A DNA stretch of 56,382 nucleotides from positions 1-56,382 of the IMG/VR virus record IMGVR_UViG_3300019926_000028; one strand, 5' to 3'. Shown here in pieces: positions 1 to 56,382 of the stretch. The translations under genes were made by a program, and so were the position numbers. The DNA comes from a virus. Its lineage: Duplodnaviria > Caudoviricetes. The notes under the pieces were generated by a model. The model did not search any database, was not told the DNA's origin, and worked only from the letters and a program-made list of their open reading frames with translations. Within the stretch, counting starts at the first letter, position 1. Each line of letters opens with the position of its first letter.

Positions 1-240
1 TATCAAATCATCTGTGACAGCATCAATCCATTCTTGATCGGGTTCGGGAAGAGACTTATAATATCCACCACGGTCGGTGTAAAGACCGTGTTTGTAATTG
101 GGCTTCCATTCTTCTCCGCCATACTCAGAAGTCTCAGAATGGAAGCCACAATGACCATCCATTTGTGTCGCTGGACGGTCACATACGCCATCTTTCGTCC
201 TTAAAGAAGCGCCACAAACTTCATCATCGTCATCACTCAT
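1..240 (-). CDS. Putative terminase small subunit, N-terminal part (runs off the window edge)
   Basis: Not in the ORF track. ATG at 240 overlaps the HNH stop and reads MSDDDDEVCGASLRTKDGVCDRPATQMDGHCGFH...PNYKHGLYTDRGG. The CGA..C..C..H plus N.KHGLY pattern is typical of HGGxSTG-like terminase-small N-termini. Confidence 0.5.
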   Translation of the reverse strand, partial: MSDDDDEVCGASLRTKDGVCDRPATQMDGHCGFHSETSEYGGEEWKPNYKHGLYTDRGGYYKSLPEPDQEWIDAVTDDLI

Positions 241-1138
241 TCAAGAACACCCTTGCCTTTTCTAAAAATTCTTCCGGATTAGAATCAATAAACTCACCTT
301 CCAATACTCTATGATGTGAAGGGCAAAGAGAAATTAAATTATCAAGTGAATTCATTTCCTCGTGTTCTTGTTCTACATCCCACTCGTTATTGGGCTTGAT
401 ATGATGAACGTGCGGTTTTCTACCTATTTCTTCTTCGGTAATACCACAAACTCTACATTTGAATCCGTCTCTCTCCCACGCTTTTTCTCTTTGAGAAAAC
501 CACGATGGACCGTAGTAACTTTCATAGCCACCTTCCCAACTAGGATGTTCTTTTCCACCCAAAGGCCAGTCTTTACTATAACCCACCTCAAATCCACTTT
601 CAGACAACGCATCAAACCAAGAACCGAACCTCTGACGATAAGTCCCGCCTGAGAACCTTCCATATTCCCTTATATCTCCCAGAGTTGGTGGATTTTCATT
701 ACAATATTCCTCTGAAACACGATTAATATCTTCAGATAATTTTGGAAGGGGAGTATTCATCGGGATTGTTGGTTCAAAACCGGAAGCAATCAAAGCATCA
801 TTCCAACTTCCAAATTTCTGGACTACAGTATTTGCGGAATGGGATGAATACTCATGGAATTTTTTATACGTAGGTGCATCTCCACCGCAATATTCTTCTG
901 AAATAGATTTAATGGAAGATATAAACTCTTCCTCGTTCAATCCATATTCTACATTTGTTTCCAATTGAGCTTCTTTGATGGCTTCGTTCCAACTTCCAAA
1001 TTTAGTCGCTGGCATTGAAGAAGCCATACTACCATATTCACGAAAATCTTCATTCGTCGGTGTGTCCCCATCACAAAATTCTTCAGATACTCTCCGTATT
1101 TCTCTGATTACCTCTTCTTCGGTATATTTTGGGGACAT
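233..1138 (-). CDS. HNH endonuclease with three homing-endonuclease-associated (FGSW) repeats
   Basis: Three KFGSWNEA/RFGSWFDAL repeats; C-terminal RDGFKCRVCG...HVHHI...NLISLCPSHH. Confidence 0.85.
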   Translation of the reverse strand: MSPKYTEEEVIREIRRVSEEFCDGDTPTNEDFREYGSMASSMPATKFGSWNEAIKEAQLETNVEYGLNEEEFISSIKSISEEYCGGDAPTYKKFHEYSSHSANTVVQKFGSWNDALIASGFEPTIPMNTPLPKLSEDINRVSEEYCNENPPTLGDIREYGRFSGGTYRQRFGSWFDALSESGFEVGYSKDWPLGGKEHPSWEGGYESYYGPSWFSQREKAWERDGFKCRVCGITEEEIGRKPHVHHIKPNNEWDVEQEHEEMNSLDNLISLCPSHHRVLEGEFIDSNPEEFLEKARVFLNE

Positions 1139-1148
1139 AGTAGATTAT

Positions 1149-1592
1149 CTACTGCCGTCCAGACTCGTGAACATCAAGAGAAACGATGTGGTCGTAATCC
1201 ACAACGTGCTTCTCTTCGTCCTTATCAATAAGATACTCATCTTTATCGATTTTAATATTCATTTCTTCAAGATGAGAGTCAATCCGCTGTGCAATTTCCA
1301 TTATTTCCCTGTTATCGAGGGGTCGAATCTTCGCCCCATCCATATCCCCACATTTACAAGCCGAGCGTTTTACATTCGGACGGCCCGAATTTTCTCTATC
1401 GTCAACCCAATAATGGTCAACGTGGGGTTCATGTTCAACGAGCGCAGAGACAGAATCCGGCATCGTATGATGTGGTTTGCTGTAACTCTTCAATTTACGA
1501 TAACAGTTTTTGCAAATGGTTGCGTTATCTTCTATCTTTTGGGAAAACGTGGAATCTTCATCAAGTTCTTCTTCTAATTTTAGTTCAGACAT
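1149..1592 (-). CDS. Hypothetical protein with CxxC and CxC motifs
   Basis: Acidic ORF in operon context; ATG at 1592 preferred; CKNC and CKC motifs. Confidence 0.6.
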   Translation of the reverse strand: MSELKLEEELDEDSTFSQKIEDNATICKNCYRKLKSYSKPHHTMPDSVSALVEHEPHVDHYWVDDRENSGRPNVKRSACKCGDMDGAKIRPLDNREIMEIAQRIDSHLEEMNIKIDKDEYLIDKDEEKHVVDYDHIVSLDVHESGRQ

Positions 1593-1748
1593 AAATGCTA
1601 TACTCAACCCTATATCTTTTTCATATGTCTGCTTTACGTCACAGAAATCATCCGTATGATGGCGTCGGTCTGTGTCTCACGGAGACTCGTGCAAAGTTTT
1701 AGGGTTTTGACCTATCTTTTGTTCTTGTTAACTAGTACACGCCGGTTA

Positions 1749-1763
1749 TACTTAAGTCTTTCG
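1749..1763 (-). promoter_or_regulatory. Archaeal BRE/TATA promoter
   Basis: Minus strand reads CGAAAGACTTAAGTA. The same CGAAA-N3-TATA layout occurs on the plus strand at about 8086, 12001, 15712, 23041, 33515 and 36678. Confidence 0.55.
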
Positions 1764-1802
1764 TTTGAAAGTTAATTTGGTATAAGGACACACGAAAACA
1801 AT

Positions 1803-3171
1803 CTAATAATCAAACAAACTTTGTTTAACAGTCTTATCTTCTGCGTTATTTATATCCAAGTAGTCTTTTGCTAATTCTTCAAACTCTTCGTGGTTTCGTC
1901 CTTTGAATTTGCCTTCAAGTGGTTTATGGCAAGCTTTACACAGAGAGATGAGATTGCGTAAATTATTCATTTTTTCATGCTCATCCTCTACGATCCAATA
2001 ATCAGCGGGAACTATATGATGTACATCGGGTTTCAAATTGTATTTTTGTTTAGTGTTAACTCCGCAAATTCTACAATTATTTCCATCTCTTTCCCTCACC
2101 TTCTTTTTTCTGCTCCACCATGAAGAACCATAGTATTTAACACCACCACCATTTTCTTTCCATAAATGATGCTCTTCACCTTTTGGTGCTTCCCATCCCT
2201 GTTTTATTTTTTCATTTGGTTCAAATCCCGCTTTCTCAACAGCTTTATTCCAACTTCCAAATTCATTCCTTACCCAATTTCTACTATATTTTGCATTTCT
2301 ATGATATGTTTTTTTGGTCCGGTGTTTCGTTTTTGTCGCAATAACATCTGTATATTCCCTTAATATCCTTAATTAATTGTTCTTTACCGGGATTATCTCT
2401 TCTAACAAGAGGTTCATATCCAATTTTTAATAGTGCTTTGTTAATAGTACCAAACTTTCTCGCATAAACAGTCCTGCTAAATTTAGATTCTGATATTATA
2501 TCGTGTGTTGAATTGTCAATTCCAATCCTATAAACTGCCTTCTTTAGTTCATCTAACGCTTTCTCTTTAGGAACTTCAACACCTTTTCTACTATTTTTTA
2601 AAGAAAATTTACTTTTTTGTATGATTTCTCCCCAAGAATCAAATTTATTTTGATAAGAGGTAAGTGAATATTTTGAATGCAAATTTATATCTTTTTGTGT
2701 TGGAATTTTATTTAATTTTTCTCCAACTCTTTCAAACTCAGAAATATACTCATCAATCGTTCTTGAATTATACGCCTCTGAATATTCTTTATGCCGGTAT
2801 TCTTCAAAACCACATTCCGATAAAGCATCCCACCAAGAATTTAAATGAGTTCTAAGAGTTGGAAATGAAAAATTTCCATATTCTTGGTATTGTGAGTATG
2901 ATGGCCGTCCTCTTACTTCTTCTGAAACTCTTTTGATGTCTTCTATTATCTTTTCACTAGAGATTGGATTTCCCCGTCCAACAGCATTTTTACTAAATCC
3001 AGCAACTTTTAACGCTTCGTTCCAAGAACCAAATCTATTTGAAAAAGTCGCATAAGAAATATCACCATATTTTTTCATATCTTTAACAGTTGGAGAACCC
3101 CCATCACAATACTCTTCTGATACTCTCTCTAATTCATTAACCAAGTCATCTTCGGAGTATTTAGTTGGCAT
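1803..3171 (-). pseudogene. HNH endonuclease with FGSW repeats, split by a 1-nt frameshift
   Basis: ORFs 2299-3171 and 1803-2099 join if one base is removed from the T7 run at 2309-2315. The joined protein reads PDQKTYHRNAKYSRNWVRNEFGSWNKAVEKAGFEP...YYGSSWWSRKKKVRERDG into the HNH domain. Confidence 0.8.
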
Positions 3172-3182
3172 ATCCCTGTCCT

Positions 3183-4349
3183 TCAGAGTTGCCCGCCATT
3201 AATTCGGATAGGTTCAACATCTTCCATGACTTTATCTTCAGAGGTAAACCAGAAAATACCACAAGAGCCGCCAGAAGATCCTTGAGATTCAGCGAAAGTT
3301 GAAGGCGGGGAAGGAGAACCAGTCATAACAACAGGAATTTCATCTCCAATACGCTCAATTAAGGTTTTGTGATAGTGGGAACGGAGAAGAATATCAAAAC
3401 CATACGCCATATAATCATCTTTCACTCGATTTTCTCCACTACTCGTTCCGACATGATTCAAATACCGTTCACCATGACGGGAAAGATAATCCCACCCACG
3501 AACCGAGAACTGAACAATACCAGCAGGACCGGCCTTGTTGATATTCACATTTTCCGCATCCGAGTAATGAAGAGCAGTTTCAACGAAATCAAACAACATC
3601 ATATCGAAATTCGTTGTACTCTCTTTATCGAGACGACCGTGATTACCCGGAACACATTGAACATCTACGTATTCAAACTGATCAGAGAGTTTCAAAATTT
3701 GCTCTATATACGTATTTCCTGCTTTCCGAAGCTGGTCACGGACATTATCTTCCTGTTCGTGTCGCTGTGATGCAAAGATGCCCTCTCCATCAACGTGATC
3801 GCCGTTCAAAACAAATACAACATCCTCAACATCACCACGACGTTCGGCATGAGCAATTCCTTTGTCTACATACTCCCGGATTGCCTTCCTAGCCTCTTCT
3901 GCACCGTAGTAATCCACGTCATATCGGTCTTGAACCACAGAGCCGACGTGTGCATCAGAATGAGGAAGGACGAGTGTAGAGCCGGAGTCAGACCGGGTAT
4001 AATCAGCCTTAACAGGGTCGGTATTATTGAGTGCTTCTTTAACCTCCTTTTCCATTTCCGTTAAAGCGTTATGAGTGTCCTTAGTAACCTGCGCTCTGTC
4101 ATAAGAATTGATTCGTTTTGGAGTTTCATTTCGCTCTTGACTTTCTCCACCGATATGCCATACATCATCACTATTCATATAAAATTCATATCCATGATCA
4201 TCTTCAAGAGCTTGCATCCGGTATCTTACTGCTCTCCGTGAAATATCAAGCTCATCAGCAATATTCTTCCGTGTATTTGGTAGCTTCTCCAAAACTGCTT
4301 GCTGCTTAGGAGTTATACTGTTCATAGTTTTAGAATTAATTTCACTCAT
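3183..4349 (-). CDS. HTH-fused calcineurin-like metallophosphoesterase
   Basis: N-terminal HTH (IADELDISRRAVRYRM); motifs SDAHVG, NGDHVDG, VPGNHG, RHG, SHYH. Confidence 0.8.
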   Translation of the reverse strand: MSEINSKTMNSITPKQQAVLEKLPNTRKNIADELDISRRAVRYRMQALEDDHGYEFYMNSDDVWHIGGESQERNETPKRINSYDRAQVTKDTHNALTEMEKEVKEALNNTDPVKADYTRSDSGSTLVLPHSDAHVGSVVQDRYDVDYYGAEEARKAIREYVDKGIAHAERRGDVEDVVFVLNGDHVDGEGIFASQRHEQEDNVRDQLRKAGNTYIEQILKLSDQFEYVDVQCVPGNHGRLDKESTTNFDMMLFDFVETALHYSDAENVNINKAGPAGIVQFSVRGWDYLSRHGERYLNHVGTSSGENRVKDDYMAYGFDILLRSHYHKTLIERIGDEIPVVMTGSPSPPSTFAESQGSSGGSCGIFWFTSEDKVMEDVEPIRINGGQL

Positions 4350-4716
4350 TAAAATTCTCCTCGCTTATTTTTCTACTATAGAAAAACTCCGGGTGTCCAA
4401 TCTCATAAGATGGACTATATTCCCCGGTTCTACTAATTATTTCGTAACCCATCTTAGGATGAGCATAATAAGTCACATCACCATTCTCATAAGCTAATAC
4501 ATCACTCCAATTTAATTCTTCCCACCCACCAAGATTGTTTTTATCATCGTTGGGTTCACTCACAATAACTTCTAATGCTGTACGGTCATCTTTAAAAGAT
4601 ATTTCAATATCTCCTTCTTTTGAATGAATTATTTGCCCGTCATATCCTTCAGGAACTTCTAATGTTCTGAACAATTCTCTTGGTTCATCAACATAATAAA
4701 TCTCTTGCTCACTCAT
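4342..4716 (-). CDS. Hypothetical protein
   Basis: Acidic ORF with starts and stops overlapping its neighbours; ATG at 4716. Confidence 0.6.
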   Translation of the reverse strand: MSEQEIYYVDEPRELFRTLEVPEGYDGQIIHSKEGDIEISFKDDRTALEVIVSEPNDDKNNLGGWEELNWSDVLAYENGDVTYYAHPKMGYEIISRTGEYSPSYEIGHPEFFYSRKISEENFNE

Positions 4717-4870
4717 TTTCAATCAAATCTTGTAGACCGTTTCTCTCAATAATAAAGTCCATCTCTTCACGGAGTCGTTCTACTTTATTTTCTAGTTCAG
4801 AAATGCGTTCTGCTTCAACCCCGGTCTGAAAATTGTCAATTTCGGATTCACCTTCTTCAGATTCTGTCAT
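4709..4870 (-). CDS. Small acidic coiled-coil protein (53 aa)
   Basis: Not in the ORF track: MTESEEGESEIDNFQTGVEAERISELENKVERLREEMDF... A GAAAGATATTTAAA promoter-like motif lies about 25 nt upstream, and the stop overlaps the next ATG. Confidence 0.55.
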   Translation of the reverse strand: MTESEEGESEIDNFQTGVEAERISELENKVERLREEMDFIIERNGLQDLIENE

Positions 4871-4923
4871 TATTCTTTAATACACGTTTAAGGTTTAAAT
4901 ATCTTTCCTTCTACTTCAACCTT

Positions 4924-5323
4924 TCTTCAACGCTACAGGCATTCATCTGAAACCGTGTTGGAACGCCTTCAACCCCTCAAAGGTTCATCTGAAACGACCT
5001 ATGGGATTCAAAGGGTGAACTTGAGGGCGAACCTTCAACCCCTCAAGGGTTCATCTGAAACGTTTGCTATCCTCCGGGGGTTTCATCCAGTCTCTCCCTT
5101 CAACCCCTCAAGGGTTCATCTGAAACTAAACGAATTGAAATTACGGTCTTATATTGCATGCCTTCAACCCCTCAAGGGTTCATCTGAAACTGACGTTTAC
5201 CGAGATACAGAAACAGCATTAGATCCTCCTTCAACCCCTCAAGGGTTCATCTGAAACTCTTGAAGAATTGAACCCACAGAATCCAAGTCAACACCTTCAA
5301 GCCCATAAGGGTTCGACGGAGTA
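4924..5323 (-). CRISPR. CRISPR array, 7 repeats (5 near-perfect, 2 degenerate terminal) and 6 spacers
   Basis: 30-bp repeat CCTTCAACCCCTCAAGGGTTCATCTGAAAC at 4966 (1 mismatch), 5032, 5097, 5161 and 5228, degenerate at 4924 and 5294. Spacers are 12, 36, 35, 34, 37 and 36 bp. The minus-strand repeat GTTTCAGATGAACCCTTGAGGGGTTGAAGG differs at 3 positions from the haloarchaeal I-B repeat GTTTCAGACGAACCCTTGTGGGGTTGAAGC, which suggests the orientation. Confidence 0.95.
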
Positions 5324-5738
5324 TGATTGTAATATTTCTTTTTCCGATTTGTGCGGTCTTGGTGTAGACCACTTAACTTTCGGCGGGGTGTTTCGTCTTA
5401 CCGTGAAGTGTTCGCTCCCACTTGGAATACGCCAAGCACCTTGCAGATTATAATTTCCGGAACCACATCGGTCAAATGACCTGTGTTCCAACTGTTGTTG
5501 GTCTGCTACTAACGCGAGGTGTGCGCTTTCAACGCCTCTTTTCTCCTATCCCAACGAAGACCGTGGGGTACGCCCCATGCATCCAAACAAGGCCGTTCTA
5601 TTGGGCTTAACGGAGGCGAAACTTACATCGGATAGCATCGATCCGATGAATCCGGTGAAGTGCCGGATATCGGAAAGTGACATATAGCCACTCCCGACTT
5701 CAACTCACCATATGGGAGGTTAGTTAATAACTCTTTCG
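5324..5738 (-). ncRNA. Candidate tracrRNA/omegaRNA-like scaffold
   Basis: GC-richer gap with no credible ORF and many hairpins (5421-5436, 5459-5489, 5564-5577, 5626-5648, 5650-5668). It also carries a partial anti-repeat at 5390-5412. Confidence 0.55.
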
Positions 5739-6935
5739 TTAATAACTGAACAGGCCACCCTCTTCAATATATTCATTAGCTTCATTCCGGATTTCAAACC
5801 CGTCGCTTTCAAAATCACTCCCACGAAATGCAATATTCATAGATGCATTCACATCAGCATGAACTTGATATCCACACTCACCGCATTCAAAATCAGTACC
5901 ATTTCGATTACTACTATGAACATAACCACAATTTCTACACGTCTTGCTCGTATTCCGAGGATCAACAACTTCAACCGGAATTCCTTTTGCTTTAGCTTTA
6001 TACATAATCATTTCTTGAGCAAGAGCATACGGCCAATCGTGAATCGCATTTGCTGCTGTCTTCCTATAGTTTGTTAGGTCCTCCAAAACAATTTTTGGAT
6101 TGTTATGCTGAGTAGCTTCCTTTACTATATTTTTGGATGCCGTATGGAGAACCTGTTCTGTATATTTCTCGTGTTGTCCACGGCATTCTTTAACACCTTT
6201 AACATCATTATTAGCCATCATTTCCGAACGTTTTTCTTTTAATCTTTCTCGGTGGTGTCTAAATTCAGAACCATCCTTCAATTCTACATTTTTAATTCCA
6301 TCATTAGAAAGAACAGAATATGTATAGATAACATTTTCTCCAAGATCAACACCAATTACTGTTTCAACCTCTTCATCTTCAATAACATCAACGTCCCATG
6401 TAACCACTAAATGTGCCTTTAATGTATCTCCATCTTTATGTATTTCACAAGTTCCAAATGACGCTCCTTCGTTAACTATCTTATCTAAATACCTCTTTGA
6501 AAATTTATTATCGTTGATATGGAACCACTCTGGTTTATACGGAACAATATTGAACTTAATTCCATACCCTTTGTTATTTTCTTCTACTGTAATTTGTTGG
6601 CTTTTTGCTCTAACATAATTTTGCTTCCCGAAAACTGGCTTATTGCCCACTTTACCATTACTTCTCCAAGATTTATAACCACTAACAACATCTCCAATTG
6701 CTTCTGAAGCAACTTGACCAGAAACATATCTATCATCCCCCCATTCTTCTACAACATTTCTATAAAATTGAGGATTCATTGTAGACCATTGATTTTCATC
6801 AAATGATAAAATTAAATCTGATACAAATTTACTCATCTCCTGATACTCATTTATACATTTTTGAATTTTGGTATTCTTCCTATTACTCGTTTCTAGGTCA
6901 AGTACAACAGTTTGAGCAACTGTTTCAGTTGGCAT
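5739..6935 (-). CDS. tnpB: TnpB/Cas12f-like RNA-guided RuvC nuclease (398 aa)
   Basis: RuvC-I IGVDLG, RuvC-II IVLEDL, VDPRNTSKTCRNCG...CGECG zinc finger and RuvC-III HADVNASMNIA. The D-E-D triad is intact. It has its own TATA box about 25 nt upstream, and no tnpA is nearby. Confidence 0.9.
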   Translation of the reverse strand: MPTETVAQTVVLDLETSNRKNTKIQKCINEYQEMSKFVSDLILSFDENQWSTMNPQFYRNVVEEWGDDRYVSGQVASEAIGDVVSGYKSWRSNGKVGNKPVFGKQNYVRAKSQQITVEENNKGYGIKFNIVPYKPEWFHINDNKFSKRYLDKIVNEGASFGTCEIHKDGDTLKAHLVVTWDVDVIEDEEVETVIGVDLGENVIYTYSVLSNDGIKNVELKDGSEFRHHRERLKEKRSEMMANNDVKGVKECRGQHEKYTEQVLHTASKNIVKEATQHNNPKIVLEDLTNYRKTAANAIHDWPYALAQEMIMYKAKAKGIPVEVVDPRNTSKTCRNCGYVHSSNRNGTDFECGECGYQVHADVNASMNIAFRGSDFESDGFEIRNEANEYIEEGGLFSY

Positions 6936-7028
6936 ATTTTTTCTTGTAGACTACTACTTATATATTCTTCGCTCTCTAAAACAATAGAGTTTTATGCTTC
7001 CCCCTCGTAGCGGTGCTGTGCGGTAACT

Positions 7029-7321
7029 GTTCTAGTTTATAGTTTATGTTGTTCTAGTTACTATATTCGTTACTTCCTTTACATGAAATATAAAAATACC
7101 TAGGTTATCTACTTCCTTTATATACTTAACCTAGGTATTACCGTTAATCTTTTAACTATACAACTAGTACTAGACTAGTATATGGTAACAGAACTAGCAG
7201 ATATAGATGGTCTAGGCCCAAAAACAGTAGAGTCTCTAGAAGGTAATGATATAACTAGCATAGAGGATCTAGCTAACTCTAGTATTGAAGAGATTACTGA
7301 ATGTGGTATTAGTAATTCTAG
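7029..7321. promoter_or_regulatory. CTAG-rich divergent control region with a 13-bp perfect inverted repeat
   Basis: 14 CTAG sites between 7032 and 7321. Inverted repeat AATACCTAGGTTA (7095-7107) / TAACCTAGGTATT (7127-7139). Direct repeats TACTTCCTTTA (7071, 7110) and GTTCTAGTT (7029, 7051). Confidence 0.6.
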
Positions 7322-8084
7322 AGCTAAAGATTTCAAGTATAAAGCTAAACAAAATACTATTACTATTCAGACTGGTACAGAAGTTCAAGAGGAATATGAT
7401 AATAAGAATAAGATTAAGTCAAATATAGATAAACTAGATGAATCACTAGAAGGGGGTTTTGAAGAAAATGCTGTAATTAGCATCTGGGGAGAATCAGGTA
7501 CAGGTAAAAGTCAGTTGGCACAGAAACTACTAGTTGAAGGTTATGAACAAACAAATAAACCTGCTATACTTGTGGAAACAGAGCCGGATCGATTTCGCCC
7601 TGAAAGGATAGAAAAGTTAGCTAGTAAGGAAGACACAGTTGATAATATCCATAGGGTTAAAGCATATTCAATAGATCAACAGTATAGTTCTTACGGGAAG
7701 ATTATTGATGTATTTGAAGAAGCATCTGTTGTTGTGGTTGACTCTTTAACTGCACGTATTCGTTTGTCTTCTGAATTTGAAGGACGTGGGACACTTTCAG
7801 AACGTTCTAATGAATTGGGAAAGCATCTAATTAAACTAGAGGAAATTGCAGAAAGATTGGAATGTCCTGTTGTGTTTACTAATCAAGCATACAAGAATCC
7901 AGATAGTTATGGAAAGAATGTTTTACAATACGGTGGAGCAAAGATAAAACATACATCTCTTTTTGGAGTGATGATGAGTAAAGCCAAAGGAGAATTGTTT
8001 GAAGCTGAAGTACAACATCATCCATCTACAGGAGATACGTCTGTATTGATTGATATTGGCGAAGACGATATTACAGGAGTCTAA
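7182..8084 (+). CDS. radA: RadA recombinase
   Basis: N-terminal HhH (IDGLGPKTVESL), Walker A GESGTGKS, FRPERI, Walker B VVVDS, VVFTNQ. Confidence 0.9.
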   Translation: MVTELADIDGLGPKTVESLEGNDITSIEDLANSSIEEITECGISNSRAKDFKYKAKQNTITIQTGTEVQEEYDNKNKIKSNIDKLDESLEGGFEENAVISIWGESGTGKSQLAQKLLVEGYEQTNKPAILVETEPDRFRPERIEKLASKEDTVDNIHRVKAYSIDQQYSSYGKIIDVFEEASVVVVDSLTARIRLSSEFEGRGTLSERSNELGKHLIKLEEIAERLECPVVFTNQAYKNPDSYGKNVLQYGGAKIKHTSLFGVMMSKAKGELFEAEVQHHPSTGDTSVLIDIGEDDITGV

Positions 8085-8124
8085 GCGAAACACTTTTTTA
8101 CCCCACCCTTCAAGATAGGGTCGT

Positions 8125-9141
8125 ATGGTAGAAGTCTCGGAAGATACGGTTGACGCACTTGAGACGCTTGCCGAAGATAACGACGTTGAGTTTGATGCGG
8201 TTCGTGAAACGTTCAAAGAAAAATATGAAGAGGTGGGTGACAAAGCAGTTGGGGAAGTGAGTGACGAGAAGTTAGAACAACTTGCCCTGCGTGCAACACG
8301 AACGGCAGAATTGTCCGATAGTCGTGTTCCGACGAATGGAGTTGAAATGCTTACTGTCGGCGGTTCTGTCCGGAATTGGAACAACGGAGATACGTTTGTC
8401 GGTAAAGCTCTCGTTGATCTTGAACCGGATACTGATGAAGGGCGGAATTTCCTTTCGACGGTTATTATTGATGGGAGTGATGTAAGCCTCGGTGAAGTTG
8501 TTGATGCGTTTGGAGATGTTGGGAATATTGTCTCTGGTGAATTCTCTGTGAGTGAAGCGCATACGGACAAGTTCCGCGTGCTTAATTCGTCGGAAGATAC
8601 TGAACTGAATGTTCAAAAGCCGGATGATCGTGGCCCGATGATTGAAGAGATTCGTAATGTTGTCCCCGAAACCACCATTCGGGATATTACTGATAATCTA
8701 AGCCAAACGGAACGGACTGATGATGGTGATGTATATCCGGCTTCGTTTGGTGTTGATATTCGCCGTATGACTGTGGATATTTACGATGGATACAAGAATC
8801 CATCCGAAGGGAATGGGACATATACCGTCCGTGACGATACGGTTTTCGATGAAGATGATATCGTTGAGAGTCCCGTTTTTGACTCGGATAATGCAGGTGA
8901 AAATGCTACGCCCGGTTTGACGTGTTGGGCTGATCCGAGTATGATGGAGTATGGTACTGGTTCAGTTGTGGAGATGTTCGGTACTGTTTCTAAGAACGAA
9001 GATGGTATTGCTTCGATGAATGTTGATGGTATCGTGCCTATTATGGTTGAGGGTGAATTTGATGGCTATGAAGACAATTCTTCGGACGAAGCACCGGAGC
9101 GGGAGCAAACTTCGTCTAACGTTGACCGAACTTCAATTTAG
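8125..9141 (+). CDS. Acidic protein, possible OB-fold ssDNA-binding protein
   Basis: Beta-rich pattern and acidic C-terminal tail; lies between radA and a Sak4-like ATPase; BRE/TATA at about 8086. Function inferred. Confidence 0.4.
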   Translation: MVEVSEDTVDALETLAEDNDVEFDAVRETFKEKYEEVGDKAVGEVSDEKLEQLALRATRTAELSDSRVPTNGVEMLTVGGSVRNWNNGDTFVGKALVDLEPDTDEGRNFLSTVIIDGSDVSLGEVVDAFGDVGNIVSGEFSVSEAHTDKFRVLNSSEDTELNVQKPDDRGPMIEEIRNVVPETTIRDITDNLSQTERTDDGDVYPASFGVDIRRMTVDIYDGYKNPSEGNGTYTVRDDTVFDEDDIVESPVFDSDNAGENATPGLTCWADPSMMEYGTGSVVEMFGTVSKNEDGIASMNVDGIVPIMVEGEFDGYEDNSSDEAPEREQTSSNVDRTSI

Positions 9142-9149
9142 GTGATATA

Positions 9150-9623
9150 ATGGGCAAATCAGGACATATTGCAGATGGTAGCAAAGTTATGTGTAAATCA
9201 GAAGATGTGGAATTTGAAGGCCATTTGGAATCAGTAGATGTTTCGTTTGAAAGAGATGAAGAAATGGATGCAATTGGCTATGCTATGCACACAGATTCTT
9301 CAAATTCTTCGGAGAAGATTGGAATGAATGTCGGATATACTGAAAGGCATTTAAAGTTGGGTGGCCTTCAACAGATTTCGGGTGTTGGTAGATTGAAAGC
9401 AGAAGCACTGTATGACGGGGGATATGAGCGGGTTGAAGATATCAAGATGGCATCGCAAGAAGAGTTGAGCAATGTTGAAGGTATTGGGATGGCACTTGCC
9501 GCTCGTATCAAAGCAGATGTTGGCAGTGTTGGAGTTGATCCAGATGAAATAGTTGACGAATTAGAAGAATCCACGCCGTCTTTCTTAGAGGAAAATACGC
9601 TAATGGTGAATATCCATGAGTGA
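9150..9623 (+). CDS. Helix-hairpin-helix domain protein
   Basis: LQQISGVGRLKAEALYDGGY...LSNVEGIGMALAARIKADVG tandem HhH. Confidence 0.75.
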   Translation: MGKSGHIADGSKVMCKSEDVEFEGHLESVDVSFERDEEMDAIGYAMHTDSSNSSEKIGMNVGYTERHLKLGGLQQISGVGRLKAEALYDGGYERVEDIKMASQEELSNVEGIGMALAARIKADVGSVGVDPDEIVDELEESTPSFLEENTLMVNIHE

Positions 9624-9873
9624 ATGCGAAGCGTGTGGGCAAGAGCCTCCGGGTAATGCCGGGGAGGATTTAAGGAATCAAACGCGGATGAAGATAGATA
9701 AGATGGTTTACGGTGTATCTTGTGAGTGTGTCAAGTGCGGTACACGATTAGATCCACAAGATAGAATAGCAGATATCGAAGGAGAACGTACAGTTAAAGA
9801 AATGATTCAGAATGAACAGACCGATGAACCTAAATTCTTGGAGGGTGAAAGTTTAACACATGGGATGGAGTGA
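9616..9873 (+). CDS. Small zinc-ribbon protein
   Basis: CEAC and CVKC motifs; overlaps its neighbours. Confidence 0.6.
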   Translation: MSECEACGQEPPGNAGEDLRNQTRMKIDKMVYGVSCECVKCGTRLDPQDRIADIEGERTVKEMIQNEQTDEPKFLEGESLTHGME

Positions 9874-10810
9874 TGATAATGAGATCGAAGAAAAGAAGGC
9901 AGAGACAGTGGATACACCCGAAGAAAATCCACGGGAAGATGGTAATGAAGAAAACATGACAGACGATAATAGTACAGACTTGTCTTCGTTAGCTCCAAAT
10001 GCGATGGATATTGGAGAAGCGAGCGAGAAAGAGAGTCAGCATAAGATTATGTGCTGGTCGGACGAGGGGCAGGGAAAAACGCACTTCGGGTATACCATGC
10101 CCGATCCCATTTGCTTTATTGATACGGAAAACAAGGCAGATGATATCGCTCACAAATTTGAAGATAAGGAAGTGTATATTTGGCAACCCGATGATTTCGA
10201 TCAGGCTTGCCAACACCGTGATGAAGCTCTGAATTTCCTATCGGAGTACATGAGTCAGACGGGTGAGATTGGAACTATCGTTGTTGACTCTATGGCGGTT
10301 ATGTGGGAATGGAGTCAGTACAAGTTTATTGAGGAATGGTATCCCAATACTCCCCCGGAAGATGTGAATATTGAGTTGCAGGATTGGCCGAAGATTAAGG
10401 AATATCACAACAAGCACTTTCGGAAACCGTTTGAGAGTTGCGATTTCCACGTCTATTGGACGAGTACCCGGAAAGACGATGTTGGAGAAGTTATTTCCAA
10501 CGATGCTATTGATGAAGCACCGGATAAGCCGGGCGGTGAAAAAGAGAACGTGTATAAAGTCAATAGCATCATTCGACTGTACTTGAATCAAGATGGTGTT
10601 CCCGTTGGCGATCTACAGAAGAGTGGGTTGACTCGATTTAAGTACGTTGGTCTTGAACGTCCCACATTTGAAAAGCATAAAGAAATGCTTGATGAGATTC
10701 AGCGAATTGAGTCGGACGGTGCGAATAATGTTGGCGATGTGAAAGATATGTATAGTCTCGATTATGATGTACAGTTTACTGAAGCGAACACTATGAGGTA
10801 CTTAGAATGA
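9860..10810 (+). CDS. Sak4-like / AAA_24 P-loop ATPase
   Basis: Walker A SDEGQGKT, FIDTE, Walker B IVVDS; recombination context. Confidence 0.65.
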   Translation: MGWSDDNEIEEKKAETVDTPEENPREDGNEENMTDDNSTDLSSLAPNAMDIGEASEKESQHKIMCWSDEGQGKTHFGYTMPDPICFIDTENKADDIAHKFEDKEVYIWQPDDFDQACQHRDEALNFLSEYMSQTGEIGTIVVDSMAVMWEWSQYKFIEEWYPNTPPEDVNIELQDWPKIKEYHNKHFRKPFESCDFHVYWTSTRKDDVGEVISNDAIDEAPDKPGGEKENVYKVNSIIRLYLNQDGVPVGDLQKSGLTRFKYVGLERPTFEKHKEMLDEIQRIESDGANNVGDVKDMYSLDYDVQFTEANTMRYLE

Positions 10811-11175
10811 CTCCCGCTTTAACAGAAACAAAGGAATACGATCTGCCGTTTAGCGATTCGGTTGAGTTGGAAGTTAGTTACAACCGGATTTTAAGTCGGT
10901 TTACTATTGCCTCTCGTATGCCGAATGGCCTTCCGGAGCGGAATGAAAACAAGAAGCTTACAGAAAATGATTGGGATTTTCTACGTTGGATTGTAGATGA
11001 TTATACGAATAAGTCGTTCCGGCAGCTTTTAAATTCGGATGATTCTAATGATAAAGAAGTGGCTTATATTCTTAACATCACAATTGAGACTATACTCGGT
11101 AAGGAAATTACATCGTGGGAAGAATATAAAGGAGAAGAAGAGTTTGTAAGTAAAGGAAGTCTTGGTGTTCAATAA
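10807..11175 (+). CDS. Hypothetical protein
   Basis: Translationally coupled on both sides. Confidence 0.6.
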   Translation: MTPALTETKEYDLPFSDSVELEVSYNRILSRFTIASRMPNGLPERNENKKLTENDWDFLRWIVDDYTNKSFRQLLNSDDSNDKEVAYILNITIETILGKEITSWEEYKGEEEFVSKGSLGVQ

Positions 11176-11996
11176 TGATTACTAAAGCGAAATTCGAAAC
11201 GACCCGTGGTAATTTGCAGAAAATGCTCAAGTGGATTTCGGCCCCACTTGATGATCAATACGATAAGGCGTGGCTGAATATTCAAGATGAAGAATTACAC
11301 GCTGTTGCAAGTATGGGACAGGCAGTTGTCTCCTACTGTACTTTCAGCCAGCCTTTCGTTCAGGATATTGATATTCACGATGATGTTGATGCTTCTGCTG
11401 GTATTGAAAGCATGATTAACCTTGAAGACCTGAAGGATTACGTTGATTTCGTTGGCGGTGAACGGGTTGAAGTTTCGTTCTTGGGTAATGAGGGTGAGCA
11501 GTTGTGTCGGAAGATGGAAATTGATGGTGATATTCATGTTGATCTGTACGTTCCTTCTTCAGAGGCAGATTATGAGTCTCAACAGACAGGTATTGTGAAC
11601 CTGTATGATGATGAGAACCGTTGGCATAAGCCAAGCGACGATGAACCACTTTCGACCCGGTTCCGGACTAAGGTGCGAGAGTTTGAACGTATTGTGAAGG
11701 TGACACAGTTCGATGATTTCGCTCTTAGCACCTATCCCGTCGTGATCGAAGATGGTGAATTCTTGTTGGATGCGAAAGATGAAAACGAACGCAATTCCAT
11801 TCAGGGTAGCCTTGATGCTCAGGATGTTGACGGGCCGGATGTAAACAATTCCTATAGTCGTGGATTTGAGGAATTGTTCAATAACATTAGTGGTGAAGTG
11901 TGGGTTGATATTGAGCAGGATACTCCCATTAATGTTGTTCGGGAGAGTAATGATTCGGCGATGCAGCTACGTTTCATTTTGTTGCCTACGCAATAG
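11175..11996 (+). CDS. pcn: PCNA-like sliding clamp
   Basis: 273 aa. The N-terminus KAKFETTRGNLQKML...AWLNIQDEELHAVAS and C-terminus LRFILLP resemble PCNA ends; both RFC subunits and PolB are in the window. Confidence 0.65.
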   Translation: MITKAKFETTRGNLQKMLKWISAPLDDQYDKAWLNIQDEELHAVASMGQAVVSYCTFSQPFVQDIDIHDDVDASAGIESMINLEDLKDYVDFVGGERVEVSFLGNEGEQLCRKMEIDGDIHVDLYVPSSEADYESQQTGIVNLYDDENRWHKPSDDEPLSTRFRTKVREFERIVKVTQFDDFALSTYPVVIEDGEFLLDAKDENERNSIQGSLDAQDVDGPDVNNSYSRGFEELFNNISGEVWVDIEQDTPINVVRESNDSAMQLRFILLPTQ

Positions 11997-12038
11997 TAGA
12001 CGAAACGCTTTTATTTGACGGTCTACTCGTTTCTGTTA

Positions 12039-13340
12039 ATGAGCGACGATATGCTACCTGTTGGAGAGATTGTTACTGAACCACACTCTATTATCCAATC
12101 GGATGCTACTGAGTTACCGCATGAAGATGAGAGTTTTCACGCTATAGTTACTGATCCTCCATATGGATTAGCGTTTATGGGTAAAAATTGGGATCAGTTT
12201 GAACCAAAAGAATATCAACAATTTTGTGAAGATTGGGGTAAGGAATGCTTTCGTGTGTTGAAACCCGGTGGTCATATGCTTGCTTTTTCGGGTACGAGAA
12301 CGTATCACAGAATGGCTACTGGTGTTGAAGATGCTGGTTTTGATATTCGTGATAAAATTGATTGGCTCTACGGAGGTGGGTTTCCAAAAAACCACAATAT
12401 TTCTAAATCTATCGATAAAAAATTGGGAAAAGAAGATGAAAGAGAAAAAGACGGTGTAAAACCGGGACATGAAGAATTTGCTGATAGAGATACAGAAGGC
12501 CATTTGGGAGGTGAAGATTCTAATGAAGGTTATAAAAGACCGTGGATGGAAGAAGACGATGCTAATGAGTACCATTATAAAACGAAAGCCGCTACAGAAC
12601 AAGCACGTCGTTGGGAAGGGTTTGGGACAGCGTTGAAACCTAGCCATGAACCTATTGTAGTCGCTCGGAAACCGTTAGAAGAAGATACTGTGGCTGGACA
12701 AGTTATGGCTACAGGGACAGGTGCTTTGAATATTGATGGGACGAGAATTGCTACAGATGAAGAATGGGAAGGCAATAAAATGCGTGATGCTGATGAGGGA
12801 GTAGTTTTAGATGGTAGTGTAAGTGGTGAATTGAATCAACAGTCTTCGGGTAGTCACGAAGAAGATCGTTATCCTGCCAATATAATTCTTGATTTTGAAA
12901 CGGCTCAAATGTTGGATGAAGAAGTTGGTGAATCTACTTCGGCGGCTTCAAAAGAATATCATAAGGAATATGGCGATGATAGTATGATGATGGATGGTGA
13001 GAGCCATCCCGGTAATCAATATACCGATACAGGCGGTCCATCCCGGTTTTTCTATACGGCAAAAGCATCTAAGTCTGAACGAACGATGAATAATAGAATC
13101 GATAACCCCCACCCGACAGTCAAACCCGTTGATTTGATGGCTTATCTTGTTAGACTTGTTACTGCTGAAGGGCAGAAGGTATGTGACCCATTCTTGGGTT
13201 CAGGAACAACCCTTTTGGGTTGCGAGCAAGAAAATCGGGTAGGGTACGGTTCAGACATGGATAAGGAATACTGTGAGATAGCGACGAAGCGACTTGGGGT
13301 TCGGCTCGGGACTGAAATGGGTTCATTCATGGACTACTAA
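12039..13340 (+). CDS. DNA methyltransferase, N4-C/N6-A beta class
   Basis: TDPPY, RVLKPGG, HPTVKP, DPFLGSGTT; ATG at 12039 follows a BRE/TATA at 12001. Confidence 0.9.
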   Translation: MSDDMLPVGEIVTEPHSIIQSDATELPHEDESFHAIVTDPPYGLAFMGKNWDQFEPKEYQQFCEDWGKECFRVLKPGGHMLAFSGTRTYHRMATGVEDAGFDIRDKIDWLYGGGFPKNHNISKSIDKKLGKEDEREKDGVKPGHEEFADRDTEGHLGGEDSNEGYKRPWMEEDDANEYHYKTKAATEQARRWEGFGTALKPSHEPIVVARKPLEEDTVAGQVMATGTGALNIDGTRIATDEEWEGNKMRDADEGVVLDGSVSGELNQQSSGSHEEDRYPANIILDFETAQMLDEEVGESTSAASKEYHKEYGDDSMMMDGESHPGNQYTDTGGPSRFFYTAKASKSERTMNNRIDNPHPTVKPVDLMAYLVRLVTAEGQKVCDPFLGSGTTLLGCEQENRVGYGSDMDKEYCEIATKRLGVRLGTEMGSFMDY

Positions 13341-13341
13341 G

Positions 13342-14499
13342 ATGGATACCGCACAAGAGATTATTTTCGGTGAGAGTGGTTTTCCAAGAACAGTAGCTCA
13401 CGCTTCTAACGGTCATCTTCAGCAACATTTTATTCACTCAAAATCAGCTTTCGATATGTTTTTTGAACACAACAGACCGGATAAAAACCTCTATTCTTCC
13501 ATTTGTCGATTCCGTTCTGATATGCGCCCGGTCAATTGTAGCATCCCGTGGGACTTTGATTCTCCTATGAAAGACTCTGTTTTTGATGATGAGACAGACA
13601 GAGAAAAAGTAGAATTGATGCGTACTGATGAAGAGTTAGCAGATAAAATACTCGGTGAAGTGTGGGGAGATGCACAATCGCTTGTTAAAAGATGTAAACG
13701 GGATAACATACCAGCGGTTACAGTTTTTTCGGGGTTGGGAGTCCATGTTCATATGCTCTATAAAGATCGAGTTAACCCCGTAGAAGAGAAAGTTAGCACA
13801 TCAAATTATTATATTGATGAATGCGACTTGAACACTTACGACAGACAGATTATTACCGATACACGCAGGATTCTCCGTATTCCGAACAGTCAACGAGTAG
13901 ATGATGGTGTATCTGCTGGTGTTTGGTGCATCCCGATCACCGAAGATGAAGTATTAAACAACACCATACACGATTTATTGGAACGCTGTGCCTCTCCAAA
14001 GGATATTCCGTTCCATGATAGGTATAGGAAGGAAAACCGTCCTGAGATGGAAACTAAGGAGGGATACGAAGATGTTGATGAGAATACAACAGGAACAGAA
14101 CCGCTTAGAAACTCGGTAACTACAGAGCTTAATTCTGGTATGAAAGAGATTATTAAAGACTGTATAGCGATGCCATGCATTAAAGAGCGGTTCTTTACTC
14201 AAAACCCACATCACATGGTTCGATTCAACGGAGTTGCTTTCTTATATCAAGCAGGGTTCCATCCAGAAGAAGTGAGAGAAATAATTAGAAATATTGGTTG
14301 GATTGACTATGACGAAGAAATTACGTACAAAATGACAGAGCAAATATGGAATAGGAGATATTCGGAGATGAAATGTGAATCAATAAAATCGCTTGGTCTT
14401 TGCGTCTTTGGTGAAATGTTCAATAACTACAGCAATAATCCTGAAGATTGCGAAACATATAAGTATACGTCCGGCGAAGCATTATATCCATACGAGTGA
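13342..14499 (+). CDS. Archaeo-eukaryotic primase, PriS-PriL fusion
   Basis: WDFDSP, FSGLGVHVH, DTRRILRIPNS; C-terminal PC...HHMVRF...C....LGLC Fe-S-type domain. Confidence 0.8.
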   Translation: MDTAQEIIFGESGFPRTVAHASNGHLQQHFIHSKSAFDMFFEHNRPDKNLYSSICRFRSDMRPVNCSIPWDFDSPMKDSVFDDETDREKVELMRTDEELADKILGEVWGDAQSLVKRCKRDNIPAVTVFSGLGVHVHMLYKDRVNPVEEKVSTSNYYIDECDLNTYDRQIITDTRRILRIPNSQRVDDGVSAGVWCIPITEDEVLNNTIHDLLERCASPKDIPFHDRYRKENRPEMETKEGYEDVDENTTGTEPLRNSVTTELNSGMKEIIKDCIAMPCIKERFFTQNPHHMVRFNGVAFLYQAGFHPEEVREIIRNIGWIDYDEEITYKMTEQIWNRRYSEMKCESIKSLGLCVFGEMFNNYSNNPEDCETYKYTSGEALYPYE

Positions 14500-14505
14500 T
14501 TGAAA

Positions 14506-14661
14506 ATGTCTAAACCGCTACTAATTCAATGGTATAACTGTACCGAGTGTGGATACGAAACTGCTGCTTGGGATCAGGTTGCGTGTCCGAAATGCCAAGT
14601 AAATATGACACCAGTTGCAACAGCGGGTGCAATACTTGATAATCGAGGTGATATTAAATGA
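14506..14661 (+). CDS. Small zinc-ribbon protein
   Basis: Not in the ORF track: MSKPLLIQWYNCTECGY...CPKC. Confidence 0.55.
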   Translation: MSKPLLIQWYNCTECGYETAAWDQVACPKCQVNMTPVATAGAILDNRGDIK

Positions 14662-14756
14662 GAGAATGTATGAATCCGGATTGTTCGGATCGAACAGAGG
14701 GGATGTATAAAATGTTTTGTAGTAATTGTCATTGGTCGGTGGTTGTAGATGTTTGA
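14658..14756 (+). CDS. Small Cys-rich protein
   Basis: Not in the ORF track: MRECMNPDC...FCSNCH; coupled to both neighbours. Confidence 0.4.
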   Translation: MRECMNPDCSDRTEGMYKMFCSNCHWSVVVDV

Positions 14757-15711
14757 AAAACGCTATAGTTACGATGATTTACTTCTTGTTCCTCAGAAAT
14801 CACCAGTAGATACCCGATCCGATGTTGTTCTTGATACGAATGTAACTCCAAATAACAAAATCAGCATACCGCTCGTTTCTGCACCGATGGATTCGGTTAC
14901 AGGTGGAGAGCTTGCACAGAAAATGTGTGATAATGGTGGAGTGGGTATTGTTCACCGTTTTCAAGATATTGATAAACAAGTTGAACAGGTTAAATCTGTA
15001 GATGGGATCGTTGGTGCGTCTATTGGGTTGGGAAGAGATGGTTTTGATTCAGCATTTATGCTTGAAGAAGCTGGTGCTGATTTTATCTGTGTTGATGTTG
15101 CCCATGCACACATGAATAGATGTGTTTCACTCGTTGAAGAATTGAGTGAAGATATTAATGTTGATGTTATGGTAGGTAATGTTGCTACCGTACAGGGAGT
15201 TAAAGATTTAGTAAAGGCTGGTGCTGATTCTGTGAAGGTCGGCGTCGGCGGCGGATCGCACTGTAGTACAAGAGAAAAGACAGGACATGGCGTTCCACAA
15301 GCAAGTGTTGTAGAAGAGTGTTCATCCGATGTATTTGGCCTTAATCAAGACTATACTATTATTGCTGATGGCGGGATTCGGCAACCCGGTGATGCTGTTA
15401 AAGCATTAATGTTAGGTGCTGATGTTGTTATGATGGGCGGCATTTTCGGGAGAACACACGAGTCTCCGGGTGATGGTTCAGTTTGGGGCTGTGCATCCGA
15501 AGAAGCCGAAAGTGAAGATTATGTTGAAGGCGAAGTTTCGCATTCAGAAGAGAAATATAGTGTAGAAAGTGTGTTTATCAATTTTGAAGATGGTCTTCGT
15601 TCCGGTCTTAGCTACTCTGGTGGTCATTCTATCGAAGAAGCAAGAGAGAACGCACAATTTATTGAAGTGAGTCAATCTACTCAAGAACGGAATGGCGCTT
15701 TCGAAGCCTAA
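14749..15711 (+). CDS. IMP dehydrogenase / GMP reductase family enzyme (no CBS domains)
   Basis: YDDLLLVP, SAPMDSVT, VKVGVGGGSHCSTR (catalytic Cys), IIADGGIR, GLRSGLSYSG. Confidence 0.9.
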   Translation: MFEKRYSYDDLLLVPQKSPVDTRSDVVLDTNVTPNNKISIPLVSAPMDSVTGGELAQKMCDNGGVGIVHRFQDIDKQVEQVKSVDGIVGASIGLGRDGFDSAFMLEEAGADFICVDVAHAHMNRCVSLVEELSEDINVDVMVGNVATVQGVKDLVKAGADSVKVGVGGGSHCSTREKTGHGVPQASVVEECSSDVFGLNQDYTIIADGGIRQPGDAVKALMLGADVVMMGGIFGRTHESPGDGSVWGCASEEAESEDYVEGEVSHSEEKYSVESVFINFEDGLRSGLSYSGGHSIEEARENAQFIEVSQSTQERNGAFEA

Positions 15712-15748
15712 CGAAACATTTTTAAACTTCACTCTATAACGTTGAATC

Positions 15749-15801
15749 GCTGTGGCAGTTGGGTTCCACCACACCCCACCACCCCTCCCAATTGTCACAG
15801 T
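15749..15801 (+). ncRNA. Candidate stem-loop RNA with a C-rich loop
   Basis: 15-bp stem with 3 G-U pairs and a 23-nt C/A loop, beginning where the BRE/TATA at 15712-15727 predicts the transcription start. Confidence 0.45.
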
Positions 15802-15808
15802 TCACTTT

Positions 15809-15892
15809 GCACCCGTGTTCCAAGCTTGGTAAGGAGTCCGGCTTAAGACCGGATGGTATAGTCCCTCGTAGGTTCAAATCCTACCGGGTGCA
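15809..15892 (+). tRNA. trnL: tRNA-Leu (anticodon TAA)
   Basis: Acceptor stem GCACCCG/CGGGTGC plus A, anticodon arm TCCGG-CTTAAGA-CCGGA, long variable arm, T arm GTAGG-TTCAAAT-CCTAC. Confidence 0.93.
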
Positions 15893-15895
15893 TGA

Positions 15896-15957
15896 GCGCA
15901 GAAGGAAAACTGCGTGGAGGGCGCGTGACCTTGCCCCTTGAAGGGCGAGGGCGCGTC
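15896..15957 (+). ncRNA. GC-rich double hairpin downstream of the tRNA
   Basis: GCGCAG/CTGCGT and GGCGCG-TGA-CCTTGCCC/GGGCGAGG-G-CGCGTC stems. Confidence 0.35.
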
Positions 15958-15995
15958 AAACAAACCAAAATTATTTAAAGGCGAAACTGCTATTA

Positions 15996-16244
15996 ATGTG
16001 TATGACGCTTGGAACCGATTCAAATAGGGAGTGTCCTTCTTGTGGGAGAGAGATGAGCGGTGGATTGACTACCTATACTGGTGAACCGCCAGAATGTGCT
16101 ATTTGCCAAGGGCAAACTGTTATCGGTGATGGCGGTAGTCTTGATTTTGAAAGCGAATTATTTGAAGATGAAGAGGATAGAGAGAACTACGAAGGGGTGA
16201 AGGGTAAGAGTTTTAACCGGCGTCGTTCTATTACTTGTGTATGA
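15996..16244 (+). CDS. Small zinc-ribbon protein
   Basis: CPSC and CAIC motifs. Confidence 0.6.
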   Translation: MCMTLGTDSNRECPSCGREMSGGLTTYTGEPPECAICQGQTVIGDGGSLDFESELFEDEEDRENYEGVKGKSFNRRRSITCV

Positions 16245-16375
16245 ATCAGTTAGCTAATGACTGTCCCAATTGTGGAAATGAATTAGTTGAAAAATCTACT
16301 TTAGCTCATTGTACTAATTGTAATAGTCAATATAATTATAAGAGGAAAAAGCATTCAGTAGTTATATTACCATGA
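16241..16375 (+). CDS. Small zinc-ribbon protein
   Basis: Not in the ORF track: MNQLANDCPNCG...HCTNC; ATGA overlaps at both ends. Confidence 0.55.
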   Translation: MNQLANDCPNCGNELVEKSTLAHCTNCNSQYNYKRKKHSVVILP

Positions 16376-17283
16376 AAAACGAAATAAGGTCTGATATAGT
16401 TGATGGTATTTCAGATTTAGATGGTGGTTATTCAAATTTAATACCGTTTTCATATTTGGGTGGTAAGTACAAGCATTTGAATTGGATTCTTCCTAATTTA
16501 CCACATAAGAAATGTTATATTGAACCCTTTGGCGGAAGCGGTGTTGTTCTTTTGAATAGGAAACAGTCAGATCTTGAAACGTTCAATGATAAGTATTCAG
16601 AAGTAACAAACTTTTTCCGTGTTTTACGTAACAAACCAGATGAGTTACTTCAAAAGATAAGTTTAACACCATACTCCGAACAAGAGTTTAAAGACTGTCT
16701 TGAAAATAGAGATAGTATGTCTGATATTGAGAAAGCAAGGACTTTCTTTTTAATTGTTAATATGTCTTATGACAAAAACTTAGACAGTCCAAATTGGAGT
16801 TACAGTGTTAATTTTTCTTCATCGGGCGTAAGCAAGAAAATTTCTTCATACAAAGCTAAGATAAAAAGACTGAAACCGATAGCAAAGAGATTAACTGATG
16901 TTCAAATAACAAACAGAGACGCTATTGATGTTATACAAACATTTGACACGGAGCAAGGGCTGATTTATTGTGACCCACCATACCCACCTGAAGTAAGAGA
17001 GTTTGAGGATGCTTATGGCGTTGAGATGAAAGATGAAAAGCATAGGGAGATGGCTGAAGTTTTGCAGTCTTCTGAAGCGGATATTGCCATTTCTTCTTAC
17101 GAAAATGATTTATACAATGATTTGTTTTCTGGTTGGAACAGAATTGACGCTGAAGAAAAATCATTATCATCATCGCCGGGAGAAGGAAAGTCAACGACAA
17201 GAACAGAATGTTTGTATGTGAATTATGGTTCTGATTTTGACAATACAAGTGAAGTGAATGAACGTTCTGTTTTTGACTACTGA
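16372..17283 (+). CDS. Dam-like (D12 class) N6-adenine DNA methyltransferase
   Basis: YLGGK, YIEPFGGSG, YCDPPY. Confidence 0.9.
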   Translation: MKNEIRSDIVDGISDLDGGYSNLIPFSYLGGKYKHLNWILPNLPHKKCYIEPFGGSGVVLLNRKQSDLETFNDKYSEVTNFFRVLRNKPDELLQKISLTPYSEQEFKDCLENRDSMSDIEKARTFFLIVNMSYDKNLDSPNWSYSVNFSSSGVSKKISSYKAKIKRLKPIAKRLTDVQITNRDAIDVIQTFDTEQGLIYCDPPYPPEVREFEDAYGVEMKDEKHREMAEVLQSSEADIAISSYENDLYNDLFSGWNRIDAEEKSLSSSPGEGKSTTRTECLYVNYGSDFDNTSEVNERSVFDY

Positions 17284-17323
17284 ATCGTAAGTCTTTTTAC
17301 TAAGCAACTGTTAGTAACAGTTG

Positions 17324-17506
17324 ATGAAAGGCGATCACCGAATTGACGCAATCATTGAAGAAGAAGTACAGGAAGGAAGAGTTACACCAGCTTATATCGC
17401 GCACGTTGGCGATGTTTCAAAGTCGTATGTGAGTCAACGACTTTCGCTGATGGTTGAGCGAGATGAGATCGAAAAAGTATATCGCGGGCTTTACGAGTTG
17501 AAATAA
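17324..17506 (+). CDS. Small winged-helix DNA-binding protein
   Basis: TPAYIA...SKSYVSQRLSLMVERDEIEKVYRGLYEL wHTH pattern. Confidence 0.65.
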   Translation: MKGDHRIDAIIEEEVQEGRVTPAYIAHVGDVSKSYVSQRLSLMVERDEIEKVYRGLYELK

Positions 17507-18582
17507 TGAAATATACTGAACAAGAATTAATTGATGAGTTGCATAGAGTTTCTGAAGAGTATTGTGGTGGTGAGACGCCGACGCAGAAAGATATGAACAA
17601 ATATGGTAAATATTCAGCCGCAACATACGAACGTCGTTTTGAATCTTGGAATGATGTTTTGGAAGTTGTTGGGTTAAAAGTAAATGTTTATAAAGATTAC
17701 ACCGACGAAGACTTAAAACAAATATTAATAGATTTTAGTGAAAAATATTGCAACGGTGAGGCTCCAACTAGAGAGTTTTTTAACAAAAAAGCGGATATTC
17801 ATTATAGTACAATAGAAAATAGATTTGGGACTTGGAATAAAGCTTTGAAAATATGTGGAAAAAGCGTTAATGAAAGACATAAAATCCCCAAAGAAAAGTT
17901 GAGATATGAATTATTTAAAGTTAAAGATGTTGTAGGTGGAACACCGACAATTGGTGAAATGTGTGAATATGGAAATCTCTCTCATGGGCCTTATGTGACT
18001 GAATTTGGTTCATGGAATAAAGCACTTGAGTATCATGGAATGGAGTATAATCATAAAAATAATTTAAGTAAAGAGTATATAAAAAATGAAATAAAGAAAG
18101 TTTCGGAAAATCATTGTGGTGGCAAGGCTCCGAAAAGAGAAGATATGCGAGAATATTCTGAAATTTGTCAAATGACCGCAACTAATAAATTTGGCTCTTG
18201 GGATGTAGCGTTGGAGCAATGTGGGATAGAATCATTAAAAGCAACCGATTATCTTCCAAGTGGAAAAGAACATTTCAATTGGTGTGGGGGTATATCAATA
18301 AATTATGGCCCTTCGTGGAATAGACAAAGAAATAAAGCAATGAAAAGAGATGGTCATTGTTGTAGACTGTGCGAAAGGCCAGTTCAAGAAACTTTAATTG
18401 ATGTTCATCATATAACACCAGTTCGCTTTTGGAGAGTAGAGCAGGAACACGAGAAAATGAACCAACTAAATAATTTAATATCTTTATGCCGATCTTGTCA
18501 TAGGAAATATGAGGGACAATTGAAGGGGAGGGGGCATGATGAATTTGAATATGTTATTGATAGTGAAGCGATAGAGTTATAA
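17506..18582 (+). CDS. HNH endonuclease with four FGSW repeats
   Basis: RFESWN, RFGTWN, EFGSWN and KFGSWD repeats; RDGHCCRLC...DVHHI...NLISLCRSCH. Confidence 0.85.
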   Translation: MKYTEQELIDELHRVSEEYCGGETPTQKDMNKYGKYSAATYERRFESWNDVLEVVGLKVNVYKDYTDEDLKQILIDFSEKYCNGEAPTREFFNKKADIHYSTIENRFGTWNKALKICGKSVNERHKIPKEKLRYELFKVKDVVGGTPTIGEMCEYGNLSHGPYVTEFGSWNKALEYHGMEYNHKNNLSKEYIKNEIKKVSENHCGGKAPKREDMREYSEICQMTATNKFGSWDVALEQCGIESLKATDYLPSGKEHFNWCGGISINYGPSWNRQRNKAMKRDGHCCRLCERPVQETLIDVHHITPVRFWRVEQEHEKMNQLNNLISLCRSCHRKYEGQLKGRGHDEFEYVIDSEAIEL

Positions 18583-18608
18583 ATTTCGCCGCTTAATGGG
18601 CAAGTGCA

Positions 18609-19589
18609 ATGATTGAAAATAGCGTTTGGTCGGAGAAACACCGGCCAGAGGATCTTGATTCAGTAATTGGGAACACAGAACAAGTTAATCGAATGTCCAA
18701 GTGGGTAGATGATGATTCTGTCCCCCACCTTCTTCTTCATGGCCCCGCCGGAACGGGGAAGAGTAGTGCAGTAATAGCATTTTGTCGTGAAAAATATGGC
18801 GATGAATGGCGACAGAACCTCATAGAGTATAATGCAAGTTCTGACAGGGGCATAGACATCGTTCGTGATGAAATTAAAGAAGAAGCTGCTAGGAGCGCAT
18901 CTTCAAACCATCAACGGAAGGTGATAATGCTGGACGAGATTGACTCAATGACTTCTGATGCTCAAGCAGCACTTCGTAGAATTATGGAGAAGTATAGCGA
19001 TCAAACTATTTTTGCACTCGTCTGTAATTGGAGCAACCAAATCATCGACCCCCTGCAAAGTCGTTGCACTCCGCTTCCATTCAATAGACTCTCGGATGAA
19101 GAAATTAATGAATTGTTAACACGTATTCTTGAAAAGGAAGGTATTGATTATGAAGAGTCTGCCGTATCAAAAATTATAGATTATTGTGACGGCGATGCTC
19201 GGAGGGCGGTTCAAACCCTTCAAACGAGTGTTCAAGATGGTGTATTGACTGAAAATATTATTGAGGCAGTCGGCGGCCAAGTCGATGCAGAAACAGTTGA
19301 GCAACTTATATCCAAGTGCTTCAACGGTCAGATGGATGAGGCTCACGAAATGGTAGTGACTGATATTCTTCCGAATGTGACTGATTATTCTCGATTCACG
19401 AACACGTTGATGAAGAAGATTCAATATTCGGATGAACTTCCTGATGATGTGAGATGGTATGCAATCAGCAGGGTTGGAGAATTGGAACGGAATATCATGG
19501 AAGGGGCGAACCCCCACACCCAGATTACGAGTTACCTGAGTAAGATTCCGGCGATCCGTTACGCTTCTATTCCCCAGTATGACGAGTGA
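18609..19589 (+). CDS. rfcS: Replication factor C small subunit
   Basis: WSEKHRP, GPAGTGKS, NASSDRGID, LDEID, LQSRC, GDARRA. Confidence 0.92.
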   Translation: MIENSVWSEKHRPEDLDSVIGNTEQVNRMSKWVDDDSVPHLLLHGPAGTGKSSAVIAFCREKYGDEWRQNLIEYNASSDRGIDIVRDEIKEEAARSASSNHQRKVIMLDEIDSMTSDAQAALRRIMEKYSDQTIFALVCNWSNQIIDPLQSRCTPLPFNRLSDEEINELLTRILEKEGIDYEESAVSKIIDYCDGDARRAVQTLQTSVQDGVLTENIIEAVGGQVDAETVEQLISKCFNGQMDEAHEMVVTDILPNVTDYSRFTNTLMKKIQYSDELPDDVRWYAISRVGELERNIMEGANPHTQITSYLSKIPAIRYASIPQYDE

Positions 19590-19911
19590 TATATTCACTC
19601 AAATAATGAAAGAAATGACGGAATTGAAGCACGACGGGTACAATCCAAAGACAATAAAAGTTGATGGTGATTTTTTCGATTCTCTTATGGAAGAAAGTAA
19701 TTTTCTGAAGGCTAAAGATGTAGATAATATATCAAATGGCATCGGGAGAGTTGCCGGGATGGATATTGCGAGAGATGATAATGTTGATGGTTTTCAAATT
19801 GATACTGAGGATATAGAGTATGTTGGGGTTGAAGAATGTTTCAAATGTTCAAATGTGATGATGTATGATGAATCGAACGAGGAATTTTATTGCCCAATAT
19901 GTGAATCATGA
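19579..19911 (+). CDS. Protein with shared C-terminal zinc ribbon
   Basis: Ends CFKCSNVMMYDESNEEFYCPICES. Confidence 0.65.
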   Translation: MTSDIFTQIMKEMTELKHDGYNPKTIKVDGDFFDSLMEESNFLKAKDVDNISNGIGRVAGMDIARDDNVDGFQIDTEDIEYVGVEECFKCSNVMMYDESNEEFYCPICES

Positions 19912-20249
19912 CTAAAGAAGAAAATCTTAGACGGAGAAAAAGAATTAAAATCGCTGAAGAATTCTTTAATATGCTGTTTGAACACCCGGATAATTATTAT
20001 GTGAAATCCGGAATTCCCGATAATGCAAATTTTTACAGAGTATATGAAGATCCTCCCTATAATTGTATAGTGGTTGAGTATCAGTGCGATGATTGGGAAA
20101 AAGTTGGCGAAGGTAATCAAATTCCCGAACTAGAAATAGAATTCCGTGAATTGTTATGTCAACGGTGTGATTCCAAGATGATGTACGACGAGAAGAACAA
20201 AAGTCAATATTGTCCACGGTGTGAACGGAGGTTTTACTGTGGCGAGTAA
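19908..20249 (+). CDS. Protein with shared C-terminal zinc ribbon
   Basis: CQRCDSKMMYDEKNKSQYCPRCE. Confidence 0.65.
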   Translation: MTKEENLRRRKRIKIAEEFFNMLFEHPDNYYVKSGIPDNANFYRVYEDPPYNCIVVEYQCDDWEKVGEGNQIPELEIEFRELLCQRCDSKMMYDEKNKSQYCPRCERRFYCGE

Positions 20250-20523
20250 ATATAAGTGGAGAGCGGCTGAAAAGAAACCCGTTGGGGTTAGTTTTCGTGG
20301 GCCATACTATGATACTGATGAGATAGAGACGATTGAAGGTGATTATGAAATAGATGAAGAATATCTTGAAGAACATGAGGGGTATGTGATAATTGAAGGT
20401 GTGCAAGGAGAAAAATATCCATGCGCTTTGGATATATTCAGAGAGGCGTATAGATTACCAGAAGGTTCCGAAGCAATTTTAGGTTCACAGAGAGTATCTA
20501 AAGGAGGTAGGAGAGATGGTTAA
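20221..20523 (+). CDS. Conserved phage-type hypothetical protein
   Basis: KKPV...IETIEG...YVIIEGVQGEKYPC..DIF pattern common in phage proteins; start uncertain. Confidence 0.6.
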   Translation: MNGGFTVASKYKWRAAEKKPVGVSFRGPYYDTDEIETIEGDYEIDEEYLEEHEGYVIIEGVQGEKYPCALDIFREAYRLPEGSEAILGSQRVSKGGRRDG

Positions 20524-20746
20524 CAAAGAAGCGCAAAAAGCGATAGATAAGGATATCGAAGAGAATAAGGAAATGTATCAGGCATTAGCGGATACCGATG
20601 ATGATATGAGTGAACTAAATAACCCAATGCGGTTTACAGCACGTCCGAGAAATATAAATATCCGGAACTGGCTAGGAGAAGATAAGCAGGTGACTGAGAT
20701 TGAGTTTGAACCGGGACAAATTTATGTTCATTGGGAGGAACGATGA
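20516..20746 (+). CDS. Hypothetical protein
   Basis: GGAGG SD upstream; translationally coupled. Confidence 0.55.
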   Translation: MVNKEAQKAIDKDIEENKEMYQALADTDDDMSELNNPMRFTARPRNINIRNWLGEDKQVTEIEFEPGQIYVHWEER

Positions 20747-21819
20747 GTAAAAGAATCTCAAACGAAGAGTTGATTTCTGAACTTGAAAGAATTAATGATA
20801 TAATTCCTGATAACAAAAGCCCAAGGAGGAAAGATATGAAAGATATGGGGGAATATTCCGCTGGAACTTATACTAATAGATTTGGCGGTTGGAATGAAGG
20901 ATTAAAGGAAGCAGGCTTTGAATTAAATAAGAAAGATACTGGATATCCAAAAAAGATAGCAGAAGAAGAACTTATTTTCGAGTTGCAGCGTTTGGATTCT
21001 TCTATTGATCGGAATCTACAAATGGAAGATATGCGTAAAAGAGGAAAATATACTTTTGATACTTATCAAAAGAGGTTTGGAAGTTGGAACAAAGCATTAA
21101 AAGAAGCAGGTATAGAGATTAACAGAGAAGTTAATATTTCTATTGAAGATATCGTTAAAGATATTAAAAATGTATCTGAAAAACATTGCAACGGCGGATC
21201 GCCCACATCCGTTGATATGAAAAATCACGGAAAATATTCAGAAAGAATATATCTTTTTAATAGTGATATTTCTTGGGTAGAATTGTTAAAAACAGCAGGT
21301 TTTGAAAGCAAATATCAAGTGACAGAAGAGCAGTTAATTACTGCAATACACGATCTAGCTGAAGACATTGGCAAGACGCCTTCTTCCCGTGATATGAAAA
21401 GAGAGGGGAAATATACGTCGTGTCCATATAGGCGTGTTTTTGGAACTTGGAAAAAAGCTTTGTTAAATGCTGGCTATGAACCAATTGGTTATGTTTCCGG
21501 TGAAGATCATCCGAGTTGGAAAGGTGGTGTAAAACACGAAGAACGGCGAAAGCGTGAAAATTGGTCTAAACGTGTGAAAAATAGAGATAATTATGAGTGC
21601 CAGAGATGCGAAGAAGCAAGAAGTGAAGTAAGATTTGCACACCATATAAAAAGAAAAGATCAATATCCAAATTTGGCTTTTGATGACAGTAATGGTATTA
21701 CTTTGTGCGCGGATTGTCATGCTCAAGCCCATAAAAACGATAGAGAATACAATTCATTAAAGGCACTCGCGGATGAATTGGCACGAAAAGATTACAAAAT
21801 GGTATACAGCAATGAATAA
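20743..21819 (+). CDS. HNH endonuclease with FGSW repeats
   Basis: RFGGWN, RFGSWN and VFGTWK repeats; RDNYECQRC...AHHI...NGITLCADCH. Confidence 0.85.
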   Translation: MSKRISNEELISELERINDIIPDNKSPRRKDMKDMGEYSAGTYTNRFGGWNEGLKEAGFELNKKDTGYPKKIAEEELIFELQRLDSSIDRNLQMEDMRKRGKYTFDTYQKRFGSWNKALKEAGIEINREVNISIEDIVKDIKNVSEKHCNGGSPTSVDMKNHGKYSERIYLFNSDISWVELLKTAGFESKYQVTEEQLITAIHDLAEDIGKTPSSRDMKREGKYTSCPYRRVFGTWKKALLNAGYEPIGYVSGEDHPSWKGGVKHEERRKRENWSKRVKNRDNYECQRCEEARSEVRFAHHIKRKDQYPNLAFDDSNGITLCADCHAQAHKNDREYNSLKALADELARKDYKMVYSNE

Positions 21820-22615
21820 AATTAACAGACTTTCCGCTAGTTCCATTAAAAAATATAAAAATTGTCCCAAGAGTTTTTTCTATAAGGAAATATCTGATGT
21901 AGAGCCTCCCGATGAAGAAGAGCCAGATTTCTTTGCAGTTGGGAACACCGTCCACGATACTCTCGAAAGCGTTTTACAAGAAGATGATGTTCTTGAGCTA
22001 TCTGAAGATGAACTGCTTTCCCGATTGAGAGAAAAAGAACGTTCTCTTGATTATAATTACGAGGATTCTGAAAAGGTACAAACCTGTCTTGAATTCGCAT
22101 CGAAATATATCTCAGGTTATGTAACTGATATTGTTTCAGTTGAAGACCGTTTTGAGATGAATGTAAAGGGTATTGATTTCGTTGGATATGCTGATTTGAT
22201 AGCTGATATTAATGATCGTGGGGAAGACTTAAATGACGTAATTATTGATTGGAAAACAGGGAAAGAAAACGATGAGTGGAAAGAGCGAATTCAGGGTGGA
22301 ATGTATGTCAAGATGTTCCATGAGATATATGGTCGGTGGCCTGAATCAATCCAATTTATCTATTTAAATGAAGGGACTCGTTCCGTTCATAACCGCATCG
22401 ATGATGGTGATGTAATGTGGAATGACCACCAGAACAAGTATTGGGAAGAAATTGAGGGTGATATTAGTGATATTAGCAACTCTGCATTTAATGATGAGTG
22501 GGAAGCGAACGTAAGTGATAGCTGCTATTTCTGTGACTATAAGTTTGCTTGTTCTGATTATATCGGAAGTGAAGATTGTGAACCGCACCATTTAGAGATT
22601 GAGGCAGGAATATGA
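21812..22615 (+). CDS. Cas4/RecB-like PD-(D/E)XK exonuclease
   Basis: LSASS....CP, GNTVH, GYADLI, IIDWKTG, Q...Y, and CYFCDYKFAC Fe-S cysteines. Confidence 0.85.
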   Translation: MNKINRLSASSIKKYKNCPKSFFYKEISDVEPPDEEEPDFFAVGNTVHDTLESVLQEDDVLELSEDELLSRLREKERSLDYNYEDSEKVQTCLEFASKYISGYVTDIVSVEDRFEMNVKGIDFVGYADLIADINDRGEDLNDVIIDWKTGKENDEWKERIQGGMYVKMFHEIYGRWPESIQFIYLNEGTRSVHNRIDDGDVMWNDHQNKYWEEIEGDISDISNSAFNDEWEANVSDSCYFCDYKFACSDYIGSEDCEPHHLEIEAGI

Positions 22616-22812
22616 AATACGAAGATATACCAGAAAAACAAAAGCGGTTATGCGTTTCGTGTTCTAGTCTAGCAAATAGCTATGAGACAAATTATACAGA
22701 ACAAAAACCGATTGGTGTTAAGTATCATCCCGGTACTAAAGGTTGTTGGGGGCCACGGGCGAAAATAGAATGGAAATGGGAATGTCTTGATTGTGGAACG
22801 GAGCAATTCTAA
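22612..22812 (+). CDS. Small zinc-ribbon protein
   Basis: CVSC and CLDC motifs. Confidence 0.55.
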   Translation: MKYEDIPEKQKRLCVSCSSLANSYETNYTEQKPIGVKYHPGTKGCWGPRAKIEWKWECLDCGTEQF

Positions 22813-23039
22813 TGAAATCTGACGATATTGAAACTCATATTTTGGAGTTGAACGATACGCGGTTTAGAATAACCAACGATCCGTGGACGGGTGATTGGTG
22901 TGTTGATTCGCCGGATGAGTTGGTACAGGGTACATATCTTGCGAGTAAGAAAGGCGCAATAAATTATTGTTTGGTAGAGGCAAGCATAGTAAAAAGATCC
23001 GAGGTTGAATACGAGATGGCTCCCGATAGAACGTTCTAA
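22812..23039 (+). CDS. Hypothetical protein
   Basis: TAATG-coupled start. Confidence 0.55.
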   Translation: MKSDDIETHILELNDTRFRITNDPWTGDWCVDSPDELVQGTYLASKKGAINYCLVEASIVKRSEVEYEMAPDRTF

Positions 23040-23076
23040 CCGAAAGCGTTAAAAAGCAAACCGTGTAAATAAAACT

Positions 23077-23340
23077 ATGCCGGAATCAGAGATATATTAT
23101 CCCGAAGATGGAGAATGGACACAAGAAGATGTTGACAGGTTTATTGAGAGTGTTGAAGAACAAGAGGTTGAAACAGGTGGCGGTGGTGATGAAGTAAAAG
23201 TCTCCGCCGGAACTATTCTTGTTGCCATTTTTCTATTCTTTATCATAGTTTATTCAATCTATGTGCAACAGTTCCAATTCGCTGGTTTGAATTGTATACT
23301 TCTTGTAGCATTAGCTCTCGGAAACAAGGCAATTGAGTAG
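23077..23340 (+). CDS. Small membrane protein
   Basis: Acidic N-terminus and two hydrophobic segments; promoter at about 23041. Confidence 0.6.
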   Translation: MPESEIYYPEDGEWTQEDVDRFIESVEEQEVETGGGGDEVKVSAGTILVAIFLFFIIVYSIYVQQFQFAGLNCILLVALALGNKAIE

Positions 23341-25957
23341 AATGTCTGTAGGCCGTGTCACTTGGACAGATTACTGTATTGATGATGGATTAGGAGTCCT
23401 TGTCCGACTCTCAGCGCGGATGAAAGACGGGAGTAGATTTAATGGGTATGTGCAGGGGACTGAACCATACATATTTGCACCTGATGATGAATCAGTACCC
23501 GATGAAGACTATATACAGTACACGGAGTCCGGATATGAATCGTTATTTGACCACGATTTACAGAAGATTGTTACAGAGACGCCAAAGCAGGCTGGTGGGC
23601 TTACTAAGGAATTTTCTTGGACGGGTGAAGGCGATGTACCATACTATCGAAGAGTCGCTATCCACGATGGTTTGAGCGGCTATATAGATATACCGGAAGC
23701 AAATAAAGAGTATGAAGGACTGCCACTTGTTCATATTGATGATATTGATGTAGATCCCGATTTTGATGATGTGATTGAACCACGTATATCAATTGCTGAT
23801 ATTGAGGTTCACGTTCCGGAAGATGGAACGTTTGATGAAATGAAAGAGAATGCAGATGAACCAATTAACGTCATTTGTTCGTATGACACTTATGAAGATC
23901 AATATACAGTTTTCTACTATGATAGATACAATAATTTGGATGTTGAAAACATACGTCCGAAAATGGAAGAACAACTTTCAGGAACAAAAATCTCTTCCTA
24001 TACCGATACTTCTATCCAAGTTGTTAGTGCTGAATCTGAAGTTGATATGCTTAATTCTTATATTGATTATAATAATGACAGGGACTTCGATTTAGTTTCG
24101 GGTTGGAATTACGTTGATTTTGACCGCGAATATATTAGACGACGAATGAAGACGTTGAGAGATAGAGATGAAGATATTCATCCGTCTTGGCTTTCGCCCT
24201 TTAATAAAACCTCAGCAACTCGTGATGAACACCGAAAGATAGTAGCTAGGCCACCTTTCGATATGCTTAAGGCATTCTGTGATAAGCTAACTTTTTCTAA
24301 TTGGCGCTCACGTTCTCTTGAATACGTCTCTAATGAAGAGTTAGGTATTGGGAAAATTGATGATGTAAATATCAATAAGGATTGGAAGAATGAACCGTCT
24401 CGTCTGATCGCTTATAATATCGTTGACGTGATTTTAACTGTTGCTCTTGATGATAAGAATGATATTCATGGCTTCTTTTTTGAAATGGCAGATGTGGCTT
24501 CTATCCCGATTACAGATGTTTTCTATGAAAAGAGACAGGTAGATGGACTGATAATGTCTGTAAGGCCCGATGATGAAGTCCTTCCTACGACAAAGGAAAG
24601 TGAAGAAATTAATAATGCAGGTGGTTATGTTGCTGATGCTGCAAATGGGAGAATAGAAAATGTTGGTGTAAGTGATCTGAAGAGCCTATATCCATCTGCA
24701 ATGATAACGTGGAATTTAAGTACAGAGACTCTTTCGGATACACCCGAGGATTTTGATGAATATATCAAAGTGCCAAAAGTCCCCGAACCAAAAGATGTTC
24801 ATGGGGAAATATTAGAAGAAGATATTAATTTTGATTGGATGTATGCATCATTTGATAAGGAGGGCATTCTTCCCCGAAATGTAAAGAGGCTATTTAAGAA
24901 ACGGAATAGCGAGAAGAAAAGAATGTATGAAGCGGAGAATGGTTCTGCTGAAGAATCTAAATGGGATCGAAAACAGGGAGCAACCAAAGTTTTGATGAAT
25001 TCGATCTACGGAGTCTCTGCTAGTCCCTATTGGCGATTGTCAAATCAATTTCTTGGAGATGCTATTACCTCAACAGCAAGATATACACTATGGAAGGGCA
25101 AGCAAACACTTGATAGACTTGGATACGAACACGTCTACTCCGACACCGACAGTCACATGATGAAACTTTCTGACGAATCTGTAGAAAAACAAGTTGAAGA
25201 ACTGAAGTGGGTTTCTTCGGAAATGGATTCTGATGCTTCAGAAATTCTTGCTGATTGTGGTTATCATGATGTTCATCCATTCTTAAAAGGTTCAGATTTA
25301 CATGGTGATGAATACACTTGTATGCTATGGGAAGCCGAAAAACTTGGTACACATCTCCAACTTGGCCGGAAGAAAAGATATGCCCAAGCTATTAATTGGA
25401 AAGAGGGGACGTTTTATGATGAGCCAAACATTTCTATTTCCGGTTTTGAAAACGCAAGGTCGGACTCTCCCGAAATTACAGCAGTTTTACAAGAAGAAGT
25501 GATTAAGAAAGTTCTTTTTGGTGCGGGTTTTGATGAAGTATCTGAATATATTCAATCCACAATAGAGCAGATTGACGAGAATCATCCTAATGTAGAGAAG
25601 TTCGCGCTCCCCGGTTCAATCAATAAGGATTTGGAAGACTATCCCAACAGGCAAGTTCCTCGTGCGTGTATGTGGTCAAATGAGCATCTTGAAAGGGAGT
25701 TTAGTGAAGGCGATGATCCATTCGTCTATTTGGTTAAAGAAACTCCATCGGACTTACCTAATACGGATGTGTTGGCATTAGAATGGAATGAAGAGATACC
25801 GGACGGATTCAAACTTGACCGCGAGGCTATTATTGAAAGGGGGATTAAGAAGCCTATTGAGTCAATAGTGAATGAGATGAATTGGCAGTTTGAAGAGCTT
25901 CGTAGTGGAAAAGAGCAGAAGACGATGGACTTTGGCGGCGGAAATCCATTTGCATGA
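23333..25957 (+). CDS. polB: Family B DNA polymerase
   Basis: ExoI ADIEV, ExoII GWNYVDFD, ExoIII YNIVD; polymerase motifs DLKSLYPS, KVLMNSIYG, YSDTDS; no intein. Confidence 0.95.
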   Translation: MSRMSVGRVTWTDYCIDDGLGVLVRLSARMKDGSRFNGYVQGTEPYIFAPDDESVPDEDYIQYTESGYESLFDHDLQKIVTETPKQAGGLTKEFSWTGEGDVPYYRRVAIHDGLSGYIDIPEANKEYEGLPLVHIDDIDVDPDFDDVIEPRISIADIEVHVPEDGTFDEMKENADEPINVICSYDTYEDQYTVFYYDRYNNLDVENIRPKMEEQLSGTKISSYTDTSIQVVSAESEVDMLNSYIDYNNDRDFDLVSGWNYVDFDREYIRRRMKTLRDRDEDIHPSWLSPFNKTSATRDEHRKIVARPPFDMLKAFCDKLTFSNWRSRSLEYVSNEELGIGKIDDVNINKDWKNEPSRLIAYNIVDVILTVALDDKNDIHGFFFEMADVASIPITDVFYEKRQVDGLIMSVRPDDEVLPTTKESEEINNAGGYVADAANGRIENVGVSDLKSLYPSAMITWNLSTETLSDTPEDFDEYIKVPKVPEPKDVHGEILEEDINFDWMYASFDKEGILPRNVKRLFKKRNSEKKRMYEAENGSAEESKWDRKQGATKVLMNSIYGVSASPYWRLSNQFLGDAITSTARYTLWKGKQTLDRLGYEHVYSDTDSHMMKLSDESVEKQVEELKWVSSEMDSDASEILADCGYHDVHPFLKGSDLHGDEYTCMLWEAEKLGTHLQLGRKKRYAQAINWKEGTFYDEPNISISGFENARSDSPEITAVLQEEVIKKVLFGAGFDEVSEYIQSTIEQIDENHPNVEKFALPGSINKDLEDYPNRQVPRACMWSNEHLEREFSEGDDPFVYLVKETPSDLPNTDVLALEWNEEIPDGFKLDREAIIERGIKKPIESIVNEMNWQFEELRSGKEQKTMDFGGGNPFA

Positions 25958-26256
25958 ATCAACCAATAATAGAAAACCATAGAGAAGTCGTTGGCGAAGT
26001 GCATAATGATACGTGGCAAGAAAATTTACTTCGTGTATCATTAGATGATTGGGGTTCAAGTGAAAGAAAAATGAGTGAATCTTCTCTAATAGATTTGGTT
26101 TCTGCTCGCGGATATGAACTTGTGAATTATGGTAACAGCGGTTATTCTACCAAAATTGTCGATGAGTATGAATTTTATAGATGCGAAAATTGCCGATCCC
26201 GAGCCATGTACGATTCAAAATCGGGTGTTTTTTATTGTCCGAGGTGTGAGTCATAA
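25954..26256 (+). CDS. Protein with shared C-terminal zinc ribbon
   Basis: Ends CENCRSRAMYDSKSGVFYCPRCES. Confidence 0.65.
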   Translation: MNQPIIENHREVVGEVHNDTWQENLLRVSLDDWGSSERKMSESSLIDLVSARGYELVNYGNSGYSTKIVDEYEFYRCENCRSRAMYDSKSGVFYCPRCES

Positions 26257-26258
26257 AA

Positions 26259-27140
26259 ATGAGTGAATCAGATAAAGAACCATGTCCTACTTGTGGTGAA
26301 ATGTTTCAGTCCGGGCGTGGTGTATCTTCTCACCACGTACAAGTTCACGGAGAATCAATAGCTGGTGTTGAGTATGAATGTAAGAACTGTGGAGAGCAGT
26401 TTAGAGCGAGAGATAGAGAGTATAAAACTTATTGTTCAAGAAAATGTATGGCTCAAGATTATAGTGAAAGAGAGGATGTTGGTGGTATAGTTGAGAATTA
26501 TGAACACCGCTCAGGTCAAGAACACCCGAATTGGGTTTTGAAAAAGGAGTTTGATTGCGATTTCTGCGGAGAGGTTTTTATAGACTATAATTATAAGAAA
26601 AGGCAATATTGCAGTATAAACTGTAAAAACAAAGATGGCAGAGAAGAAAGAAAATGTTATAATTGCGAAACTGCTTTTTCTGTAAAGAAAAGTATAGAAA
26701 AGAAATTCTGTTGTTATGAGTGTTCTGTTGAAGATAAAAAGGGCAGAGAAGAACATAAATGGGAAACCGTTGAATGTCTTAATTGCAGCGAATCTTTTGA
26801 AGCATTAATAAATTACAGTAGAAAATATTGCTCCATAGAATGCAGATCAGAACACTTATCGGGTGAAAACAGCCCCCAATGGAGAGGTGGTTCAAATGCT
26901 TATTATGGAAAAACATTTACAAAACAAATCAAAGAAGAAGTAAGAGAGATGACTGATAGAAAATGTTATAAATGTTCTATAGACGAGGAAGAGCTTAATA
27001 GAAGACTCGATGTTCATCATATAATCCCATTTAGAATTTTTGGCATTGAAAATCATAAGGAAGCAAACCGGAAGGATAATTTAGTTGCATTGTGTAGACA
27101 ATGCCATATGAAAGTTGATTTCGGTGATCTTGAAATATGA
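26259..27140 (+). CDS. HNH endonuclease with a C2H2 finger and four CxxC..YCSxxC repeats
   Basis: CPTC..HH..H; repeated C..CG..F...YCS..C; LDVHHI...NLVALCRQCH. Confidence 0.85.
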   Translation: MSESDKEPCPTCGEMFQSGRGVSSHHVQVHGESIAGVEYECKNCGEQFRARDREYKTYCSRKCMAQDYSEREDVGGIVENYEHRSGQEHPNWVLKKEFDCDFCGEVFIDYNYKKRQYCSINCKNKDGREERKCYNCETAFSVKKSIEKKFCCYECSVEDKKGREEHKWETVECLNCSESFEALINYSRKYCSIECRSEHLSGENSPQWRGGSNAYYGKTFTKQIKEEVREMTDRKCYKCSIDEEELNRRLDVHHIIPFRIFGIENHKEANRKDNLVALCRQCHMKVDFGDLEI

Positions 27141-28393
27141 ATAAAAGTTTGTCAGAAAAATACCGCCCGAAAAGTTTATCTTCCGTTTCCGGTCATCCTA
27201 CAGCGATAAAGAAGATCAAGAAGTGGGCAAAAAATTGGTCTGAAGGAGATGAAGCACTCCTTCTGCATGGACCAGCAGGAACAGGAAAAACATCCACAGT
27301 AGAAGCACTTTCAAACGATATGGGGTGGGCAGTTGAAGAGGTAAATGCTTCATCCGTTCGGAGACAGGACGATATTAAACGTTTGGTTCAGTCTATCCGT
27401 ACCAATTCTGATGAACCTATTTTGTTTCTGATCGATGAATGTGATTCGATGGATGGACGTTCATTGAGTCCGTTGAAGAAAATGCTTGATAGCCCTCCGA
27501 ATCCAATTATATTTACAGCAAACGAGAAGTGGAAAGTTCCAAATTCAATTGAGAACAATACGACGAATCACAAGTTCAATCTTCAGAATCGCTCAATCAA
27601 GCCTGTAATCCGTGACATAGCAGAGAAGGAAGGAATTGATATATCAAAGCAAGAAATTGGTAAACTAGCGACAAGGCAAGGACTCCGTGATGCAATTAAT
27701 GATTTACAAGAGTATGCTGAATCTGAAGGTTCTATTGATTGGGATGAGCGAGAGCAAGATATTGGGAATTTTGATGCTGTAGACAACATTCTCCGTGGCA
27801 AGAAGTATAGCGGTGAGATGACGCCCCCTGATCTGATTGATTGGTTAGACGAGAACATCTACGAAACAATGGAGGGTGTAGAAGCCATGAGAGCATTCCA
27901 ATGTCTCTCTGAAGCGGATAAGTTTGTCCAAAGGGCCAACGACACACAGAACTACTCGTGGTGGAAATATGCAGGTAGCGTTGCAGAAGAAGTGGCTAAC
28001 GTTCGACTCACAGAGCCATACGATTGGATCAACAAGTCCTATCCTGCTTCTCGTCGGAACAAACCACCAAAGTCAACATATGATAATCCCGAAGCAACTC
28101 TATACAGAGAGATAAAAAATAGTGAAGGATATACCGGAGCGTTCTCATTCCAAGAATTCCGTAAAGACGTTCTTCCGATTTTGAAAAATCAATCAAAAAA
28201 AGAAATTATGAATATGGTTCTCACTTATTCCTTGTCTTCAGATGCTATGAAAGCTCTTAATATTACGAAAACAGATTATGAAAATTGGCTTTCGGAAGAG
28301 AAGGATGTGGAAGAATCCCAAAGCGAAATAGAGGAATTTGATGAAGAAACGGAGTCTGAAGACGACGAGCAAAAGGGCATTTTTGATTTCTAA
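27137..28393 (+). CDS. rfcL: Replication factor C large subunit
   Basis: EKYRP, GPAGTGKT, EVNASS, IDECD, WLDEN; C-terminal PIP box QKGIFDF. Confidence 0.9.
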   Translation: MNKSLSEKYRPKSLSSVSGHPTAIKKIKKWAKNWSEGDEALLLHGPAGTGKTSTVEALSNDMGWAVEEVNASSVRRQDDIKRLVQSIRTNSDEPILFLIDECDSMDGRSLSPLKKMLDSPPNPIIFTANEKWKVPNSIENNTTNHKFNLQNRSIKPVIRDIAEKEGIDISKQEIGKLATRQGLRDAINDLQEYAESEGSIDWDEREQDIGNFDAVDNILRGKKYSGEMTPPDLIDWLDENIYETMEGVEAMRAFQCLSEADKFVQRANDTQNYSWWKYAGSVAEEVANVRLTEPYDWINKSYPASRRNKPPKSTYDNPEATLYREIKNSEGYTGAFSFQEFRKDVLPILKNQSKKEIMNMVLTYSLSSDAMKALNITKTDYENWLSEEKDVEESQSEIEEFDEETESEDDEQKGIFDF

Positions 28394-29106
28394 TGAATAC
28401 TGAAAAATTTGTCAAGGGGGAAGCAGAGATATTGCACGTATTTGCTGATACGGGCGTTGAATGCGAAGTTCTTTCAAAATATGGAAATATAACAAGAATT
28501 GGTATAGATCCTATTGATAATCCGTTTACAGATAATTTAATAAAGGCAGATGCAACACAACTTCCCATAGATGGTTATTTCGATTTATCTGTTTGGCATC
28601 CTCCGTGTCAAAAATGGTCAATTGCAACACAAGGCGGTGGAAAGGGTAGGGAATCCCATCCTAACTATATACCTCAGTCGAGAGAGAGAGCAAAGAAGAT
28701 CAGTGATGAGTATATGATAGAGAATGTACCAAACGCTCCATTAGAAAACCCAGTTTATTTAAATGGCCGGATGTTCGGTTTGCCGATATTTTATGAAAGA
28801 GCTTTTGAAACATCGTGGGATATGCCTCAACCCTCATCTCCTTCAAAAATTGATAATGTTACCAAATGGGATGCTGATAGAGGAACAAAGGGGTGGGCAT
28901 GGATTGGGAATAAAATGCTTTGGTTGAATGCTAAAGGTTATTCTTATGATTGGCCCGCTGAACCGATAAAGAAATCTTCTGTTCCCCGGGCATATTTAGA
29001 ATATCTTCTTAGACCTTTAATTGATAATTGGGATGGCGCAGGTAGTGTTACAAAAAATGGTGTTGATAGTATAATTTCAGAAGAGAAAGGGATATTTGAT
29101 TTCTGA
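28393..29106 (+). CDS. Compact C5-cytosine DNA methyltransferase-like protein
   Basis: HVFADTG (motif I-like), HPPCQ (motif IV), IENV (motif VI), ERAFE. Confidence 0.7.
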   Translation: MNTEKFVKGEAEILHVFADTGVECEVLSKYGNITRIGIDPIDNPFTDNLIKADATQLPIDGYFDLSVWHPPCQKWSIATQGGGKGRESHPNYIPQSRERAKKISDEYMIENVPNAPLENPVYLNGRMFGLPIFYERAFETSWDMPQPSSPSKIDNVTKWDADRGTKGWAWIGNKMLWLNAKGYSYDWPAEPIKKSSVPRAYLEYLLRPLIDNWDGAGSVTKNGVDSIISEEKGIFDF

Positions 29107-29145
29107 ACCGACAGATACTTAAATAAAGAGATACTAACGTTTAGC

Positions 29146-29436
29146 ATGGAAGACGATGTTTCCCAAGAAGATGAGCTTGAGACGTTTAATCTTGAGTTGA
29201 CTCCTTGGCAACTGTACTCTCTCAATACGATTCTTCAGTATAATATGGTCAACATGGAAGATCCCATGTATGCCACAGCAACCCAAGTTCTTGCAAAAGA
29301 AGTTCATGATACGATTGCTTCCGAGCAATTCATGGATGCGATGGATGAACAGAAAGATGTTTTCGATGAACGAGAACGAGAGATTCGTCAAGAAATGGAT
29401 TACACGCCAAATAGTATGGGACGCGGGGTTCAATAA
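29146..29436 (+). CDS. Hypothetical acidic protein
   Basis: Leaderless ORF after a TATA-like CTTAAATA. Confidence 0.6.
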   Translation: MEDDVSQEDELETFNLELTPWQLYSLNTILQYNMVNMEDPMYATATQVLAKEVHDTIASEQFMDAMDEQKDVFDEREREIRQEMDYTPNSMGRGVQ

Positions 29437-29442
29437 TCAACA

Positions 29443-29616
29443 ATGTCAGTTCAAAAAGGCACGGTTTATACAGATTTAAAATATAATTGCGATTTGGTTG
29501 TAAAGGAATTAACTGATTCTGTTGTGTTAATTAAAGAGCTAGATTCAGGAAACAGCCATCTCTACGGACGAGAAGAATTTGAGACAAGCAAAAAACGGTT
29601 TGCACAAAAAGAATGA
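29443..29616 (+). CDS. Small hypothetical protein
   Basis: Not in the ORF track: MSVQKGTVYTDLKYNCD...; ATGA-coupled to the next gene. Confidence 0.5.
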   Translation: MSVQKGTVYTDLKYNCDLVVKELTDSVVLIKELDSGNSHLYGREEFETSKKRFAQKE

Positions 29617-30293
29617 CACGAACTAACACGGAAATCAAGTTTATTCGGGGAAAGAGCGGTTATGGCCCCATGCCGTATGGGAAATATGCAGGACAACCTA
29701 CTGTCTCACTAAAACTTTCTTCTAGCTCTCAAAACTCGATGAAAGTCAATTCCCTAGAGAACATATGGGTTTCACGGAATTGGAAGCGAAAAATCTCTTC
29801 TGGTTATGCGAGGCTACGTCTTTTTGGAAACGATCCGTTTTCTGAGGAACATAAAGAATCTATTGAATTCCTTATTGATAAAATGGACCCACGGTTCCTT
29901 GATATTGAGGTTCAAGATAAATTCATCAACAAAGAACCATCGAGATTTACACAGCGAAGGACTGATACTTATACATTCCTAATTGATATGACTAAAGACG
30001 AAATTCGCTATGATTTTGAAACTTTAGATTATATTAGTGAAAATATTGCAAATGATGGGAATGCACAATACTTGTTTAAAGTTGATTCGGTGATGTGTGA
30101 AGATCCGATTAAAAATTTCCGCCGAGAATACAACATTTACGATTCCGATATTTGGCTCTTTCCTAAAGGCAGAAAGCGGAGAACGATGGAAGAGACGCTT
30201 CCAAACATCATTAACGTTGCTAAACGAAACAGATGGAACGTCTCGCCAAGGATGGATCTTATGACCGATACAGATGAAGAAGAATCAGACTGA
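29613..30293 (+). CDS. QueE-like protein lacking the radical-SAM cysteine motif
   Basis: GKYAGQPTVSLKLS and the C-terminal IWLFPKG...AKRNRWNVSPRM resemble QueE ends; no CxxxCxxC. Confidence 0.45.
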   Translation: MTRTNTEIKFIRGKSGYGPMPYGKYAGQPTVSLKLSSSSQNSMKVNSLENIWVSRNWKRKISSGYARLRLFGNDPFSEEHKESIEFLIDKMDPRFLDIEVQDKFINKEPSRFTQRRTDTYTFLIDMTKDEIRYDFETLDYISENIANDGNAQYLFKVDSVMCEDPIKNFRREYNIYDSDIWLFPKGRKRRTMEETLPNIINVAKRNRWNVSPRMDLMTDTDEEESD

Positions 30294-30516
30294 ACCGCTT
30301 ATTAAGTATGTTGCTGAAATGCACGATAGGCGGGAAGAATATAAATACAATTCGTTAAACGTTATTTCTGACCTTCAAGAATCGGATACCGATGTTTCTG
30401 AGGAAATGGAGGAAATATATCAAGGCATTTCGGGAAGCCGGATTTGCTCTATCTGCAACAATAGTAAATTATATGATGATAAAAACGAAGAATTCTACTG
30501 CCCACTTCATAACTAA
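30274..30516 (+). CDS. Protein with shared C-terminal zinc ribbon
   Basis: Ends CSICNNSKLYDDKNEEFYCPLHN. Confidence 0.6.
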   Translation: MKKNQTEPLIKYVAEMHDRREEYKYNSLNVISDLQESDTDVSEEMEEIYQGISGSRICSICNNSKLYDDKNEEFYCPLHN

Positions 30517-30731
30517 TGGCTGCTGATAATCTACTTTCATGGAACGGTGAAGATGGACAGAAACGCTGTTTGCTTATTGTTACTGATGATGAAAAACACC
30601 ACAAGCAAGTTGGATATAGGAAAATTGTTTTGTGTGAGATGAACGAGAAAGACCAGTGGGAGACTGTAGATACAATTGATGCCATTAATGAAATGGAATC
30701 TTTTGGAATCCCTCCGGGTATGGAGCCTTAA
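30516..30731 (+). CDS. Hypothetical protein
   Basis: TAATG-coupled start. Confidence 0.55.
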   Translation: MAADNLLSWNGEDGQKRCLLIVTDDEKHHKQVGYRKIVLCEMNEKDQWETVDTIDAINEMESFGIPPGMEP

Positions 30732-30790
30732 AGTAGTTATTTTGACAACATTTATATTTGTCAAGATGCTATTGGGAATTAGTCACGCAT

Positions 30791-31351
30791 ATGAGCGTAT
30801 TATCTGATGCGGATATTGGAAAAGAGTTGGCATATGGAGAGCTTGATGTTAGTCCGGTTGATTTAGAAGAACAGCTTCAACCAAACAGTCTTGATATTCG
30901 ATTAGGAGAAGAATTTTCAGTTTTCTGTGAGCAAGAAACGGTAATAGATCCAAAGGAAGAGTTAGAAGAGTATTATGATTATATCGATAGACGGGTTTCA
31001 GAATCAATTATAATTCAGCCGGAGGAGTTTATTTTGGGAACAACGATGGAGAAATTTACGGTTCCTGATTATTTATACGGTCAATTAAACGGTCGTTCTT
31101 CAATTGGAAGATTGGGCATCGAAGTACACAGCACTGCCGGTCTTATCGATTCTGGATATTCAGAAGGGGAAATTACTCTTGAGATTAAAAATAATAATAA
31201 AAGAGCAATAAAACTGTTTCCGGGTATGCGAATTGGACAAGTTGTATTCCATGAACTGTCTTCAAAATGCAGCAATCCATATTCTTCAAAAGACAATAAA
31301 TATCAAGGTCAAGAGGGAGTTGTTCACAGCCGTTTGAGTGAAGAACTATGA
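30791..31351 (+). CDS. dcd: dCTP deaminase
   Basis: VLSDADI, QPNSLDIRLG, GRSSIGRLG, AGLIDSGY, MRIGQ, KYQGQ. Confidence 0.92.
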   Translation: MSVLSDADIGKELAYGELDVSPVDLEEQLQPNSLDIRLGEEFSVFCEQETVIDPKEELEEYYDYIDRRVSESIIIQPEEFILGTTMEKFTVPDYLYGQLNGRSSIGRLGIEVHSTAGLIDSGYSEGEITLEIKNNNKRAIKLFPGMRIGQVVFHELSSKCSNPYSSKDNKYQGQEGVVHSRLSEEL

Positions 31352-31611
31352 AAGCATCAGAAGAAATCTCTATTGATTTTTTCATTAAGAAATGCATCGA
31401 AAGTGGAATTGATAATCAACACGAGATTGTAGAAGCAGCGAAGAAAGAAGACGAGAGAGAAGCAAAACGGGTAAAACGATTTCTTCTTGATGGCAAATCA
31501 AACCCGTATGAAGATCATGTAGAGTGGGAGGATTGCATGGAATGTGGTGCGAAATTAATGTTTGATGATAAGCAACAAGAATATTTCTGTCCGATGTGTG
31601 AGAAAGAATGA
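31348..31611 (+). CDS. Protein with shared C-terminal zinc ribbon
   Basis: Ends CMECGAKLMFDDKQQEYFCPMCEKE. Confidence 0.65.
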   Translation: MKASEEISIDFFIKKCIESGIDNQHEIVEAAKKEDEREAKRVKRFLLDGKSNPYEDHVEWEDCMECGAKLMFDDKQQEYFCPMCEKE

Positions 31612-31997
31612 GTGGTCAGAAAGGAGCTAAAGGAGAAAATGAGTTGGGGTACTTGTTCGGTCAACGTGGATATTTGTGGGTGAGAACAGCAGGTTCCGGA
31701 ACTGCTGGTCGTGAGCTTCCTGATATAACAGTAGGAAATGGTGATAGATTCATCGTTATGGAAGTGAAGCGGTGGAGTAATAAATCCGACTATGAATACG
31801 TTTCAAAAAAAGAAGTTGAAGATTTGATATACTTCGCAGAGAATTTCGGTGCTGAGTATTATATTGCAGCACGCTTCGATTATCGAGATTGGATTTTCAA
31901 AAGGAAAGAAGAAATGCATGAAACAAAAAAGTCCTTTAGAATAGAAAACGTTAAAAGCGAAGAGATACAAAGAACACTAGAAGATGTATGTCAGTAG
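31608..31997 (+). CDS. hjc: Holliday junction resolvase
   Basis: KGAKGENEL, RTAGSG, LPDI, MEVK. Confidence 0.88.
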   Translation: MSGQKGAKGENELGYLFGQRGYLWVRTAGSGTAGRELPDITVGNGDRFIVMEVKRWSNKSDYEYVSKKEVEDLIYFAENFGAEYYIAARFDYRDWIFKRKEEMHETKKSFRIENVKSEEIQRTLEDVCQ

Positions 31998-32500
31998 ACA
32001 ACTTGGATGAACCGTTGGACGAAGACTATCCGGAGTTTATGGATTCGTTAGATACAGACGGAGTGTATCTTTCCGGACCCATCCGGTGTGTCGAAGATAA
32101 CGGTATTGAATGGAGAGAAGAATTGATTGAGGATTATCCCGAGATTGAGTTTAACAATCCGTTAGATAACTTTTCCCCTGAAACGCACGATATTTTGAAC
32201 GATCCGGCTGATTTTGATGAAGATTCGGAGAAGACTCAAGTTATGCCTTCAGAGTATGTGATGGAAGATAAGATTATGATTAATGAATCTGATGTGCTAT
32301 TCTTGGGTATTCCCGATGAAATTGCACGGGGGTCTATGATGGAAACTATGTACGCCTACTTGAGAGGAATTCCGTTTTTTGTTTGGACTATTGATGGACA
32401 GCAAGAAAGTGGATGGATTTTTGACCAAGCAGAGTTTATGAGTAACGATAGAGACGAAGTAATAAATGAGGTGAAATCATGTCTTACTACCACGACATAA
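31988..32500 (+). CDS. Nucleoside 2-deoxyribosyltransferase / nucleotide N-hydrolase-like protein
   Basis: VYLSGPI...W, NPL, D...I.ESD, GSMME.MYA. Confidence 0.7.
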   Translation: MSVDNLDEPLDEDYPEFMDSLDTDGVYLSGPIRCVEDNGIEWREELIEDYPEIEFNNPLDNFSPETHDILNDPADFDEDSEKTQVMPSEYVMEDKIMINESDVLFLGIPDEIARGSMMETMYAYLRGIPFFVWTIDGQQESGWIFDQAEFMSNDRDEVINEVKSCLTTTT

Positions 32501-32706
32501 TGAAAGAAAACGAGTGCGAAAAATCAGAAGGTATAGAAGAGTGTATAGAAGTAGATGGTGATAGTTTGGAAATAAAATACACAGCATACGCAACTGGACA
32601 CTACCCAATCGGTACTCGCTTTATGAATACAAAGTCTGTAGATACATTTGAGTTGTCTCTTGAGGAAAATCAGATTTCCAACTGTCTATTTTGGGATAAT
32701 GAATAG
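32479..32706 (+). CDS. Hypothetical protein
   Basis: GAGGTGA SD upstream. Confidence 0.55.
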   Translation: MSYYHDIMKENECEKSEGIEECIEVDGDSLEIKYTAYATGHYPIGTRFMNTKSVDTFELSLEENQISNCLFWDNE

Positions 32707-33304
32707 TTACGAAGGAAATTTAATTGTATTGGAGGGCGTTGATGGCGTTGGGACTACAACGGTTGCTGAGTCTTTAAAAGAAGAGCATTATCCTGAGTTT
32801 GAATATACAGCCGAGCCTTCCGAGGGGACGTATGGGCGCTATCTTAGAAAAGAACTTCAATCGGATAGCGACCCGACTTCAAGTGATTTCTTCCTATTTT
32901 GTGCAGATAGATTTGACCACGTTGAATCGCTCATCGGGCCGAAGATGGATAAAGGAGAGACTGTAGTAACTGATAGGTACAACCTTTCCACGTTCGCCTA
33001 TCAATCTCGTGTAATTGATGAAGAAATGGATACAGTTGATCCGTATGACTATATTGACCGTATCGTTGGTCAATTCATCATCGAACCGGATCTAACTATC
33101 CTTATTGATGCCCCCGTTGAAGAAACCTTTGACAGACTCGGTGATGATAAGGAGAAGTACGAAAAGATTGAGCGGTTGAAGGATGCCCGTAGAACGTACC
33201 TATACTTCGCTGAAGAGTATGATTACGTTGAGGTGGTGGATGGGACACAAGAACCCGAAGGAGTGCTTAGAGAGTGTCTTGAGTTGATTGATGAAACTGT
33301 ATGA
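32699..33304 (+). CDS. tmk: Thymidylate kinase
   Basis: LIVLEGVDGVGTTT, TAEP, ADRFDH, TDRY..STFAYQ, EPDLTILID. Confidence 0.88.
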   Translation: MNSYEGNLIVLEGVDGVGTTTVAESLKEEHYPEFEYTAEPSEGTYGRYLRKELQSDSDPTSSDFFLFCADRFDHVESLIGPKMDKGETVVTDRYNLSTFAYQSRVIDEEMDTVDPYDYIDRIVGQFIIEPDLTILIDAPVEETFDRLGDDKEKYEKIERLKDARRTYLYFAEEYDYVEVVDGTQEPEGVLRECLELIDETV

Positions 33305-33513
33305 ATGTTGAGATTGAAATTGCCGTTGGCGATGTGGTTCAGTTCAATGACGAAGAATGGCAGGTAGTTAATTCACCTTCTCACGATAACAGTTTTGATA
33401 TGCGCTCCACAGTTGGAAATTTAGAGAACTTTACACGGGAAGAAATCGAGAAGCAGATCGATATGACGGGGAAGTTTGCTCGTGTGAAAGAGAGTTATAT
33501 CGGCATTTCGTGA
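33301..33513 (+). CDS. Hypothetical protein
   Basis: ATGA-coupled start. Confidence 0.55.
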   Translation: MNVEIEIAVGDVVQFNDEEWQVVNSPSHDNSFDMRSTVGNLENFTREEIEKQIDMTGKFARVKESYIGIS

Positions 33514-33552
33514 CCGAAACTGTTTTAACTGCCTGTTCCCAAATACAGTTAC

Positions 33553-35193
33553 ATGAAGTCCACCATCACAGAGCTTTTCCCACATCCGACCTTTCGTGAA
33601 AAGCAGTACGATGTGATTCAAGCCTGTTTGCAAGCACTCTATACAGATGGTTATGATAATGTGGTATTGCAAGCGCCGACAGGTACAGGCAAGTCAGCTT
33701 TGTTGACAACACTATTGAGACACGCTGAAGACGGCTTCTATTCTTCTCCACAAAAGTCTCTTCGTGAACAACTTCAGGCAGATGAAGCCCTCGATCCACA
33801 TATTGTTTCTCTAAAGGCGCGACAAGATTACTATTGTCAAGTCGGAAATGATAATTGTGAAGATTGTCATGTGAATCAAGATTCCGAGCAATCGTGTGCA
33901 GAACAAGGAAACTGTACTTATTGGAATGCGAAACTATCTGCTATCAATAGCGATATTGCGAATATCACTTTCTCTTATCTGATTATAGATAATATGCTTC
34001 CTGTTGAAGTGAATGACGTTCCTATTTCTTTCGATGATAGAGAGATGTTGGCAGTCGATGAAGCTCATGGCCTCATCCAACAAACAGAAGAACTACACGC
34101 GGGTTTTGATATAACCCCGTATGGTCTTCCACGTTCTGTATTCCGTGGTGCGACTGATGGTGCTGATTTGGACGCTTCTTCCTATCAAGACGTAGCAGAA
34201 ACGGTTGGTACTATTTATGCACGCGCTAAGGACTATCCACGAGATGATGTTCCTCCATTTCAAATGGAGCCAGCAGAAAAGAAATGTAAGCGGATGGTGG
34301 ATAAAATCGAGTGGATGAAAGAGCAAGTTGATAATGGATACCCGTGGGTTGTTGATGTTGAAACCGAGAAGTATGGGAATAACTACGTTAAGACACTCCA
34401 TCTCACACCTACCAACGTTTCCTCATTTTTGAAAAATAACGTATGGAGTCGTGCTGATAAACGAGTTATCTCTACAGCGACTCTCCCCTACCAGTCTAAT
34501 CCTGAGATATGGTTGAATAAAGTCGGTCTTGATCCTGAGAATACGAAGGTGATTAATGTTGGAATGACATTCCCTGTTGAGAATAGACCGATTTATACGA
34601 ATTCTATGGTCTGTTCCATGAGCGGAGGAGGTGATAAGTCCAATTGGGGGAGCGTGTTAGATGCTATAAATGAATTAGCAGAAAGTCACTACAATCAGAA
34701 AGGATTGATACATACTGCTTCGTATGAACGTGCATCACGAATTGCTGATTCAATTAAAGCAGATGAACATCCATATCTTGATAAAAATGTGATGGTTCAC
34801 AATCAAGATAGAGAAGCAGATAAACAGATTGAGGAATGGCAAGAATCGGATAAGGATATATTTGCAAGTCCATCTGTAATGGAAGGTGTAGACTTAAAAG
34901 ATGAAATGTGTCGATGGCAGGTGTTGGTGAAAGTCCCTTATCCTCCTATGTCTTCACGTATAGAACATATGCTAAACGAAGAACAGTATGGCTGGAGTGA
35001 GTACAGGGAGAGAACGCTTATACGAGTAGTTCAAGCATATGGCCGTGCTGTCCGTTCAAAAGACGACTGGGCAAGTATGTATATTTTGGATAGTGACTTT
35101 CGGGATCTCTTGAAGTACAGAAATCCACCTGAATATTTCTTGAATGCAATCACCGATGAAGAGCCAGAACAAGGAAGCGTTTTTGATTACTAA
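33553..35193 (+). CDS. XPD/DinG/Rad3-family SF2 helicase
   Basis: FREKQ Q-motif, APTGTGKS, Fe-S cysteines, VDEAH, EGVD, KVPYP, QAYGRAVRS. Confidence 0.9.
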   Translation: MKSTITELFPHPTFREKQYDVIQACLQALYTDGYDNVVLQAPTGTGKSALLTTLLRHAEDGFYSSPQKSLREQLQADEALDPHIVSLKARQDYYCQVGNDNCEDCHVNQDSEQSCAEQGNCTYWNAKLSAINSDIANITFSYLIIDNMLPVEVNDVPISFDDREMLAVDEAHGLIQQTEELHAGFDITPYGLPRSVFRGATDGADLDASSYQDVAETVGTIYARAKDYPRDDVPPFQMEPAEKKCKRMVDKIEWMKEQVDNGYPWVVDVETEKYGNNYVKTLHLTPTNVSSFLKNNVWSRADKRVISTATLPYQSNPEIWLNKVGLDPENTKVINVGMTFPVENRPIYTNSMVCSMSGGGDKSNWGSVLDAINELAESHYNQKGLIHTASYERASRIADSIKADEHPYLDKNVMVHNQDREADKQIEEWQESDKDIFASPSVMEGVDLKDEMCRWQVLVKVPYPPMSSRIEHMLNEEQYGWSEYRERTLIRVVQAYGRAVRSKDDWASMYILDSDFRDLLKYRNPPEYFLNAITDEEPEQGSVFDY

Positions 35194-35195
35194 TA

Positions 35196-35748
35196 ATGAC
35201 TGAGAGAGAGAGAGAGAGAGAGAGAGCAACCGCACAATTCCGATTCTTATGCAGGGGTTGAGTGGGGGACACCAAAGAAGTATGTCCTTCCACTTCATAG
35301 AGCTATTGATGGCTTCGACCTTGATCCAGCTTCGGGGGCAGAACCAACAGAATATGCTGAAAACAAATTCACAAAGGAGGATAATGGTTTGGTTCAAGAA
35401 TGGTTCGGTCATGTATGGTTGAACCCGCCTTATGGCAGAGAGCATAACGAAGATTGGGCAAAAAAGGCATTTAATGAAAGTGCGAATTCAAAAAGCATAA
35501 CCTGTTTAGTCCCTGCGGCTACATCTACTGACTGGTGGCAAAAATATTATGCTCAAGCGGATATTTTTTGTTTTGTAGATACAAGAATTGAATTTATAGG
35601 GGCGGGGCAAAACGGTGCTTCTTTTGCTAATGTAATATGTGTATTTAATTCTCAAAATCTACCCGAACAGTATTTTGTGGAATTAAGCCGTATGGGTACA
35701 TTAATGAATCGTGTTCAAATGAACGAAGGTTCCGTTTTCGATTACTGA
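35196..35748 (+). pseudogene. Phage-type N6-adenine DNA methyltransferase, out of frame at a (GA)n tract
   Basis: The frame from 35227 reads EWGTP...FDLDPAS...TKEDNGL.QEWFGHVWLNPPY. The ATG at 35196 is out of frame by 1 nt across the tract. Confidence 0.85.
35202..35226 (+). repeat. (GA)12G simple sequence repeat
   Basis: 25-nt perfect dinucleotide run directly after ATG ACT; the only long microsatellite I saw. Confidence 0.95.
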
Positions 35749-35787
35749 TTCGCAAATTATTTAAGTTTTGACGTTTAAGTATGTTGT

Positions 35788-36477
35788 ATGCGAGAGCAAA
35801 TAACTGAATTTTTGGCAACGGTTGATCCGTTGTTCGTAGTTGCTGCGTTAGCATCGTTCTTAGGTATTTTACTGTATTATACATACGGGGGCTTTATAAA
35901 TGAAAACTATACCCGAATTAAATGGTTCCGGAGACTGTTCCTCCCACATATTACCCGTGCAATTAAGAATATTGATAAGCAGTACGAGAATGTGGATATG
36001 AGTGGTCTGTACGTTGAGACAAATGTGAGAGACAGAGAACACGTCTTTGATCTTTATCTCGATGAAGAGACTACAAAAGAACAAGGACTTAATAGCGTCG
36101 GTGGTGAATTGATTTCAAATCACTTCCGACCCGAAGTTATCCTTGCTTCACTTGCCACAAACCCGGAAGGAGAGGCAGAAGATGGCAACTTCGTTTTAAC
36201 TGCTCCATCGCGCAATCATACTGATGTTTCTGTGTTTGGCCGGATATACGATATCATGGTGATGTTTATTTCAAAATACCAACTCCATGTACGTATTTAC
36301 TATGATGAAGATAAGCACAAGCTTGAATTCTACGCACACCATGAAATGAATCCATATAATCCACTTTACGCAGAAAGACATTTTGAAGCGAAGGAATTTA
36401 ATGTTGATAAAGGTGTTGAGATGTTCAAAGAGTATAAGGATGATATGAATCAGTACGGAGTTGAGTTGGTTGAATGA
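35788..36477 (+). CDS. Membrane-anchored hypothetical protein
   Basis: N-terminal hydrophobic helix; QLHVRIY...YAHHE.NPY motif. Confidence 0.65.
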   Translation: MREQITEFLATVDPLFVVAALASFLGILLYYTYGGFINENYTRIKWFRRLFLPHITRAIKNIDKQYENVDMSGLYVETNVRDREHVFDLYLDEETTKEQGLNSVGGELISNHFRPEVILASLATNPEGEAEDGNFVLTAPSRNHTDVSVFGRIYDIMVMFISKYQLHVRIYYDEDKHKLEFYAHHEMNPYNPLYAERHFEAKEFNVDKGVEMFKEYKDDMNQYGVELVE

Positions 36478-36677
36478 TTGAAGCTCTATTTACTTTTCTC
36501 ACCGCATTAGCCTTTGGTGTCGGTGTTGGATTACTTGCTTTCGGTATTATTTATTGCTATCGCGCTTTTGTCGGTGAGTCTGTGTTTGAAAATCCGTTTA
36601 TCATTCAAGCAGTTAGTTTCGTTTTCATCGTTATTGGGTTAACCTTATTGTTCCTTATATTCCTTAAATTCGCGTGA
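36474..36677 (+). CDS. Small two-TM membrane protein
   Basis: Two hydrophobic segments. Confidence 0.6.
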   Translation: MIEALFTFLTALAFGVGVGLLAFGIIYCYRAFVGESVFENPFIIQAVSFVFIVIGLTLLFLIFLKFA

Positions 36678-36719
36678 CGAAACGTTTTTATACTTCGGTC
36701 TGTTATGACAACCTGTATC

Positions 36720-38786
36720 ATGGCAGACCAGTCAACCCGCAAGTCGCTTGACGCTATCAATCAGGAGTACCGAAACAGCATCCCCGAAGATATCCGAGAA
36801 TCGTATTCCTTTGAATGGTATCTTGACGAGGTTTACAATTCGCCACTCATCACCCGAAACGCACATCAGCGAGTTGCTGATATGTTTGAATATTTCGGGA
36901 CTGAATACGACGAAGACACGGGTATTGTCGAATACAAACTAGCCAGCGAAGACCCGCTTCATGATGGTGATAACGTCTTCTTTGGACGTGAAGTTCATGA
37001 AGCAATTCACGAGTTTGTGAATAAGGTTTATTCGGGTGCGCGTGGCCTTGGCCCGGAAAAGCGAATTAAACTTCTTCTTGGGCCGGTTGGGTCTGGCAAG
37101 TCTCACTTTGATTCGCGGCTTCGAAAGTATTTTGAAGAGTATACTCAGCGGGAAGAAGGACGGATGTACACTTTCCGGTGGACGAATCTTTGTGATGTGA
37201 TTGAAGATCAAGACCCATCTGATGATACTGTTCGTTCAGCGATGAATCAAGACCCGATTGTTCTTCTTCCCGAAGATCAACGGCGGGAGATTTTTGATTC
37301 ACTTAATCAGTCTGTTGATGCTGATTATAGGTTGGATAATAAGCAGTCTCTCGATCCACGAAGCGAATTCTTCATGGATGAACTGCTTGATTATTACGAT
37401 GATGATCTTCTCGCTGTTTTAGAGAATCACGTTGAAGTTATCCGTCTCATCGCAAATGAAAACCGCCGTCGTTGTGTTGAAACGTTTGAACCGAAGGATA
37501 AGAAAAATCAGGATGAAACGGAACTGACGGGGGATATTAATTACAGTAAGATTGCCGTGTATGGCGAATCTGACCCTCGTTCGTTTGAATATTCGGGAGC
37601 ATTCTGTAATGCCAATCGTGGTATTTTCTCCGGTGAAGAGTTGCTAAAGCTACAGAAGGAATTCCTGTATGATTTCCTTCACGCTACACAGGAGAAAACC
37701 ATCAAGCCACGAAATAATCCACGAATGGATATTGATCAAGTGATTGTCGGTCGAACGAATATGCCTGAGTATACTGAAAAGAAGGGGGATGAGAAGATGG
37801 AAGCATTCAACGACCGGACGAAGCGGATTGATTATCCATACGTGCTTGAGTATTCCGAAGAGGCTAATATATATGAAAAGATGCTTAATAATGCCTCTGT
37901 TCCGGAGGTTCATGTCGAACCGCACACGCTTGAAATGGCTGGTTTGTTCAGCGTAATGACGCGGGTTGATGAACCCGATACAGATAATATTGATCTGCTT
38001 CAGAAGGTGAAGGCGTATAATGGCGAAGATGGTGATATTGGTGATATTGATGTTCACAAGCTTCGTGAAGAATCCGAAGAGGAAGGGATGTATGGTGTCT
38101 CTGCCCGTTTTGTTGGCGACGAGATTTCCGAGGCTATTGTTACCCGGCTTCATGATGATAACAATTCACTATCCTCTCTTGCTGTTCTACGACACCTAGA
38201 ACAGAACCTAGAGAGTCACGGTTCGATTCCCGAAGACAACTACGACGATTACTATACCTACATCGAAGAAGTTCAGGAAGAATACAAAGACCGTGCTATT
38301 GAAGATGTTCGATACGCTCTCGCTTACAATACTGATGAAATCCAGCGAGAGGGGGAGAAGTACATGGATAACGTTGTGGCGTATATTGATGATGATAAGA
38401 TTGAAGATGATATCACGGGTGAAATGGTTGAACCTGATGAGCAATTCATGCGGTCTGTGGAGGAAGAGCTAGATATCCCCCGTGATCGGAAAGATGATTT
38501 CCGACAAGAAATCTCCAATTGGGTTACTCGTCGCGCCCGAAGTGGTGAAGACTTTGATCCGACCGACAATGACCGTCTTCTCCGCGCTCTTGAACGAAAG
38601 AATTGGAGCGATAAGAAGCATAATATTAACTTTTCTGCTTTGATTCAAAGTGATAGTGATGGTGATTCAGAGGAACGAAGCGATTGGATCGAAGCACTCA
38701 AAGAGCGTGGATACTCCGAAGAAGGCGCTCGGGAAGTTCTTGAATTCGCTGGTGCAGAGGTTGCTAAGGAGGAAATTGACGGATAA
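36720..38786 (+). CDS. prkA: PrkA/YeaG-family AAA+ ATPase / serine kinase 1
   Basis: RNAHQR, LLGPVGSGKS, DETELTGD, ANRG, EELLK, EAFNDR, PYVL, APHT-like EPHTLE. Confidence 0.9.
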   Translation: MADQSTRKSLDAINQEYRNSIPEDIRESYSFEWYLDEVYNSPLITRNAHQRVADMFEYFGTEYDEDTGIVEYKLASEDPLHDGDNVFFGREVHEAIHEFVNKVYSGARGLGPEKRIKLLLGPVGSGKSHFDSRLRKYFEEYTQREEGRMYTFRWTNLCDVIEDQDPSDDTVRSAMNQDPIVLLPEDQRREIFDSLNQSVDADYRLDNKQSLDPRSEFFMDELLDYYDDDLLAVLENHVEVIRLIANENRRRCVETFEPKDKKNQDETELTGDINYSKIAVYGESDPRSFEYSGAFCNANRGIFSGEELLKLQKEFLYDFLHATQEKTIKPRNNPRMDIDQVIVGRTNMPEYTEKKGDEKMEAFNDRTKRIDYPYVLEYSEEANIYEKMLNNASVPEVHVEPHTLEMAGLFSVMTRVDEPDTDNIDLLQKVKAYNGEDGDIGDIDVHKLREESEEEGMYGVSARFVGDEISEAIVTRLHDDNNSLSSLAVLRHLEQNLESHGSIPEDNYDDYYTYIEEVQEEYKDRAIEDVRYALAYNTDEIQREGEKYMDNVVAYIDDDKIEDDITGEMVEPDEQFMRSVEEELDIPRDRKDDFRQEISNWVTRRARSGEDFDPTDNDRLLRALERKNWSDKKHNINFSALIQSDSDGDSEERSDWIEALKERGYSEEGAREVLEFAGAEVAKEEIDG

Positions 38787-38789
38787 GGC

Positions 38790-40943
38790 ATGACTAATCC
38801 AATCCAAAAGGCCGAAGAAGAATACTCCCAGAGGGAGAGTGAAGAATACTCTCTTGAAGAGTTTCTTGAGTACGCTAAAGAAAATCCAAACACGGTTTCC
38901 AATTCGGTGCAGTATCTCGTGAATGCGATTGAGCATTTCGGAACGAGAACTGTTATCGAATATGGTGAAGAGAAGGAACGCTACCGTTTCTTCGATGACC
39001 CCGTGAACGATGGTGAACACGCCGTTCTTGGAAACACAGAAGAGTTAAACAAATTCGTTGATTCGCTGAAGCGAAAAGCATCTTCGGATGGTGAAAACGA
39101 TAAGATAATCTGGTTCACGGGGCCAACAGCGACGGGCAAATCAGAGCTAAAGCGTTGTCTATTGAATGGACTGCAAGCGTATGCGAATACGGAAGAAGGA
39201 CGTAGATATACGCTCAAGTGGAGTCTCGATTCATTATCAACATCGGGAATGACGTATGGTGATGAATTTAGAGGTGAAAGGGATTGGTATAAGAGTCCTG
39301 TCCATGTCAATCCGCTCGCCGTTTTGCCAGATTCAGTTAGAGAGGAATATCTTGAAGAATTAAACGAGGATAGTGAATCATACGTCCGTTTCGATGGAAG
39401 ACTTGACCCGTTTAGTCGGGTTGCATACGATCATCTCCAAGATGAATATGATTCATTTTCCGATATCGTTTCAGATGATCATTTAAAAGTTGTTTCTTAT
39501 ATTCCCGATATTGGAGAAGGATTTGGGTTGCTTCAATCAGAGGATGGTGGTGATCCAAAGCAGAGGATTGTTGGTTCTTGGATGCAAGAATCGATGCAGG
39601 AATATGCAGAGCGAGGTAGAAAGAACGCACAAGCGTTTACATACGATGGAGTGCTTTCACAAGGTAATTCATTGGTTTCTGTTGTGGAAGACGCACAGCA
39701 CCATTCTGAGGTGTTTACAAAACTAATGAATGTGTGCGAAGAAGATATAGTCAAGCTGGATAACAAGATTGCGATGCATATTGATTCTGTTATAATTTGC
39801 ATCTCCAATCCGGATTTTGAAGCGGCTTTAAACGAATTTGAAGACGCCGGTTCAAAAGACCCACAGAAGGCACTCCGCCGAAGACTTGAAAAATATCAAT
39901 TTAGATACCTCACAAGCTTGGTGCTTGAAACCCAACTTCTCATTAAACACCTTACAAAAAGGAATGTCTTTTGGGAGAATGAAGACGTTGAAGAGTTGGT
40001 AGAGCGCGTTTCTACACCGATTGAGAAGTATGGAACGCACTTCAGCCCCCATGCAATTGAAGCGGCTGCATACTTTAATGTATTAACTCGTATTGAACCC
40101 GGAGATATTGGGAAAAATAATAAGATTCAATACTACGATAAAGGATATAATATTGTAGATGATGAGAAAGTTGAATATGATGAAAAGATGGTGCTTTCAG
40201 AGGCGGATGGGAGAGAAGGTCTTCCTGTAACCTATACTGAAGATATACTTTCTCAACTTGCTCAAGAATTTGAAGGTCCGGTCATGCCACACGACGTAAT
40301 TGAAGCAATGAAAGAAGGTCTTCAGGGTTCGCCTATATTCTCCGATGATGAGAGAACTGACTATAAAATGGAAAAGGGGAACGTTAAAGCATATATCTCA
40401 GACGAGATGAGGAAAGACGTTCTTGAAGCTATTATTGCTGGTGATGATGTAACTAAAGATGAAATTGATTCTTATGTTGATTCTATTATTGCATGGGATG
40501 AAAATGATGAAGAAAACTACGACGCATATGAACTTCGGGAGTTTGAGAAGAAATATTTCAACTCTGCTTCCGGAGAATATGGAGAAAATGCTGAACCTTC
40601 GAATTTGATTGAATCTTTCCGAGAAGATAAAATCATTCAACCACTCAACAGGTACTACTATGAAAATTCGGATGACGGATACGATCCGGAGAACATTCCG
40701 ATAGAGGAAAGTCATGTCTTAAAAACGCTTCTTGAAGATGAGTCGTGGAAGCGTGTTGAACAGCTATATCCGAATCTTGATTATGCTCTATGGGAGAACC
40801 CACCGGAAAACTCCGAAACCGAAGAGGTTAAAAATAAGGCGATAGAAAATATGAAGGAAATGGGGTACACTGATGAATCAGCAAAACTAGCGTCAACACG
40901 GATTATTAGAGCGAGAAAGGAGGTGGCTAATAATGGGACTTAG
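38790..40943 (+). CDS. prkA: PrkA/YeaG-family ATPase 2
   Basis: RYRFFDDP, GPTATGKS, YDGVLSQGN, ISNP, ALRRRL, SPHAIE. Confidence 0.85.
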   Translation: MTNPIQKAEEEYSQRESEEYSLEEFLEYAKENPNTVSNSVQYLVNAIEHFGTRTVIEYGEEKERYRFFDDPVNDGEHAVLGNTEELNKFVDSLKRKASSDGENDKIIWFTGPTATGKSELKRCLLNGLQAYANTEEGRRYTLKWSLDSLSTSGMTYGDEFRGERDWYKSPVHVNPLAVLPDSVREEYLEELNEDSESYVRFDGRLDPFSRVAYDHLQDEYDSFSDIVSDDHLKVVSYIPDIGEGFGLLQSEDGGDPKQRIVGSWMQESMQEYAERGRKNAQAFTYDGVLSQGNSLVSVVEDAQHHSEVFTKLMNVCEEDIVKLDNKIAMHIDSVIICISNPDFEAALNEFEDAGSKDPQKALRRRLEKYQFRYLTSLVLETQLLIKHLTKRNVFWENEDVEELVERVSTPIEKYGTHFSPHAIEAAAYFNVLTRIEPGDIGKNNKIQYYDKGYNIVDDEKVEYDEKMVLSEADGREGLPVTYTEDILSQLAQEFEGPVMPHDVIEAMKEGLQGSPIFSDDERTDYKMEKGNVKAYISDEMRKDVLEAIIAGDDVTKDEIDSYVDSIIAWDENDEENYDAYELREFEKKYFNSASGEYGENAEPSNLIESFREDKIIQPLNRYYYENSDDGYDPENIPIEESHVLKTLLEDESWKRVEQLYPNLDYALWENPPENSETEEVKNKAIENMKEMGYTDESAKLASTRIIRARKEVANNGT

Positions 40944-42219
40944 AGAGGATTTGGATAGATTCAAAAAGATCGGTGAAGAAGAGCGGCAAGATTTGGTAGA
41001 ATTTATCAAACACGGAGAGATGGAAAGCGGTGATATTAAAATCCCCATCAAAGTTGTAGACCTTCCGGAGTTTGAATATGATCAGTTCTCTATGGGCGGT
41101 GTCGGGCAAGGCGAAGGTGAGGTTGGTGATCCCGTTGATGTTGATGCAGAAGAGGAAGGTGAAGGTGAAGAAGATGAAGCAGGAGAAGACGGGGGAGAGC
41201 ATGGATACTACGAGATGGACCCCGAAGAGTTTGCTCAAGAGTTGGATGACCGTCTCGGTCTTGACCTTGACCCAAAGGGAAAGAAGGTAAAAGAAATCAC
41301 AGAAGGTGCGTTAGTTGAAAAAGTTCGAAGCGGGCCTGATGCAACCGTTGATTTTGAAGAGTTATATAAGAAAGGACTAAAGCGAGAACTTGCACTTTTC
41401 TTTGATGAGGATTACATCCGAGAAGTGATGAAAGTTGCAGGCTTCGGTGTTGAACAGACATTTGATTGGGCTAGAGGAAATAATATCCCCGTTTCAAAGG
41501 GTTGGATTCAAAACGAATATAGAAATATATCACAACCGACAAAGTACAAATCAATAGATGAAATCGAACAAGAACGGCGAAGGCAACCGACAGCAAGAGA
41601 ACTTAGCTCGGTGCAACTCCGACGAGAAGACAAGAGACACAAGTACCCGGAAATCAGTAAAGAATACGAGAAGAACGCGGTTATTGTCTTCATTAGAGAC
41701 GTTTCCGGTTCGATGGGTAAAAGCAAACGGGACTTGGTTGAGCGTGTATTTACTCCGTTAGATTGGTATCTGACAGGTAAGTATGATAATGCCGAATTCC
41801 ACTACATCGCTCACGATGCTGAAGCTTGGGAAGTGGAACGAGAGAAGTTCTTTGGAATAAAGTCTGGTGGAGGAACGAAGATTTCTTCAGCATACTTACT
41901 TGCTCAAGAAATACTTGATTCCGAATACCCGTGGAGTGAATGGAACAGGTATGTCTTCGCAGCAGGTGATGGTGAGAATTGGATGCAAGACACAGAAGAA
42001 GAAGTTATTCCATTAATGGAAGAAATTGATTGCAATCTTCATGGATATGTTCAAGTTCAGAGCGATGGTCAATATGGTATAACTTCATCGGGAGTGCATG
42101 GGGAAGAGGTTGAAGACCACTTCGGAGACGATAGTAATGTCGCTGTTACATACATAGACGATAAAGATGACGTGATGGAATCGATTGAAGATATTCTTTC
42201 AACGGAGGATTCAGAATGA
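40933..42219 (+). CDS. yeaH: YeaH/YhbH (DUF444) vWA-domain protein
   Basis: MGLREDLDRF, GGVGQG, RDVSGSM MIDAS, SGGGTKISSAY, WNRY...GDGEN. Confidence 0.88.
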   Translation: MGLREDLDRFKKIGEEERQDLVEFIKHGEMESGDIKIPIKVVDLPEFEYDQFSMGGVGQGEGEVGDPVDVDAEEEGEGEEDEAGEDGGEHGYYEMDPEEFAQELDDRLGLDLDPKGKKVKEITEGALVEKVRSGPDATVDFEELYKKGLKRELALFFDEDYIREVMKVAGFGVEQTFDWARGNNIPVSKGWIQNEYRNISQPTKYKSIDEIEQERRRQPTARELSSVQLRREDKRHKYPEISKEYEKNAVIVFIRDVSGSMGKSKRDLVERVFTPLDWYLTGKYDNAEFHYIAHDAEAWEVEREKFFGIKSGGGTKISSAYLLAQEILDSEYPWSEWNRYVFAAGDGENWMQDTEEEVIPLMEEIDCNLHGYVQVQSDGQYGITSSGVHGEEVEDHFGDDSNVAVTYIDDKDDVMESIEDILSTEDSE

Positions 42220-43961
42220 TTGACTCAATTGAAAAGAAGAAAGAGAACATCAGTAGAGAATTGGAGGAAGTGGCCGAAGATTCGCACGAGTTAGCGGAAG
42301 AACTTGGTCTATCTCCACGAGATGTGAAATATTGGATCGTGGATAATACTGAGATGAATGAATTGATTTCATACGGTGGTTTTCAAAAACGTTATCCACA
42401 TTGGCGATGGGGGATGCAGTATGACCAACAGCGGAAGAAGAATCAATTCATGGGTGGAAAGGCGTTTGAAATCGTGAATAACGATGACCCGTGCCATGCT
42501 TTCCTTCAGATGAGTAATGATATTGCTGACCAAAAGGCAGTCATTACGCACGTTGAAGCCCACTCTGATTTCTTCGCTAATAATCAATGGTTTGCTGATG
42601 ATCCGAATTCTTCCGAAATGTTAGCCCGGAATTCTGAAAAGATTGAGGCTATCATGGAAGATACGGACGTTGAACGTGCTGAAGTTGAGAAGTGGATTGA
42701 CAATATCCTATGTCTAGAAGACAATATAGACCAATATTCTGAATTTATCTGGCGAGATTTGAGTGAAGATGAAAAAGAAGATTCATCTAAAGAAAATCCA
42801 CTTGAAAATCTTAATTTGAGCGATGATGTGGAGAGAGCAGTTGTAGATGATTTGAACGAAGCAAAAAGTGTTGAATCATATCTCGACACCACCGAGAAAG
42901 ATATTCTTAAGTTCTTAATTGATAATGGCAAACAATATGATGGCGAAACTTCCCGAGAATATGAAGATTGGCAGTTAGAGATTCTTGATATTCTTCGTGA
43001 AGAAGCATATTACTTTGCCCCACAGAAGATGACGAAGGTGATGAATGAGGGTTGGGCGGCAATTTGGGAGAGCATCATGATGACTGATGAGCAGATTGCC
43101 GATGAAGAGGATTTAATCAAGTATGCAGATCATATGAGTGCTGTTCTCAACAGTCCCGGCTTCAATCCATATAGTCTCGGAATGACGCTATGGCAACATA
43201 TTGAAAACACGGTTAACCGAAGGGAAGTAGTGGATAAACTGCTTCGGATTGAAGGTATTACGCCCGATAACTTCCGTAGAAGCATCGATTTCCAGAAAGT
43301 CCACGATGCTCTCGATAAAAGAGATTCGGATGATGTTGTAGAGCGAAATTACTCTCTTACCCGCATTGGAAACCAAGGGTTCATTCAAGAAATACCGCTT
43401 GAAGAGCTTCGAAAGAGTTACCGATATGTTGTAGATCGTGACCGTTACAATAGTATAGAAGGAGCATTGCAAGATGTTGATTATGGGCGTGGATGGGAAC
43501 GGATGAGAGAAATCCGCGAAGCCTATAACGATGTGATGTTTATTGACGAATTCTTAACGCAAGAGTTTGTTGATGATCAGGAATTCTTCACCTACGAATA
43601 TAGAATTTCCGATCAAGAGTTTGAAGTTGCAAGTCGTGATGTTGAAGATGTTCGAAAGAAGCTTCTGTTGAAATTCACGAACTTCGGTAAGCCGACTATT
43701 GAAGTAGCAACAGATAACTTTAGAAACAGCGGCGAATTGCTACTGCTTCACAAGTTTAATGGCGTTGTTATCAATCTTGAATCAGCACAGGAGGTGGTGA
43801 AAGCGAAGAGTGGGAAGCGAGGTATGAAATACCATACCGTTAGAGACTGTCAATTTCTACGGTCAGCAGATAATGTACGAGCGCCAACCGAGAGTGAATT
43901 AGAGTGGCACGAACCCGAAGAGTGTTCAAACTGCAAGCAGATTAGGGAGAATAATGAGTAA
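42216..43961 (+). CDS. spoVR: SpoVR/YcgB-family protein with an atypical C-terminus
   Basis: RYPHWRWG, FEIVNN, HVEAHSDFF, YFAPQKMTKVMNEGWA, FNPY.LG, NDVMFI, GKPTI, ELLLLH. Confidence 0.88.
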   Translation: MIDSIEKKKENISRELEEVAEDSHELAEELGLSPRDVKYWIVDNTEMNELISYGGFQKRYPHWRWGMQYDQQRKKNQFMGGKAFEIVNNDDPCHAFLQMSNDIADQKAVITHVEAHSDFFANNQWFADDPNSSEMLARNSEKIEAIMEDTDVERAEVEKWIDNILCLEDNIDQYSEFIWRDLSEDEKEDSSKENPLENLNLSDDVERAVVDDLNEAKSVESYLDTTEKDILKFLIDNGKQYDGETSREYEDWQLEILDILREEAYYFAPQKMTKVMNEGWAAIWESIMMTDEQIADEEDLIKYADHMSAVLNSPGFNPYSLGMTLWQHIENTVNRREVVDKLLRIEGITPDNFRRSIDFQKVHDALDKRDSDDVVERNYSLTRIGNQGFIQEIPLEELRKSYRYVVDRDRYNSIEGALQDVDYGRGWERMREIREAYNDVMFIDEFLTQEFVDDQEFFTYEYRISDQEFEVASRDVEDVRKKLLLKFTNFGKPTIEVATDNFRNSGELLLLHKFNGVVINLESAQEVVKAKSGKRGMKYHTVRDCQFLRSADNVRAPTESELEWHEPEECSNCKQIRENNE

Positions 43962-44124
43962 ATACGAAGAGTGTTATTTATGTAGCGGTGAAGTTGAGTC
44001 GGAAGTCGTTGCTGGATACAAGGAGTGGGTGTGTCAAGAGTGTGGAAATATCGTTGACTCCAACGAGATCATAGAAGAGCAAGAACACTACGAAGAAGGC
44101 GATAGTGTAGAGGTGATGGAATGA
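43954..44124 (+). CDS. Small zinc-ribbon protein
   Basis: Not in the ORF track: MSKYEECYLC...WVCQECG. Confidence 0.55.
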   Translation: MSKYEECYLCSGEVESEVVAGYKEWVCQECGNIVDSNEIIEEQEHYEEGDSVEVME

Positions 44125-44240
44125 CTGTTTTGTACCTCTGCCCCAAATGCGAGTCTTGTTACGGAGAGCCACGGCGACACCGCGACTGTGACGAGAAATA
44201 CTGCGGTCTTCCATATGAAGACGTGAAAGACAAAGTATAG
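44121..44240 (+). CDS. Small Cys-rich protein
   Basis: Not in the ORF track: MTVLYLCPKC...; ATGA-coupled with a GAGGTGA SD. Confidence 0.45.
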   Translation: MTVLYLCPKCESCYGEPRRHRDCDEKYCGLPYEDVKDKV

Positions 44241-44275
44241 AAAACATTTTTAAACCTCTACGTTAATACACAACT

Positions 44276-44638
44276 ATGGAGCCAGAAGAAGCTGCTGATT
44301 ATTGTCAGTCAGATCCGAATGGGCAATCAACCGAAAGAGAGTTTTCGGTAAACTTCACAAAAGAAGATAAGATGGCCTACGTTCACTCCACAATTGCTTC
44401 GCAAGGAAAGCGTCTTCTAAAGCATTCCGATGTGATAGTGGAGCGATTATCTGTGTATAACAAAGATAGTGAGGAATATTCCACACAGTCTCTTGAAGAA
44501 TTCGATGGTGGCAATAAAATTATATGGGGAATTAGTGGTAGAGTGCCAATTGAATCTTTGAAAATACAGTCAAATCCTCGGAGTCAGCGAAGCTATGCAA
44601 ATGTTATTTCGCCACAAACGGATGTTAATTTTGAATAA
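44276..44638 (+). CDS. Hypothetical protein
   Basis: Leaderless after GAAAACATTTTTAAA. Confidence 0.6.
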   Translation: MEPEEAADYCQSDPNGQSTEREFSVNFTKEDKMAYVHSTIASQGKRLLKHSDVIVERLSVYNKDSEEYSTQSLEEFDGGNKIIWGISGRVPIESLKIQSNPRSQRSYANVISPQTDVNFE

Positions 44639-44979
44639 TGGGAAGCACAATATTCGTAGATTTTGACAGTACAATAACAAAAGGCACAGGCGATCCGTGG
44701 TGGGTCGATTCGTTAGATGAAGAGCCACGTTGGGAAATGATTGAGTTGGTGAATGAGTTGTACAAGCAGAATCATACAATCATTATCTATACAGCACGAA
44801 GAGAAGACGTAAGAGAAGAAACCGAATACTTCCTGAACAAGTGGGACGTGTTCCATCACGCTCTTCGGATGGAAAAGCCGGGTTTCGATTTATTGATTGA
44901 TGACAGAGCAGTTTCAGATGAAATGGCTTTACAGTTAGGAGCAGAAGATATCCGTAAAAGGATTTTTGGCGATGACTGA
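44638..44979 (+). CDS. Small HAD-superfamily phosphatase
   Basis: FVDFDSTI, IYTAR, MEKP, LIDD. Confidence 0.8.
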   Translation: MGSTIFVDFDSTITKGTGDPWWVDSLDEEPRWEMIELVNELYKQNHTIIIYTARREDVREETEYFLNKWDVFHHALRMEKPGFDLLIDDRAVSDEMALQLGAEDIRKRIFGDD

Positions 44980-45379
44980 AATAGAACAACCGATTGAAGA
45001 AGGACAGCACTATGAACATACTCGTGGACAGATATATACAGTAGATTATCTGAACGATGATATAGTGTTGCTATATGATGGAGAGAATTACCGGCTTGAG
45101 CAGTTGGATCACTTTGCTAAAAGTATCGATAGTGGTCTGTATAAATTGAAACCCGATTTGGAAATCTCAACTTCTGAAATTAAGATTCCTTTTGAGGAAA
45201 TAGACCATATTGGAGAGAAGGCAAATGAGTCTTTGGAAAAAGCAGGTCTTTTTACACCGAAAGATTTCAGTTACAGGAACGATGAATCAATTCTTGAGCT
45301 TGAAGCGGTTGGTGAGACGGGATTAGAGAATATTAAAGAATGGATTGAGAACAACAAGACAGACACTATTGAATTATGA
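44966..45379 (+). CDS. Protein with a C-terminal HhH-like domain
   Basis: IDHIGEKANESLEKAG...LEAVGETGLENI. Confidence 0.6.
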   Translation: MAMTEIEQPIEEGQHYEHTRGQIYTVDYLNDDIVLLYDGENYRLEQLDHFAKSIDSGLYKLKPDLEISTSEIKIPFEEIDHIGEKANESLEKAGLFTPKDFSYRNDESILELEAVGETGLENIKEWIENNKTDTIEL

Positions 45380-45624
45380 AACGGAATGAAGACCGAATTT
45401 GGTTTGACAGAGGGTATAGTCAAGCAGTTAGTGATAGGAAAATAGAGTCGTTTCCTGCTAGGTTTACAGGTATTGGTTTCTTAGTTGCAATATCTTTCTT
45501 TGATCCTGCATTTTCAGCAGGCATATTTATTTTCTGGTCTATTCTTGAATATTTGGAATGGAGAGACGAGAAGAAATATGGGGTTGATCACGAAGTACCT
45601 AAAACATGGGAATGGCAAACCTAA
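45376..45624 (+). CDS. Small membrane protein
   Basis: Central hydrophobic hairpin. Confidence 0.55.
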   Translation: MKRNEDRIWFDRGYSQAVSDRKIESFPARFTGIGFLVAISFFDPAFSAGIFIFWSILEYLEWRDEKKYGVDHEVPKTWEWQT

Positions 45625-45648
45625 GACTTATATGCTTTCACATTCAAA

Positions 45649-45915
45649 GTGAAATGTATGCCATCGCTTGATGGAGCGGCTGTTGGAGGAATCGCATTAG
45701 CAAGTATTCTTGGTATCCTATTCGGTATTGGTGGTTTGATAGGAGCAGGTTATTGGACTTGGTTTAACGCACCGCCCGTTGGTGGAGAGTGGTGGTTCTA
45801 TATCCGCATTGTCGTTACAGTTGTGGCTGCAATGATAGGAGCTAAGGCTTCGGCTTTAGCTGGTTATATTGTTGGCGGGATCATCGGCAGTATTGCCGGA
45901 GGTATTTTTGGATGA
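45649..45915 (+). CDS. Gly-rich membrane protein
   Basis: Multiple GxxxG-containing hydrophobic helices. Confidence 0.6.
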   Translation: MKCMPSLDGAAVGGIALASILGILFGIGGLIGAGYWTWFNAPPVGGEWWFYIRIVVTVVAAMIGAKASALAGYIVGGIIGSIAGGIFG

Positions 45916-46152
45916 GACTTTGCTTCGTCTGTCGAAGGCCACGAGAGATAGTTGAAGAAGAAAATATTAAGCGAGAGCCTGTCTGTAAAAACTGTAGTAA
46001 CAATACAAAATATTCATGATTCCAATACTTGTTATCCGTGGAGAGCATGAAGAAAAACTTAAAGGCGTGTATAAAGCAGAAGATGTAGAAGAATTACAGA
46101 CTGCTATTGATGTGTTGATGGAGTATGAGAATATCAATGAGAATGAATCTGT

Positions 46153-46605
46153 TTGGTTAGAAATAGGCCGGGATCAAGAATGGTGAAAGGTAAACTTATT
46201 CGATGTTATTATCGTGCTGTTGGAAATAAGTTACTAAACGATACACTAACAGTAGAGTTTGAAGTAGACGGAGAGAGATATACACACAAGCTTCCCAATA
46301 AAAATTGGGCCTATACGGTTCCCGCATTACAGTTTATGGGATATGCAGGAATTAGACCAAGCGAATTTGATGGTTCCCAATATATCTTTGAAGAGGATAT
46401 TGCTGCACCGTTGATGATAGAAAATGGTGAGTATTATATTGATAATTCGGCGCTACAGTTGGGAATGAATCAGTTAGATCGAGAAAGTTGGTTTGATCCT
46501 GATGGAGACGTGTGGAATAGTGGAGAGAATAAAGCATTCGGTGGTATGAGTGTGGAACCGGGAACCGGGAATAGGGCTGGTGTTCCTGTAGATGATGAAA
46601 AATGA
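46153..46605 (+). CDS. Hypothetical protein
   Basis: Acidic ORF coupled to the next gene; start probably 46180. Confidence 0.6.
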   Translation: MVRNRPGSRMVKGKLIRCYYRAVGNKLLNDTLTVEFEVDGERYTHKLPNKNWAYTVPALQFMGYAGIRPSEFDGSQYIFEEDIAAPLMIENGEYYIDNSALQLGMNQLDRESWFDPDGDVWNSGENKAFGGMSVEPGTGNRAGVPVDDEK

Positions 46606-47216
46606 AAAATACTCTATTTGTACATGGGAATTTAGTAGATTCTTCTTGTTGGAATGATCTCATAGATTACTTAGTTGATAAAGGAGTATCGTCCAAAAAG
46701 TTATGGACTATTGATTTTGAAAACGTTGGAGAGCCACACGATTCAATGGCTGAACAGTTAGAAGATTTTTACATAGGCAATTTTGAAGGCCAAGAAATTA
46801 ATGTAGTTGGTCACAGTCTCGGTGCTACAGGTATTCGGTACTGGTTGGAGAAGCATGACCGATATGATTCAGTTGATTCAGTTGTTTACATGGCAGGAGC
46901 GATGCATGGAACGTATATGTGTATGCTAGAAGATTGGTTTAGTGATGATATTACTGAACCATGCGAACGCATCTCTGTCTCTTCCCTCAAAGATAAAGAT
47001 AATTTACTTGCTCAAATAAATTCAGAAAATGAGACTCCGGGGGATATTGAATACTATACTATCAGAGCGATGTTTGATAGATACTATACTTTCAATCCCA
47101 CGAGTCCAAAATTGAGAGGTGCTGAGAAAAATTTGTTAGTGGCATCCACACACCGTGGCCTTCTTACTAATCTTCAAGTGAAAGAAGCTCTTTACGAGTG
47201 GTTATTTGAAGAGTAA
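46602..47216 (+). CDS. Alpha/beta-hydrolase (lipase/esterase-like)
   Basis: FVHGN oxyanion motif, VGHSLG nucleophile elbow, AGAMHGT, ETPG, D and H near the C-terminus. Confidence 0.8.
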   Translation: MKNTLFVHGNLVDSSCWNDLIDYLVDKGVSSKKLWTIDFENVGEPHDSMAEQLEDFYIGNFEGQEINVVGHSLGATGIRYWLEKHDRYDSVDSVVYMAGAMHGTYMCMLEDWFSDDITEPCERISVSSLKDKDNLLAQINSENETPGDIEYYTIRAMFDRYYTFNPTSPKLRGAEKNLLVASTHRGLLTNLQVKEALYEWLFEE

Positions 47217-47248
47217 GAGTTTTAAGTTTTGCGCTGTAACTATTTTAC

Positions 47249-47461
47249 ATGGAAGTTAAATTCCAAGCTTCGGAAGAATCAGTCGAAGAGATGGGCTATG
47301 CCATTATTGATCGAGCCAATCGGGTTAAAAAGAATGGACATGAAGAATTGGCCTTAGAAATGCGAATGGTTGGGCGACAACATATTGATCGTTGTCGTTA
47401 TGATGATACTGAAAATGAAGAAAAAGACTTTGAAGAAAGCCTTATGGAAGATTTAAAGTAA
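47249..47461 (+). CDS. Hypothetical protein
   Basis: Leaderless after TTTTAAG. Confidence 0.55.
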   Translation: MEVKFQASEESVEEMGYAIIDRANRVKKNGHEELALEMRMVGRQHIDRCRYDDTENEEKDFEESLMEDLK

Positions 47462-47471
47462 AAAGGAAAAA

Positions 47472-47666
47472 ATGGGAAGCCCTTGCATCGATTGCTATTC
47501 ACACGATACAGAAATTGTTTGGTATGATGATGGACATTTTCGAAAGGAGTGCGCTGATTGTGGCTATATCGGTGGCCCTTACGTTTCTTCACAGGGAAGT
47601 GATGAATATGGCACAGAAGAAAAAGAAACCTCTCAAAACGTAGCTGAGAGCGTCTTTGATTATTAG
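47472..47666 (+). CDS. Zinc-ribbon protein with a PIP-like tail
   Basis: CIDC, CADC; ends AESVFDY. Confidence 0.6.
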   Translation: MGSPCIDCYSHDTEIVWYDDGHFRKECADCGYIGGPYVSSQGSDEYGTEEKETSQNVAESVFDY

Positions 47667-47701
47667 TAAAGGTTTTAAGTTTCAAAGTCTACAGAGTAAA
47701 T

Positions 47702-47893
47702 ATGGAGTGTAATAATTGCGGAAGTGAAGAGTTTACTGAAATCCACAACGAAGAGTATGGTGGTCACAAAGGATCGGACAGACGTGATGAGACAGAGAAG
47801 ACCATCTATGAGTGTGATGAATGTGGAGGGCAAGGGCGAGAATTTGTTGATGGTGTCGATGGTGGAATCACATATTCGGGTGTTCTTCGATAA
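47702..47893 (+). CDS. Small zinc-ribbon protein
   Basis: CNNCG, CDECG. Confidence 0.6.
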   Translation: MECNNCGSEEFTEIHNEEYGGHKGSDRRDETEKTIYECDECGGQGREFVDGVDGGITYSGVLR

Positions 47894-47895
47894 AG

Positions 47896-48129
47896 ATGGC
47901 AGAGTTTGATGAAAATGTACAATGCGGAAACTGTGAGTTGTGTAGAATCGATTCAACAGACTATCTTGGACGGTGTAGTAACTGTGGAGAACGAGATTGG
48001 GAGTTGATTGTAGAGGATAAATGGTTGAGTGTTCCAGAACTACAAGAAATGGCAAAGTCTACGGGGCAAGACATTGAACAGTTGAAGAAAAATAAAGAAG
48101 CATTCTTAGAAAATGACGAAAACAATTGA
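47896..48129 (+). CDS. Small zinc-ribbon protein
   Basis: CGNC, CSNC. Confidence 0.55.
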   Translation: MAEFDENVQCGNCELCRIDSTDYLGRCSNCGERDWELIVEDKWLSVPELQEMAKSTGQDIEQLKKNKEAFLENDENN

Positions 48130-48283
48130 AGCAGAAGTAACAGAAGATTCGTTAGAATATCTTCAAGAGTGGGCTGATGCTGTTGGATGTGAAGTTAAAG
48201 ATGTTGCCGGTGATTCAATTGATTCATATCTAGAATTGGAACCCGAAGAACTTTAGTAACTTGAAAACCTAACATAATACACT

Positions 48284-48532
48284 ATGGAATTGTTACAATT
48301 CAAGGCCGATTGGTGTGGACCGTGTAAACAACAGAGCCAAATTCTTGAAGAATTTGATTCAGTAGCAGTAAGGGAAATTGATATTGAGGAAGAACAAGAC
48401 TTGGCTAATCAGTATAATGTTCGTTCGTTGCCAACTCTGATTCTCCGAGATGAAGATATAGGTGTCCTTGAGAATTTCGTCGGATTGACTGAATTGGACA
48501 GGATCGAAGAAGCAGTTGAAATGTATTCGTAG
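48284..48532 (+). CDS. trxA: Thioredoxin
   Basis: ADWCGPCK, YNVRSLPTL. Confidence 0.9.
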   Translation: MELLQFKADWCGPCKQQSQILEEFDSVAVREIDIEEEQDLANQYNVRSLPTLILRDEDIGVLENFVGLTELDRIEEAVEMYS

Positions 48533-48700
48533 TATGGTGCAACAACAGAACGCATTAGCAATTATGTATATAATATATTTGTTCTCTCTTTTCACTTTTG
48601 GTTTAGCAAGTTATACAGAAGATATGCAGACGATGGTGGTGTTTGGATTTATTACTCTATTGATCCAAAATTGGCTTTTCCGGATGGAAGAAGAGTAGAG

Positions 48701-48988
48701 TTATTCGTGTTTTGCTTGACTATAATCGTATTCCGGGTATAGTTCATCCCAACAGTCTTTACAAGTAAAATTGACAAAATCGACTGTTCTTCTGATAAGA
48801 TTTCTACTCTTCCCGACAGAGAATATACCACTAAAAGATTCTTGTTCGCATTCAACACAAGTAGTTTCGTAATTTTTTTCTAGATCGTGTTGGGTTGGTT
48901 GCCAACCGTTGTTAGATACGACGAGTCCTTCAAACATTTCTTTACCATCTTCTGAAATACCATATCTCCAATGCTCCACGTTGCTCAT
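48701..48988 (-). CDS. Zinc-binding hypothetical protein
   Basis: CVEC and CKDC; TTTATATA about 25 nt upstream on the minus strand. Confidence 0.55.
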   Translation of the reverse strand: MSNVEHWRYGISEDGKEMFEGLVVSNNGWQPTQHDLEKNYETTCVECEQESFSGIFSVGKSRNLIRRTVDFVNFTCKDCWDELYPEYDYSQAKHE

Positions 48989-49234
48989 ACTTTTTGTTTC
49001 ACTTCTCGCTATATAAATCCACGGTAGGAGGAAGATTTATACAGTTCAAGATATAACATCGGGTATGGTACGAGAAGATGTTGAAGCGTTATTCCACGCC
49101 CACGAATTGATTGCAAGAGAAATTGAACAAGCTGAATCCTTTGCTCATGCTGATAATGAAGACTTGCATGGACACATTAATGGCCTTCGGGAAGCGAACA
49201 ACCGGGTCGAAGAACTAATTTACGAGAGGTTGGA

Positions 49235-49516
49235 ATGAAAGGAACACACGCTTATATAGGAGTGAAATTGCAAGAAGCCCAACAACAGTTGCAAGACGGG
49301 GAATATATCAAAGCATATCAGACGATATTAGATATAGAAGAAGAATGGAATCAAAGGAACGAGGAAATAATTGATGTTGATGTAAGTAGTCATTTTGATT
49401 CCGAAAAAATCGAATCAATCAAAGAAGATGTGAAGAATCCAGATAATGTGAATCCATCAAACGCTGAACCAATTGAGAAAGCACGGTTGATTGTGGGGTA
49501 TATTGATGATCGGTGA
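49235..49516 (+). CDS. Hypothetical protein
   Basis: GAGG SD; acidic. Confidence 0.55.
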   Translation: MKGTHAYIGVKLQEAQQQLQDGEYIKAYQTILDIEEEWNQRNEEIIDVDVSSHFDSEKIESIKEDVKNPDNVNPSNAEPIEKARLIVGYIDDR

Positions 49517-49859
49517 TATTGATATAGACGAATCAATCACAGATCGGTTTGAAGAGCAGGGCATTTTAGAAGAAAAGATGCAAGAAGCGATGCAGAGAAT
49601 TGCTATAGAGCGGGAGAAACTGCTTGCTTTGGCGCTTCGGGATGGATACGATGGAGTAGACATACACATGGACACGTCGATTGTGACGGACTATAGAGAC
49701 TACTCTATGGGGTTTGAGTACGAAGCATGGGAAGGCGAAGCACCGACAATAAATAGATGGGAAGCTAATGTTCAAAGGTACGATTTCCGTGTTTTAGACA
49801 AGCGAGAGAAACAGCAGTTGCTAGCAAGGATTGGGGTTTCCGAGAGAAAGAAAGAATGA
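49491..49859 (+). CDS. Hypothetical protein
   Basis: Acidic ORF; start probably a few codons later. Confidence 0.55.
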   Translation: MWGILMIGDIDIDESITDRFEEQGILEEKMQEAMQRIAIEREKLLALALRDGYDGVDIHMDTSIVTDYRDYSMGFEYEAWEGEAPTINRWEANVQRYDFRVLDKREKQQLLARIGVSERKKE

Positions 49860-50263
49860 TTGGATTTTTGAAATGTTGGCTGTATGGTCATTCTGAAACA
49901 GAAGAAGAGAAATTTGGTGAGTGTATAAATCAAAAATGCTCCCGGTGTGGTCGTGTGCTTTCACGAGAATATACCTATAAAGGCCGGGCTGAAAATTTTC
50001 TTGAATCAACACACCGATTGGGTATTTATAAACCAGTCGAATTTATTACTGATAATGATGGTCGAAAACTAGAACCGGGAGACACTATAAAGTACAAAGA
50101 GTTTGATACGACTTTTCCGGGCCTTCATTTAGGAAGAACGGGTACTGTTGAATTTTTATTTGAGGATAGAGAAGGGAATTGTTTCGTAAAGATCCGAACA
50201 AAAAGAACATTGTTGAGGGAGCGGCGTATTATGGGAATACGGAAAGGTTTTGAAAATGACTGA
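49856..50263 (+). CDS. Hypothetical protein with an N-terminal C..GH..CxxC motif
   Basis: LKCWLYGH...CSRCG. Confidence 0.55.
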   Translation: MIGFLKCWLYGHSETEEEKFGECINQKCSRCGRVLSREYTYKGRAENFLESTHRLGIYKPVEFITDNDGRKLEPGDTIKYKEFDTTFPGLHLGRTGTVEFLFEDREGNCFVKIRTKRTLLRERRIMGIRKGFEND

Positions 50264-50594
50264 GAAAGACCTACCAACGGAGTACAACGAGTTTGTACGG
50301 TTTATCGAACAAAACCATACATCAGTAGTTGCTCAGGTTCTCTCCGAAGAGTATAATCCCAAATTGGATGCTAAGAAAGCACGAGAGCGGTGTGAGATGG
50401 CTATGAGAATAAATGTATATAGAGGAAGTAATCTATTGACAAAGACTACGGCAACAGCAAAAGAGATACAGAGAGGTTATACAACAATCGAGTGCCCATC
50501 GTGTAAAGGAACAGGAGTGTTTGAGATCACGGATACAGACAGTCAAGATTGTGTTGAGTGTTCCACGAAGGGCGAATTGACTGTTAGTATTTGA
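50250..50594 (+). CDS. Protein with a DnaJ-like CxxCxGxG zinc finger
   Basis: CPSCKGTG and CVECSTKG. Confidence 0.6.
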   Translation: MKMTEKDLPTEYNEFVRFIEQNHTSVVAQVLSEEYNPKLDAKKARERCEMAMRINVYRGSNLLTKTTATAKEIQRGYTTIECPSCKGTGVFEITDTDSQDCVECSTKGELTVSI

Positions 50595-51001
50595 GGGGGA
50601 ATACTGTTGAGAGTATATTTTTCGGGAATTTCCATTCTGATTTTGACTCATACTGCCAAAGGTTTTTATTGGAAGGGGTTTTTATTAGATTATGGGAGAG
50701 CATAAAGTGCTTCGGTGTGAGGATTGTAAAGAATATGCTAACGTAGGCAAGATTTGACCAGAGATTGATAAAGGGCATTTACCCGGAGATCGAGAACTAA
50801 CCATTTCATTCTTATATGAACACAAAGGATGTAGTGTTAGATTGGTTGGAGAGTATAGTGGGACACAGCAGATGTGGATGGACACGAATAAAAAGAATGG
50901 AAGGGAGGAATATAAGAAAGACAATTGAAAACTCGGGAAATACCATTGTCATAATTTTCGTTGGGTTTTTAAGTTGGAAGGTTTAATGAGGAAATGGAAA
51001 T

Positions 51002-51379
51002 ATGGTTAATAAATCACACCCTTGTATTAGAGATTTACCGACGTATGATGAAATGGCTGAAATTGTAGAGGCAGAGGATGTTTATGAAACTATTGAAGAA
51101 GATATCGGTGTAAATATCGATGGTGAATTTATTACCGATTCGTGGATACGAGGCAGAAAGGACAAACAAGCACGAATGATGTTTCTATTTGGAGCAGCAT
51201 TCACGCTTATGTCTGAGATAGTTGAAGAGCAAAATCCAGATAAAAGAGGACACTACGAAGAAGATAATTACTTTACAGACTTCCACGATCTATATAATCA
51301 TGTCCAAGTTGAGATTGACAAACAAGTAACTCCCAATAGCGAAGGGCAAGAGTATTTTGATGAAGAACACGGATGGTAG
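51002..51379 (+). CDS. Hypothetical acidic protein
   Basis: Leaderless after TTTTTAAG. Confidence 0.6.
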   Translation: MVNKSHPCIRDLPTYDEMAEIVEAEDVYETIEEDIGVNIDGEFITDSWIRGRKDKQARMMFLFGAAFTLMSEIVEEQNPDKRGHYEEDNYFTDFHDLYNHVQVEIDKQVTPNSEGQEYFDEEHGW

Positions 51380-54300
51380 TAGAAATCCGGAAATACCTTT
51401 GTCAGTAGTGTATGTATAAAAATATACGTCGGGTATAGTAATATATATCCGTCATGTTTTTGCTCGAACATGAATCTATCATGATTAATCATTACATTTA
51501 TCAGATCGAGATGATTTCAAGCTTGAGATTTAAACAATTAAAGCAAAAAGAATTTCTAACTTACAAATGTTTAGCTTTCTCTCTTATTCTAATACAATTG
51601 TTTTCTTTTCTAACTCTTAGCTTTAGATCCTTCAGTTAATAACTCATATGCTAATACAAATAGACTTGTTAGTTACACAAATAGAATTTATGGAAATATC
51701 TTAGCTCCTAGCTTTCGATCCTCTTGATTAGGCATATTTGTTAACCCATTAGGTCTTATCTCTTACAATACTAACTAAAAGCTACGAATATTCTTTTCCT
51801 GTTAAAATAATAGCTTCATATTCTTAACACCCCCCGACCACTTTAGATATACGGATAAAACCCTTTATTTGTGTGCCTACATTACGGATATATCACTTAT
51901 ATACCTATATAAAAGGTGCTTGTATGCCTATATCTCGATCCAAAAGCTAGGGGTTTAGATTAAAATGAAGGGCTTTAGATTATGAATTAATATATTTCCG
52001 AAAAATCCCCCTTTGAAACCCCTAAATTAGTTTTCAATCCCCGAGCCTTACGGGGGTTTTGATTTTAATAACAGTATAGCTATATGTTGGATCGCCAGCT
52101 AAACAGCTATCGCTTATAAACCGTAAGAGGTTTTGGTTACATTTTTCGGAAAAATGTTCATATATAGGGGAAATTAGTTTTCCATGTAACCATATCCGGT
52201 TAACATATTTGGGTGTTTACAAGTATGTGGTATTTTAACACATTTAAGGAATTTAAGCTTAAATATGAATATACTAGGGGATTAGGGCTTTCACGTCGCT
52301 AATATAAAAAATATACCGGGATTTTAATATATCCCCCTAAATTCCCCCAATATTAACACATACATATACCTTAAACACCAATAAAATACTGTTAGATCTA
52401 ACACCAAATAGGACCCTAGTAGTTCCTTATACTCATACCCATAAACATAGGATACAAGGCTTCTATTAACTGATTATAATGAGTATAAGGGTTATTGGTA
52501 AGTTTATAAAGATTAATATGATATACACTAATCTTATACGCTATACTAACACGTTTATGTTATTGGATACTGTTTATATTGTATGTATGTATCCTCTTTT
52601 CCGTAATATGTAATAATATGTCTTTAGTGTGATTATATTCTATTGAACTATTGGCTTTAGCTTCTAGTATCCTTATATCGATTATAACCTTATTGACTAT
52701 ACTACTAGTTCCTTGTATATTGTAGTGTAAATATAATGAACTTAATACTAACTAGTATATGCTACATTAGTCATTAAGGAATAATATGTAATTTTAATAT
52801 AGCTTGGCATTTCTCCCATTTGAGATATATAATGGTTTTACATGGATTAATTACAAGCTATTTAGCCAGAAATAACGCTAAAATGCTAATTCATTTTACA
52901 AGTTTAAAACCCCCATAGGGGAATACAATTCAAAATTAAACTATCATTCTGAAAGGATGGCATACCGTGGATCGGTGTATTTGCTGTCTAGAGTGTAGGG
53001 GTTAACGGTGTTTTTCGGTGTTTCAAAATCGCATGAAAGCGCCTTTGTTAATGGTTTGTAATGTATACGGTATATCAATTTCTAATAATCGGAAATAGTA
53101 TATTAACTTAAATAGCTCTTTTCATATGTTTATACAGTTCATGATATAAATTGAACTTAAATTGAATACAAGTCTATTTTACTACAAGTCTACTTTACTG
53201 TAGTACAATTAAAATTGTATTTGTCGATCTAGCTAGGAAACAAGTTTAGTTTTATTGAATACAAGTCTATTTAATACTACAGGATAGAAAACTTACTTGT
53301 ATTTAGTACAATTGAACTTGAATGTCTCAAAACGACCATATATGCCCCTACAAGGCGTTTATTTTTCTTGTGTGATTCATACCACTAAATCCGGTAATGG
53401 ATACATCAGAAAGGCGCATAACCGCCTTATTTTGGACATAAGCACTAATCCCGATTAACGCGCATGGACATGAGATAAAATCGGTATGTGCGCATGGATA
53501 ATTACGCAAATATAGCCAGAAAATAACCCTATTTTCTATTAAATCGGTAAGTGATTCTAATAACAATTATTAAAATCGTCCCTATATAGAAGTTGAGTTA
53601 ATAAAAAATATCGCTAAAATCCGGTGTTTTTGGCCGTCCAAAAAGAAAACAAACATACAAAGAATAGTCTAATACTGTTTGTACTAGCTAGGAAATAGCC
53701 AAAGAAGTTTAGGAAATAACGATATCGCTAGCACGCATGGACAAATGCCTTTAGTTATCATTTTGATTAACTAAATCGCAATACGGCGATGCATAGATAA
53801 TTTATCTGATATGGGTATAATTTCATGCTTTTAGCCTTGAATCCTAGTCAAATAGATTATACTTTAATTTCTAATATCTCCTAAACAGTAAGTAAAGAGT
53901 CTAAAACGTCGGTTTGTAATCTATCAATTCCCAACGATTAGATTTAAGTGTAATTCGCTCGCGTATGTGGGTATGAATCAAAATCAGACTTGGTAAGACC
54001 TAATCGATTAGGCCCTATTGTAAAATCCCCATTCCCCATGGAAACACCCATGGGGGCTTATGAAATGGAACCTATCGGTTATGGGGGCAAAATCTACCAG
54101 TAACCCACTAAGAGACTTAGAAAAGGCCCTAATAGGGCTTAGGTCCGGAGATTCCATAACGCTGTTTTGTAGGGTATTGAGACTTGTAGCGGGCATACGA
54201 TCCAAATAACCGCTTATTCATATGCGGTAAATTTCGGGAGCCTATGATCCAAGAGTAACCTAGTGGCATACGCATATGGAAAAATGCGTATTGCGTAAGG

Positions 54301-54900
54301 TGATGGCATTGTAACACGACTAAACGGCCTTGAAACGCCCGTATACGTCAGTCTGGGTAATAAGACGGTATCCGCTTATGGATACGTCAGTCTGCTTAAT
54401 AAGACGGTATACGGACGGATTAGGGGCTTAGTAGGGAAGTAACAGGTAATTTCCTTCATATGTGAAGTGAGTAAGTCACTGATCATAGGGACGGAAAACC
54501 CACATACCGTATGTGGGTTATGGAAATTGTAGCTCTACCCATGAACAAGGGACGGAAAACCGGATCGACATATCCGGCGAAAAGAGTGATAGAATGAAGT
54601 TAGGGGAAAACACCCTAAACTACAGTAAAACCGTGTTTAAGCGTTTTAGGCATGGTTTGAATAGTTCTAAAGCCCTTGTAAGAGTAATTTCAATCCCGGT
54701 AAAGTTGTGGTAAAAACCACAAATACGGGCATAAAAGGTAAAAAATTGAAAGCTTAGTTACAAACCGTTTAGAAAAGTGGAAAACCGCCGGATTATGGTA
54801 TTGAAACTTAAAAGACCACTTGAAAACACAACTACAATTACCTATGTGAGACTTACAAAATACAAACATATGCATGGTTAAAATGGATAAACGTATTAAA
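51380..54900. other. Long AT-rich non-coding region with direct repeats and palindromes
   Basis: No credible ORF. 19-bp repeat at 53161/53254, 29-bp repeat at 54343/54382, 14-bp repeat at 54487/54548, palindromes at 54034-54056 and 54497-54519. Confidence 0.7.
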
Positions 54901-54912
54901 TTACGTTTTACC

Positions 54913-55221
54913 TTTCCCAAAAGTGAAAATTTTGGGTGAAATAGTGAACATATGAGTTTTACAGCTAAACCGATCCAAAAAGACGTTAAGAATAGTGATA
55001 AACCTAATTTCAGTATTGATGATATGGTGAAAACACCTTACGGTGTTGGTGTTGTTGCTGAAGTGAGGAATAACGATGTTTTGATACAATTAGGAATAGC
55101 TGAAGTGACAGCTTTGGAAAAGTCCAAAGTTGAAAAAATCAATGGGGATTAGGGCAAATAATCCCGCATGAGTTAGGCATACGGGGGTTAATTTTCCCAA
55201 AAGTGAAAATTTTGGGTGAAA
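54913..55221 (+). repeat. Two identical 29-bp gene-leader elements
   Basis: TTTCCCAAAAGTGAAAATTTTGGGTGAAA at 54913-54941 and 55193-55221, each 10 nt before an ATG. Confidence 0.85.
54952..55152 (+). CDS. Small SH3/KOW-like beta protein
   Basis: FSIDDMVKTPYGVGVVAEV pattern. Confidence 0.55.
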   Translation: MSFTAKPIQKDVKNSDKPNFSIDDMVKTPYGVGVVAEVRNNDVLIQLGIAEVTALEKSKVEKINGD

Positions 55222-55231
55222 AACTAGACAC

Positions 55232-55456
55232 ATGTACATGTCATTCATGAAGCAAACAAAAATTGAAGATTGTACTGTTAAACTAAAAAGAATCAATTAC
55301 CCAAATAAACCGGAAAAAGAGCCAAAATTTTGGGTAAGTGTTGTGGGAAACGATCCAATAACTCAAAAACGGAAAAAAATATGGTCTTTGTCGGGAGAAA
55401 ACAAAGGGGAATTGTGGGAAAAAGCTAAGAAATATGCGGAAAAATACGCATATTGA
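55232..55456 (+). CDS. Small basic protein
   Basis: Lys-rich; preceded by the leader element. Confidence 0.55.
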   Translation: MYMSFMKQTKIEDCTVKLKRINYPNKPEKEPKFWVSVVGNDPITQKRKKIWSLSGENKGELWEKAKKYAEKYAY

Positions 55457-55506
55457 ATAAATAACGGATAATTTTTGAGGGATATGAAAATATCCCGGTG
55501 TAAATT

Positions 55507-55872
55507 ATGACAAACATGAACCTAGGAGCTAGAAGTAATGATCCGAAAAGTTACGACAAAAACCAAATGCTTGATGATGTTATTCTTAAAAAATTGGATA
55601 ATTCAAGCATTCAAAATATGATTCTTAATGACTTGTCAAATGCTTTCAATTGGATTGATCAAAGGGGAAATACCGGCGATAATATCCCAAATGAAGCATT
55701 AGACAATTTCCATCATGCGATTTTGAACAAAAAAGAACATTTAGCTGTCAAATATGCGGTTGAAGTGTTGGAAACCCAAAAACACCCTACAGCTAGCGAT
55801 ATTGTAGATTCCCCTTGTAAACAAGCTATTTACAATATTTGCGGAAAAAGAGCCTACAATTACGAGATTTAA
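55507..55872 (+). CDS. Hypothetical protein
   Basis: Hairpin plus GGTG SD upstream. Confidence 0.6.
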   Translation: MTNMNLGARSNDPKSYDKNQMLDDVILKKLDNSSIQNMILNDLSNAFNWIDQRGNTGDNIPNEALDNFHHAILNKKEHLAVKYAVEVLETQKHPTASDIVDSPCKQAIYNICGKRAYNYEI

Positions 55873-55926
55873 ATCTATTTGATTATTTTTGTGGGAATAG
55901 GAATATTCCCCGGAGAAATTAGAAAA

Positions 55927-56232
55927 ATGGCAACTTTAGAAATACAAGGTGAGAGTATAGAAATGGAAACAAATGGATACTCTACTAAGGATTATTACGC
56001 ATCTATTTCATTTGATACCGAAGAATCAAAAGATACCGAATTTTGTAAAACTACAGATATTCCCCTTAAAGGTGATTCAAGGCGAGATATGACATTTGAA
56101 GAAATTGAAAAGCAAATAAACGAATATTTTGAAGAAAACTACCCAGATTTAGAAATTGTCGAATTTAAACGGATTAATATTGAAGAAAGGGAAAGAATCA
56201 AACAAAGGCCTTTCGACAATTACGAATTTTAA
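55927..56232 (+). CDS. Hypothetical acidic protein
   Basis: ATG at 55927 after a hairpin plus GGAG. Confidence 0.6.
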   Translation: MATLEIQGESIEMETNGYSTKDYYASISFDTEESKDTEFCKTTDIPLKGDSRRDMTFEEIEKQINEYFEENYPDLEIVEFKRINIEERERIKQRPFDNYEF

Positions 56233-56281
56233 AAATAATCTGTTTACTTTTGGATTAGTTAAACCTAATCCGGTGTTAAAA

Positions 56282-56382
56282 ATGGAATTTTACAAACAAT
56301 CATGTATCCATTGTGGAAAAGAGACAAAACACGGTCGTTTTAGTGATCAAAAACCAGTTTATATTTGCGATGAATGTTATAG
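56282..56382 (+). CDS. Zinc-finger protein (partial)
   Basis: MEFYKQSCIHCGK...YICDECY, runs off the window edge. Confidence 0.5.
   Translation, partial: MEFYKQSCIHCGKETKHGRFSDQKPVYICDECY

Follow-up and report, generated by a model that had tools for sequence, protein, structure and literature searches.

A PIP-derived C-terminal tag that probably docks nine unrelated proteins, a TnpB nuclease among them, on the sliding clamp of a haloarchaeal virus

Why should a clamp loader, a helicase, four DNA methyltransferases, a homing endonuclease, a small zinc-ribbon protein and an RNA-guided nuclease end in much the same few residues? The question is raised by a stretch of 56,382 nucleotides (hereafter, the window), roughly one half of the genome of a haloarchaeal tailed virus that has not been cultured and whose relatives are the Druskaviridae (HVTV-1/HCTV group). 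The setting of this archaeal virus is a salt lake. The window encodes a replisome of its own, namely PolB, RFC-L, RFC-S and a very divergent PCNA, with the same gene set and order as the replication module of the Druskaviridae (HVTV-1/HVTV-2, HCTV-1/5); identity with theirs is about 40% for PolB and about 30% for PCNA. GC content, in contrast, is about 39% in the window and 58% in the Druskaviridae, and TnpB, a CRISPR array and extra methyltransferases are additional to the module. That Druskaviridae carry PolB, RFC-L/S and a distant PCNA homologue has been described in a paper whose main text does not contain the words PIP, clamp-binding or PCNA-binding (Kazlauskas et al., 2016, PMC4889955).

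A sequence-only reading had proposed a PIP-box-like C-terminal tag on about ten unrelated proteins. Each C-terminus that it quoted was found in its place, and the count is nine: among 1602 stop-to-stop frames of at least 20 aa, taken in all six frames, exactly nine end in [GSTK][ILVMF][FM][DS][FY] (Table 1), with the terminal consensus [S/G]-[V/I/L/F]-[F/M]-[D/S]-[Y/F]-stop. Nine of the 13 occurrences of the five-residue core in 78,018 six-frame residues lie at a protein end. In a greedy choice of 86 genes with at least 60 aa (16,685 residues), which left out the zinc-ribbon gene in favour of a longer antisense frame that overlaps it, the four-residue motif is terminal eight times and internal four times; the internal rate predicts 0.021 terminal cases and composition 0.034 (Poisson 8e-19). 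Both the tail codons and the stop codons vary between the nine genes, and therefore it is the peptide that is selected, not a DNA repeat. Written as a linear motif of 5-7 residues, the tag reads x-x-[S/G]-[V/I/L]-F-D-[Y/F]-COOH; it is usually set C-terminal to a polar or acidic flexible linker, and those clients that belong to a recognisable family (Pfam, PHROG) all act on DNA. What these unrelated DNA enzymes share is a non-random tag at the level of the peptide.

Table 1. Tagged genes of the window, untagged replisome genes and elements of the tnpB locus.
Feature	Positions	Strand	Tail or basis
HNH homing endonuclease, two frames	1803..3171	-	tail KQSLFDY
HNH repeat frame	2299-3171	-	Pfam HNH_repeat x4
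HNH frame with fifth HNH repeat and HNH domain	1803-2372	-	Pfam HNH/HNH_2; read-through frame
Tail-bearing HNH ORF	1803-2099	-	KQSLFDY
CRISPR array, 5 intact and 2 degenerate 30-nt repeats, haloarchaeal type	4924..5328	-	Rfam CRISPR-DR24 x5; repeat family of 7
Conserved structured RNA, omega-RNA-like, directly downstream of tnpB	5330..5738	-	seven-contig alignment
TnpB (IS200/IS605 OrfB-type RNA-guided nuclease)	5739..6935	-	tail EGGLFSY; Pfam Cas12f1-like_TNB E 3e-22
Divergent PCNA, virus-encoded sliding clamp, proposed tag receptor	11175..11996	+	predicted fold
N6/N4 DNA methyltransferase	12015..13340	+	tail MGSFMDY; Pfam N6_N4_Mtase E 2e-36
D12-class N6-adenine DNA methyltransferase	16372..17283	+	tail ERSVFDY; Pfam MethyltransfD12 E 6e-27
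RFC small subunit, untagged	18609..19589	+	Pfam AAA, Rep_fac_C
Family B DNA polymerase, untagged	23333..25957	+	about 40% identity to Druskaviridae PolB
RFC large subunit (clamp loader)	27137..28393	+	tail QKGIFDF after acidic linker; Pfam AAA, Rad17, AAA_lid_RFC1
Probable DNA methyltransferase	28393..29106	+	tail EKGIFDF; PHROG 363 'DNA methyltransferase' E 4e-13
SF2 (XPD/Rad3-like) helicase	33553..35193	+	tail QGSVFDY; Pfam Helicase_C_2, DEAD, ResIII
Dam-like DNA methyltransferase	35196..35748	+	tail EGSVFDY; Pfam Dam, PHROG 111 E 2e-40
64-aa zinc-ribbon protein, polar linker	47472..47666	+	tail AESVFDY; translation

Several clients call for comment. First, what had been read as a split HNH does carry the tail, but it is in fact a frameshifted gene, the shorter frame supplying the fifth repeat and the HNH domain. 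Second, an (AG)12 tract at 35203-35226 puts the ATG of the Dam-like methyltransferase (35196) in another frame than the body of the gene, which is open from 35200; its Pfam match covers profile positions 60-138 of 169 on a 119-aa ORF (35389-35748), and its PHROG 111 match was obtained on the frame read from 35200. Third, the probable methyltransferase has no Pfam match and takes its identity from PHROG 363 only. Fourth, the zinc ribbon is drawn from the cysteines C5xxC8...C27xxC30, with a weak Pfam match to DUF2387 under the cut-off. In favour of a tag for DNA enzymes, genes of nucleotide metabolism (GMP reductase-like, dCTP deaminase, TMP kinase) and the PrkA/DUF444/SpoVR genes are untagged in the window; against the docking proposal, so are the DNA enzymes RadA, a Cas4-like nuclease, Hjc, a primase-like protein, an exonuclease and the three full-length HNH paralogues.

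The tag recurs in related viruses, where it is kept on orthologues at 44-52% identity. RFC-L is tailed in 5/5 low-GC relatives and likewise in HVTV-2, helicase orthologues end in [ST][VI]FDY in 4/4 cases, and four additional N6_N4 methyltransferases are tagged in relatives G002-G004; terminal tags number 3, 3, 5 and 4 in G001, G002, G003 and G004, with 0.01-0.07 expected. The D12 methyltransferase tail is found in two of the best 120 of 2352 homologues, namely the gene itself and an 86% relative. In the whole genome of the cultured HVTV-2, seven annotated proteins (gp68, RFC-L, a methyltransferase, an acetyltransferase, PolB, an HNH protein and gp99), all encoded within 33.8-52.3 kb, end in [V/P]-L-[D/E/G/S]-[F/Y/W], a V-L-D-F version of the tag. 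This is a tag family of the same kind but of another flavour, L-D-F in the Druskaviridae against F-D-Y in the window, position -3 being L in 7/7 HVTV-2 tags and F in 8/9 window tags. Such a set-wise change between the two lineages compared fits a shared, co-evolving receptor.

Which receptor this may be is suggested by RFC-L. Cellular haloarchaeal RFC-L ends, in 5/5 genomes, in an acidic linker followed by Q-[SA]-G-L-[SN]-D-F-[MLVF], which is the canonical PIP consensus as quoted in PMC2737543. The viral RFC-L ends in ...EDDEQKGIFDF, at the same site minus the last residue, so that its tail is positionally homologous to the cellular PIP box. The viral RFC-L thus shares with the P. furiosus and haloarchaeal RFC-L PIP box the protein, the extreme C-terminal site and the acidic linker, and positions 1, 3, 4, 6 and 7 agree (QKGIFDF vs QSGLSDFM), whereas the viral tag ends at position 7, has Phe at position 5 and is borne by nine unrelated proteins. 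We propose that the tag is a shortened archaeal PIP box, namely positions 1-7 of Q-x-x-L-x-x-F-phi, in which the chain stops at the aromatic. Positions 4 and 7 are kept in 9/9 tags. The tag, however, breaks canonical PIP grammar in two respects: Gln occupies position 1 in 2/9 tags (RFC-L and helicase only, the HNH Gln being one place off) and so absent in 7/9 clients, and the second aromatic or hydrophobic residue at position 8 is missing in 9/9.

A candidate receptor is encoded in the window itself. The ORF singled out earlier as PCNA-like has no match in a Pfam search and is 31% identical to HVTV-2 gp101, annotated as PCNA. Its AF2 structure is predicted with a pLDDT of 91.5 and a pTM of 0.89, and the Foldseek PDB matches listed (the best 50 or so of at least 500, E <= 0.001) are all PCNA-type clamps, with TMt of 0.68-0.80; among the fold matches is 1isq, the P. 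furiosus PCNA with an RFC-L PIP peptide. The predicted model therefore confirms a clamp fold, the lack of which the sequence-only reading had named as fatal to its proposal. The viral PCNA has diverged so far, with 8-15% identity to the PDB clamps listed, that its peptide pocket cannot simply be assumed.

As to the other replisome members, RFC-S and its orthologues end in ...IP.YE, with no tag. PolB had been said to have QKTMDF near its end, and it does end in ...EQKTMDFGGGNPFA, without the tag; the motif, however, is not conserved in its orthologues. What is conserved instead is a terminal NPF[A/G/Q], in the two full-length low-GC orthologues NPF[G/Q]. HVTV-2 PolB runs on beyond NPFA to ...GVLSW. 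PolB is a classic clamp client, and that it is untagged in the window and in two full-length low-GC orthologues counts against the clamp reading.

A single complex prediction, of the viral PCNA with TnpB residues 361-398, scored 0.33, the best of three controls reaching 0.02; runs agreed in at least 36% of contacts, and partner pLDDT was at least 35. In the calibration, the mark was reached by 58/80 solved complexes and by 2/110 mismatched pairs, but at scores of 0.60 or below by 7 of the 80 solved complexes and by both passing mismatches, so that a pass at this level is a weak pointer, more apt to be false than true if the pairing was not already probable. It may also reflect likeness only, because PCNA-peptide complexes have already been solved.

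The tails are a real, lineage-specific tag, in our reading derived from the PIP box, and we put at roughly two in three the probability that they dock the nine enzymes on the virus's own sliding clamp. The tail would enter the hydrophobic pocket below the interdomain connector loop of a PCNA subunit, likeliest that of the viral clamp. That the tails bind a clamp but that the clamp is the host PCNA, whose ring the virus would hijack for its own enzymes, we regard as unlikely. The host ring is abundant at forks, the tag derives from a host-type PIP box to judge from its position in RFC-L, and the viral-clamp prediction came out weak; yet a hydrophobic last residue is present in 5/5 host RFC-L tails, 0/9 window tags and 0/7 HVTV-2 tags, and tag flavour varies across viral lineages. 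Moreover, every virus here in which the tag family turned up encodes this divergent PCNA plus RFC, whereas HSTV-2 (one genome), in the examined 50 of its 68.5 kb, has neither the tag family nor an annotated PCNA, and its PolB ends in a full host-type, eight-residue PIP (...QSGLGAFI).

Docking on some other hub (the viral RFC, RadA, a single-strand-binding protein, the polymerase or a virus factory scaffold) seems less probable still. PCNA binding of the tails rests on inference, canonical PIP features are met in part only, and an untagged PolB would fit PolB or another replisome part as receptor, but the RFC-L tag sits precisely at the PCNA-binding box of cellular RFC-L, PIP positions 4 and 7 persist in every tag, and the tested PCNA-TnpB pair outscored all three controls. 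Short C-terminal hydrophobic-acidic-aromatic tails can also be protease or chaperone recognition signals, and the tag might accordingly be a degron, stability or sorting signal for timed proteolysis or virion packaging. We hold this to be very improbable, given that the recognisable clients are all DNA enzymes, clamp loader included, that no structural protein is tailed in the complete HVTV-2 or G001, and that the tag is homologous in position to the RFC-L PIP box. Chance, the composition of an acidic proteome (D and E abound in halophile proteomes, and 19/86 ORFs end in E) or a repeated DNA element ending the ORFs is refuted by 8-9 observed cases against 0.02-0.03 expected, by synonymous and stop codons that differ between genes and by conservation on orthologues.

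Docking on the viral clamp would have parallels. The gp45 clamp of T4/RB69 is a hub for the C-terminal tails of the gp43 polymerase and of the late-transcription proteins gp33 and gp55; here too, a virus clamp and its loader would recruit unrelated proteins by short hydrophobic/acidic C-terminal tails. However, T4 and RB69 are bacterial viruses with a clamp of another lineage and with polymerase and transcription factors as clients, whereas in the window the tag falls on methyltransferases, a helicase, homing nucleases and TnpB, and the low-GC clade leaves PolB without it. Eukaryotic DNMT1 couples maintenance methylation to replication by binding PCNA through a PIP-type motif, and so places a DNA methyltransferase on a sliding clamp, as is proposed for the tag; it is, however, a C5 maintenance methylase with its PIP in the N-terminal region, while the window has four viral, prokaryote-type N6/N4 methylases with C-terminal tags.

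The most novel client is TnpB. Its C-terminal extension of about 28 aa ends in EGGLFSY (tag codons 5742-5762), and the last 12 residues are predicted to be flexible (AF2 pLDDT below 50 for residues 387-398, against 84.9 for the whole model). Of the nine tails, GGLFSY fits the motif least well; the bona fide RFC-L tail of G002, KGIFSY, likewise has Ser at -2. The survey of TnpB homologues that the sequence-only reading had suggested found the tail in 17/18 members of one virus-borne clade and in 0/84 more distant TnpBs. Within the clade, tail positions -5 (S/T/G), -4 (L/V/I), -3 (F/L) and -1 (Y/F) are conserved and the linker is variable, while D197/E285/D361 and four Cys are invariant. TnpB lies at the same genomic site in the window and in contigs L038, L090, L093 and L104, and its identity (86%, with flanking genes at 70-90%; 64%, with flanks at 46-86%) follows that of the flanking viral genes. 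There is no TnpA in the window. The structured RNA, which like the array is found after tnpB in this clade, has 96 pairs, 32 of them with compensatory changes (RNAalifold, six contigs), and no Rfam match at E <= 1. The CRISPR array begins about 17 nt past it, with a repeat that arrays in 46/401 sampled Halobacteria genomes match at up to 3 mismatches (reversed control, 0). Having gained a tail, kept its catalytic residues and a large structured RNA of guide type, and diverged at the pace of its flanks, this TnpB lineage therefore behaves as a resident viral gene, and the homologue comparison supports the tail as a clade-specific addition in a virus-resident lineage.

A clamp-tethered TnpB had been thought new, but clamp motifs in the IS200/IS605 world had already been noted. 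Gomez et al. (2014, PMC3971601) showed that archaeal PCNA binds a C-terminal PIP of M. barkeri IS200 TnpA, pointed to a putative, untested C-terminal clamp motif in cyanobacterial IS200/IS605 OrfB, and argued that such motifs, with beta-clamp motifs in several IS families, are convergent and repeatedly gained. The likeness is that of an IS200/IS605-type protein with a C-terminal clamp motif. Their test, however, was made on TnpA, and the motif remarked on in OrfB is of the bacterial beta-clamp type, whereas in the window the carrier is TnpB and the virus has a PCNA of its own.

From the tails we infer physical binding, the identity of the receptor clamp and the biological role of each tethering. 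If so, the trimeric ring, loaded by the viral RFC on replicating viral DNA, would serve as a toolbelt that recruits the clamp loader, the XPD-like helicase, the four DNA methyltransferases, the homing HNH nuclease, the small zinc-ribbon protein and the TnpB nuclease. Methylation coupled to replication would protect newly made viral DNA, and the RNA-guided cutting of TnpB would be coupled to replication forks.

Nine proteins encoded in the window end in the same short peptide, the tag, [S/G]-[V/I/L/F]-[F/M]-[D/S]-[Y/F] followed directly by the stop codon. A six-frame scan of the 1602 stop-to-stop frames that are 20 aa or longer returned 9 with the terminal pattern [GSTK][ILVMF][FM][DS][FY], which are exactly the genes that had been listed as tagged in the sequence-only reading, and 9 of the 13 occurrences of this five-residue core among the 78,018 six-frame residues lie at a protein end. 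Synonymous codons differ among the nine tails and all three stop codons are used, so that it is the peptide that is under selection, rather than a repeated stretch of DNA. The carriers are collected in the following table, together with the RNA and array module that accompanies one of them.

Tagged genes of the window, and the RNA and CRISPR array module found next to tnpB
Feature	Position	C-terminus	Assigned by
RFC large subunit (RFC-L)	27137-28393	tagged	Pfam/PHROGs
SF2 XPD-like helicase	33553-35193	tagged	Pfam/PHROGs
N6_N4 methylase	12015-13340	tagged	Pfam/PHROGs
D12 methylase	16372-17283	tagged	Pfam/PHROGs
PHROG-363 methylase	28393-29106	tagged	Pfam/PHROGs
Dam-like methylase	35196/35200-35748	tagged	Pfam/PHROGs
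HNH nuclease	1803-2099 (-)	tagged	Pfam/PHROGs
TnpB	5739-6935 (-)	tagged	Pfam/PHROGs
Zn ribbon, 64 aa	47472-47666	tagged	translation
RNA and array module	4924-5738 (-); L038:9106-9720; L093:818-1560; L104:1509-2270

Two of the carriers have disturbed reading frames. First, the tagged HNH frame is open up to 2372 and encodes there a fifth 'homing endonuclease associated repeat', so that 1803-2372 is the frameshifted continuation of 2299-3171; the homing endonuclease gene thus spans 1803-3171 (-), with a frameshift between 2299 and 2372 in this assembly, and is the only one of the four HNH-repeat nucleases of the window to carry the tag. Second, the ATG of the Dam-like methylase gene (35196) is out of frame with its body through an (AG)12 tract at 35203-35226, and 13 or 10 AG units would restore the frame; either an archaeal virus has a methylase that is phase-variable, or the assembly is in error here. 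The public contigs of four hypersaline-lake metagenome runs leave out 35191-35236, which covers the tract. The tag is absent from all nucleotide-metabolism enzymes and from the PrkA cluster, and also from several DNA proteins, namely, RadA, RFC-S, the primase-like protein, the Cas4-like nuclease, Hjc, an exonuclease and the three full-length HNH paralogues. In metagenome runs from hypersaline lakes (two studies), variant contigs carry, at the junctions at window positions 33511 and 35741, other genes with the ends ...DDGSVFDY and ...NRSVF.., which means that the tag recurs in the natural population.

The 56,382 bp of the window are the entire IMG/VR record, listed there as linear and, by CheckV, 53% complete; its GC content is about 39%, and the majority of its genes lie on the + strand. 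It holds a replication and nucleotide-metabolism module, including RadA, a primase-like protein (PHROG 9660), RFC-S, RFC-L and PolB, a Cas4-like nuclease, an Hjc resolvase, dCTP deaminase, TMP kinase, a GMP-reductase-like enzyme, several HNH homing endonucleases and a PrkA/DUF444/SpoVR cluster. None of its genes was recognised as a capsid or tail gene, consistent with half a genome. Its PolB is 39-41% identical to those of HVTV-1/2 and HCTV-1/5/16, tailed viruses of Haloarcula (Druskaviridae).

Four further observations concern this gene content. PrkA/YeaH/SpoVR-type clusters are known in cells as parts of stress or sporulation operons; in the window, one with two PrkA-family genes, DUF444 and SpoVR (36705-43961) is virus-borne, and it is kept at 45-77% identity in G001 and G002, two of four larger low-GC relative virus contigs (G001-G004). 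A stretch of about 2.3 kb at 51640-54000 has 32% GC, nearly no ORFs of at least 50 aa and no GC skew, and so differs from the rest of the window. A tRNA-Leu(TAA) (15808-15893) adjoins an IMPDH/GMP-reductase-family gene (14749-15711). Lastly, a family of small proteins ending in a Zn-ribbon knuckle, ...[EG].F[YF]CP.C.., is dispersed among the replication genes (19579-19911, 25954-26256, 30274-30516 and 31348-31611), none of them with the tag.

The tag was compared with the canonical PIP box, Q-x-x-[LIM]-x-x-[FY]-[FY], with the following results. Position 1 is Gln in only two of the nine tails (RFC-L and helicase), the HNH tail having Q at -6 instead and the remaining ones E, M or A at -7. Position 4 is L, V, I or F in all nine, and position 7, the last residue, is always Y or F. 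Position 8 is missing throughout, as the chain stops at position 7 in the nine window tags and in the seven tags of HVTV-2. All nine lie at the extreme C-terminus, after acidic or polar linkers. In the five cellular haloarchaeal genomes compared, RFC-L ends in an acidic linker and then Q-[S/A]-G-L-[S/N]-D-F-[M/L/V/F]-stop, a canonical PIP box as quoted in PMC2737543. The viral RFC-L ends in ...EDDEQKGIFDF-stop, which has the site, the linker and the Q, G, aliphatic, D and F residues of the cellular tail, with Phe at position 5 and one residue less. Positions 3-7 are common to the other eight tails, among which the helicase alone has the position-1 Gln. On this positional match the tag is, judged by comparison of sequences, a PIP-derived motif in shortened and relaxed form.

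The proposed receptor, ORF 11175-11996 (+), matched no Pfam family at E <= 0.01, PCNA_N and PCNA_C included, and a profile of 43 homologues failed to pick out any PCNA from the PDB sequences at E <= 1, so that its assignment as a PCNA rests on fold. Its AlphaFold2 model, built on the 43-homologue alignment, has a pLDDT of 91.5 and a pTM of 0.89, and gave at least 500 Foldseek matches in the PDB at E <= 0.001; those listed are all PCNA-type clamps (TMt 0.68-0.80, 8-15% identity), including H. volcanii PCNA and P. furiosus PCNA with bound RFC-L PIP peptide. The model thus has the two-domain beta-alpha-beta-beta-beta fold of a clamp, bearing out the PCNA-like label that the ORF had been given from sequence. 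It is 31% identical to gp101, the annotated PCNA of HVTV-2, and both clamp-loader genes, RFC-L and RFC-S, are in the window. For HVTV-1, Kazlauskas et al. (2016, PMC4889955) had already reported the clamp as a distant homologue.

A PCNA profile search returned 14 IMG/VR loci. Few tags were found within 10 kb on either side of the clamp gene at 13 IMG/VR loci, as the tagged genes lie farther away. When the contigs G001 (106 kb; terminal repeats present), G002, G003 and G004 were read from end to end, 3, 3, 5 and 4 terminal tags were counted, respectively, against 0.01-0.07 expected. The RFC-L tail is kept in five of five low-GC relatives (KGLFDY twice, KGIFSY, MSIFDF and GSIFDF) and the helicase tail in four of four, and four further N6_N4 methylases of relatives are also tagged. 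Two loose-pattern matches in G001, a 44-aa ORF (55441-55575) and an ORF ending in SLMVGY, were excluded from the counts, as were small proteins ending in QNV[IV]D[YF], whose window counterpart (33301-33513) lacks such an end.

In HVTV-2, the whole of whose 102 kb was searched, there are seven annotated proteins with the end [V/P]-L-[D/E/G/S]-[F/Y/W], namely, gp68, RFC-L, an N6-adenine methylase, an acetyltransferase, PolB, a 98-aa HNH protein and gp99, all of them within the replication module; three further matches on unannotated frames were dropped. Position -3 is Leu in all seven HVTV-2 tags, whereas it is Phe in eight of the nine window tags, and such a set-wise change of flavour over proteins that are not related to one another is expected if they share one co-evolving receptor. 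In the comparison virus HSTV-2 (Hafunaviridae; one genome, 50 of 68.5 kb), no PCNA is annotated and no tag family was found, and its PolB ends in a full host-type PIP box, ...QSGLGAFI. As for the PolB of the window, its QKTMDF, placed beside the PIP-box-like tails in the sequence-only reading, is rejected as a PIP box, since the two full-length low-GC orthologues (G002 and G004) read KDMTNG and LDINND there; what these three proteins share is the end NPF[A/G/Q] (25916-25957 in the window). The PolB of HVTV-2 has NPFA, then an acidic linker and then the tag, ...GVLSW.

Docking in the PCNA pocket beneath the interdomain connector loop, as expected of a PIP box, was addressed by complex prediction on one pair, viral PCNA with TnpB residues 361-398. 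It gave a median score of 0.33 against 0.02 for the best of three controls, weak support by the verdict of the tool, which may reflect likeness only, as solved PCNA-peptide complexes are in the PDB. In calibration, 58 of 80 solved complexes and 2 of 110 mismatched pairs passed the mark used; with a score of at most 0.60, only 7 of the 80 solved complexes passed, together with both passing mismatches. At least 36% of contacts agreed between runs, the partner had a pLDDT of at least 35, and no interface was reported. The prediction raises the odds of docking a little, and the case rests mainly on comparative evidence. Taken together, we favour, with a probability of about 0.65, the reading that the nine proteins are docked by their tag on a sliding clamp, which is probably that of the virus itself. 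The clamp would then be a toolbelt for the loader, the helicase, four methylases, a homing nuclease, the Zn-ribbon protein and TnpB.

Other explanations of the shared tail are less well placed. The receptor could be the clamp of the host, whose own RFC-L ends in the fuller form of the box; we find this unlikely, the viral tags ending one residue earlier in every carrier. Docking on some other shared hub is improbable, the tag being read here as PIP-derived. That the tag is a degron or a sorting signal seems to us very improbable. Chance can be dismissed: in a greedily chosen set of 86 ORFs, each 60 aa or longer, there are eight terminal and four internal occurrences of the four-residue motif, when 0.02 (from the internal rate) or 0.03 (from composition) terminal motifs are expected (Poisson 8e-19). 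The Zn-ribbon gene falls outside this set, displaced by a longer antisense frame.

The history of the clamp-docking tag, as we read it, could be followed in two carriers. In a survey of 102 TnpB homologues, the 18 closest (at least 51% identity) form a clade, in 17 of which the RuvC 'HADVNA.MNIA' motif is followed by some 28 extra residues, ending in [S/T/G]-[L/V/I]-[F/L]-x-[Y/F], and none of the remaining 84 has such a tail. The tail positions are conserved and the preceding linker is variable; in the AlphaFold2 model the body is confident (mean pLDDT 84.9) and the last 12 residues (387-398) fall below 50. The Ser at -2, an oddity of the window tail GGLFSY, recurs in the RFC-L tail of G002. 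The clade alignment found 36 loci in 185,579 species genomes, with a best identity of 49% and none aligned past query residue 380, so that by these patterns the tailed clade is absent from cellular genomes; single-protein searches of viral and genome contigs returned no loci, whereas the alignment-based scans did find them. For the D12 methylase, the SVFDY end occurs, among the best 120 of 2352 homologues, only in the gene itself and in a relative with 86% identity. The D12 methylases at 54-71% identity (P0151-P0168) mostly share another end, ...YVNY[DE][IV]TDEML..AF[ED], which may be the docking tail of another lineage; cellular D12 methylases among the homologues listed have neither end. From these distributions the tag appears to have been gained independently on the D12 methylase and on TnpB.

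Tailed TnpB occurs at one shared site, beside a divergently oriented RadA-like gene, in the window and in the contigs L038, L090, L093 and L104, and is followed, where the contig extends, by the same RNA region, CRISPR array and exonuclease gene. The TnpB of L090 is 86% identical to that of the window (flanking genes 70-90%) and the TnpB of L038 64% (flanking genes 46-86%), so that TnpB divergence tracks that of the flanking genes. Both TnpB and the array are absent from G001-G004. D197, E285 and D361, which we take, from the position of conserved motifs, to be the RuvC catalytic triad, as well as the zinc-finger cysteines C333, C336, C351 and C354, are invariant in a 16-sequence clade alignment, and the protein matches Pfam Cas12f1-like_TNB (E 3e-22). 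Two marks of a mobile element are missing: the window holds no Y1 transposase (TnpA), and TnpB is present as one copy at a fixed site in the five contigs. It is best read as a resident gene of the virus.

The approximately 415 nt 3' of the tnpB stop codon are conserved, more so than the protein, and are predicted to form 96 base pairs, 32 of them with compensatory changes among six contigs. No Rfam family matched this RNA, which looks like an omega-type guide RNA scaffold; its predicted, conserved fold lies where the structured guide RNA of a tnpB gene is expected, at or after the 3' end. About 17 nt past it is a CRISPR array whose 30-nt repeats, five of them intact and two degenerate, are of a common haloarchaeal type (Rfam CRISPR-DR24), found in arrays of 46 of 401 sampled Halobacteria genomes with at most three mismatches, against 0 for the reversed control. 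A search of the structured RNA for an anti-repeat gave nothing beyond 9 bp, with G-U pairs, and a blastn comparison of the array region with 50,697 cultured phage records yielded no protospacer. Given the short anti-repeat and the host-type repeat, a TnpB/Cas12-type array was set aside as a working reading, and we regard the array as a host-type mini-array. The label 'TnpB/Cas12f' proposed from sequence is accordingly kept in its first half, on the Pfam match, catalytic residues and RNA, and the nuclease is not filed as Cas12f. The RNA and array module was found only where tailed TnpB occurs (four contigs), but this constant pairing traces to one ancestral event and is not independent evidence of a functional link.

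Sliding clamps are universal toolbelts of replication, on which short tails set which enzymes ride; functional parallels to what we propose are the T4 gp45 toolbelt and DNMT1-PCNA. In the literature searched, supplements aside, we came across neither a tag family of this kind in archaeal viruses nor a clamp-bound TnpB. The nearest precedent is Gomez et al. (2014, PMC3971601), who showed that an archaeal IS200 TnpA binds PCNA through its C-terminal PIP, and who also remarked upon a putative clamp motif at the OrfB end in cyanobacteria.

It is tempting to speculate further, on a joint reading that we hold to be possible but doubtful as a whole, that the divergent viral PCNA reads a seven-residue tag unused by the host clamp. 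Any gene acquiring this private tag would be plugged into viral replication forks only, and the lineage would have used it repeatedly and independently. Four DNA methylase families so tagged would give replication-coupled self-marking, and a homing HNH nuclease would ride along. The captured TnpB, with its large guide RNA, would become a resident, clamp-riding, RNA-guided nuclease that would home into the DNA of co-infecting relatives or of the host, or cleave it, and together with the adjoining host-type mini-array it would form one anti-competitor module.

One lineage-specific tail is found on a set of unrelated enzymes, both here and in the cultured HVTV/HCTV relatives, and the cultured Haloarcula viruses make the clamp-tag idea directly testable. 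The tag would amount to a list, readable in sequence, of viral fork-associated proteins, and to a natural example of a clamp-peptide pair that is possibly orthogonal. Should the tail bind the clamp, replication roles could be assigned cheaply by tail scanning, for instance to gp68 and gp99 of HVTV-2 and to the 64-aa Zn ribbon. Methylation by the four methylases would likewise be coupled to replication, a simple way to protect nascent DNA, and a clamp-tethered TnpB would link RNA-guided cutting to replication forks, with a bearing on TnpB retention, on homing and on the early recruitment of such nucleases for other uses.

Follow-up and report, generated by a model that had tools for sequence, protein, structure and literature searches.

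A conserved cassette of TnpB-family nuclease, structured RNA and CRISPR array in haloarchaea and their viruses, and its possible use of class-1-type guides

The nuclease gene and its protein

The window analysed here comprises the 56,382 nucleotides of virus record IMGVR_UViG_3300019926_000028. On its minus strand lie a nuclease gene, a structured non-coding stretch and a short CRISPR array, in that order. The gene (5739..6935) encodes a 398-aa RuvC nuclease that is TnpB-family by sequence and Cas12f-like. The protein scores above the cut-offs of both Pfam PF07282 (E 2.6e-22) and the NCBIfam model guided_TnpB (NF040570; 144.2 bits, cut-off 100), and has the WED, RuvC and TNB domains and the intact D-E-D triad of an IS200/IS605 TnpB. 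The triad (D197, E285 and D361) is invariant in 30/30 aligned relatives, as are four cysteines arranged in CxxC pairs (333, 336, 351 and 354). The catalytic residues are thus intact, in line with the initial annotation of this DNA.

An AF2 model of the protein (pLDDT 87.5) has a Cas12f-like fold, with best Foldseek matches at TM 0.72–0.74. The top match is AsCas12f (8dzj_A; E 3.2e-23, TMq 0.72), and 9nzq_A gives a TMq of 0.74. The best profile matches in the PDB are to CnCas12f (8hr5, E 5.5e-37) and AsCas12f (8j12, E 3.1e-36). By profile and by fold, the solved structures nearest to the nuclease are those of Cas12f, which works as a dimer. ISDra2 TnpB is a distant match (profile E 4.3e-5; Foldseek E 5.6e-13). 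The protein falls below the cut-off of the NCBIfam Cas12f2 model (NF049972; 121.9 vs 450 bits), which it matches over residues 163–372 alone.

Profile searches of the window for Y1 TnpA (PF01797), Cas1 (PF01867) and Cas6 (TIGR01877) were negative, with positive controls in Haloferax volcanii, so the earlier statement that tnpA, cas1 and cas6 are missing from the window stands. An adjacent cas6-cas8b-cas7-cas5-cas3-cas4-cas1-cas2 set was likewise not found, Cas1 and Cas6 being the members searched for. The virus record is estimated to be 53% complete, and these absences therefore apply to this half only. Two other probes, PF01905 for Cas7 and PF10040 for Cas6, missed the H. volcanii control and were replaced by TIGR02590 and TIGR01877.

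The CRISPR array

The array proper (4966..5257, minus strand) consists of five 30-nt repeats (GTTTCAGATGAACCCTTGAGGGGTTGAAGG, with one mismatch in one copy) separated by four spacers of 34–37 nt. All five repeats score above the gathering threshold of Rfam CRISPR-DR24 (5228–5257, 5161–5190, 5097–5126, 5032–5061 and 4966–4995). Beyond them, at 4924..4965, lie a 12-nt spacer stump and a decayed terminal repeat (4924–4953), which reaches 29.2 bits against the gathering value of 35. On the scaffold side there is a pseudo-repeat (5294..5328), a 63% copy that keeps the 3' end ...CTTGAAGG and has no Rfam match at E<=1. Between it and the first good repeat are the 36 nt of a 'spacer 0' (5258..5293), placed in cis to the scaffold by the pseudo-repeat. 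The seven repeats first listed are thus unequal: all share the strand of the nuclease gene, as had been claimed, but five are good, one is the decayed terminal copy and one the pseudo-repeat.

The repeat is of the 30-nt I-B family, as its match to CRISPR-DR24 indicates, and of a class-1 type found in hosts, which agrees with the proposal that it was borrowed from a host. An identity of 27/30 to the haloarchaeal I-B repeat had been given previously. The repeat is 28/30 identical to repeats in 3/401 sampled Halobacteria genomes, and a manual comparison with the I-B array that adjoins the cas genes of Natrinema hispanicum (L114) gave 26/30. No exact copy occurs in the 401 genomes, the nearest having two mismatches.

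An I-B leader is not found before the first repeat in the window, and the pseudo-repeat stands there instead. In a comparison of junctions, the pseudo-repeat aligns with the 5' arm of the leader hairpin of relatives. The window virus has lost the leader, and its short array is probably static. Comparison of the spacers with the window and with all loci retrieved gave no self-match, and the four of them, as exact 25–26-mers, do not occur in IMG/VR. Neither the window array (at E<=1) nor the arrays of three other loci (L088, L099 and L100) match the phage collection.

The structured RNA

Between the gene and the array, non-coding sequence extends from 5738 down to ~5329 on the strand of the nuclease gene. 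It had been described as 415 bp of structured DNA; the structure is confirmed, and the length is roughly 410 nt. Conservation and covariation delimit a structured RNA of ~400 nt (5335..5738), a tracr-like scaffold, whose covarying core in the RNAalifold alignment runs from 5697 to 5335. The strand of the RNA is inferred from its co-orientation with the array. Within its 5' 40 nt is an AT-rich TATA-like box that may be its promoter, and it ends in the motif GGAAAAAGAAA (5335..5345), nearly invariant in alignment A3. The sequence directly past the scaffold, AYTCAT, is semi-conserved.

Folded singly, the non-coding stretch gives z = -2.31. Nucleotide conservation of the scaffold is 85–90% among clade-a loci, and RNAalifold on its relatives yields 84 pairs, 69 of them with compensatory changes. 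In this alignment 94.8% of cells are paired, vs about 40% in slid controls, and covariation is 0.621, vs at most 0.116 in the slid controls, a value reached by 0/500 shuffles. The predicted RNA structure is real, judging chiefly by this covariation across relatives. The scaffold matches no Rfam family at E<=1 and, as a conserved structured RNA, is the new element here.

An extended anti-repeat was also looked for. RNAduplex pairs the window scaffold with its own repeat no better than with shuffled repeats, and over 17 loci the mean z against shuffled repeats is +0.41. Since the duplex energies do not go beyond those of the shuffled controls, a classical tracrRNA duplex is rejected.

Distribution and arrangement of the module

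The trio of nuclease, RNA and array occurs at about 40 loci, drawn from hypersaline metagenomes, haloviruses, proviruses, plasmid pNG300 of Haloarcula marismortui and haloarchaeal chromosomes. CRISPR repeats lie beside the module in 35/50 family loci, the conserved linkage of RuvC effector and array that is expected of type V systems; contig ends truncate all the others but L040. An nhmmer profile of the scaffold matches 38/50 loci, and four more scaffolds were found by hairpin anchor or by eye (L028, L031, L101; L090). Some relatives have 36–37-nt ...GGGATTGAAAC repeats rather than the 30-nt I-B type.

The scaffold is always directly upstream of the array and co-oriented with it. The nuclease gene may be co-oriented, divergent or convergent with respect to this pair: it is co-oriented in the window and seven other loci, convergent in L020 and divergent in most. 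An omegaRNA would be expected 3' of tnpB on the same strand with one guide, whereas across the family the RNA is mostly divergent and is followed by an array. In most relatives ~150 nt of leader separates scaffold from array, and assembly in trans must therefore be assumed.

The family is monophyletic with support of 100/100. Within the tree the co-oriented layout arises at least three times, and the repeat type switches. The tree omits exact or near duplicates (L014, L015, L091, L094, L100 and L026) and contig-cut or truncated genes (L010, L017, L029, L034, L035, L037–L041 and L102). The tnpB of L021 is frameshifted, and for this reason was kept with X at its stops.

Nuclease homologues keep an adjacent array down to 36% identity, and no multi-copy IS elements were found among them, so the possibility that they sit in array-less IS200/605 elements is not borne out. 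Five of five genomes have a single family gene (>515 bits, all other TnpB scoring at most 152 bits), and the scaffold is present as one copy per genome, adjoining that gene. With no Y1 TnpA in the window and one family copy in each of the five genomes, the module does not have the character of an IS200/IS605 mobile element.

In related viruses the nuclease, scaffold and array are together at the same place, with 64–86% protein identity. In two low-GC related viruses (L007 and L087) the module also occupies the same genomic place, and the spacers differ. Cultured phage records contain no relative of the nuclease at E<=1e-20, and the DNA from 4500 to 7200 has no match among phages. Scans of viral contigs with the single protein returned nothing; an alignment-based query returned relatives. 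The module is an old family found across haloarchaeal chromosomes, a plasmid, proviruses and viruses, and is not the product of a one-off event in the window virus. The initial annotation had proposed an independent TnpB-to-Cas12 transition in this halovirus, which is not supported in that form, the family being old, monophyletic and widespread. Its closest solved relatives are Cas12f enzymes, and it may share its origin with the Cas12f radiation.

Host cas genes, leader and adaptation

The arrays of clade-b relatives carry an I-B leader of about 60 nt with the hairpin CCrTCGACCCC...GGTCGAyGG and a CATG. This hairpin is common to module arrays and to the cas-adjacent I-B arrays L114 and L102. 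Three of the five module genomes, whose arrays have 24, 10 and 48 repeats, contain no detectable Cas1, Csh2 or Cas6; these genomes are drafts or a 2.0-Mb MAG, and the H. volcanii controls were positive. Around the pNG300 module no cas gene is named among 23 annotated features.

All six protospacers of the pNG300 array in the halovirus HATV-3 (6/6) carry a 5'-TTC, on the side that a type V effector reads. Haloarcula marismortui presumably has an I-B system of its own, in which case the pNG300 array could be served by that Cascade alone. TTC is the I-B PAM described for Haloarcula hispanica (PMC3936756). The class-1-type repeats, the I-B leader of relatives and the TTC-flanked spacers of pNG300 fit the earlier suggestion of borrowed host adaptation.

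Pairing between scaffold and repeat

Hairpin 2 of the scaffold (5651..5667, minus strand) has the loop ACTTCA (5661..5656), complementary to the repeat end TGAAG, and this loop is proposed as a pseudoknot strand. Across the family the loop is complementary to the last 5–6 nt of each locus's own repeat, and the two covary. Over 28 loci, 139/140 cells of the 5-bp core are paired in 16 distinct combinations, a value reached by 14/20000 permutations. The pairs include CTTCA/TGAAG, TTCCA/TGGAA, CTTCG/CGAAG, TTTCA/TGAAA, GTTTCA/TGAAAC and CCTCCA/TGGAGG, and the covariation extends across a full switch of repeat class. In L022 the loop pairs at 4/6 positions only. The pairing is short, at 5–6 bp, and one combination is common to most loci, so that the covariation rests on about eight variant lineages.

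At the level of sequence, complementarity and covariation between a loop and the repeat 3' end are what the guide pseudoknot of type V systems would present. In the ISDra2 omegaRNA, nt -5 to -3 pair with -103 to -105, a pseudoknot described as a conserved feature of Cas12 guide RNAs (PMC10097598). The loop–repeat pairing appears to mirror it, falling directly before the spacer with the loop near the scaffold 5' end. The crRNA tag of haloarchaeal I-B systems is given as 8 nt (PMC6546412), a length that suffices for the loop pairing only. The proposed short pseudoknot is the only link visible between scaffold and crRNA, and the scaffold seems built to grip the short tag common to every host-type CRISPR guide.

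This covariation bears on whether nuclease and RNA could instead form a self-contained, immobilised OMEGA (TnpB–omegaRNA) unit with a fixed guide past the scaffold, the array serving host Cascade only and the linkage dating from an ancestral landing beside a leader. NCBIfam files the protein as guided_TnpB, and in the window the RNA comes after the gene, as an omegaRNA would. The sequence past the scaffold-end motif shows no more than partial conservation, which a fixed guide subject to drift might also show, and I-B leaders and TTC-selected spacers would be usable by Cascade. However, a loop that follows each locus's own repeat end, even across the switch of repeat class, is not expected of a unit blind to the array. 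The RNA also keeps its place beside the array through at least three inversions of the gene, and the module persists with long arrays in the three genomes without detected Cas1, Csh2 and Cas6. A consistent cis partner for the loop near the scaffold 3' end was not seen in alignment A3, inspected by eye. An OMEGA unit of this kind therefore seems unlikely.

The same points argue against another account of the window, in which its array is purely a mini-array for conflict between viruses through host I-B Cascade, as in Sulfolobales viruses, with the TnpB gene as a mere passenger. Mini-arrays built of host-type repeats are indeed described from viruses (PMC6858448), and the array in the window is a short one with no cas genes beside it (Cas1 and Cas6 searched). 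A passenger gene, however, is hard to reconcile with related viruses that hold nuclease, scaffold and array at one place at 64–86% protein identity, and this account is very improbable.

A loop complementary to the tag common to all host crRNAs of its repeat type might also act on the array or its products. Scaffold and nuclease could have a part in pre-crRNA processing or in spacer uptake, or the loop could bind host crRNAs to regulate or sequester them, in an RNA anti-CRISPR-like or regulatory role. Interference with host CRISPR benefits viruses, proviruses and plasmids, and these carry the module; no long anti-repeat was found in it. Such a role is nevertheless doubtful: the RuvC DNA-cutting triad is kept in 30/30 relatives, the pairing lies at the position of the TnpB/Cas12 guide pseudoknot, and the module keeps its own array, of up to 48 repeats, where a pure inhibitor would need none.

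Comparison with known systems

The module most resembles type V-F Cas12f/Cas14 systems (AsCas12f, OsCas12f and CnCas12f) in its RuvC and TNB nuclease of ~400 aa beside an array, the lack of Cas1/2/4 and the separate non-coding RNA between gene and array. Cas12f tracrRNAs are much shorter, whereas the scaffold here is about 400 nt, and in place of their extended repeat:anti-repeat duplex there is only the 5–6-nt loop pairing. The repeats and leader are class-1 (I-B or the 36–37-nt type), the gene orientation is variable, and the module occurs in haloarchaea and their viruses. Among the 93 Cas14 homologues listed in a mining study, one is euryarchaeotal, and the words Halo and Natr are absent from the main text of that study (PMC10606334).

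TranC, a set of transposon–CRISPR intermediates for which an 'RNA splitting' model was put forward (Jin et al. 2025, as cited in PMC13565253 and bioRxiv 10.64898/2026.03.27.714800), likewise combines a TnpB-sized nuclease with an array and is described as having its guide split into scaffold RNA and crRNA. One member is reported from a phage genome without accessory cas genes, resembling the window module. The nuclease here, however, is only weakly related to LaTranC (E 3.9e-5), and repeats of TranC clades are given as 32–38 bp and of unknown subtype (bioRxiv 10.64898/2026.03.27.714800), while repeats and leader here are recognisably class-1.

With IS200/IS605 TnpB (ISDra2) the nuclease shares its domain set and RuvC triad, and in the window the RNA is downstream of the gene. 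The ISDra2 omegaRNA pseudoknot, between pre-guide nucleotides and a scaffold 5' element (PMC10097598), is a further likeness. In contrast to ISDra2, the module is single-copy without TnpA, gene and RNA are not coupled in most members, and several guides would come from an array.

In the V-U* candidate type V branches, some of which are archaeal (Altae-Tran et al. 2023, PMC10691335), TnpB clades have a stable association with arrays and no further cas genes; the same survey describes the greater Cas12f branch as array-only. That survey excluded loci with arrays linked to non-type-V systems. Its conserved arrays are reported as almost always downstream of the gene, whereas those here are class-1-like and mostly upstream of a divergent gene; in its main text Halobacteria are mentioned only for a different group of roughly 220-aa proteins (PMC10691335).

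Adaptation-less I-B systems of haloarchaeal proviruses (PMC12596717) and virus mini-arrays (PMC6858448) are comparable as mobile elements with arrays of host type that depend on the host for adaptation. These are described as relying on Cascade, whereas here the sole effector-like gene encodes a nuclease of the TnpB family that has a scaffold RNA of its own. The Halegenticoccus TnpB (L102) is cited in PMC12596717 only as a marker of mobile DNA. The literature search, whose reach did not include the supplementary lists of Altae-Tran 2023 or the Jin 2025 paper, returned no description of the module.

Proposed mechanism and implications

Type V systems are thought to arise many times from TnpB, by splitting of the omegaRNA and gain of an array, and haloarchaea are known for type I systems. 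Here it is evident that class-1 systems, and not an omegaRNA, were the source of the array and leader. The reading we favour, at a probability of roughly 60%, is that the module, conserved in haloarchaea and their mobile elements, is a type V-like effector cassette for which class-1-type crRNAs serve as guides. Its three parts would be a small Cas12f-like TnpB nuclease, a scaffold RNA of ~400 nt and an array taken over from host class-1 systems.

In such a cassette the scaffold RNA would be made from its own AT-rich promoter, and in the window virus transcription would read on into the array. The array transcript would be cut into crRNAs that keep the last repeat nucleotides as a 5' tag, a step that host Cas6 could serve where present. 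Pairing of the scaffold hairpin loop with the last 5–6 nt of the tag would then form a pseudoknot just before the guide, as in TnpB omegaRNA and Cas12, and the nuclease, assembled on this split guide, would cut spacer-matching DNA beside a 5' PAM. New spacers could come from host I-B adaptation proteins acting on the I-B leader kept by relatives. For a virus or plasmid, the cassette may act against competing elements without the need to carry Cascade or Cas1/2. If so, a class-2-like effector, annotated in genomes as a transposase, would be widespread in haloarchaea and their viruses. There would also be a second route to a type V system, and the least that is needed to join a guide to a TnpB scaffold would be defined.

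A more specific and more tentative version, which we hold at somewhat under even odds, has a class-2 effector working on class-1 guides. The ~400-nt scaffold would be an adaptor that reads the short 5' tag of type I/III crRNAs through the 5–6-bp pseudoknot, its loop retuned at each switch of repeat type. The 398-aa nuclease would be armed by arrays filled by host I-B (or I-D/III-type) adaptation, perhaps with processing by host Cas6. Were this the case, the module would be a portable 'effector-only' CRISPR cassette that naturally connects the two CRISPR classes. It would also supply a compact programmable nuclease adapted to salt, for which a tag of 5–8 nt is all that the guide requires. One member is on pNG300 in the cultivable Haloarcula marismortui, which makes the idea directly testable.

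Nuclease and array in the viral genome

The nuclease is encoded by an ORF of 398 aa (5739-6935, minus strand) that matches Pfam PF07282 and the NCBIfam model guided_TnpB (144 bits, cut-off 100). Its score against the NCBIfam Cas12f2 model (122 bits) lies far under that model's cut-off of 450; the nearest solved structures by both fold and profile are Cas12f enzymes. Foldseek, given a confident AlphaFold model (pLDDT 87.5, with disorder at residues 384-398), places AsCas12f, OsCas12f, SpCas12f1, CnCas12f and Un1Cas12f above the ISFba1 and ISDra2 TnpB proteins. A profile search of PDB sequences returns the same order (CnCas12f 5.5e-37, AsCas12f 3.1e-36), with far weaker matches to ISDra2 TnpB (4.3e-5) and LaTranC (3.9e-5). 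On its predicted fold, then, the nuclease looks like Cas12f. The RuvC residues D197, E285 and D361 and the four zinc-ribbon cysteines show no variation in an alignment of 30 relatives.

Downstream of the gene, on its own strand, lie ~400 nt in which no credible ORF is seen, with the repeats beyond. ORF, profile and repeat searches bear out the initial annotation, which described a nuclease, a non-coding stretch and a co-oriented array; no Cas1, Cas6 or Y1 TnpA was found in the window. The seven repeats reported there are present as copies, but only five match Rfam CRISPR-DR24 well. The terminal repeat (4924-4953, minus strand) is decayed and preceded by a 12-nt spacer stump, and the gene-proximal copy (5294-5328, minus strand) is only a pseudo-repeat. 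The latter keeps ...TTGAAGG and connects, in cis, the putative scaffold RNA of the ~400-nt stretch with a 36-nt 'spacer 0', an arrangement that much resembles a natural single guide. The array repeat (4966-5257) is AACCCTTGAGGGG, in which the AACCC motif is kept and GAGGG stands in place of GTGGG, the motif needed for accurate repeat duplication in Haloarcula hispanica (PMC4872114). The array is short and its I-B leader is gone. Together, the GAGGG substitution and the missing leader suggest that this array has stopped acquiring spacers.

Predicted structure of the putative scaffold RNA

Among viruses whose nucleases share only 64-86% identity, the ~400-nt stretch is conserved at 85-90% identity. 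From 22 distinct sequences RNAalifold derives a fold of 18 helices, some of them long-range, with 84 pairs in total; at 69 pairs both partners have changed. In an independent count, standard pairs occupy 94.8% of cells; shifting the partners by 1-3 columns lowers this to 37-40%. Covariation scores 0.621, no shifted control exceeds 0.116, and none of 500 shuffles reaches the observed values. Judged by this covariation the stretch is a structured RNA, for which Rfam holds no family. The covarying core spans 5697-5335 (minus strand) and closes with the nearly invariant GGAAAAAGAAA. An AT-rich box, a putative archaeal TATA element, lies ~30 nt before helix 1 in every sequence of the scaffold alignment. 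Most loci have a semi-conserved AYTCAT motif 4-10 nt past the scaffold, just after GGAAAAAGAAA (about 5334-5320 in the window); in two subclades of the alignment TTGTCGCA or GTTTCCGTAC stands there instead.

Proposed pairing between scaffold and repeat

No long anti-repeat was found between scaffold and repeat: in the window and in 17 loci, duplexes of the two score no better than with shuffled repeats, which rules out the classical tracrRNA duplex. The repeat ends in TGAAG, to which the loop of hairpin 2 (ACTTCA; 5661-5656, minus strand) is complementary. Across the loci compared (L numbers) the loop changes as the repeat end changes, locus by locus: TTCCA accompanies TGGAA in L087, CTTCG accompanies CGAAG in L011 and L096 and CGGAG in L014, and TTTCA accompanies TGAAA in L020. 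The longer forms are CCTCCA with TGGAGG in L024, GCTTCA with TGAAGC in L089, L099 and the plasmid pNG300, and GTTTCA with TGAAAC in all loci with 36-37-nt repeats. Five core positions are paired in 139 of 140 cells over 28 loci. There are 16 distinct loop/repeat combinations, and re-pairings as good as the observed one arose 14 times in 20,000; L090, added later, fits as well. The pairing has the same place and size as a pseudoknot in the ISDra2 TnpB guide RNA, which joins scaffold positions -103 to -105 to nucleotides -5 to -3 ahead of the guide and is described as conserved across all Cas12 guide RNAs (PMC10097598). In Haloferax the 5' handle of I-B crRNAs is eight nucleotides long (PMC6546412), a length that leaves room for exactly such a short predicted pairing and no more.

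Distribution and genomic context

The protein search yields 77 clusters at 256-914 bits, below which the next score drops to 120 bits. An alignment of the 17 nearest relatives, used as query, returned 80 metagenome and 7 viral loci, a genome scan with an alignment of 30 returned 17 loci (9 haloarchaeal), and pNG300 of Haloarcula marismortui was found by tblastn of plasmids. When these loci were scanned for the window's repeat, arrays were found to adjoin most relatives. Among the 50 loci encoding a family member, repeats are seen in 35, and in the rest, L040 excepted, the contig ends first. An nhmmer profile of the 400-nt stretch matches in 38 of the 50; the scaffold was otherwise located by a hairpin anchor (L028, L031, L101) or by eye (L090). 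Six loci (L017, L034, L035, L037, L039, L041) are too short on the relevant side to show it, and the remaining two are L102, where a 5'-truncated gene abuts the array, and the ambiguous L040.

Without exception among the loci, the scaffold lies directly upstream of the array and on its strand. The nuclease gene is upstream on the same strand in the window, L007-L010, L021, L087, L023 and L025, convergent in L020, and divergent in most loci, including those of Natrinema, Natronococcus, Haloarcula amylolytica, Halovenus, Halonotius and pNG300. The family is monophyletic (100/100) in a maximum-likelihood tree of 34 family and 5 outgroup rows, and the same-strand layout occupies no fewer than three distinct places in it. 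In five haloarchaeal genomes the family gene occurs exactly once per genome (516-610 bits; other TnpB genes reach at most 152 bits), and so does the scaffold region, which adjoins that gene. The family gene does not behave as an IS. On its RadA side the window shares synteny with two relatives, L007 and L087, and the cassette is therefore an inherited fixture in this virus lineage; spacers differ between relatives. The initial annotation proposed an independent TnpB-to-Cas12 transition in this virus. A TnpB-derived, array-linked effector on host-type repeats agrees with these data, but a private event does not: the family is widespread, old and close to Cas12f.

Several loci show individual peculiarities. 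L102 (Halegenticoccus tardaugens, 7712-10954) has an oppositely oriented array of 35 repeats that extends right up to a family tnpB, from which the first 56 codons are missing. A scaffold RNA could not be detected there, and the locus resembles a decayed module copy next to a complete I-B system. In the metagenomic L021 (311-1505) the family gene cannot be read in a single frame: its length is not divisible by three, and frame 1 contains many stops. Either a frameshift or an assembly error accounts for this; scaffold and array are intact. On pNG300 (L113) an unrelated 449-aa gene annotated 'IS200/IS605 family transposase' directly follows the family gene on the opposite strand (10173-11522, minus strand). 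A phage tail tube gene (PF18906; 17225-18154, minus strand) lies 6 kb from the module in Haloarcula amylolytica (L100, also in IMG/VR as L089), and this module seems to be in or beside a provirus.

Arrays and protospacers

Relatives of the divergent type have, between scaffold and first repeat, a hairpin (CCGTCGACCCC...GGGTCGACGG), ~60 nt and CATG. Natrinema hispanicum has the same leader at its array beside cas6...cas1-cas2, and Halegenticoccus has it at its cas-adjacent array. By sequence, the arrays of the module are class-1 arrays. Six spacers of the pNG300 array (48 repeats) match Haloarcula tailed virus 3, and 5'-TTC is present at all six protospacers; the I-B system of Haloarcula hispanica selects TTC as its PAM (PMC3936756). 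Cas1, Csh2 and Cas6 were not found in three of the five carrier genomes (drafts, one of them a 2.0-Mb MAG), which contain 24, 10 and 48 repeats.

Proposed function

The nuclease is catalytically intact and single-copy, and it stays together with a large covarying RNA and an array; their linkage survives gene inversions and switches of repeat class, and the loop tracks the repeat end. As the simplest explanation we propose that the three work together as a guided effector cassette, a reading to which we give about six chances in ten. The RNA would act as a tracr-like scaffold that captures array-derived crRNAs through the pseudoknot, and the nuclease would be the effector of scaffold and crRNA. 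The main competing explanation, that an OMEGA unit became immobile and simply happens to sit next to a class-1 array, leaves both the loop-repeat covariation and the constant order of RNA and array unexplained. It is also possible that the cassette processes or sequesters crRNAs. With respect to the guided effector, repeated TnpB-to-Cas12 transitions are established, as are Cas12f-branch effectors with arrays and no adaptation genes (PMC10691335), and the TranC model attributes the transition to splitting of the omegaRNA (PMC13565253; bioRxiv 10.64898/2026.03.27.714800). The main texts searched contain no description of the haloarchaeal family, its RNA or a type V-like scaffold tuned to class-1 repeats; one paper mentions a family member, as a marker of mobile DNA only (PMC12596717). 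The 2023 survey excluded arrays linked to non-type-V systems (PMC10691335), which may be why such loci would be missed, and prior cataloguing in the supplementary lists of that survey or of the TranC paper is possible.

Other features of the window

The window, an IMG/VR virus record (56,382 bp, 53% complete by estimate, ~40% G+C), covers a replication module of a large halovirus, encoding a family-B DNA polymerase, a RadA/Rad51-like recombinase, an RFC-like ATPase, a helicase, an exonuclease, a DNA methyltransferase and several HNH homing endonucleases. Four paralogues carry 3-4 PF18780 'homing endonuclease associated repeats' each (233-1138 and 2299-3171, minus strand; 17506-18582 and 20731-21819, plus strand), and all except the copy at 2299-3171 have an HNH domain. 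This load of homing-endonuclease-like genes is unusual for half a virus genome. An IMP dehydrogenase/GMP reductase family protein (PF00478, E 3.2e-77; 14749-15711, plus strand) represents an auxiliary nucleotide-metabolism gene. Four large genes in a run (36705-43961, plus strand) comprise two phrog_22605 matches, a DUF444 protein (PF04285, E 2.8e-90) and phrog_35217. DUF444 is a member of the cellular PrkA/YeaH/SpoVR stress triad, which would be odd in a halovirus. The divergent intergenic region between the nuclease and RadA-like genes (6936-7181) is AT-rich and contains many short CTAG-containing repeats (ctagtt..., cctaggt..., actagtactagactagt), possibly promoters or operator sites.

Follow-up and report, generated by a model that had tools for sequence, protein, structure and literature searches.

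A tracr-like scaffold RNA very probably accompanies the type V-F-like nuclease of a halovirus-borne system

A pseudoknot placed before the guide is common to the guide RNAs of TnpB and of all Cas12 nucleases, and its Cas12f version is called repeat:anti-repeat 1 (PMC10097598). TnpB of the IS200/IS605 kind uses a long structured RNA with the pseudoknot directly before the guide (PMC10097598). Cas12f works as an asymmetric homodimer on a single guide RNA and cuts double-stranded DNA in a PAM-dependent way. The omega RNA of TnpB overlaps or abuts the 3' end of tnpB, lies on the same strand and ends, with one guide, where the transposon has its right end; such elements are mobile, with several copies in a genome, defined ends and often a tnpA gene. 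TranC nucleases, which are transposon-CRISPR intermediates, are TnpB-sized and CRISPR-associated, and their guide comes from an omega RNA split into tracrRNA and crRNA. A citing preprint (10.64898/2026.03.27.714800) describes one 414-aa member in a phage genome, reports no accessory cas genes nearby and gives the repeats of the clades as 32-38 bp long and of unknown subtype. Finally, the portogloboviruses of Saccharolobus carry viral mini-arrays, i.e., short arrays of host class 1-like repeats that have no adaptation genes and use a host effector (PMC11656645).

Herein, we describe a locus from a halovirus that has something in common with each of these systems. The window, i.e., the whole 56,382-nt stretch of viral DNA that was analysed, reads on its minus strand as a nuclease gene, then a GC-rich gap, then a mini CRISPR array. 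With a probability of roughly 80%, we believe that the gap encodes a structured minus-strand RNA of ~370-400 nt, a trans-acting, tracrRNA-like scaffold descended from an omega RNA and serving the adjacent Cas12f-like nuclease. Judged from sequence comparison, the whole is very probably a type V-F-like system. The main features are the following:
6935-5739, minus strand: nuclease gene P0001, an ORF for a 398-aa Cas12f/TnpB-like RNA-guided nuclease, with its stop codon at 5741-5739.
5723-5730, minus strand: TATA-like box UUAUUAAC, just past the nuclease stop codon and ~26-33 nt upstream of helix 1.
5329-5701, minus strand: core of the scaffold (tracr-like) RNA, with 11 helices and a purine-rich tail, supported by nhmmer homologues and RNAalifold covariation.
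5335-5346, minus strand: purine-rich motif CGGAAAAAGAAA on the 3' side of the scaffold, nearly invariant (conserved columns 516-527 of alignment A2).
5293-4924, minus strand: mini CRISPR array of five 30-nt repeats, with spacers S0-S4, a 12-nt truncated spacer and a degenerate end.

The locus resembles type V-F Cas12f, and especially the small V-U3-like Cas12f1 systems (e.g., AsCas12f, 422 aa), in its compact effector with RuvC and zinc-finger TNB domains, in the adjacency of the effector gene and the array, and in the non-coding scaffold gene beside the array. A scaffold loop would also pair with the end of the repeat, just 5' of the guide, in the manner of repeat:anti-repeat 1 (PMC10097598), although here this pairing is read from covariation. 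Unlike Cas12f systems, the locus has palindromic repeats of class 1 type, its hosts are Halobacteria and their viruses, and no cas1, cas2 or cas4 was found near the nuclease. Moreover, the scaffold of ~370-400 nt is roughly twice as long as a Cas12f tracrRNA, and the search for the second, longer repeat:anti-repeat duplex that defines Cas12f guides (stem 5, between the repeat and the 3' part of the tracrRNA) found none in the halovirus system. With IS200/IS605 TnpB, the locus shares a similar protein size and domain set and a long RNA with a pseudoknot ahead of the guide (PMC10097598). However, the halovirus RNA is a separate gene, often on the opposite strand, so that it does not show the placement of an omega RNA; the haloarchaeal family is single-copy in its carrier genomes and takes its guide from a CRISPR array, and the predicted pseudoknot would form between two RNAs. 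TranC nucleases are likewise TnpB-sized and CRISPR-associated, but the repeats that the citing preprint (10.64898/2026.03.27.714800) gives for them contrast with the recognisable class 1 kinds found here. As for the viral mini-arrays (PMC11656645), the short array, the host class 1-like repeats and the lack of adaptation genes are all shared; yet those arrays have host-type repeats with no effector of their own, whereas this virus has a dedicated nuclease together with a scaffold that fits the end of the repeat.

As expected of a Cas12f, the nuclease is a single small protein that combines a split RuvC domain (D197, E285, D361) with a zinc-finger TNB domain of the CxxC...CxxC kind (C333, C336, C351, C354). 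All seven residues are invariant or nearly so across 35 aligned family members, and the catalytic residues are intact. In profile searches, the protein scores 79 bits against Pfam PF07282 and passes NCBIfam NF040570 guided_TnpB (144 bits, cut-off 100), whereas NCBIfam Cas12f2 remains below its cut-off (122 bits against 450), and full-length PADLOC matches to Cas12f CAS-V-F (167 bits) and Cas12u3 (166 bits) come from models without a curated cut-off. With an AF2 model (pLDDT 87.3), the top Foldseek matches were Cas12f chains (AsCas12f, OsCas12f and SpCas12f1; TM 0.66-0.73), while TnpB structures reached TM 0.49-0.56 and the solved LaTranC structure was a weaker match (TM 0.52). The predicted fold is thus nearer to Cas12f than to TnpB, despite a sequence identity of 14-19% to solved Cas12f proteins. 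Relatives of the nuclease bear database names such as 'IS605 OrfB transposase' or 'InsQ/TnpB'. At 398 aa, the protein is among the smallest CRISPR-associated effectors, which makes its guide requirements of practical interest.

The gap was matched with nhmmer (5741-5294), and its homologues adjoin the nuclease gene in 38 of the 65 fetched loci. The RNAalifold consensus of 24 homologous RNAs contains 66 base pairs in 11 helices, and 53 of these pairs show compensatory changes on both sides, as sought in the covariance check that the original prediction had proposed. In the consensus, 94.8% of cells are paired, against 34-43% when the partners are slid, and none of 500 shuffles reached the observed values; the sequences are kin, and such shuffle statistics therefore overstate their independence. 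Three pairs are G-U in 23-24 of the 24 sequences, and these invariant G-U pairs fix the minus strand as that of the RNA. The window sequence by itself would be insufficient to settle the matter, since its folding energy departs only modestly from the usual and does so to the same degree on either strand (z -2.7 for minus, -3.3 for plus). Rfam cmscan of positions 4500-7200 (E up to 1) placed no family on the gap; it reported only CRISPR-DR24, which falls on the repeats, and a snoRNA match in the nuclease gene that is due to chance. The scaffold defines an RNA family absent from Rfam. The scaffold begins ~40 nt past the nuclease stop codon, behind its own TATA-like box. By eye, AT-rich TATA-like words share columns ~30-38 of alignment A2 in most of the 24 homologues, regardless of gene arrangement, and general knowledge of archaeal promoters leads us to regard the box as a putative promoter of the scaffold RNA.

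The element that ties this RNA to the array is a hairpin near its 5' end:
5668-5650, minus strand: helix 2 hairpin AUCCGG-CACUUCA-CCGGAU, with its loop at 5662-5656 and stem covariation.
5660-5656, minus strand: putative anti-repeat CUUCA in the helix 2 loop; its partner UGAAG is repeat positions 25-29, just 5' of every spacer.
The hairpin had been proposed in the original prediction from the window alone, and it turned out to be real: its sequence was confirmed, and 4 of its 5 stem pairs are maintained through changes on both sides in the 24 homologous RNAs. The same prediction had noted the complementarity of CUUCA to UGAAG (5/5 in the window), and this too was borne out. Helix 2 loops were tabulated for 38 loci; the loop, of 7-8 nt, keeps its complementarity to the final 5-6 nt of whichever repeat a locus uses, with 72 of 75 Watson-Crick cells in 15 loop/repeat classes, a value reached by none of 20000 shuffles. 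The 5-bp variants are CUUCA:UGAAG, UUCCA:UGGAA, UUUCA:UGAAA, CUUCG:CGAAG and CUCCA:UGGAG, and the 6-bp variants are GCUUCA:UGAAGC, CCUUCA:UGAAGG and GUUUCA:UGAAAC. These variants are scattered across the nuclease tree, with compensatory changes in several lineages. The match also holds for a second, 37-nt repeat family and in two out-of-sample loci (L076 and L089) found after the hypothesis was formed. Exceptions are L021 and L050, where A faces C in the first pair of the pseudoknot; in their repeats, A11G changed together with U25C, which preserves the repeat's own stem instead. The helix 2 hairpin and loop exceed chance, and a pseudoknot between the loop and the repeat end is strongly supported by these sequence comparisons. 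In the window, a UUGAAG just 5' of helix 1 was considered as an alternative internal partner of the loop; it is not kept in relatives.

The second part of the Cas12f-style signature, a separate repeat:anti-repeat duplex, fared otherwise. It had been proposed for 5412-5390, which reads AACACUUCACGGUAAGACGAAAC on the minus strand, and the following features are involved:
5404-5412, minus strand: segment AACACUUCA, conserved, unpaired in the consensus fold and unsupported as a partner of the repeat.
5615-5622, minus strand: 5' strand of the long-range helix 4, in which GUUUCG pairs with CGAAAC (5395-5390).
5390-5397, minus strand: 3' strand of helix 4, which includes the GAAAC taken for an anti-repeat in the original prediction.
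In the window, AACACUUCA pairs with UGAGGGGUU at 8 of 9 positions, including one G-U, and GAAAC pairs with GUUUC at 5 of 5. Across homologues, though, GAAAC (5394-5390) pairs with the internal GUUUC of GUUUCG (5622-5618) in all 85 cells, whereas pairing with the first five bases of the repeat is possible in 66 of the 85, and in helix 4 as a whole 6 of 7 pairs covary, with 99.4% of cells paired. As for AACACUUCA, 110 of 153 cells pair with the repeat, no compensation is seen at variable repeat positions, and its two invariant A's fail to track the repeat where positions 24/25 vary. A duplex scan of the homologues for a second anti-repeat returned no site conserved in alignment position. Complementarity to the repeat recurred in two places only, namely the helix 2 loop and, in a conserved 3' hairpin (see below), the 5' arm; this arm was set aside, being complementary to the repeat without covariation. 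Extensions of the loop:repeat pairing into the helix 2 stem were not conserved either. Intermolecular pairing is supported for 5-6 bp only. Overall, the loop pseudoknot survives from the Cas12f-style signature, while the separate duplex does not.

The array itself has host-type repeats. Its parts are as follows:
5323-5294, minus strand: pseudo-repeat (the 'first repeat' of the original prediction), i.e., CCGUCGA, the 5' arm of the conserved 3' hairpin, joined to the 3' two-thirds of the repeat.
5293-5258, minus strand: spacer S0.
5257-5228, 5190-5161, 5126-5097, 5061-5032 and 4995-4966, minus strand: array repeats, 30 nt each.
4953-4924, minus strand: degenerate terminal repeat.
The repeat reads GUUUCAGAUGAACCCUUGAGGGGUUGAAGG on the minus strand, with four exact copies and one with a single mismatch, and spacers S1-S4 of 34-37 nt are followed by the 12-nt truncated one. 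At 30 nt, it is of the haloarchaeal type I-B-like kind and matches Rfam CRISPR-DR24 with 44.2 bits (threshold 35). Repeats of the family are palindromic and of class 1 kinds, either 30-nt I-B-like or 37-nt, the latter reaching 28 bits against CRISPR-DR60, below its threshold of 45. Several loci had been taken for array-less and transposon-like; this was dismissed, since arrays of the different 37-nt repeat are present there. Most relatives have, at the position of the pseudo-repeat, the conserved hairpin CCGUCGACC-variable loop-GGUCGACGG; next come a leader-like stretch of 60-110 nt, CAUG and the first true repeat. The window array has lost the leader-like stretch, and in its pseudo-repeat, which retains the UGAAG partner of the helix 2 loop, a remnant of the 3' hairpin, its 5' arm, seems to have become fused to the 3' two-thirds of a repeat. 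The original prediction had suggested that this element may make a natural single-guide RNA.

The distribution of the RNA was surveyed in 151 Halobacteria genomes. The model of the scaffold 5' domain (R1) matched in 4 of them, and the nuclease-family profile exceeded 560 bits in those same 4, always adjoining the RNA match, whereas the next-best TnpBs scored 175 bits at most. The repeat core was present in 72 of the 151 genomes, and the scaffold RNA in only 3 of these 72. Conservation, covariation and such an exclusive co-occurrence with the nuclease family all support the original proposal that the gap encodes a guide RNA scaffold. Where the flank of a distinct locus reaches 200 nt or more, the array is 3' of the scaffold in 22 of 23 cases. 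The nuclease gene occurs in three arrangements (downstream on the same strand, upstream divergent, downstream convergent), and the order of scaffold then array is constant in all three.

Three other explanations have to be weighed against this reading. The one that survives best, though we consider it unlikely, accepts the scaffold as real and supposes that the effector mainly loads crRNAs made by host class 1 systems, with spacers acquired through host Cas1-Cas2 in trans; instead of being a self-contained type V system, the locus would then parasitise the CRISPR components of its host. On such an account, the loop partner would be held in the 8-nt 5' handle of a Cas6-made crRNA, and the pseudoknot partner does fall inside the last 8 nt of the repeat, which we take to be the handle left by haloarchaeal Cas6b. 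The re-tuning of the loop to each of two class 1-like repeat families, the conserved CAUG at the leader-repeat junction, and viral and proviral arrays of at least 20 repeats without adaptation genes nearby all speak in the same direction. However, when Cas1 and Cas6 were sought in 5 carrier genomes, neither was found anywhere in 3 of them (G002, G004 and G017), which nevertheless have the system, and the window array is without its leader. Likewise, in another carrier (G084), the nuclease-linked repeat variant, with 17 copies, is confined to that array and differs by more than 3 bases from every other host repeat.

It is less probable still that the gap holds an omega RNA with one fixed guide, belonging to a mobile TnpB element of the IS200/IS605 type whose adjacency to the array is an accident of insertion. 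In most loci, the scaffold stands apart from the nuclease gene, in divergent or convergent orientation, and the family is single-copy (the 4 carrier genomes of the survey have one protein each that exceeds 500 bits), whereas the passed TnpB model, the transposase names of the relatives, and the window RNA being just 3' of the gene, as omega RNAs are, would suit a TnpB element. The same can be said of G017, where nuclease and scaffold are accompanied by a single repeat-like end and no array; yet an array follows in almost every other locus, and the pseudoknot partner is a repeat end, which precedes each of the spacers and changes in step with the loop.

Slightly less credible again is that the gap is the plain leader of a host-type I-B mini-array exploiting host I-B machinery beside an unrelated insertion sequence, for even if the gap occupies the leader position, its repeat is of a widespread haloarchaeal I-B kind, most relatives have a leader-like stretch with its CAUG junction between scaffold and first repeat, and viral mini-arrays with host repeats and a host effector are known (PMC11656645), the scaffold is not an array leader because it is found in exactly the 4 nuclease carriers though 72 genomes have the repeat type, and it also accompanies arrays of the 37-nt repeat, has 53 covarying pairs that leaders do not need and a loop that tracks the repeat end, and is carried by three genomes without Cas1 or Cas6.

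Returning to the tracr-like scaffold, we can outline how it might work. The RNA would be transcribed from its own TATA-like promoter and bound by the nuclease, and the helix 2 loop would then pair with the end of the repeat in a pre-crRNA or crRNA, forming a pseudoknot ahead of the guide. The small hairpin of the repeat itself (AACCC...GGGUU) could provide the adjoining stem in cis; it may thus replace the stem 5 duplex, and this would explain the absence of a long repeat:anti-repeat pairing. The spacer 3' of the repeat would then direct RuvC cleavage of matching DNA. The system is without adaptation genes of its own, and Cas6 was sought in the window without success; in this virus, its role is most likely in conflict with competing mobile elements.

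It is tempting to go further and to suppose that a Cas12f-like lineage of haloarchaeal viruses, proviruses and small replicons repeatedly captured host class 1 arrays, repeat and leader together, from at least two repeat families, each time re-tuning one 5-6-nt loop of a ~400-nt scaffold. Spacer gain via host Cas1-Cas2 in trans would then be possible, and perhaps also the loading of crRNAs matured by host Cas6. We put this scenario forward tentatively, as one that may well turn out wrong; if true, crRNA biogenesis would be common to a class 2 effector and class 1 systems, and Halobacteria would have their first class 2 CRISPR system. In any case, the loci form a natural series: a single short loop, within a large scaffold, is re-matched to differing repeats. 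Such re-matching illustrates the way in which foreign CRISPR arrays can be taken up by a nuclease derived from TnpB, and it bears on the debated step from a transposon omega RNA to a tracrRNA and a crRNA. If confirmed, the system would bring Halobacteria and their viruses into the range of class 2 (type V) CRISPR, and would add an example of a virus with a full interference module. A 2020 review lists archaeal type V for DPANN lineages only (PMC7694759), and in the main texts covered by the literature search, type V systems are nowhere described from Halobacteria or the viruses that infect them.

Searches for targets of the array covered the phage collection, viral contigs and the window, and returned no protospacer, PAM or target: the spacers had no match in the rest of the window with up to 7 mismatches, and 24-mers of S1, S3 and S4 had no exact match in the viral contigs. 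The locus itself (4900-7000) gave zero blastn matches in the phage collection. While the single nuclease protein found no relative in the viral contigs, the nuclease-family alignment found four. Carriers of the system include viruses and proviruses, and probably a small circular element. Haloarcula amylolytica JCM 13557 (locus L055) and Natrinema hispanicum CDM_6 (L050) are cultured examples. In one further locus (L058), the nuclease gene is truncated and the scaffold is absent.

The nuclease locus lies in a 56-kb IMG/VR virus record, with an estimated completeness of about half, that has replication genes of its own (family B DNA polymerase, clamp loader, helicase, RadA-like recombinase, methyltransferase and several HNH endonucleases). 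It comprises the following features.

Features of the nuclease locus in the window
6935-5739, minus strand: nuclease ORF, 398 aa, TnpB/Cas12f-like protein
415-nt gap between nuclease ORF and degenerate repeat, minus strand: G+C 46-53% vs 29-40% in the flanking genes
5323-5294, minus strand: degenerate first repeat (pseudo-repeat), directly after the gap
after 5294, minus strand: array proper, with five good 30-nt repeats and spacers of 34-37 nt, then a spacer cut down to 12 nt and a final, degenerate repeat

The repeat matched Rfam CRISPR-DR24 on the minus strand (44 bits, threshold 35), and the gap matched no Rfam family. The two sequences quoted in the original prediction of a guide-RNA scaffold are present in the window exactly where they had been placed.

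About 77 relatives of the nuclease (identity 35-87%) were found, all from hypersaline metagenomes or Halobacteria, and none of their source annotations names Cas. Among 65 loci around relatives, taken from metagenomes, genomes and viral contigs, 38 contained a homologue of window positions 5741-5294 (blastn, then two rounds of nhmmer). According to the locus tables, the 27 others are for the most part distant TnpBs, fragments, or loci whose contig stops short on the side concerned. A true exception is L058:712-3954 from Halegenticoccus tardaugens, which has no detectable scaffold RNA. An array of 35 I-B-type repeats ends there against a nuclease family member that is missing its first ~60 codons, apparently a remnant truncated by the array. 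Another short array, built on a different repeat variant, is found ~1.2 kb downstream.

The RNAalifold consensus fold of 24 distinct scaffold copies (alignment A2) has 66 pairs in 11 helices, 53 of them kept through changes on both sides. Standard pairs fill 94.8% of the cells of this structure vs 34-43% with partners slid by 1-3 columns, and none of 500 column shuffles attained the observed pairing values. Since three pairs that are G-U in 23-24 of the 24 sequences would become A-C on the opposite strand, the RNA is read on the minus strand of the window, in common with the nuclease gene and the canonical direction of the repeat. The window fold spans 5697 (helix 1) to about 5344, and a nearly invariant CGGAAAAAGAAA stands 3' of it at 5346-5335. 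TATA-like AT-rich words, seen by eye in most copies of A2 ~26-33 nt upstream of helix 1, suggest that the scaffold has its own promoter.

Helix 2 (5668-5650) is the hairpin whose loop had been proposed to pair with the last repeat bases. Its stem covaries, and its loop varies together with the end of the cognate repeat.

Helix-2 loop and repeat end in the window and in loci around nuclease relatives (L-numbers)
Window: CUUCA, UGAAG
L067: UUCCA, UGGAA
L019: UUUCA, UGAAA
L010 and L052: CUUCG, CGAAG
L013: CUUCG, CGGAG (one G-U)
L051: CUUCA, UGGAG (one G-U)

Loci with an 8-nt loop have a sixth pair with the very last repeat base (GCUUCA:UGAAGC, CCUUCA:UGAAGG, GUUUCA:UGAAAC). Several loci considered array-less turned out to have arrays of a different 37-nt repeat ending AUUGAAAC, and their loop is GUUUCA. 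Over 15 distinct loop/repeat classes, 72 of the 75 core cells are Watson-Crick, a value attained by none of 20000 random re-pairings of loops and repeats. The variants are scattered over the nuclease tree, one well-supported three-locus clade containing three different matched pairs. Two loci found after the hypothesis was made, in sampled genomes G017 (loop CUCCA, downstream GGGACUGGAG) and G216 (loop GUUUCA, 37-nt repeat ending UGAAAC), also fit it. In the sole mismatch class (L021/L050), A stands opposite C25; repeat position 11 has also changed from A to G, which preserves the repeat's own stem. Judging from this covariation, the hairpin is the pseudoknot partner of the repeat end. As described in PMC10097598, TnpB RNAs and all Cas12 guide RNAs share a pseudoknot directly 5' of the guide, which in Cas12f is repeat:anti-repeat 1.

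The second anti-repeat of the original prediction, composed of AACACUUCA and GAAAC, did not survive. GAAAC (5394-5390) was rejected as an anti-repeat: as 3' strand it forms, with GUUUCG (5622-5617) on the 5' side, a long-range helix in which 85 of 85 cells are paired and 6 of 7 pairs covary, vs 66 of 85 cells for pairing with the repeat's first five bases. For AACACUUCA against repeat positions 17-25, 110 of 153 cells are paired, and both A's of AACACUUCA stay fixed in loci with C at repeat positions 24/25. A duplex scan of the scaffold against the repeat gave no other anti-repeat site conserved in position. The repeat's own hairpin (AACCC...GGGUU), abutting the pseudoknot, might stand in for the second duplex of Cas12f.

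The gap could also be read as an array leader. This reading is contradicted, as the RNA tracks the nuclease and, among the genomes sampled, is absent from most of those with the repeat core. R1, a covariance model of the scaffold 5' domain, matches 4 of 151 sampled Halobacteria genomes. Exactly the same four have nuclease-family profile scores above 560 bits, each adjoining the RNA match, with all other TnpBs at 175 bits or less. Of the 72 genomes among the 151 that contain the repeat core, just 3 have the RNA; thus, its presence follows that of the nuclease, not that of I-B-type arrays. A second genome sample (the family of G001) gave matches in 3 of 151. Overall, the prediction of a guide-RNA scaffold is supported by a conserved, covarying RNA that accompanies the nuclease family and has a loop matched to the repeat. 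Of 23 distinct loci with 200 nt or more of flanking sequence, 22 have an array that starts within ~50-160 nt downstream of the scaffold. Scaffold and array keep the same order and orientation; the nuclease gene is located upstream, in their orientation in the window's clade and divergently in most loci, and is convergent in L019.

A conserved hairpin (CCGUCGACC-variable loop-GGUCGACGG) stands 3' of the scaffold in most relatives, and a leader-like stretch of 60-110 nt plus CAUG separates it from the first true repeat. The window lacks this leader-like stretch, and its pseudo-repeat 5323-5294 starts like the 5' arm of the 3' hairpin, with the 3' two-thirds of a repeat joined to it. Because the pseudo-repeat retains UGAAG, a single guide could be provided by a transcript of scaffold, pseudo-repeat and S0, the spacer right after it. 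In L007:1722-1830 and L020:1931-1991, the closest relatives of the window, the space between scaffold and array is full of truncated repeat 3' parts, with CCUUGUGGGGUUGAAGG repeated, which suggests that the 3' hairpin and repeats have recombined in this viral clade. The variable hairpin loop (L053, L033, L056, L009; A2 columns ~601-665) often carries TATA-like AUAUAAAG, GUAUAAAU or UUUAUAA, which may represent an array promoter. The repeat's GGGGUUGAA and the hairpin's 5' arm are complementary but do not covary. At L076 (G017:C2:64400-65260), nuclease and scaffold are present and the array is absent; a single repeat-like end (hairpin and GGGACUGGAG) ~130 nt past the 3' hairpin is complementary to loop CUCCA, and this locus may be a single-guide form.

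RuvC residues and a zinc finger are conserved in the nuclease family. The AlphaFold model (pLDDT 87.3) is closest to AsCas12f, OsCas12f, SpCas12f1 and CnCas12f1 (TM 0.66-0.73), vs 0.49-0.56 for TnpB structures and 0.52 for LaTranC. The PADLOC models of Cas12f (CAS-V-F) and Cas12u3 gave full-length matches at 166-167 bits; the NCBIfam Cas12f2 score was far under cut-off, and the general TnpB subfamily model passed. Functionally, the system looks type V-F-like, but it differs in its much larger scaffold, in its palindromic class 1-type repeats and in a scaffold-crRNA contact that, as judged by covariation, is the pseudoknot only; the second repeat:anti-repeat duplex, a defining feature of Cas12f, was not found. 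The RNA also falls outside the definition of omega RNA, since the scaffold is a separate, single-copy gene followed by an array. The kind is already known, as both Cas12f and TranC (10.64898/2026.03.27.714800, as described there) are TnpB-sized CRISPR-associated nucleases with split guides. The literature searched contained no account of a system of this sort from Halobacteria or from viruses infecting them; the statement on archaeal type V in a 2020 review (PMC7694759) places it only in DPANN lineages.

Among the carriers are the window virus, three more viral contigs and, in Haloarcula amylolytica, a predicted provirus (L069 = L055). On a Halonotius pteroides contig of 15141 bases, L056 and L057 are 100% identical over 6.8 kb; a ~7.4-kb unit occurs twice, with high stated coverage, which suggests a small circular element with nuclease, scaffold and 37-nt-repeat array. 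Cas1 and Cas6 were not found in three of five carrier genomes and lie far from the system in the other two; the window contains no detected Cas6. In genome G084 (C1:1474449-1475517), the 17 nuclease-adjoining repeats are a variant ending UCGGAGG that occurs nowhere else in this genome; the other ~117 I-B-like repeats, cas1 and cas6 lie ~155-160 kb from that array. No targets of the window spacers were found in the phage collection, the viral contigs or the rest of the window.

Two ORFs lie immediately past the array, one encoding an HTH and weakly metallophosphatase-like protein (3183-4349, minus strand) and one of 126 aa with no match in Pfam (4342-4722, minus strand). Three genes (233-1138, 2299-3171, 17506-18582) are of the HNH or 'homing endonuclease associated repeat' type, and the direct DNA repeats D2/D3 (794-3040) correspond to a repeated protein domain of the first two. 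The plus-strand region 7182-43961 encodes a RadA/Rad51-like ATPase, DNA methyltransferase, family B polymerase, clamp loader and helicase, a module typical of large haloarchaeal tailed viruses. Inside it are two paralogous large proteins of unassigned function (36705-38786 and 38790-40943), both phrog_22605.
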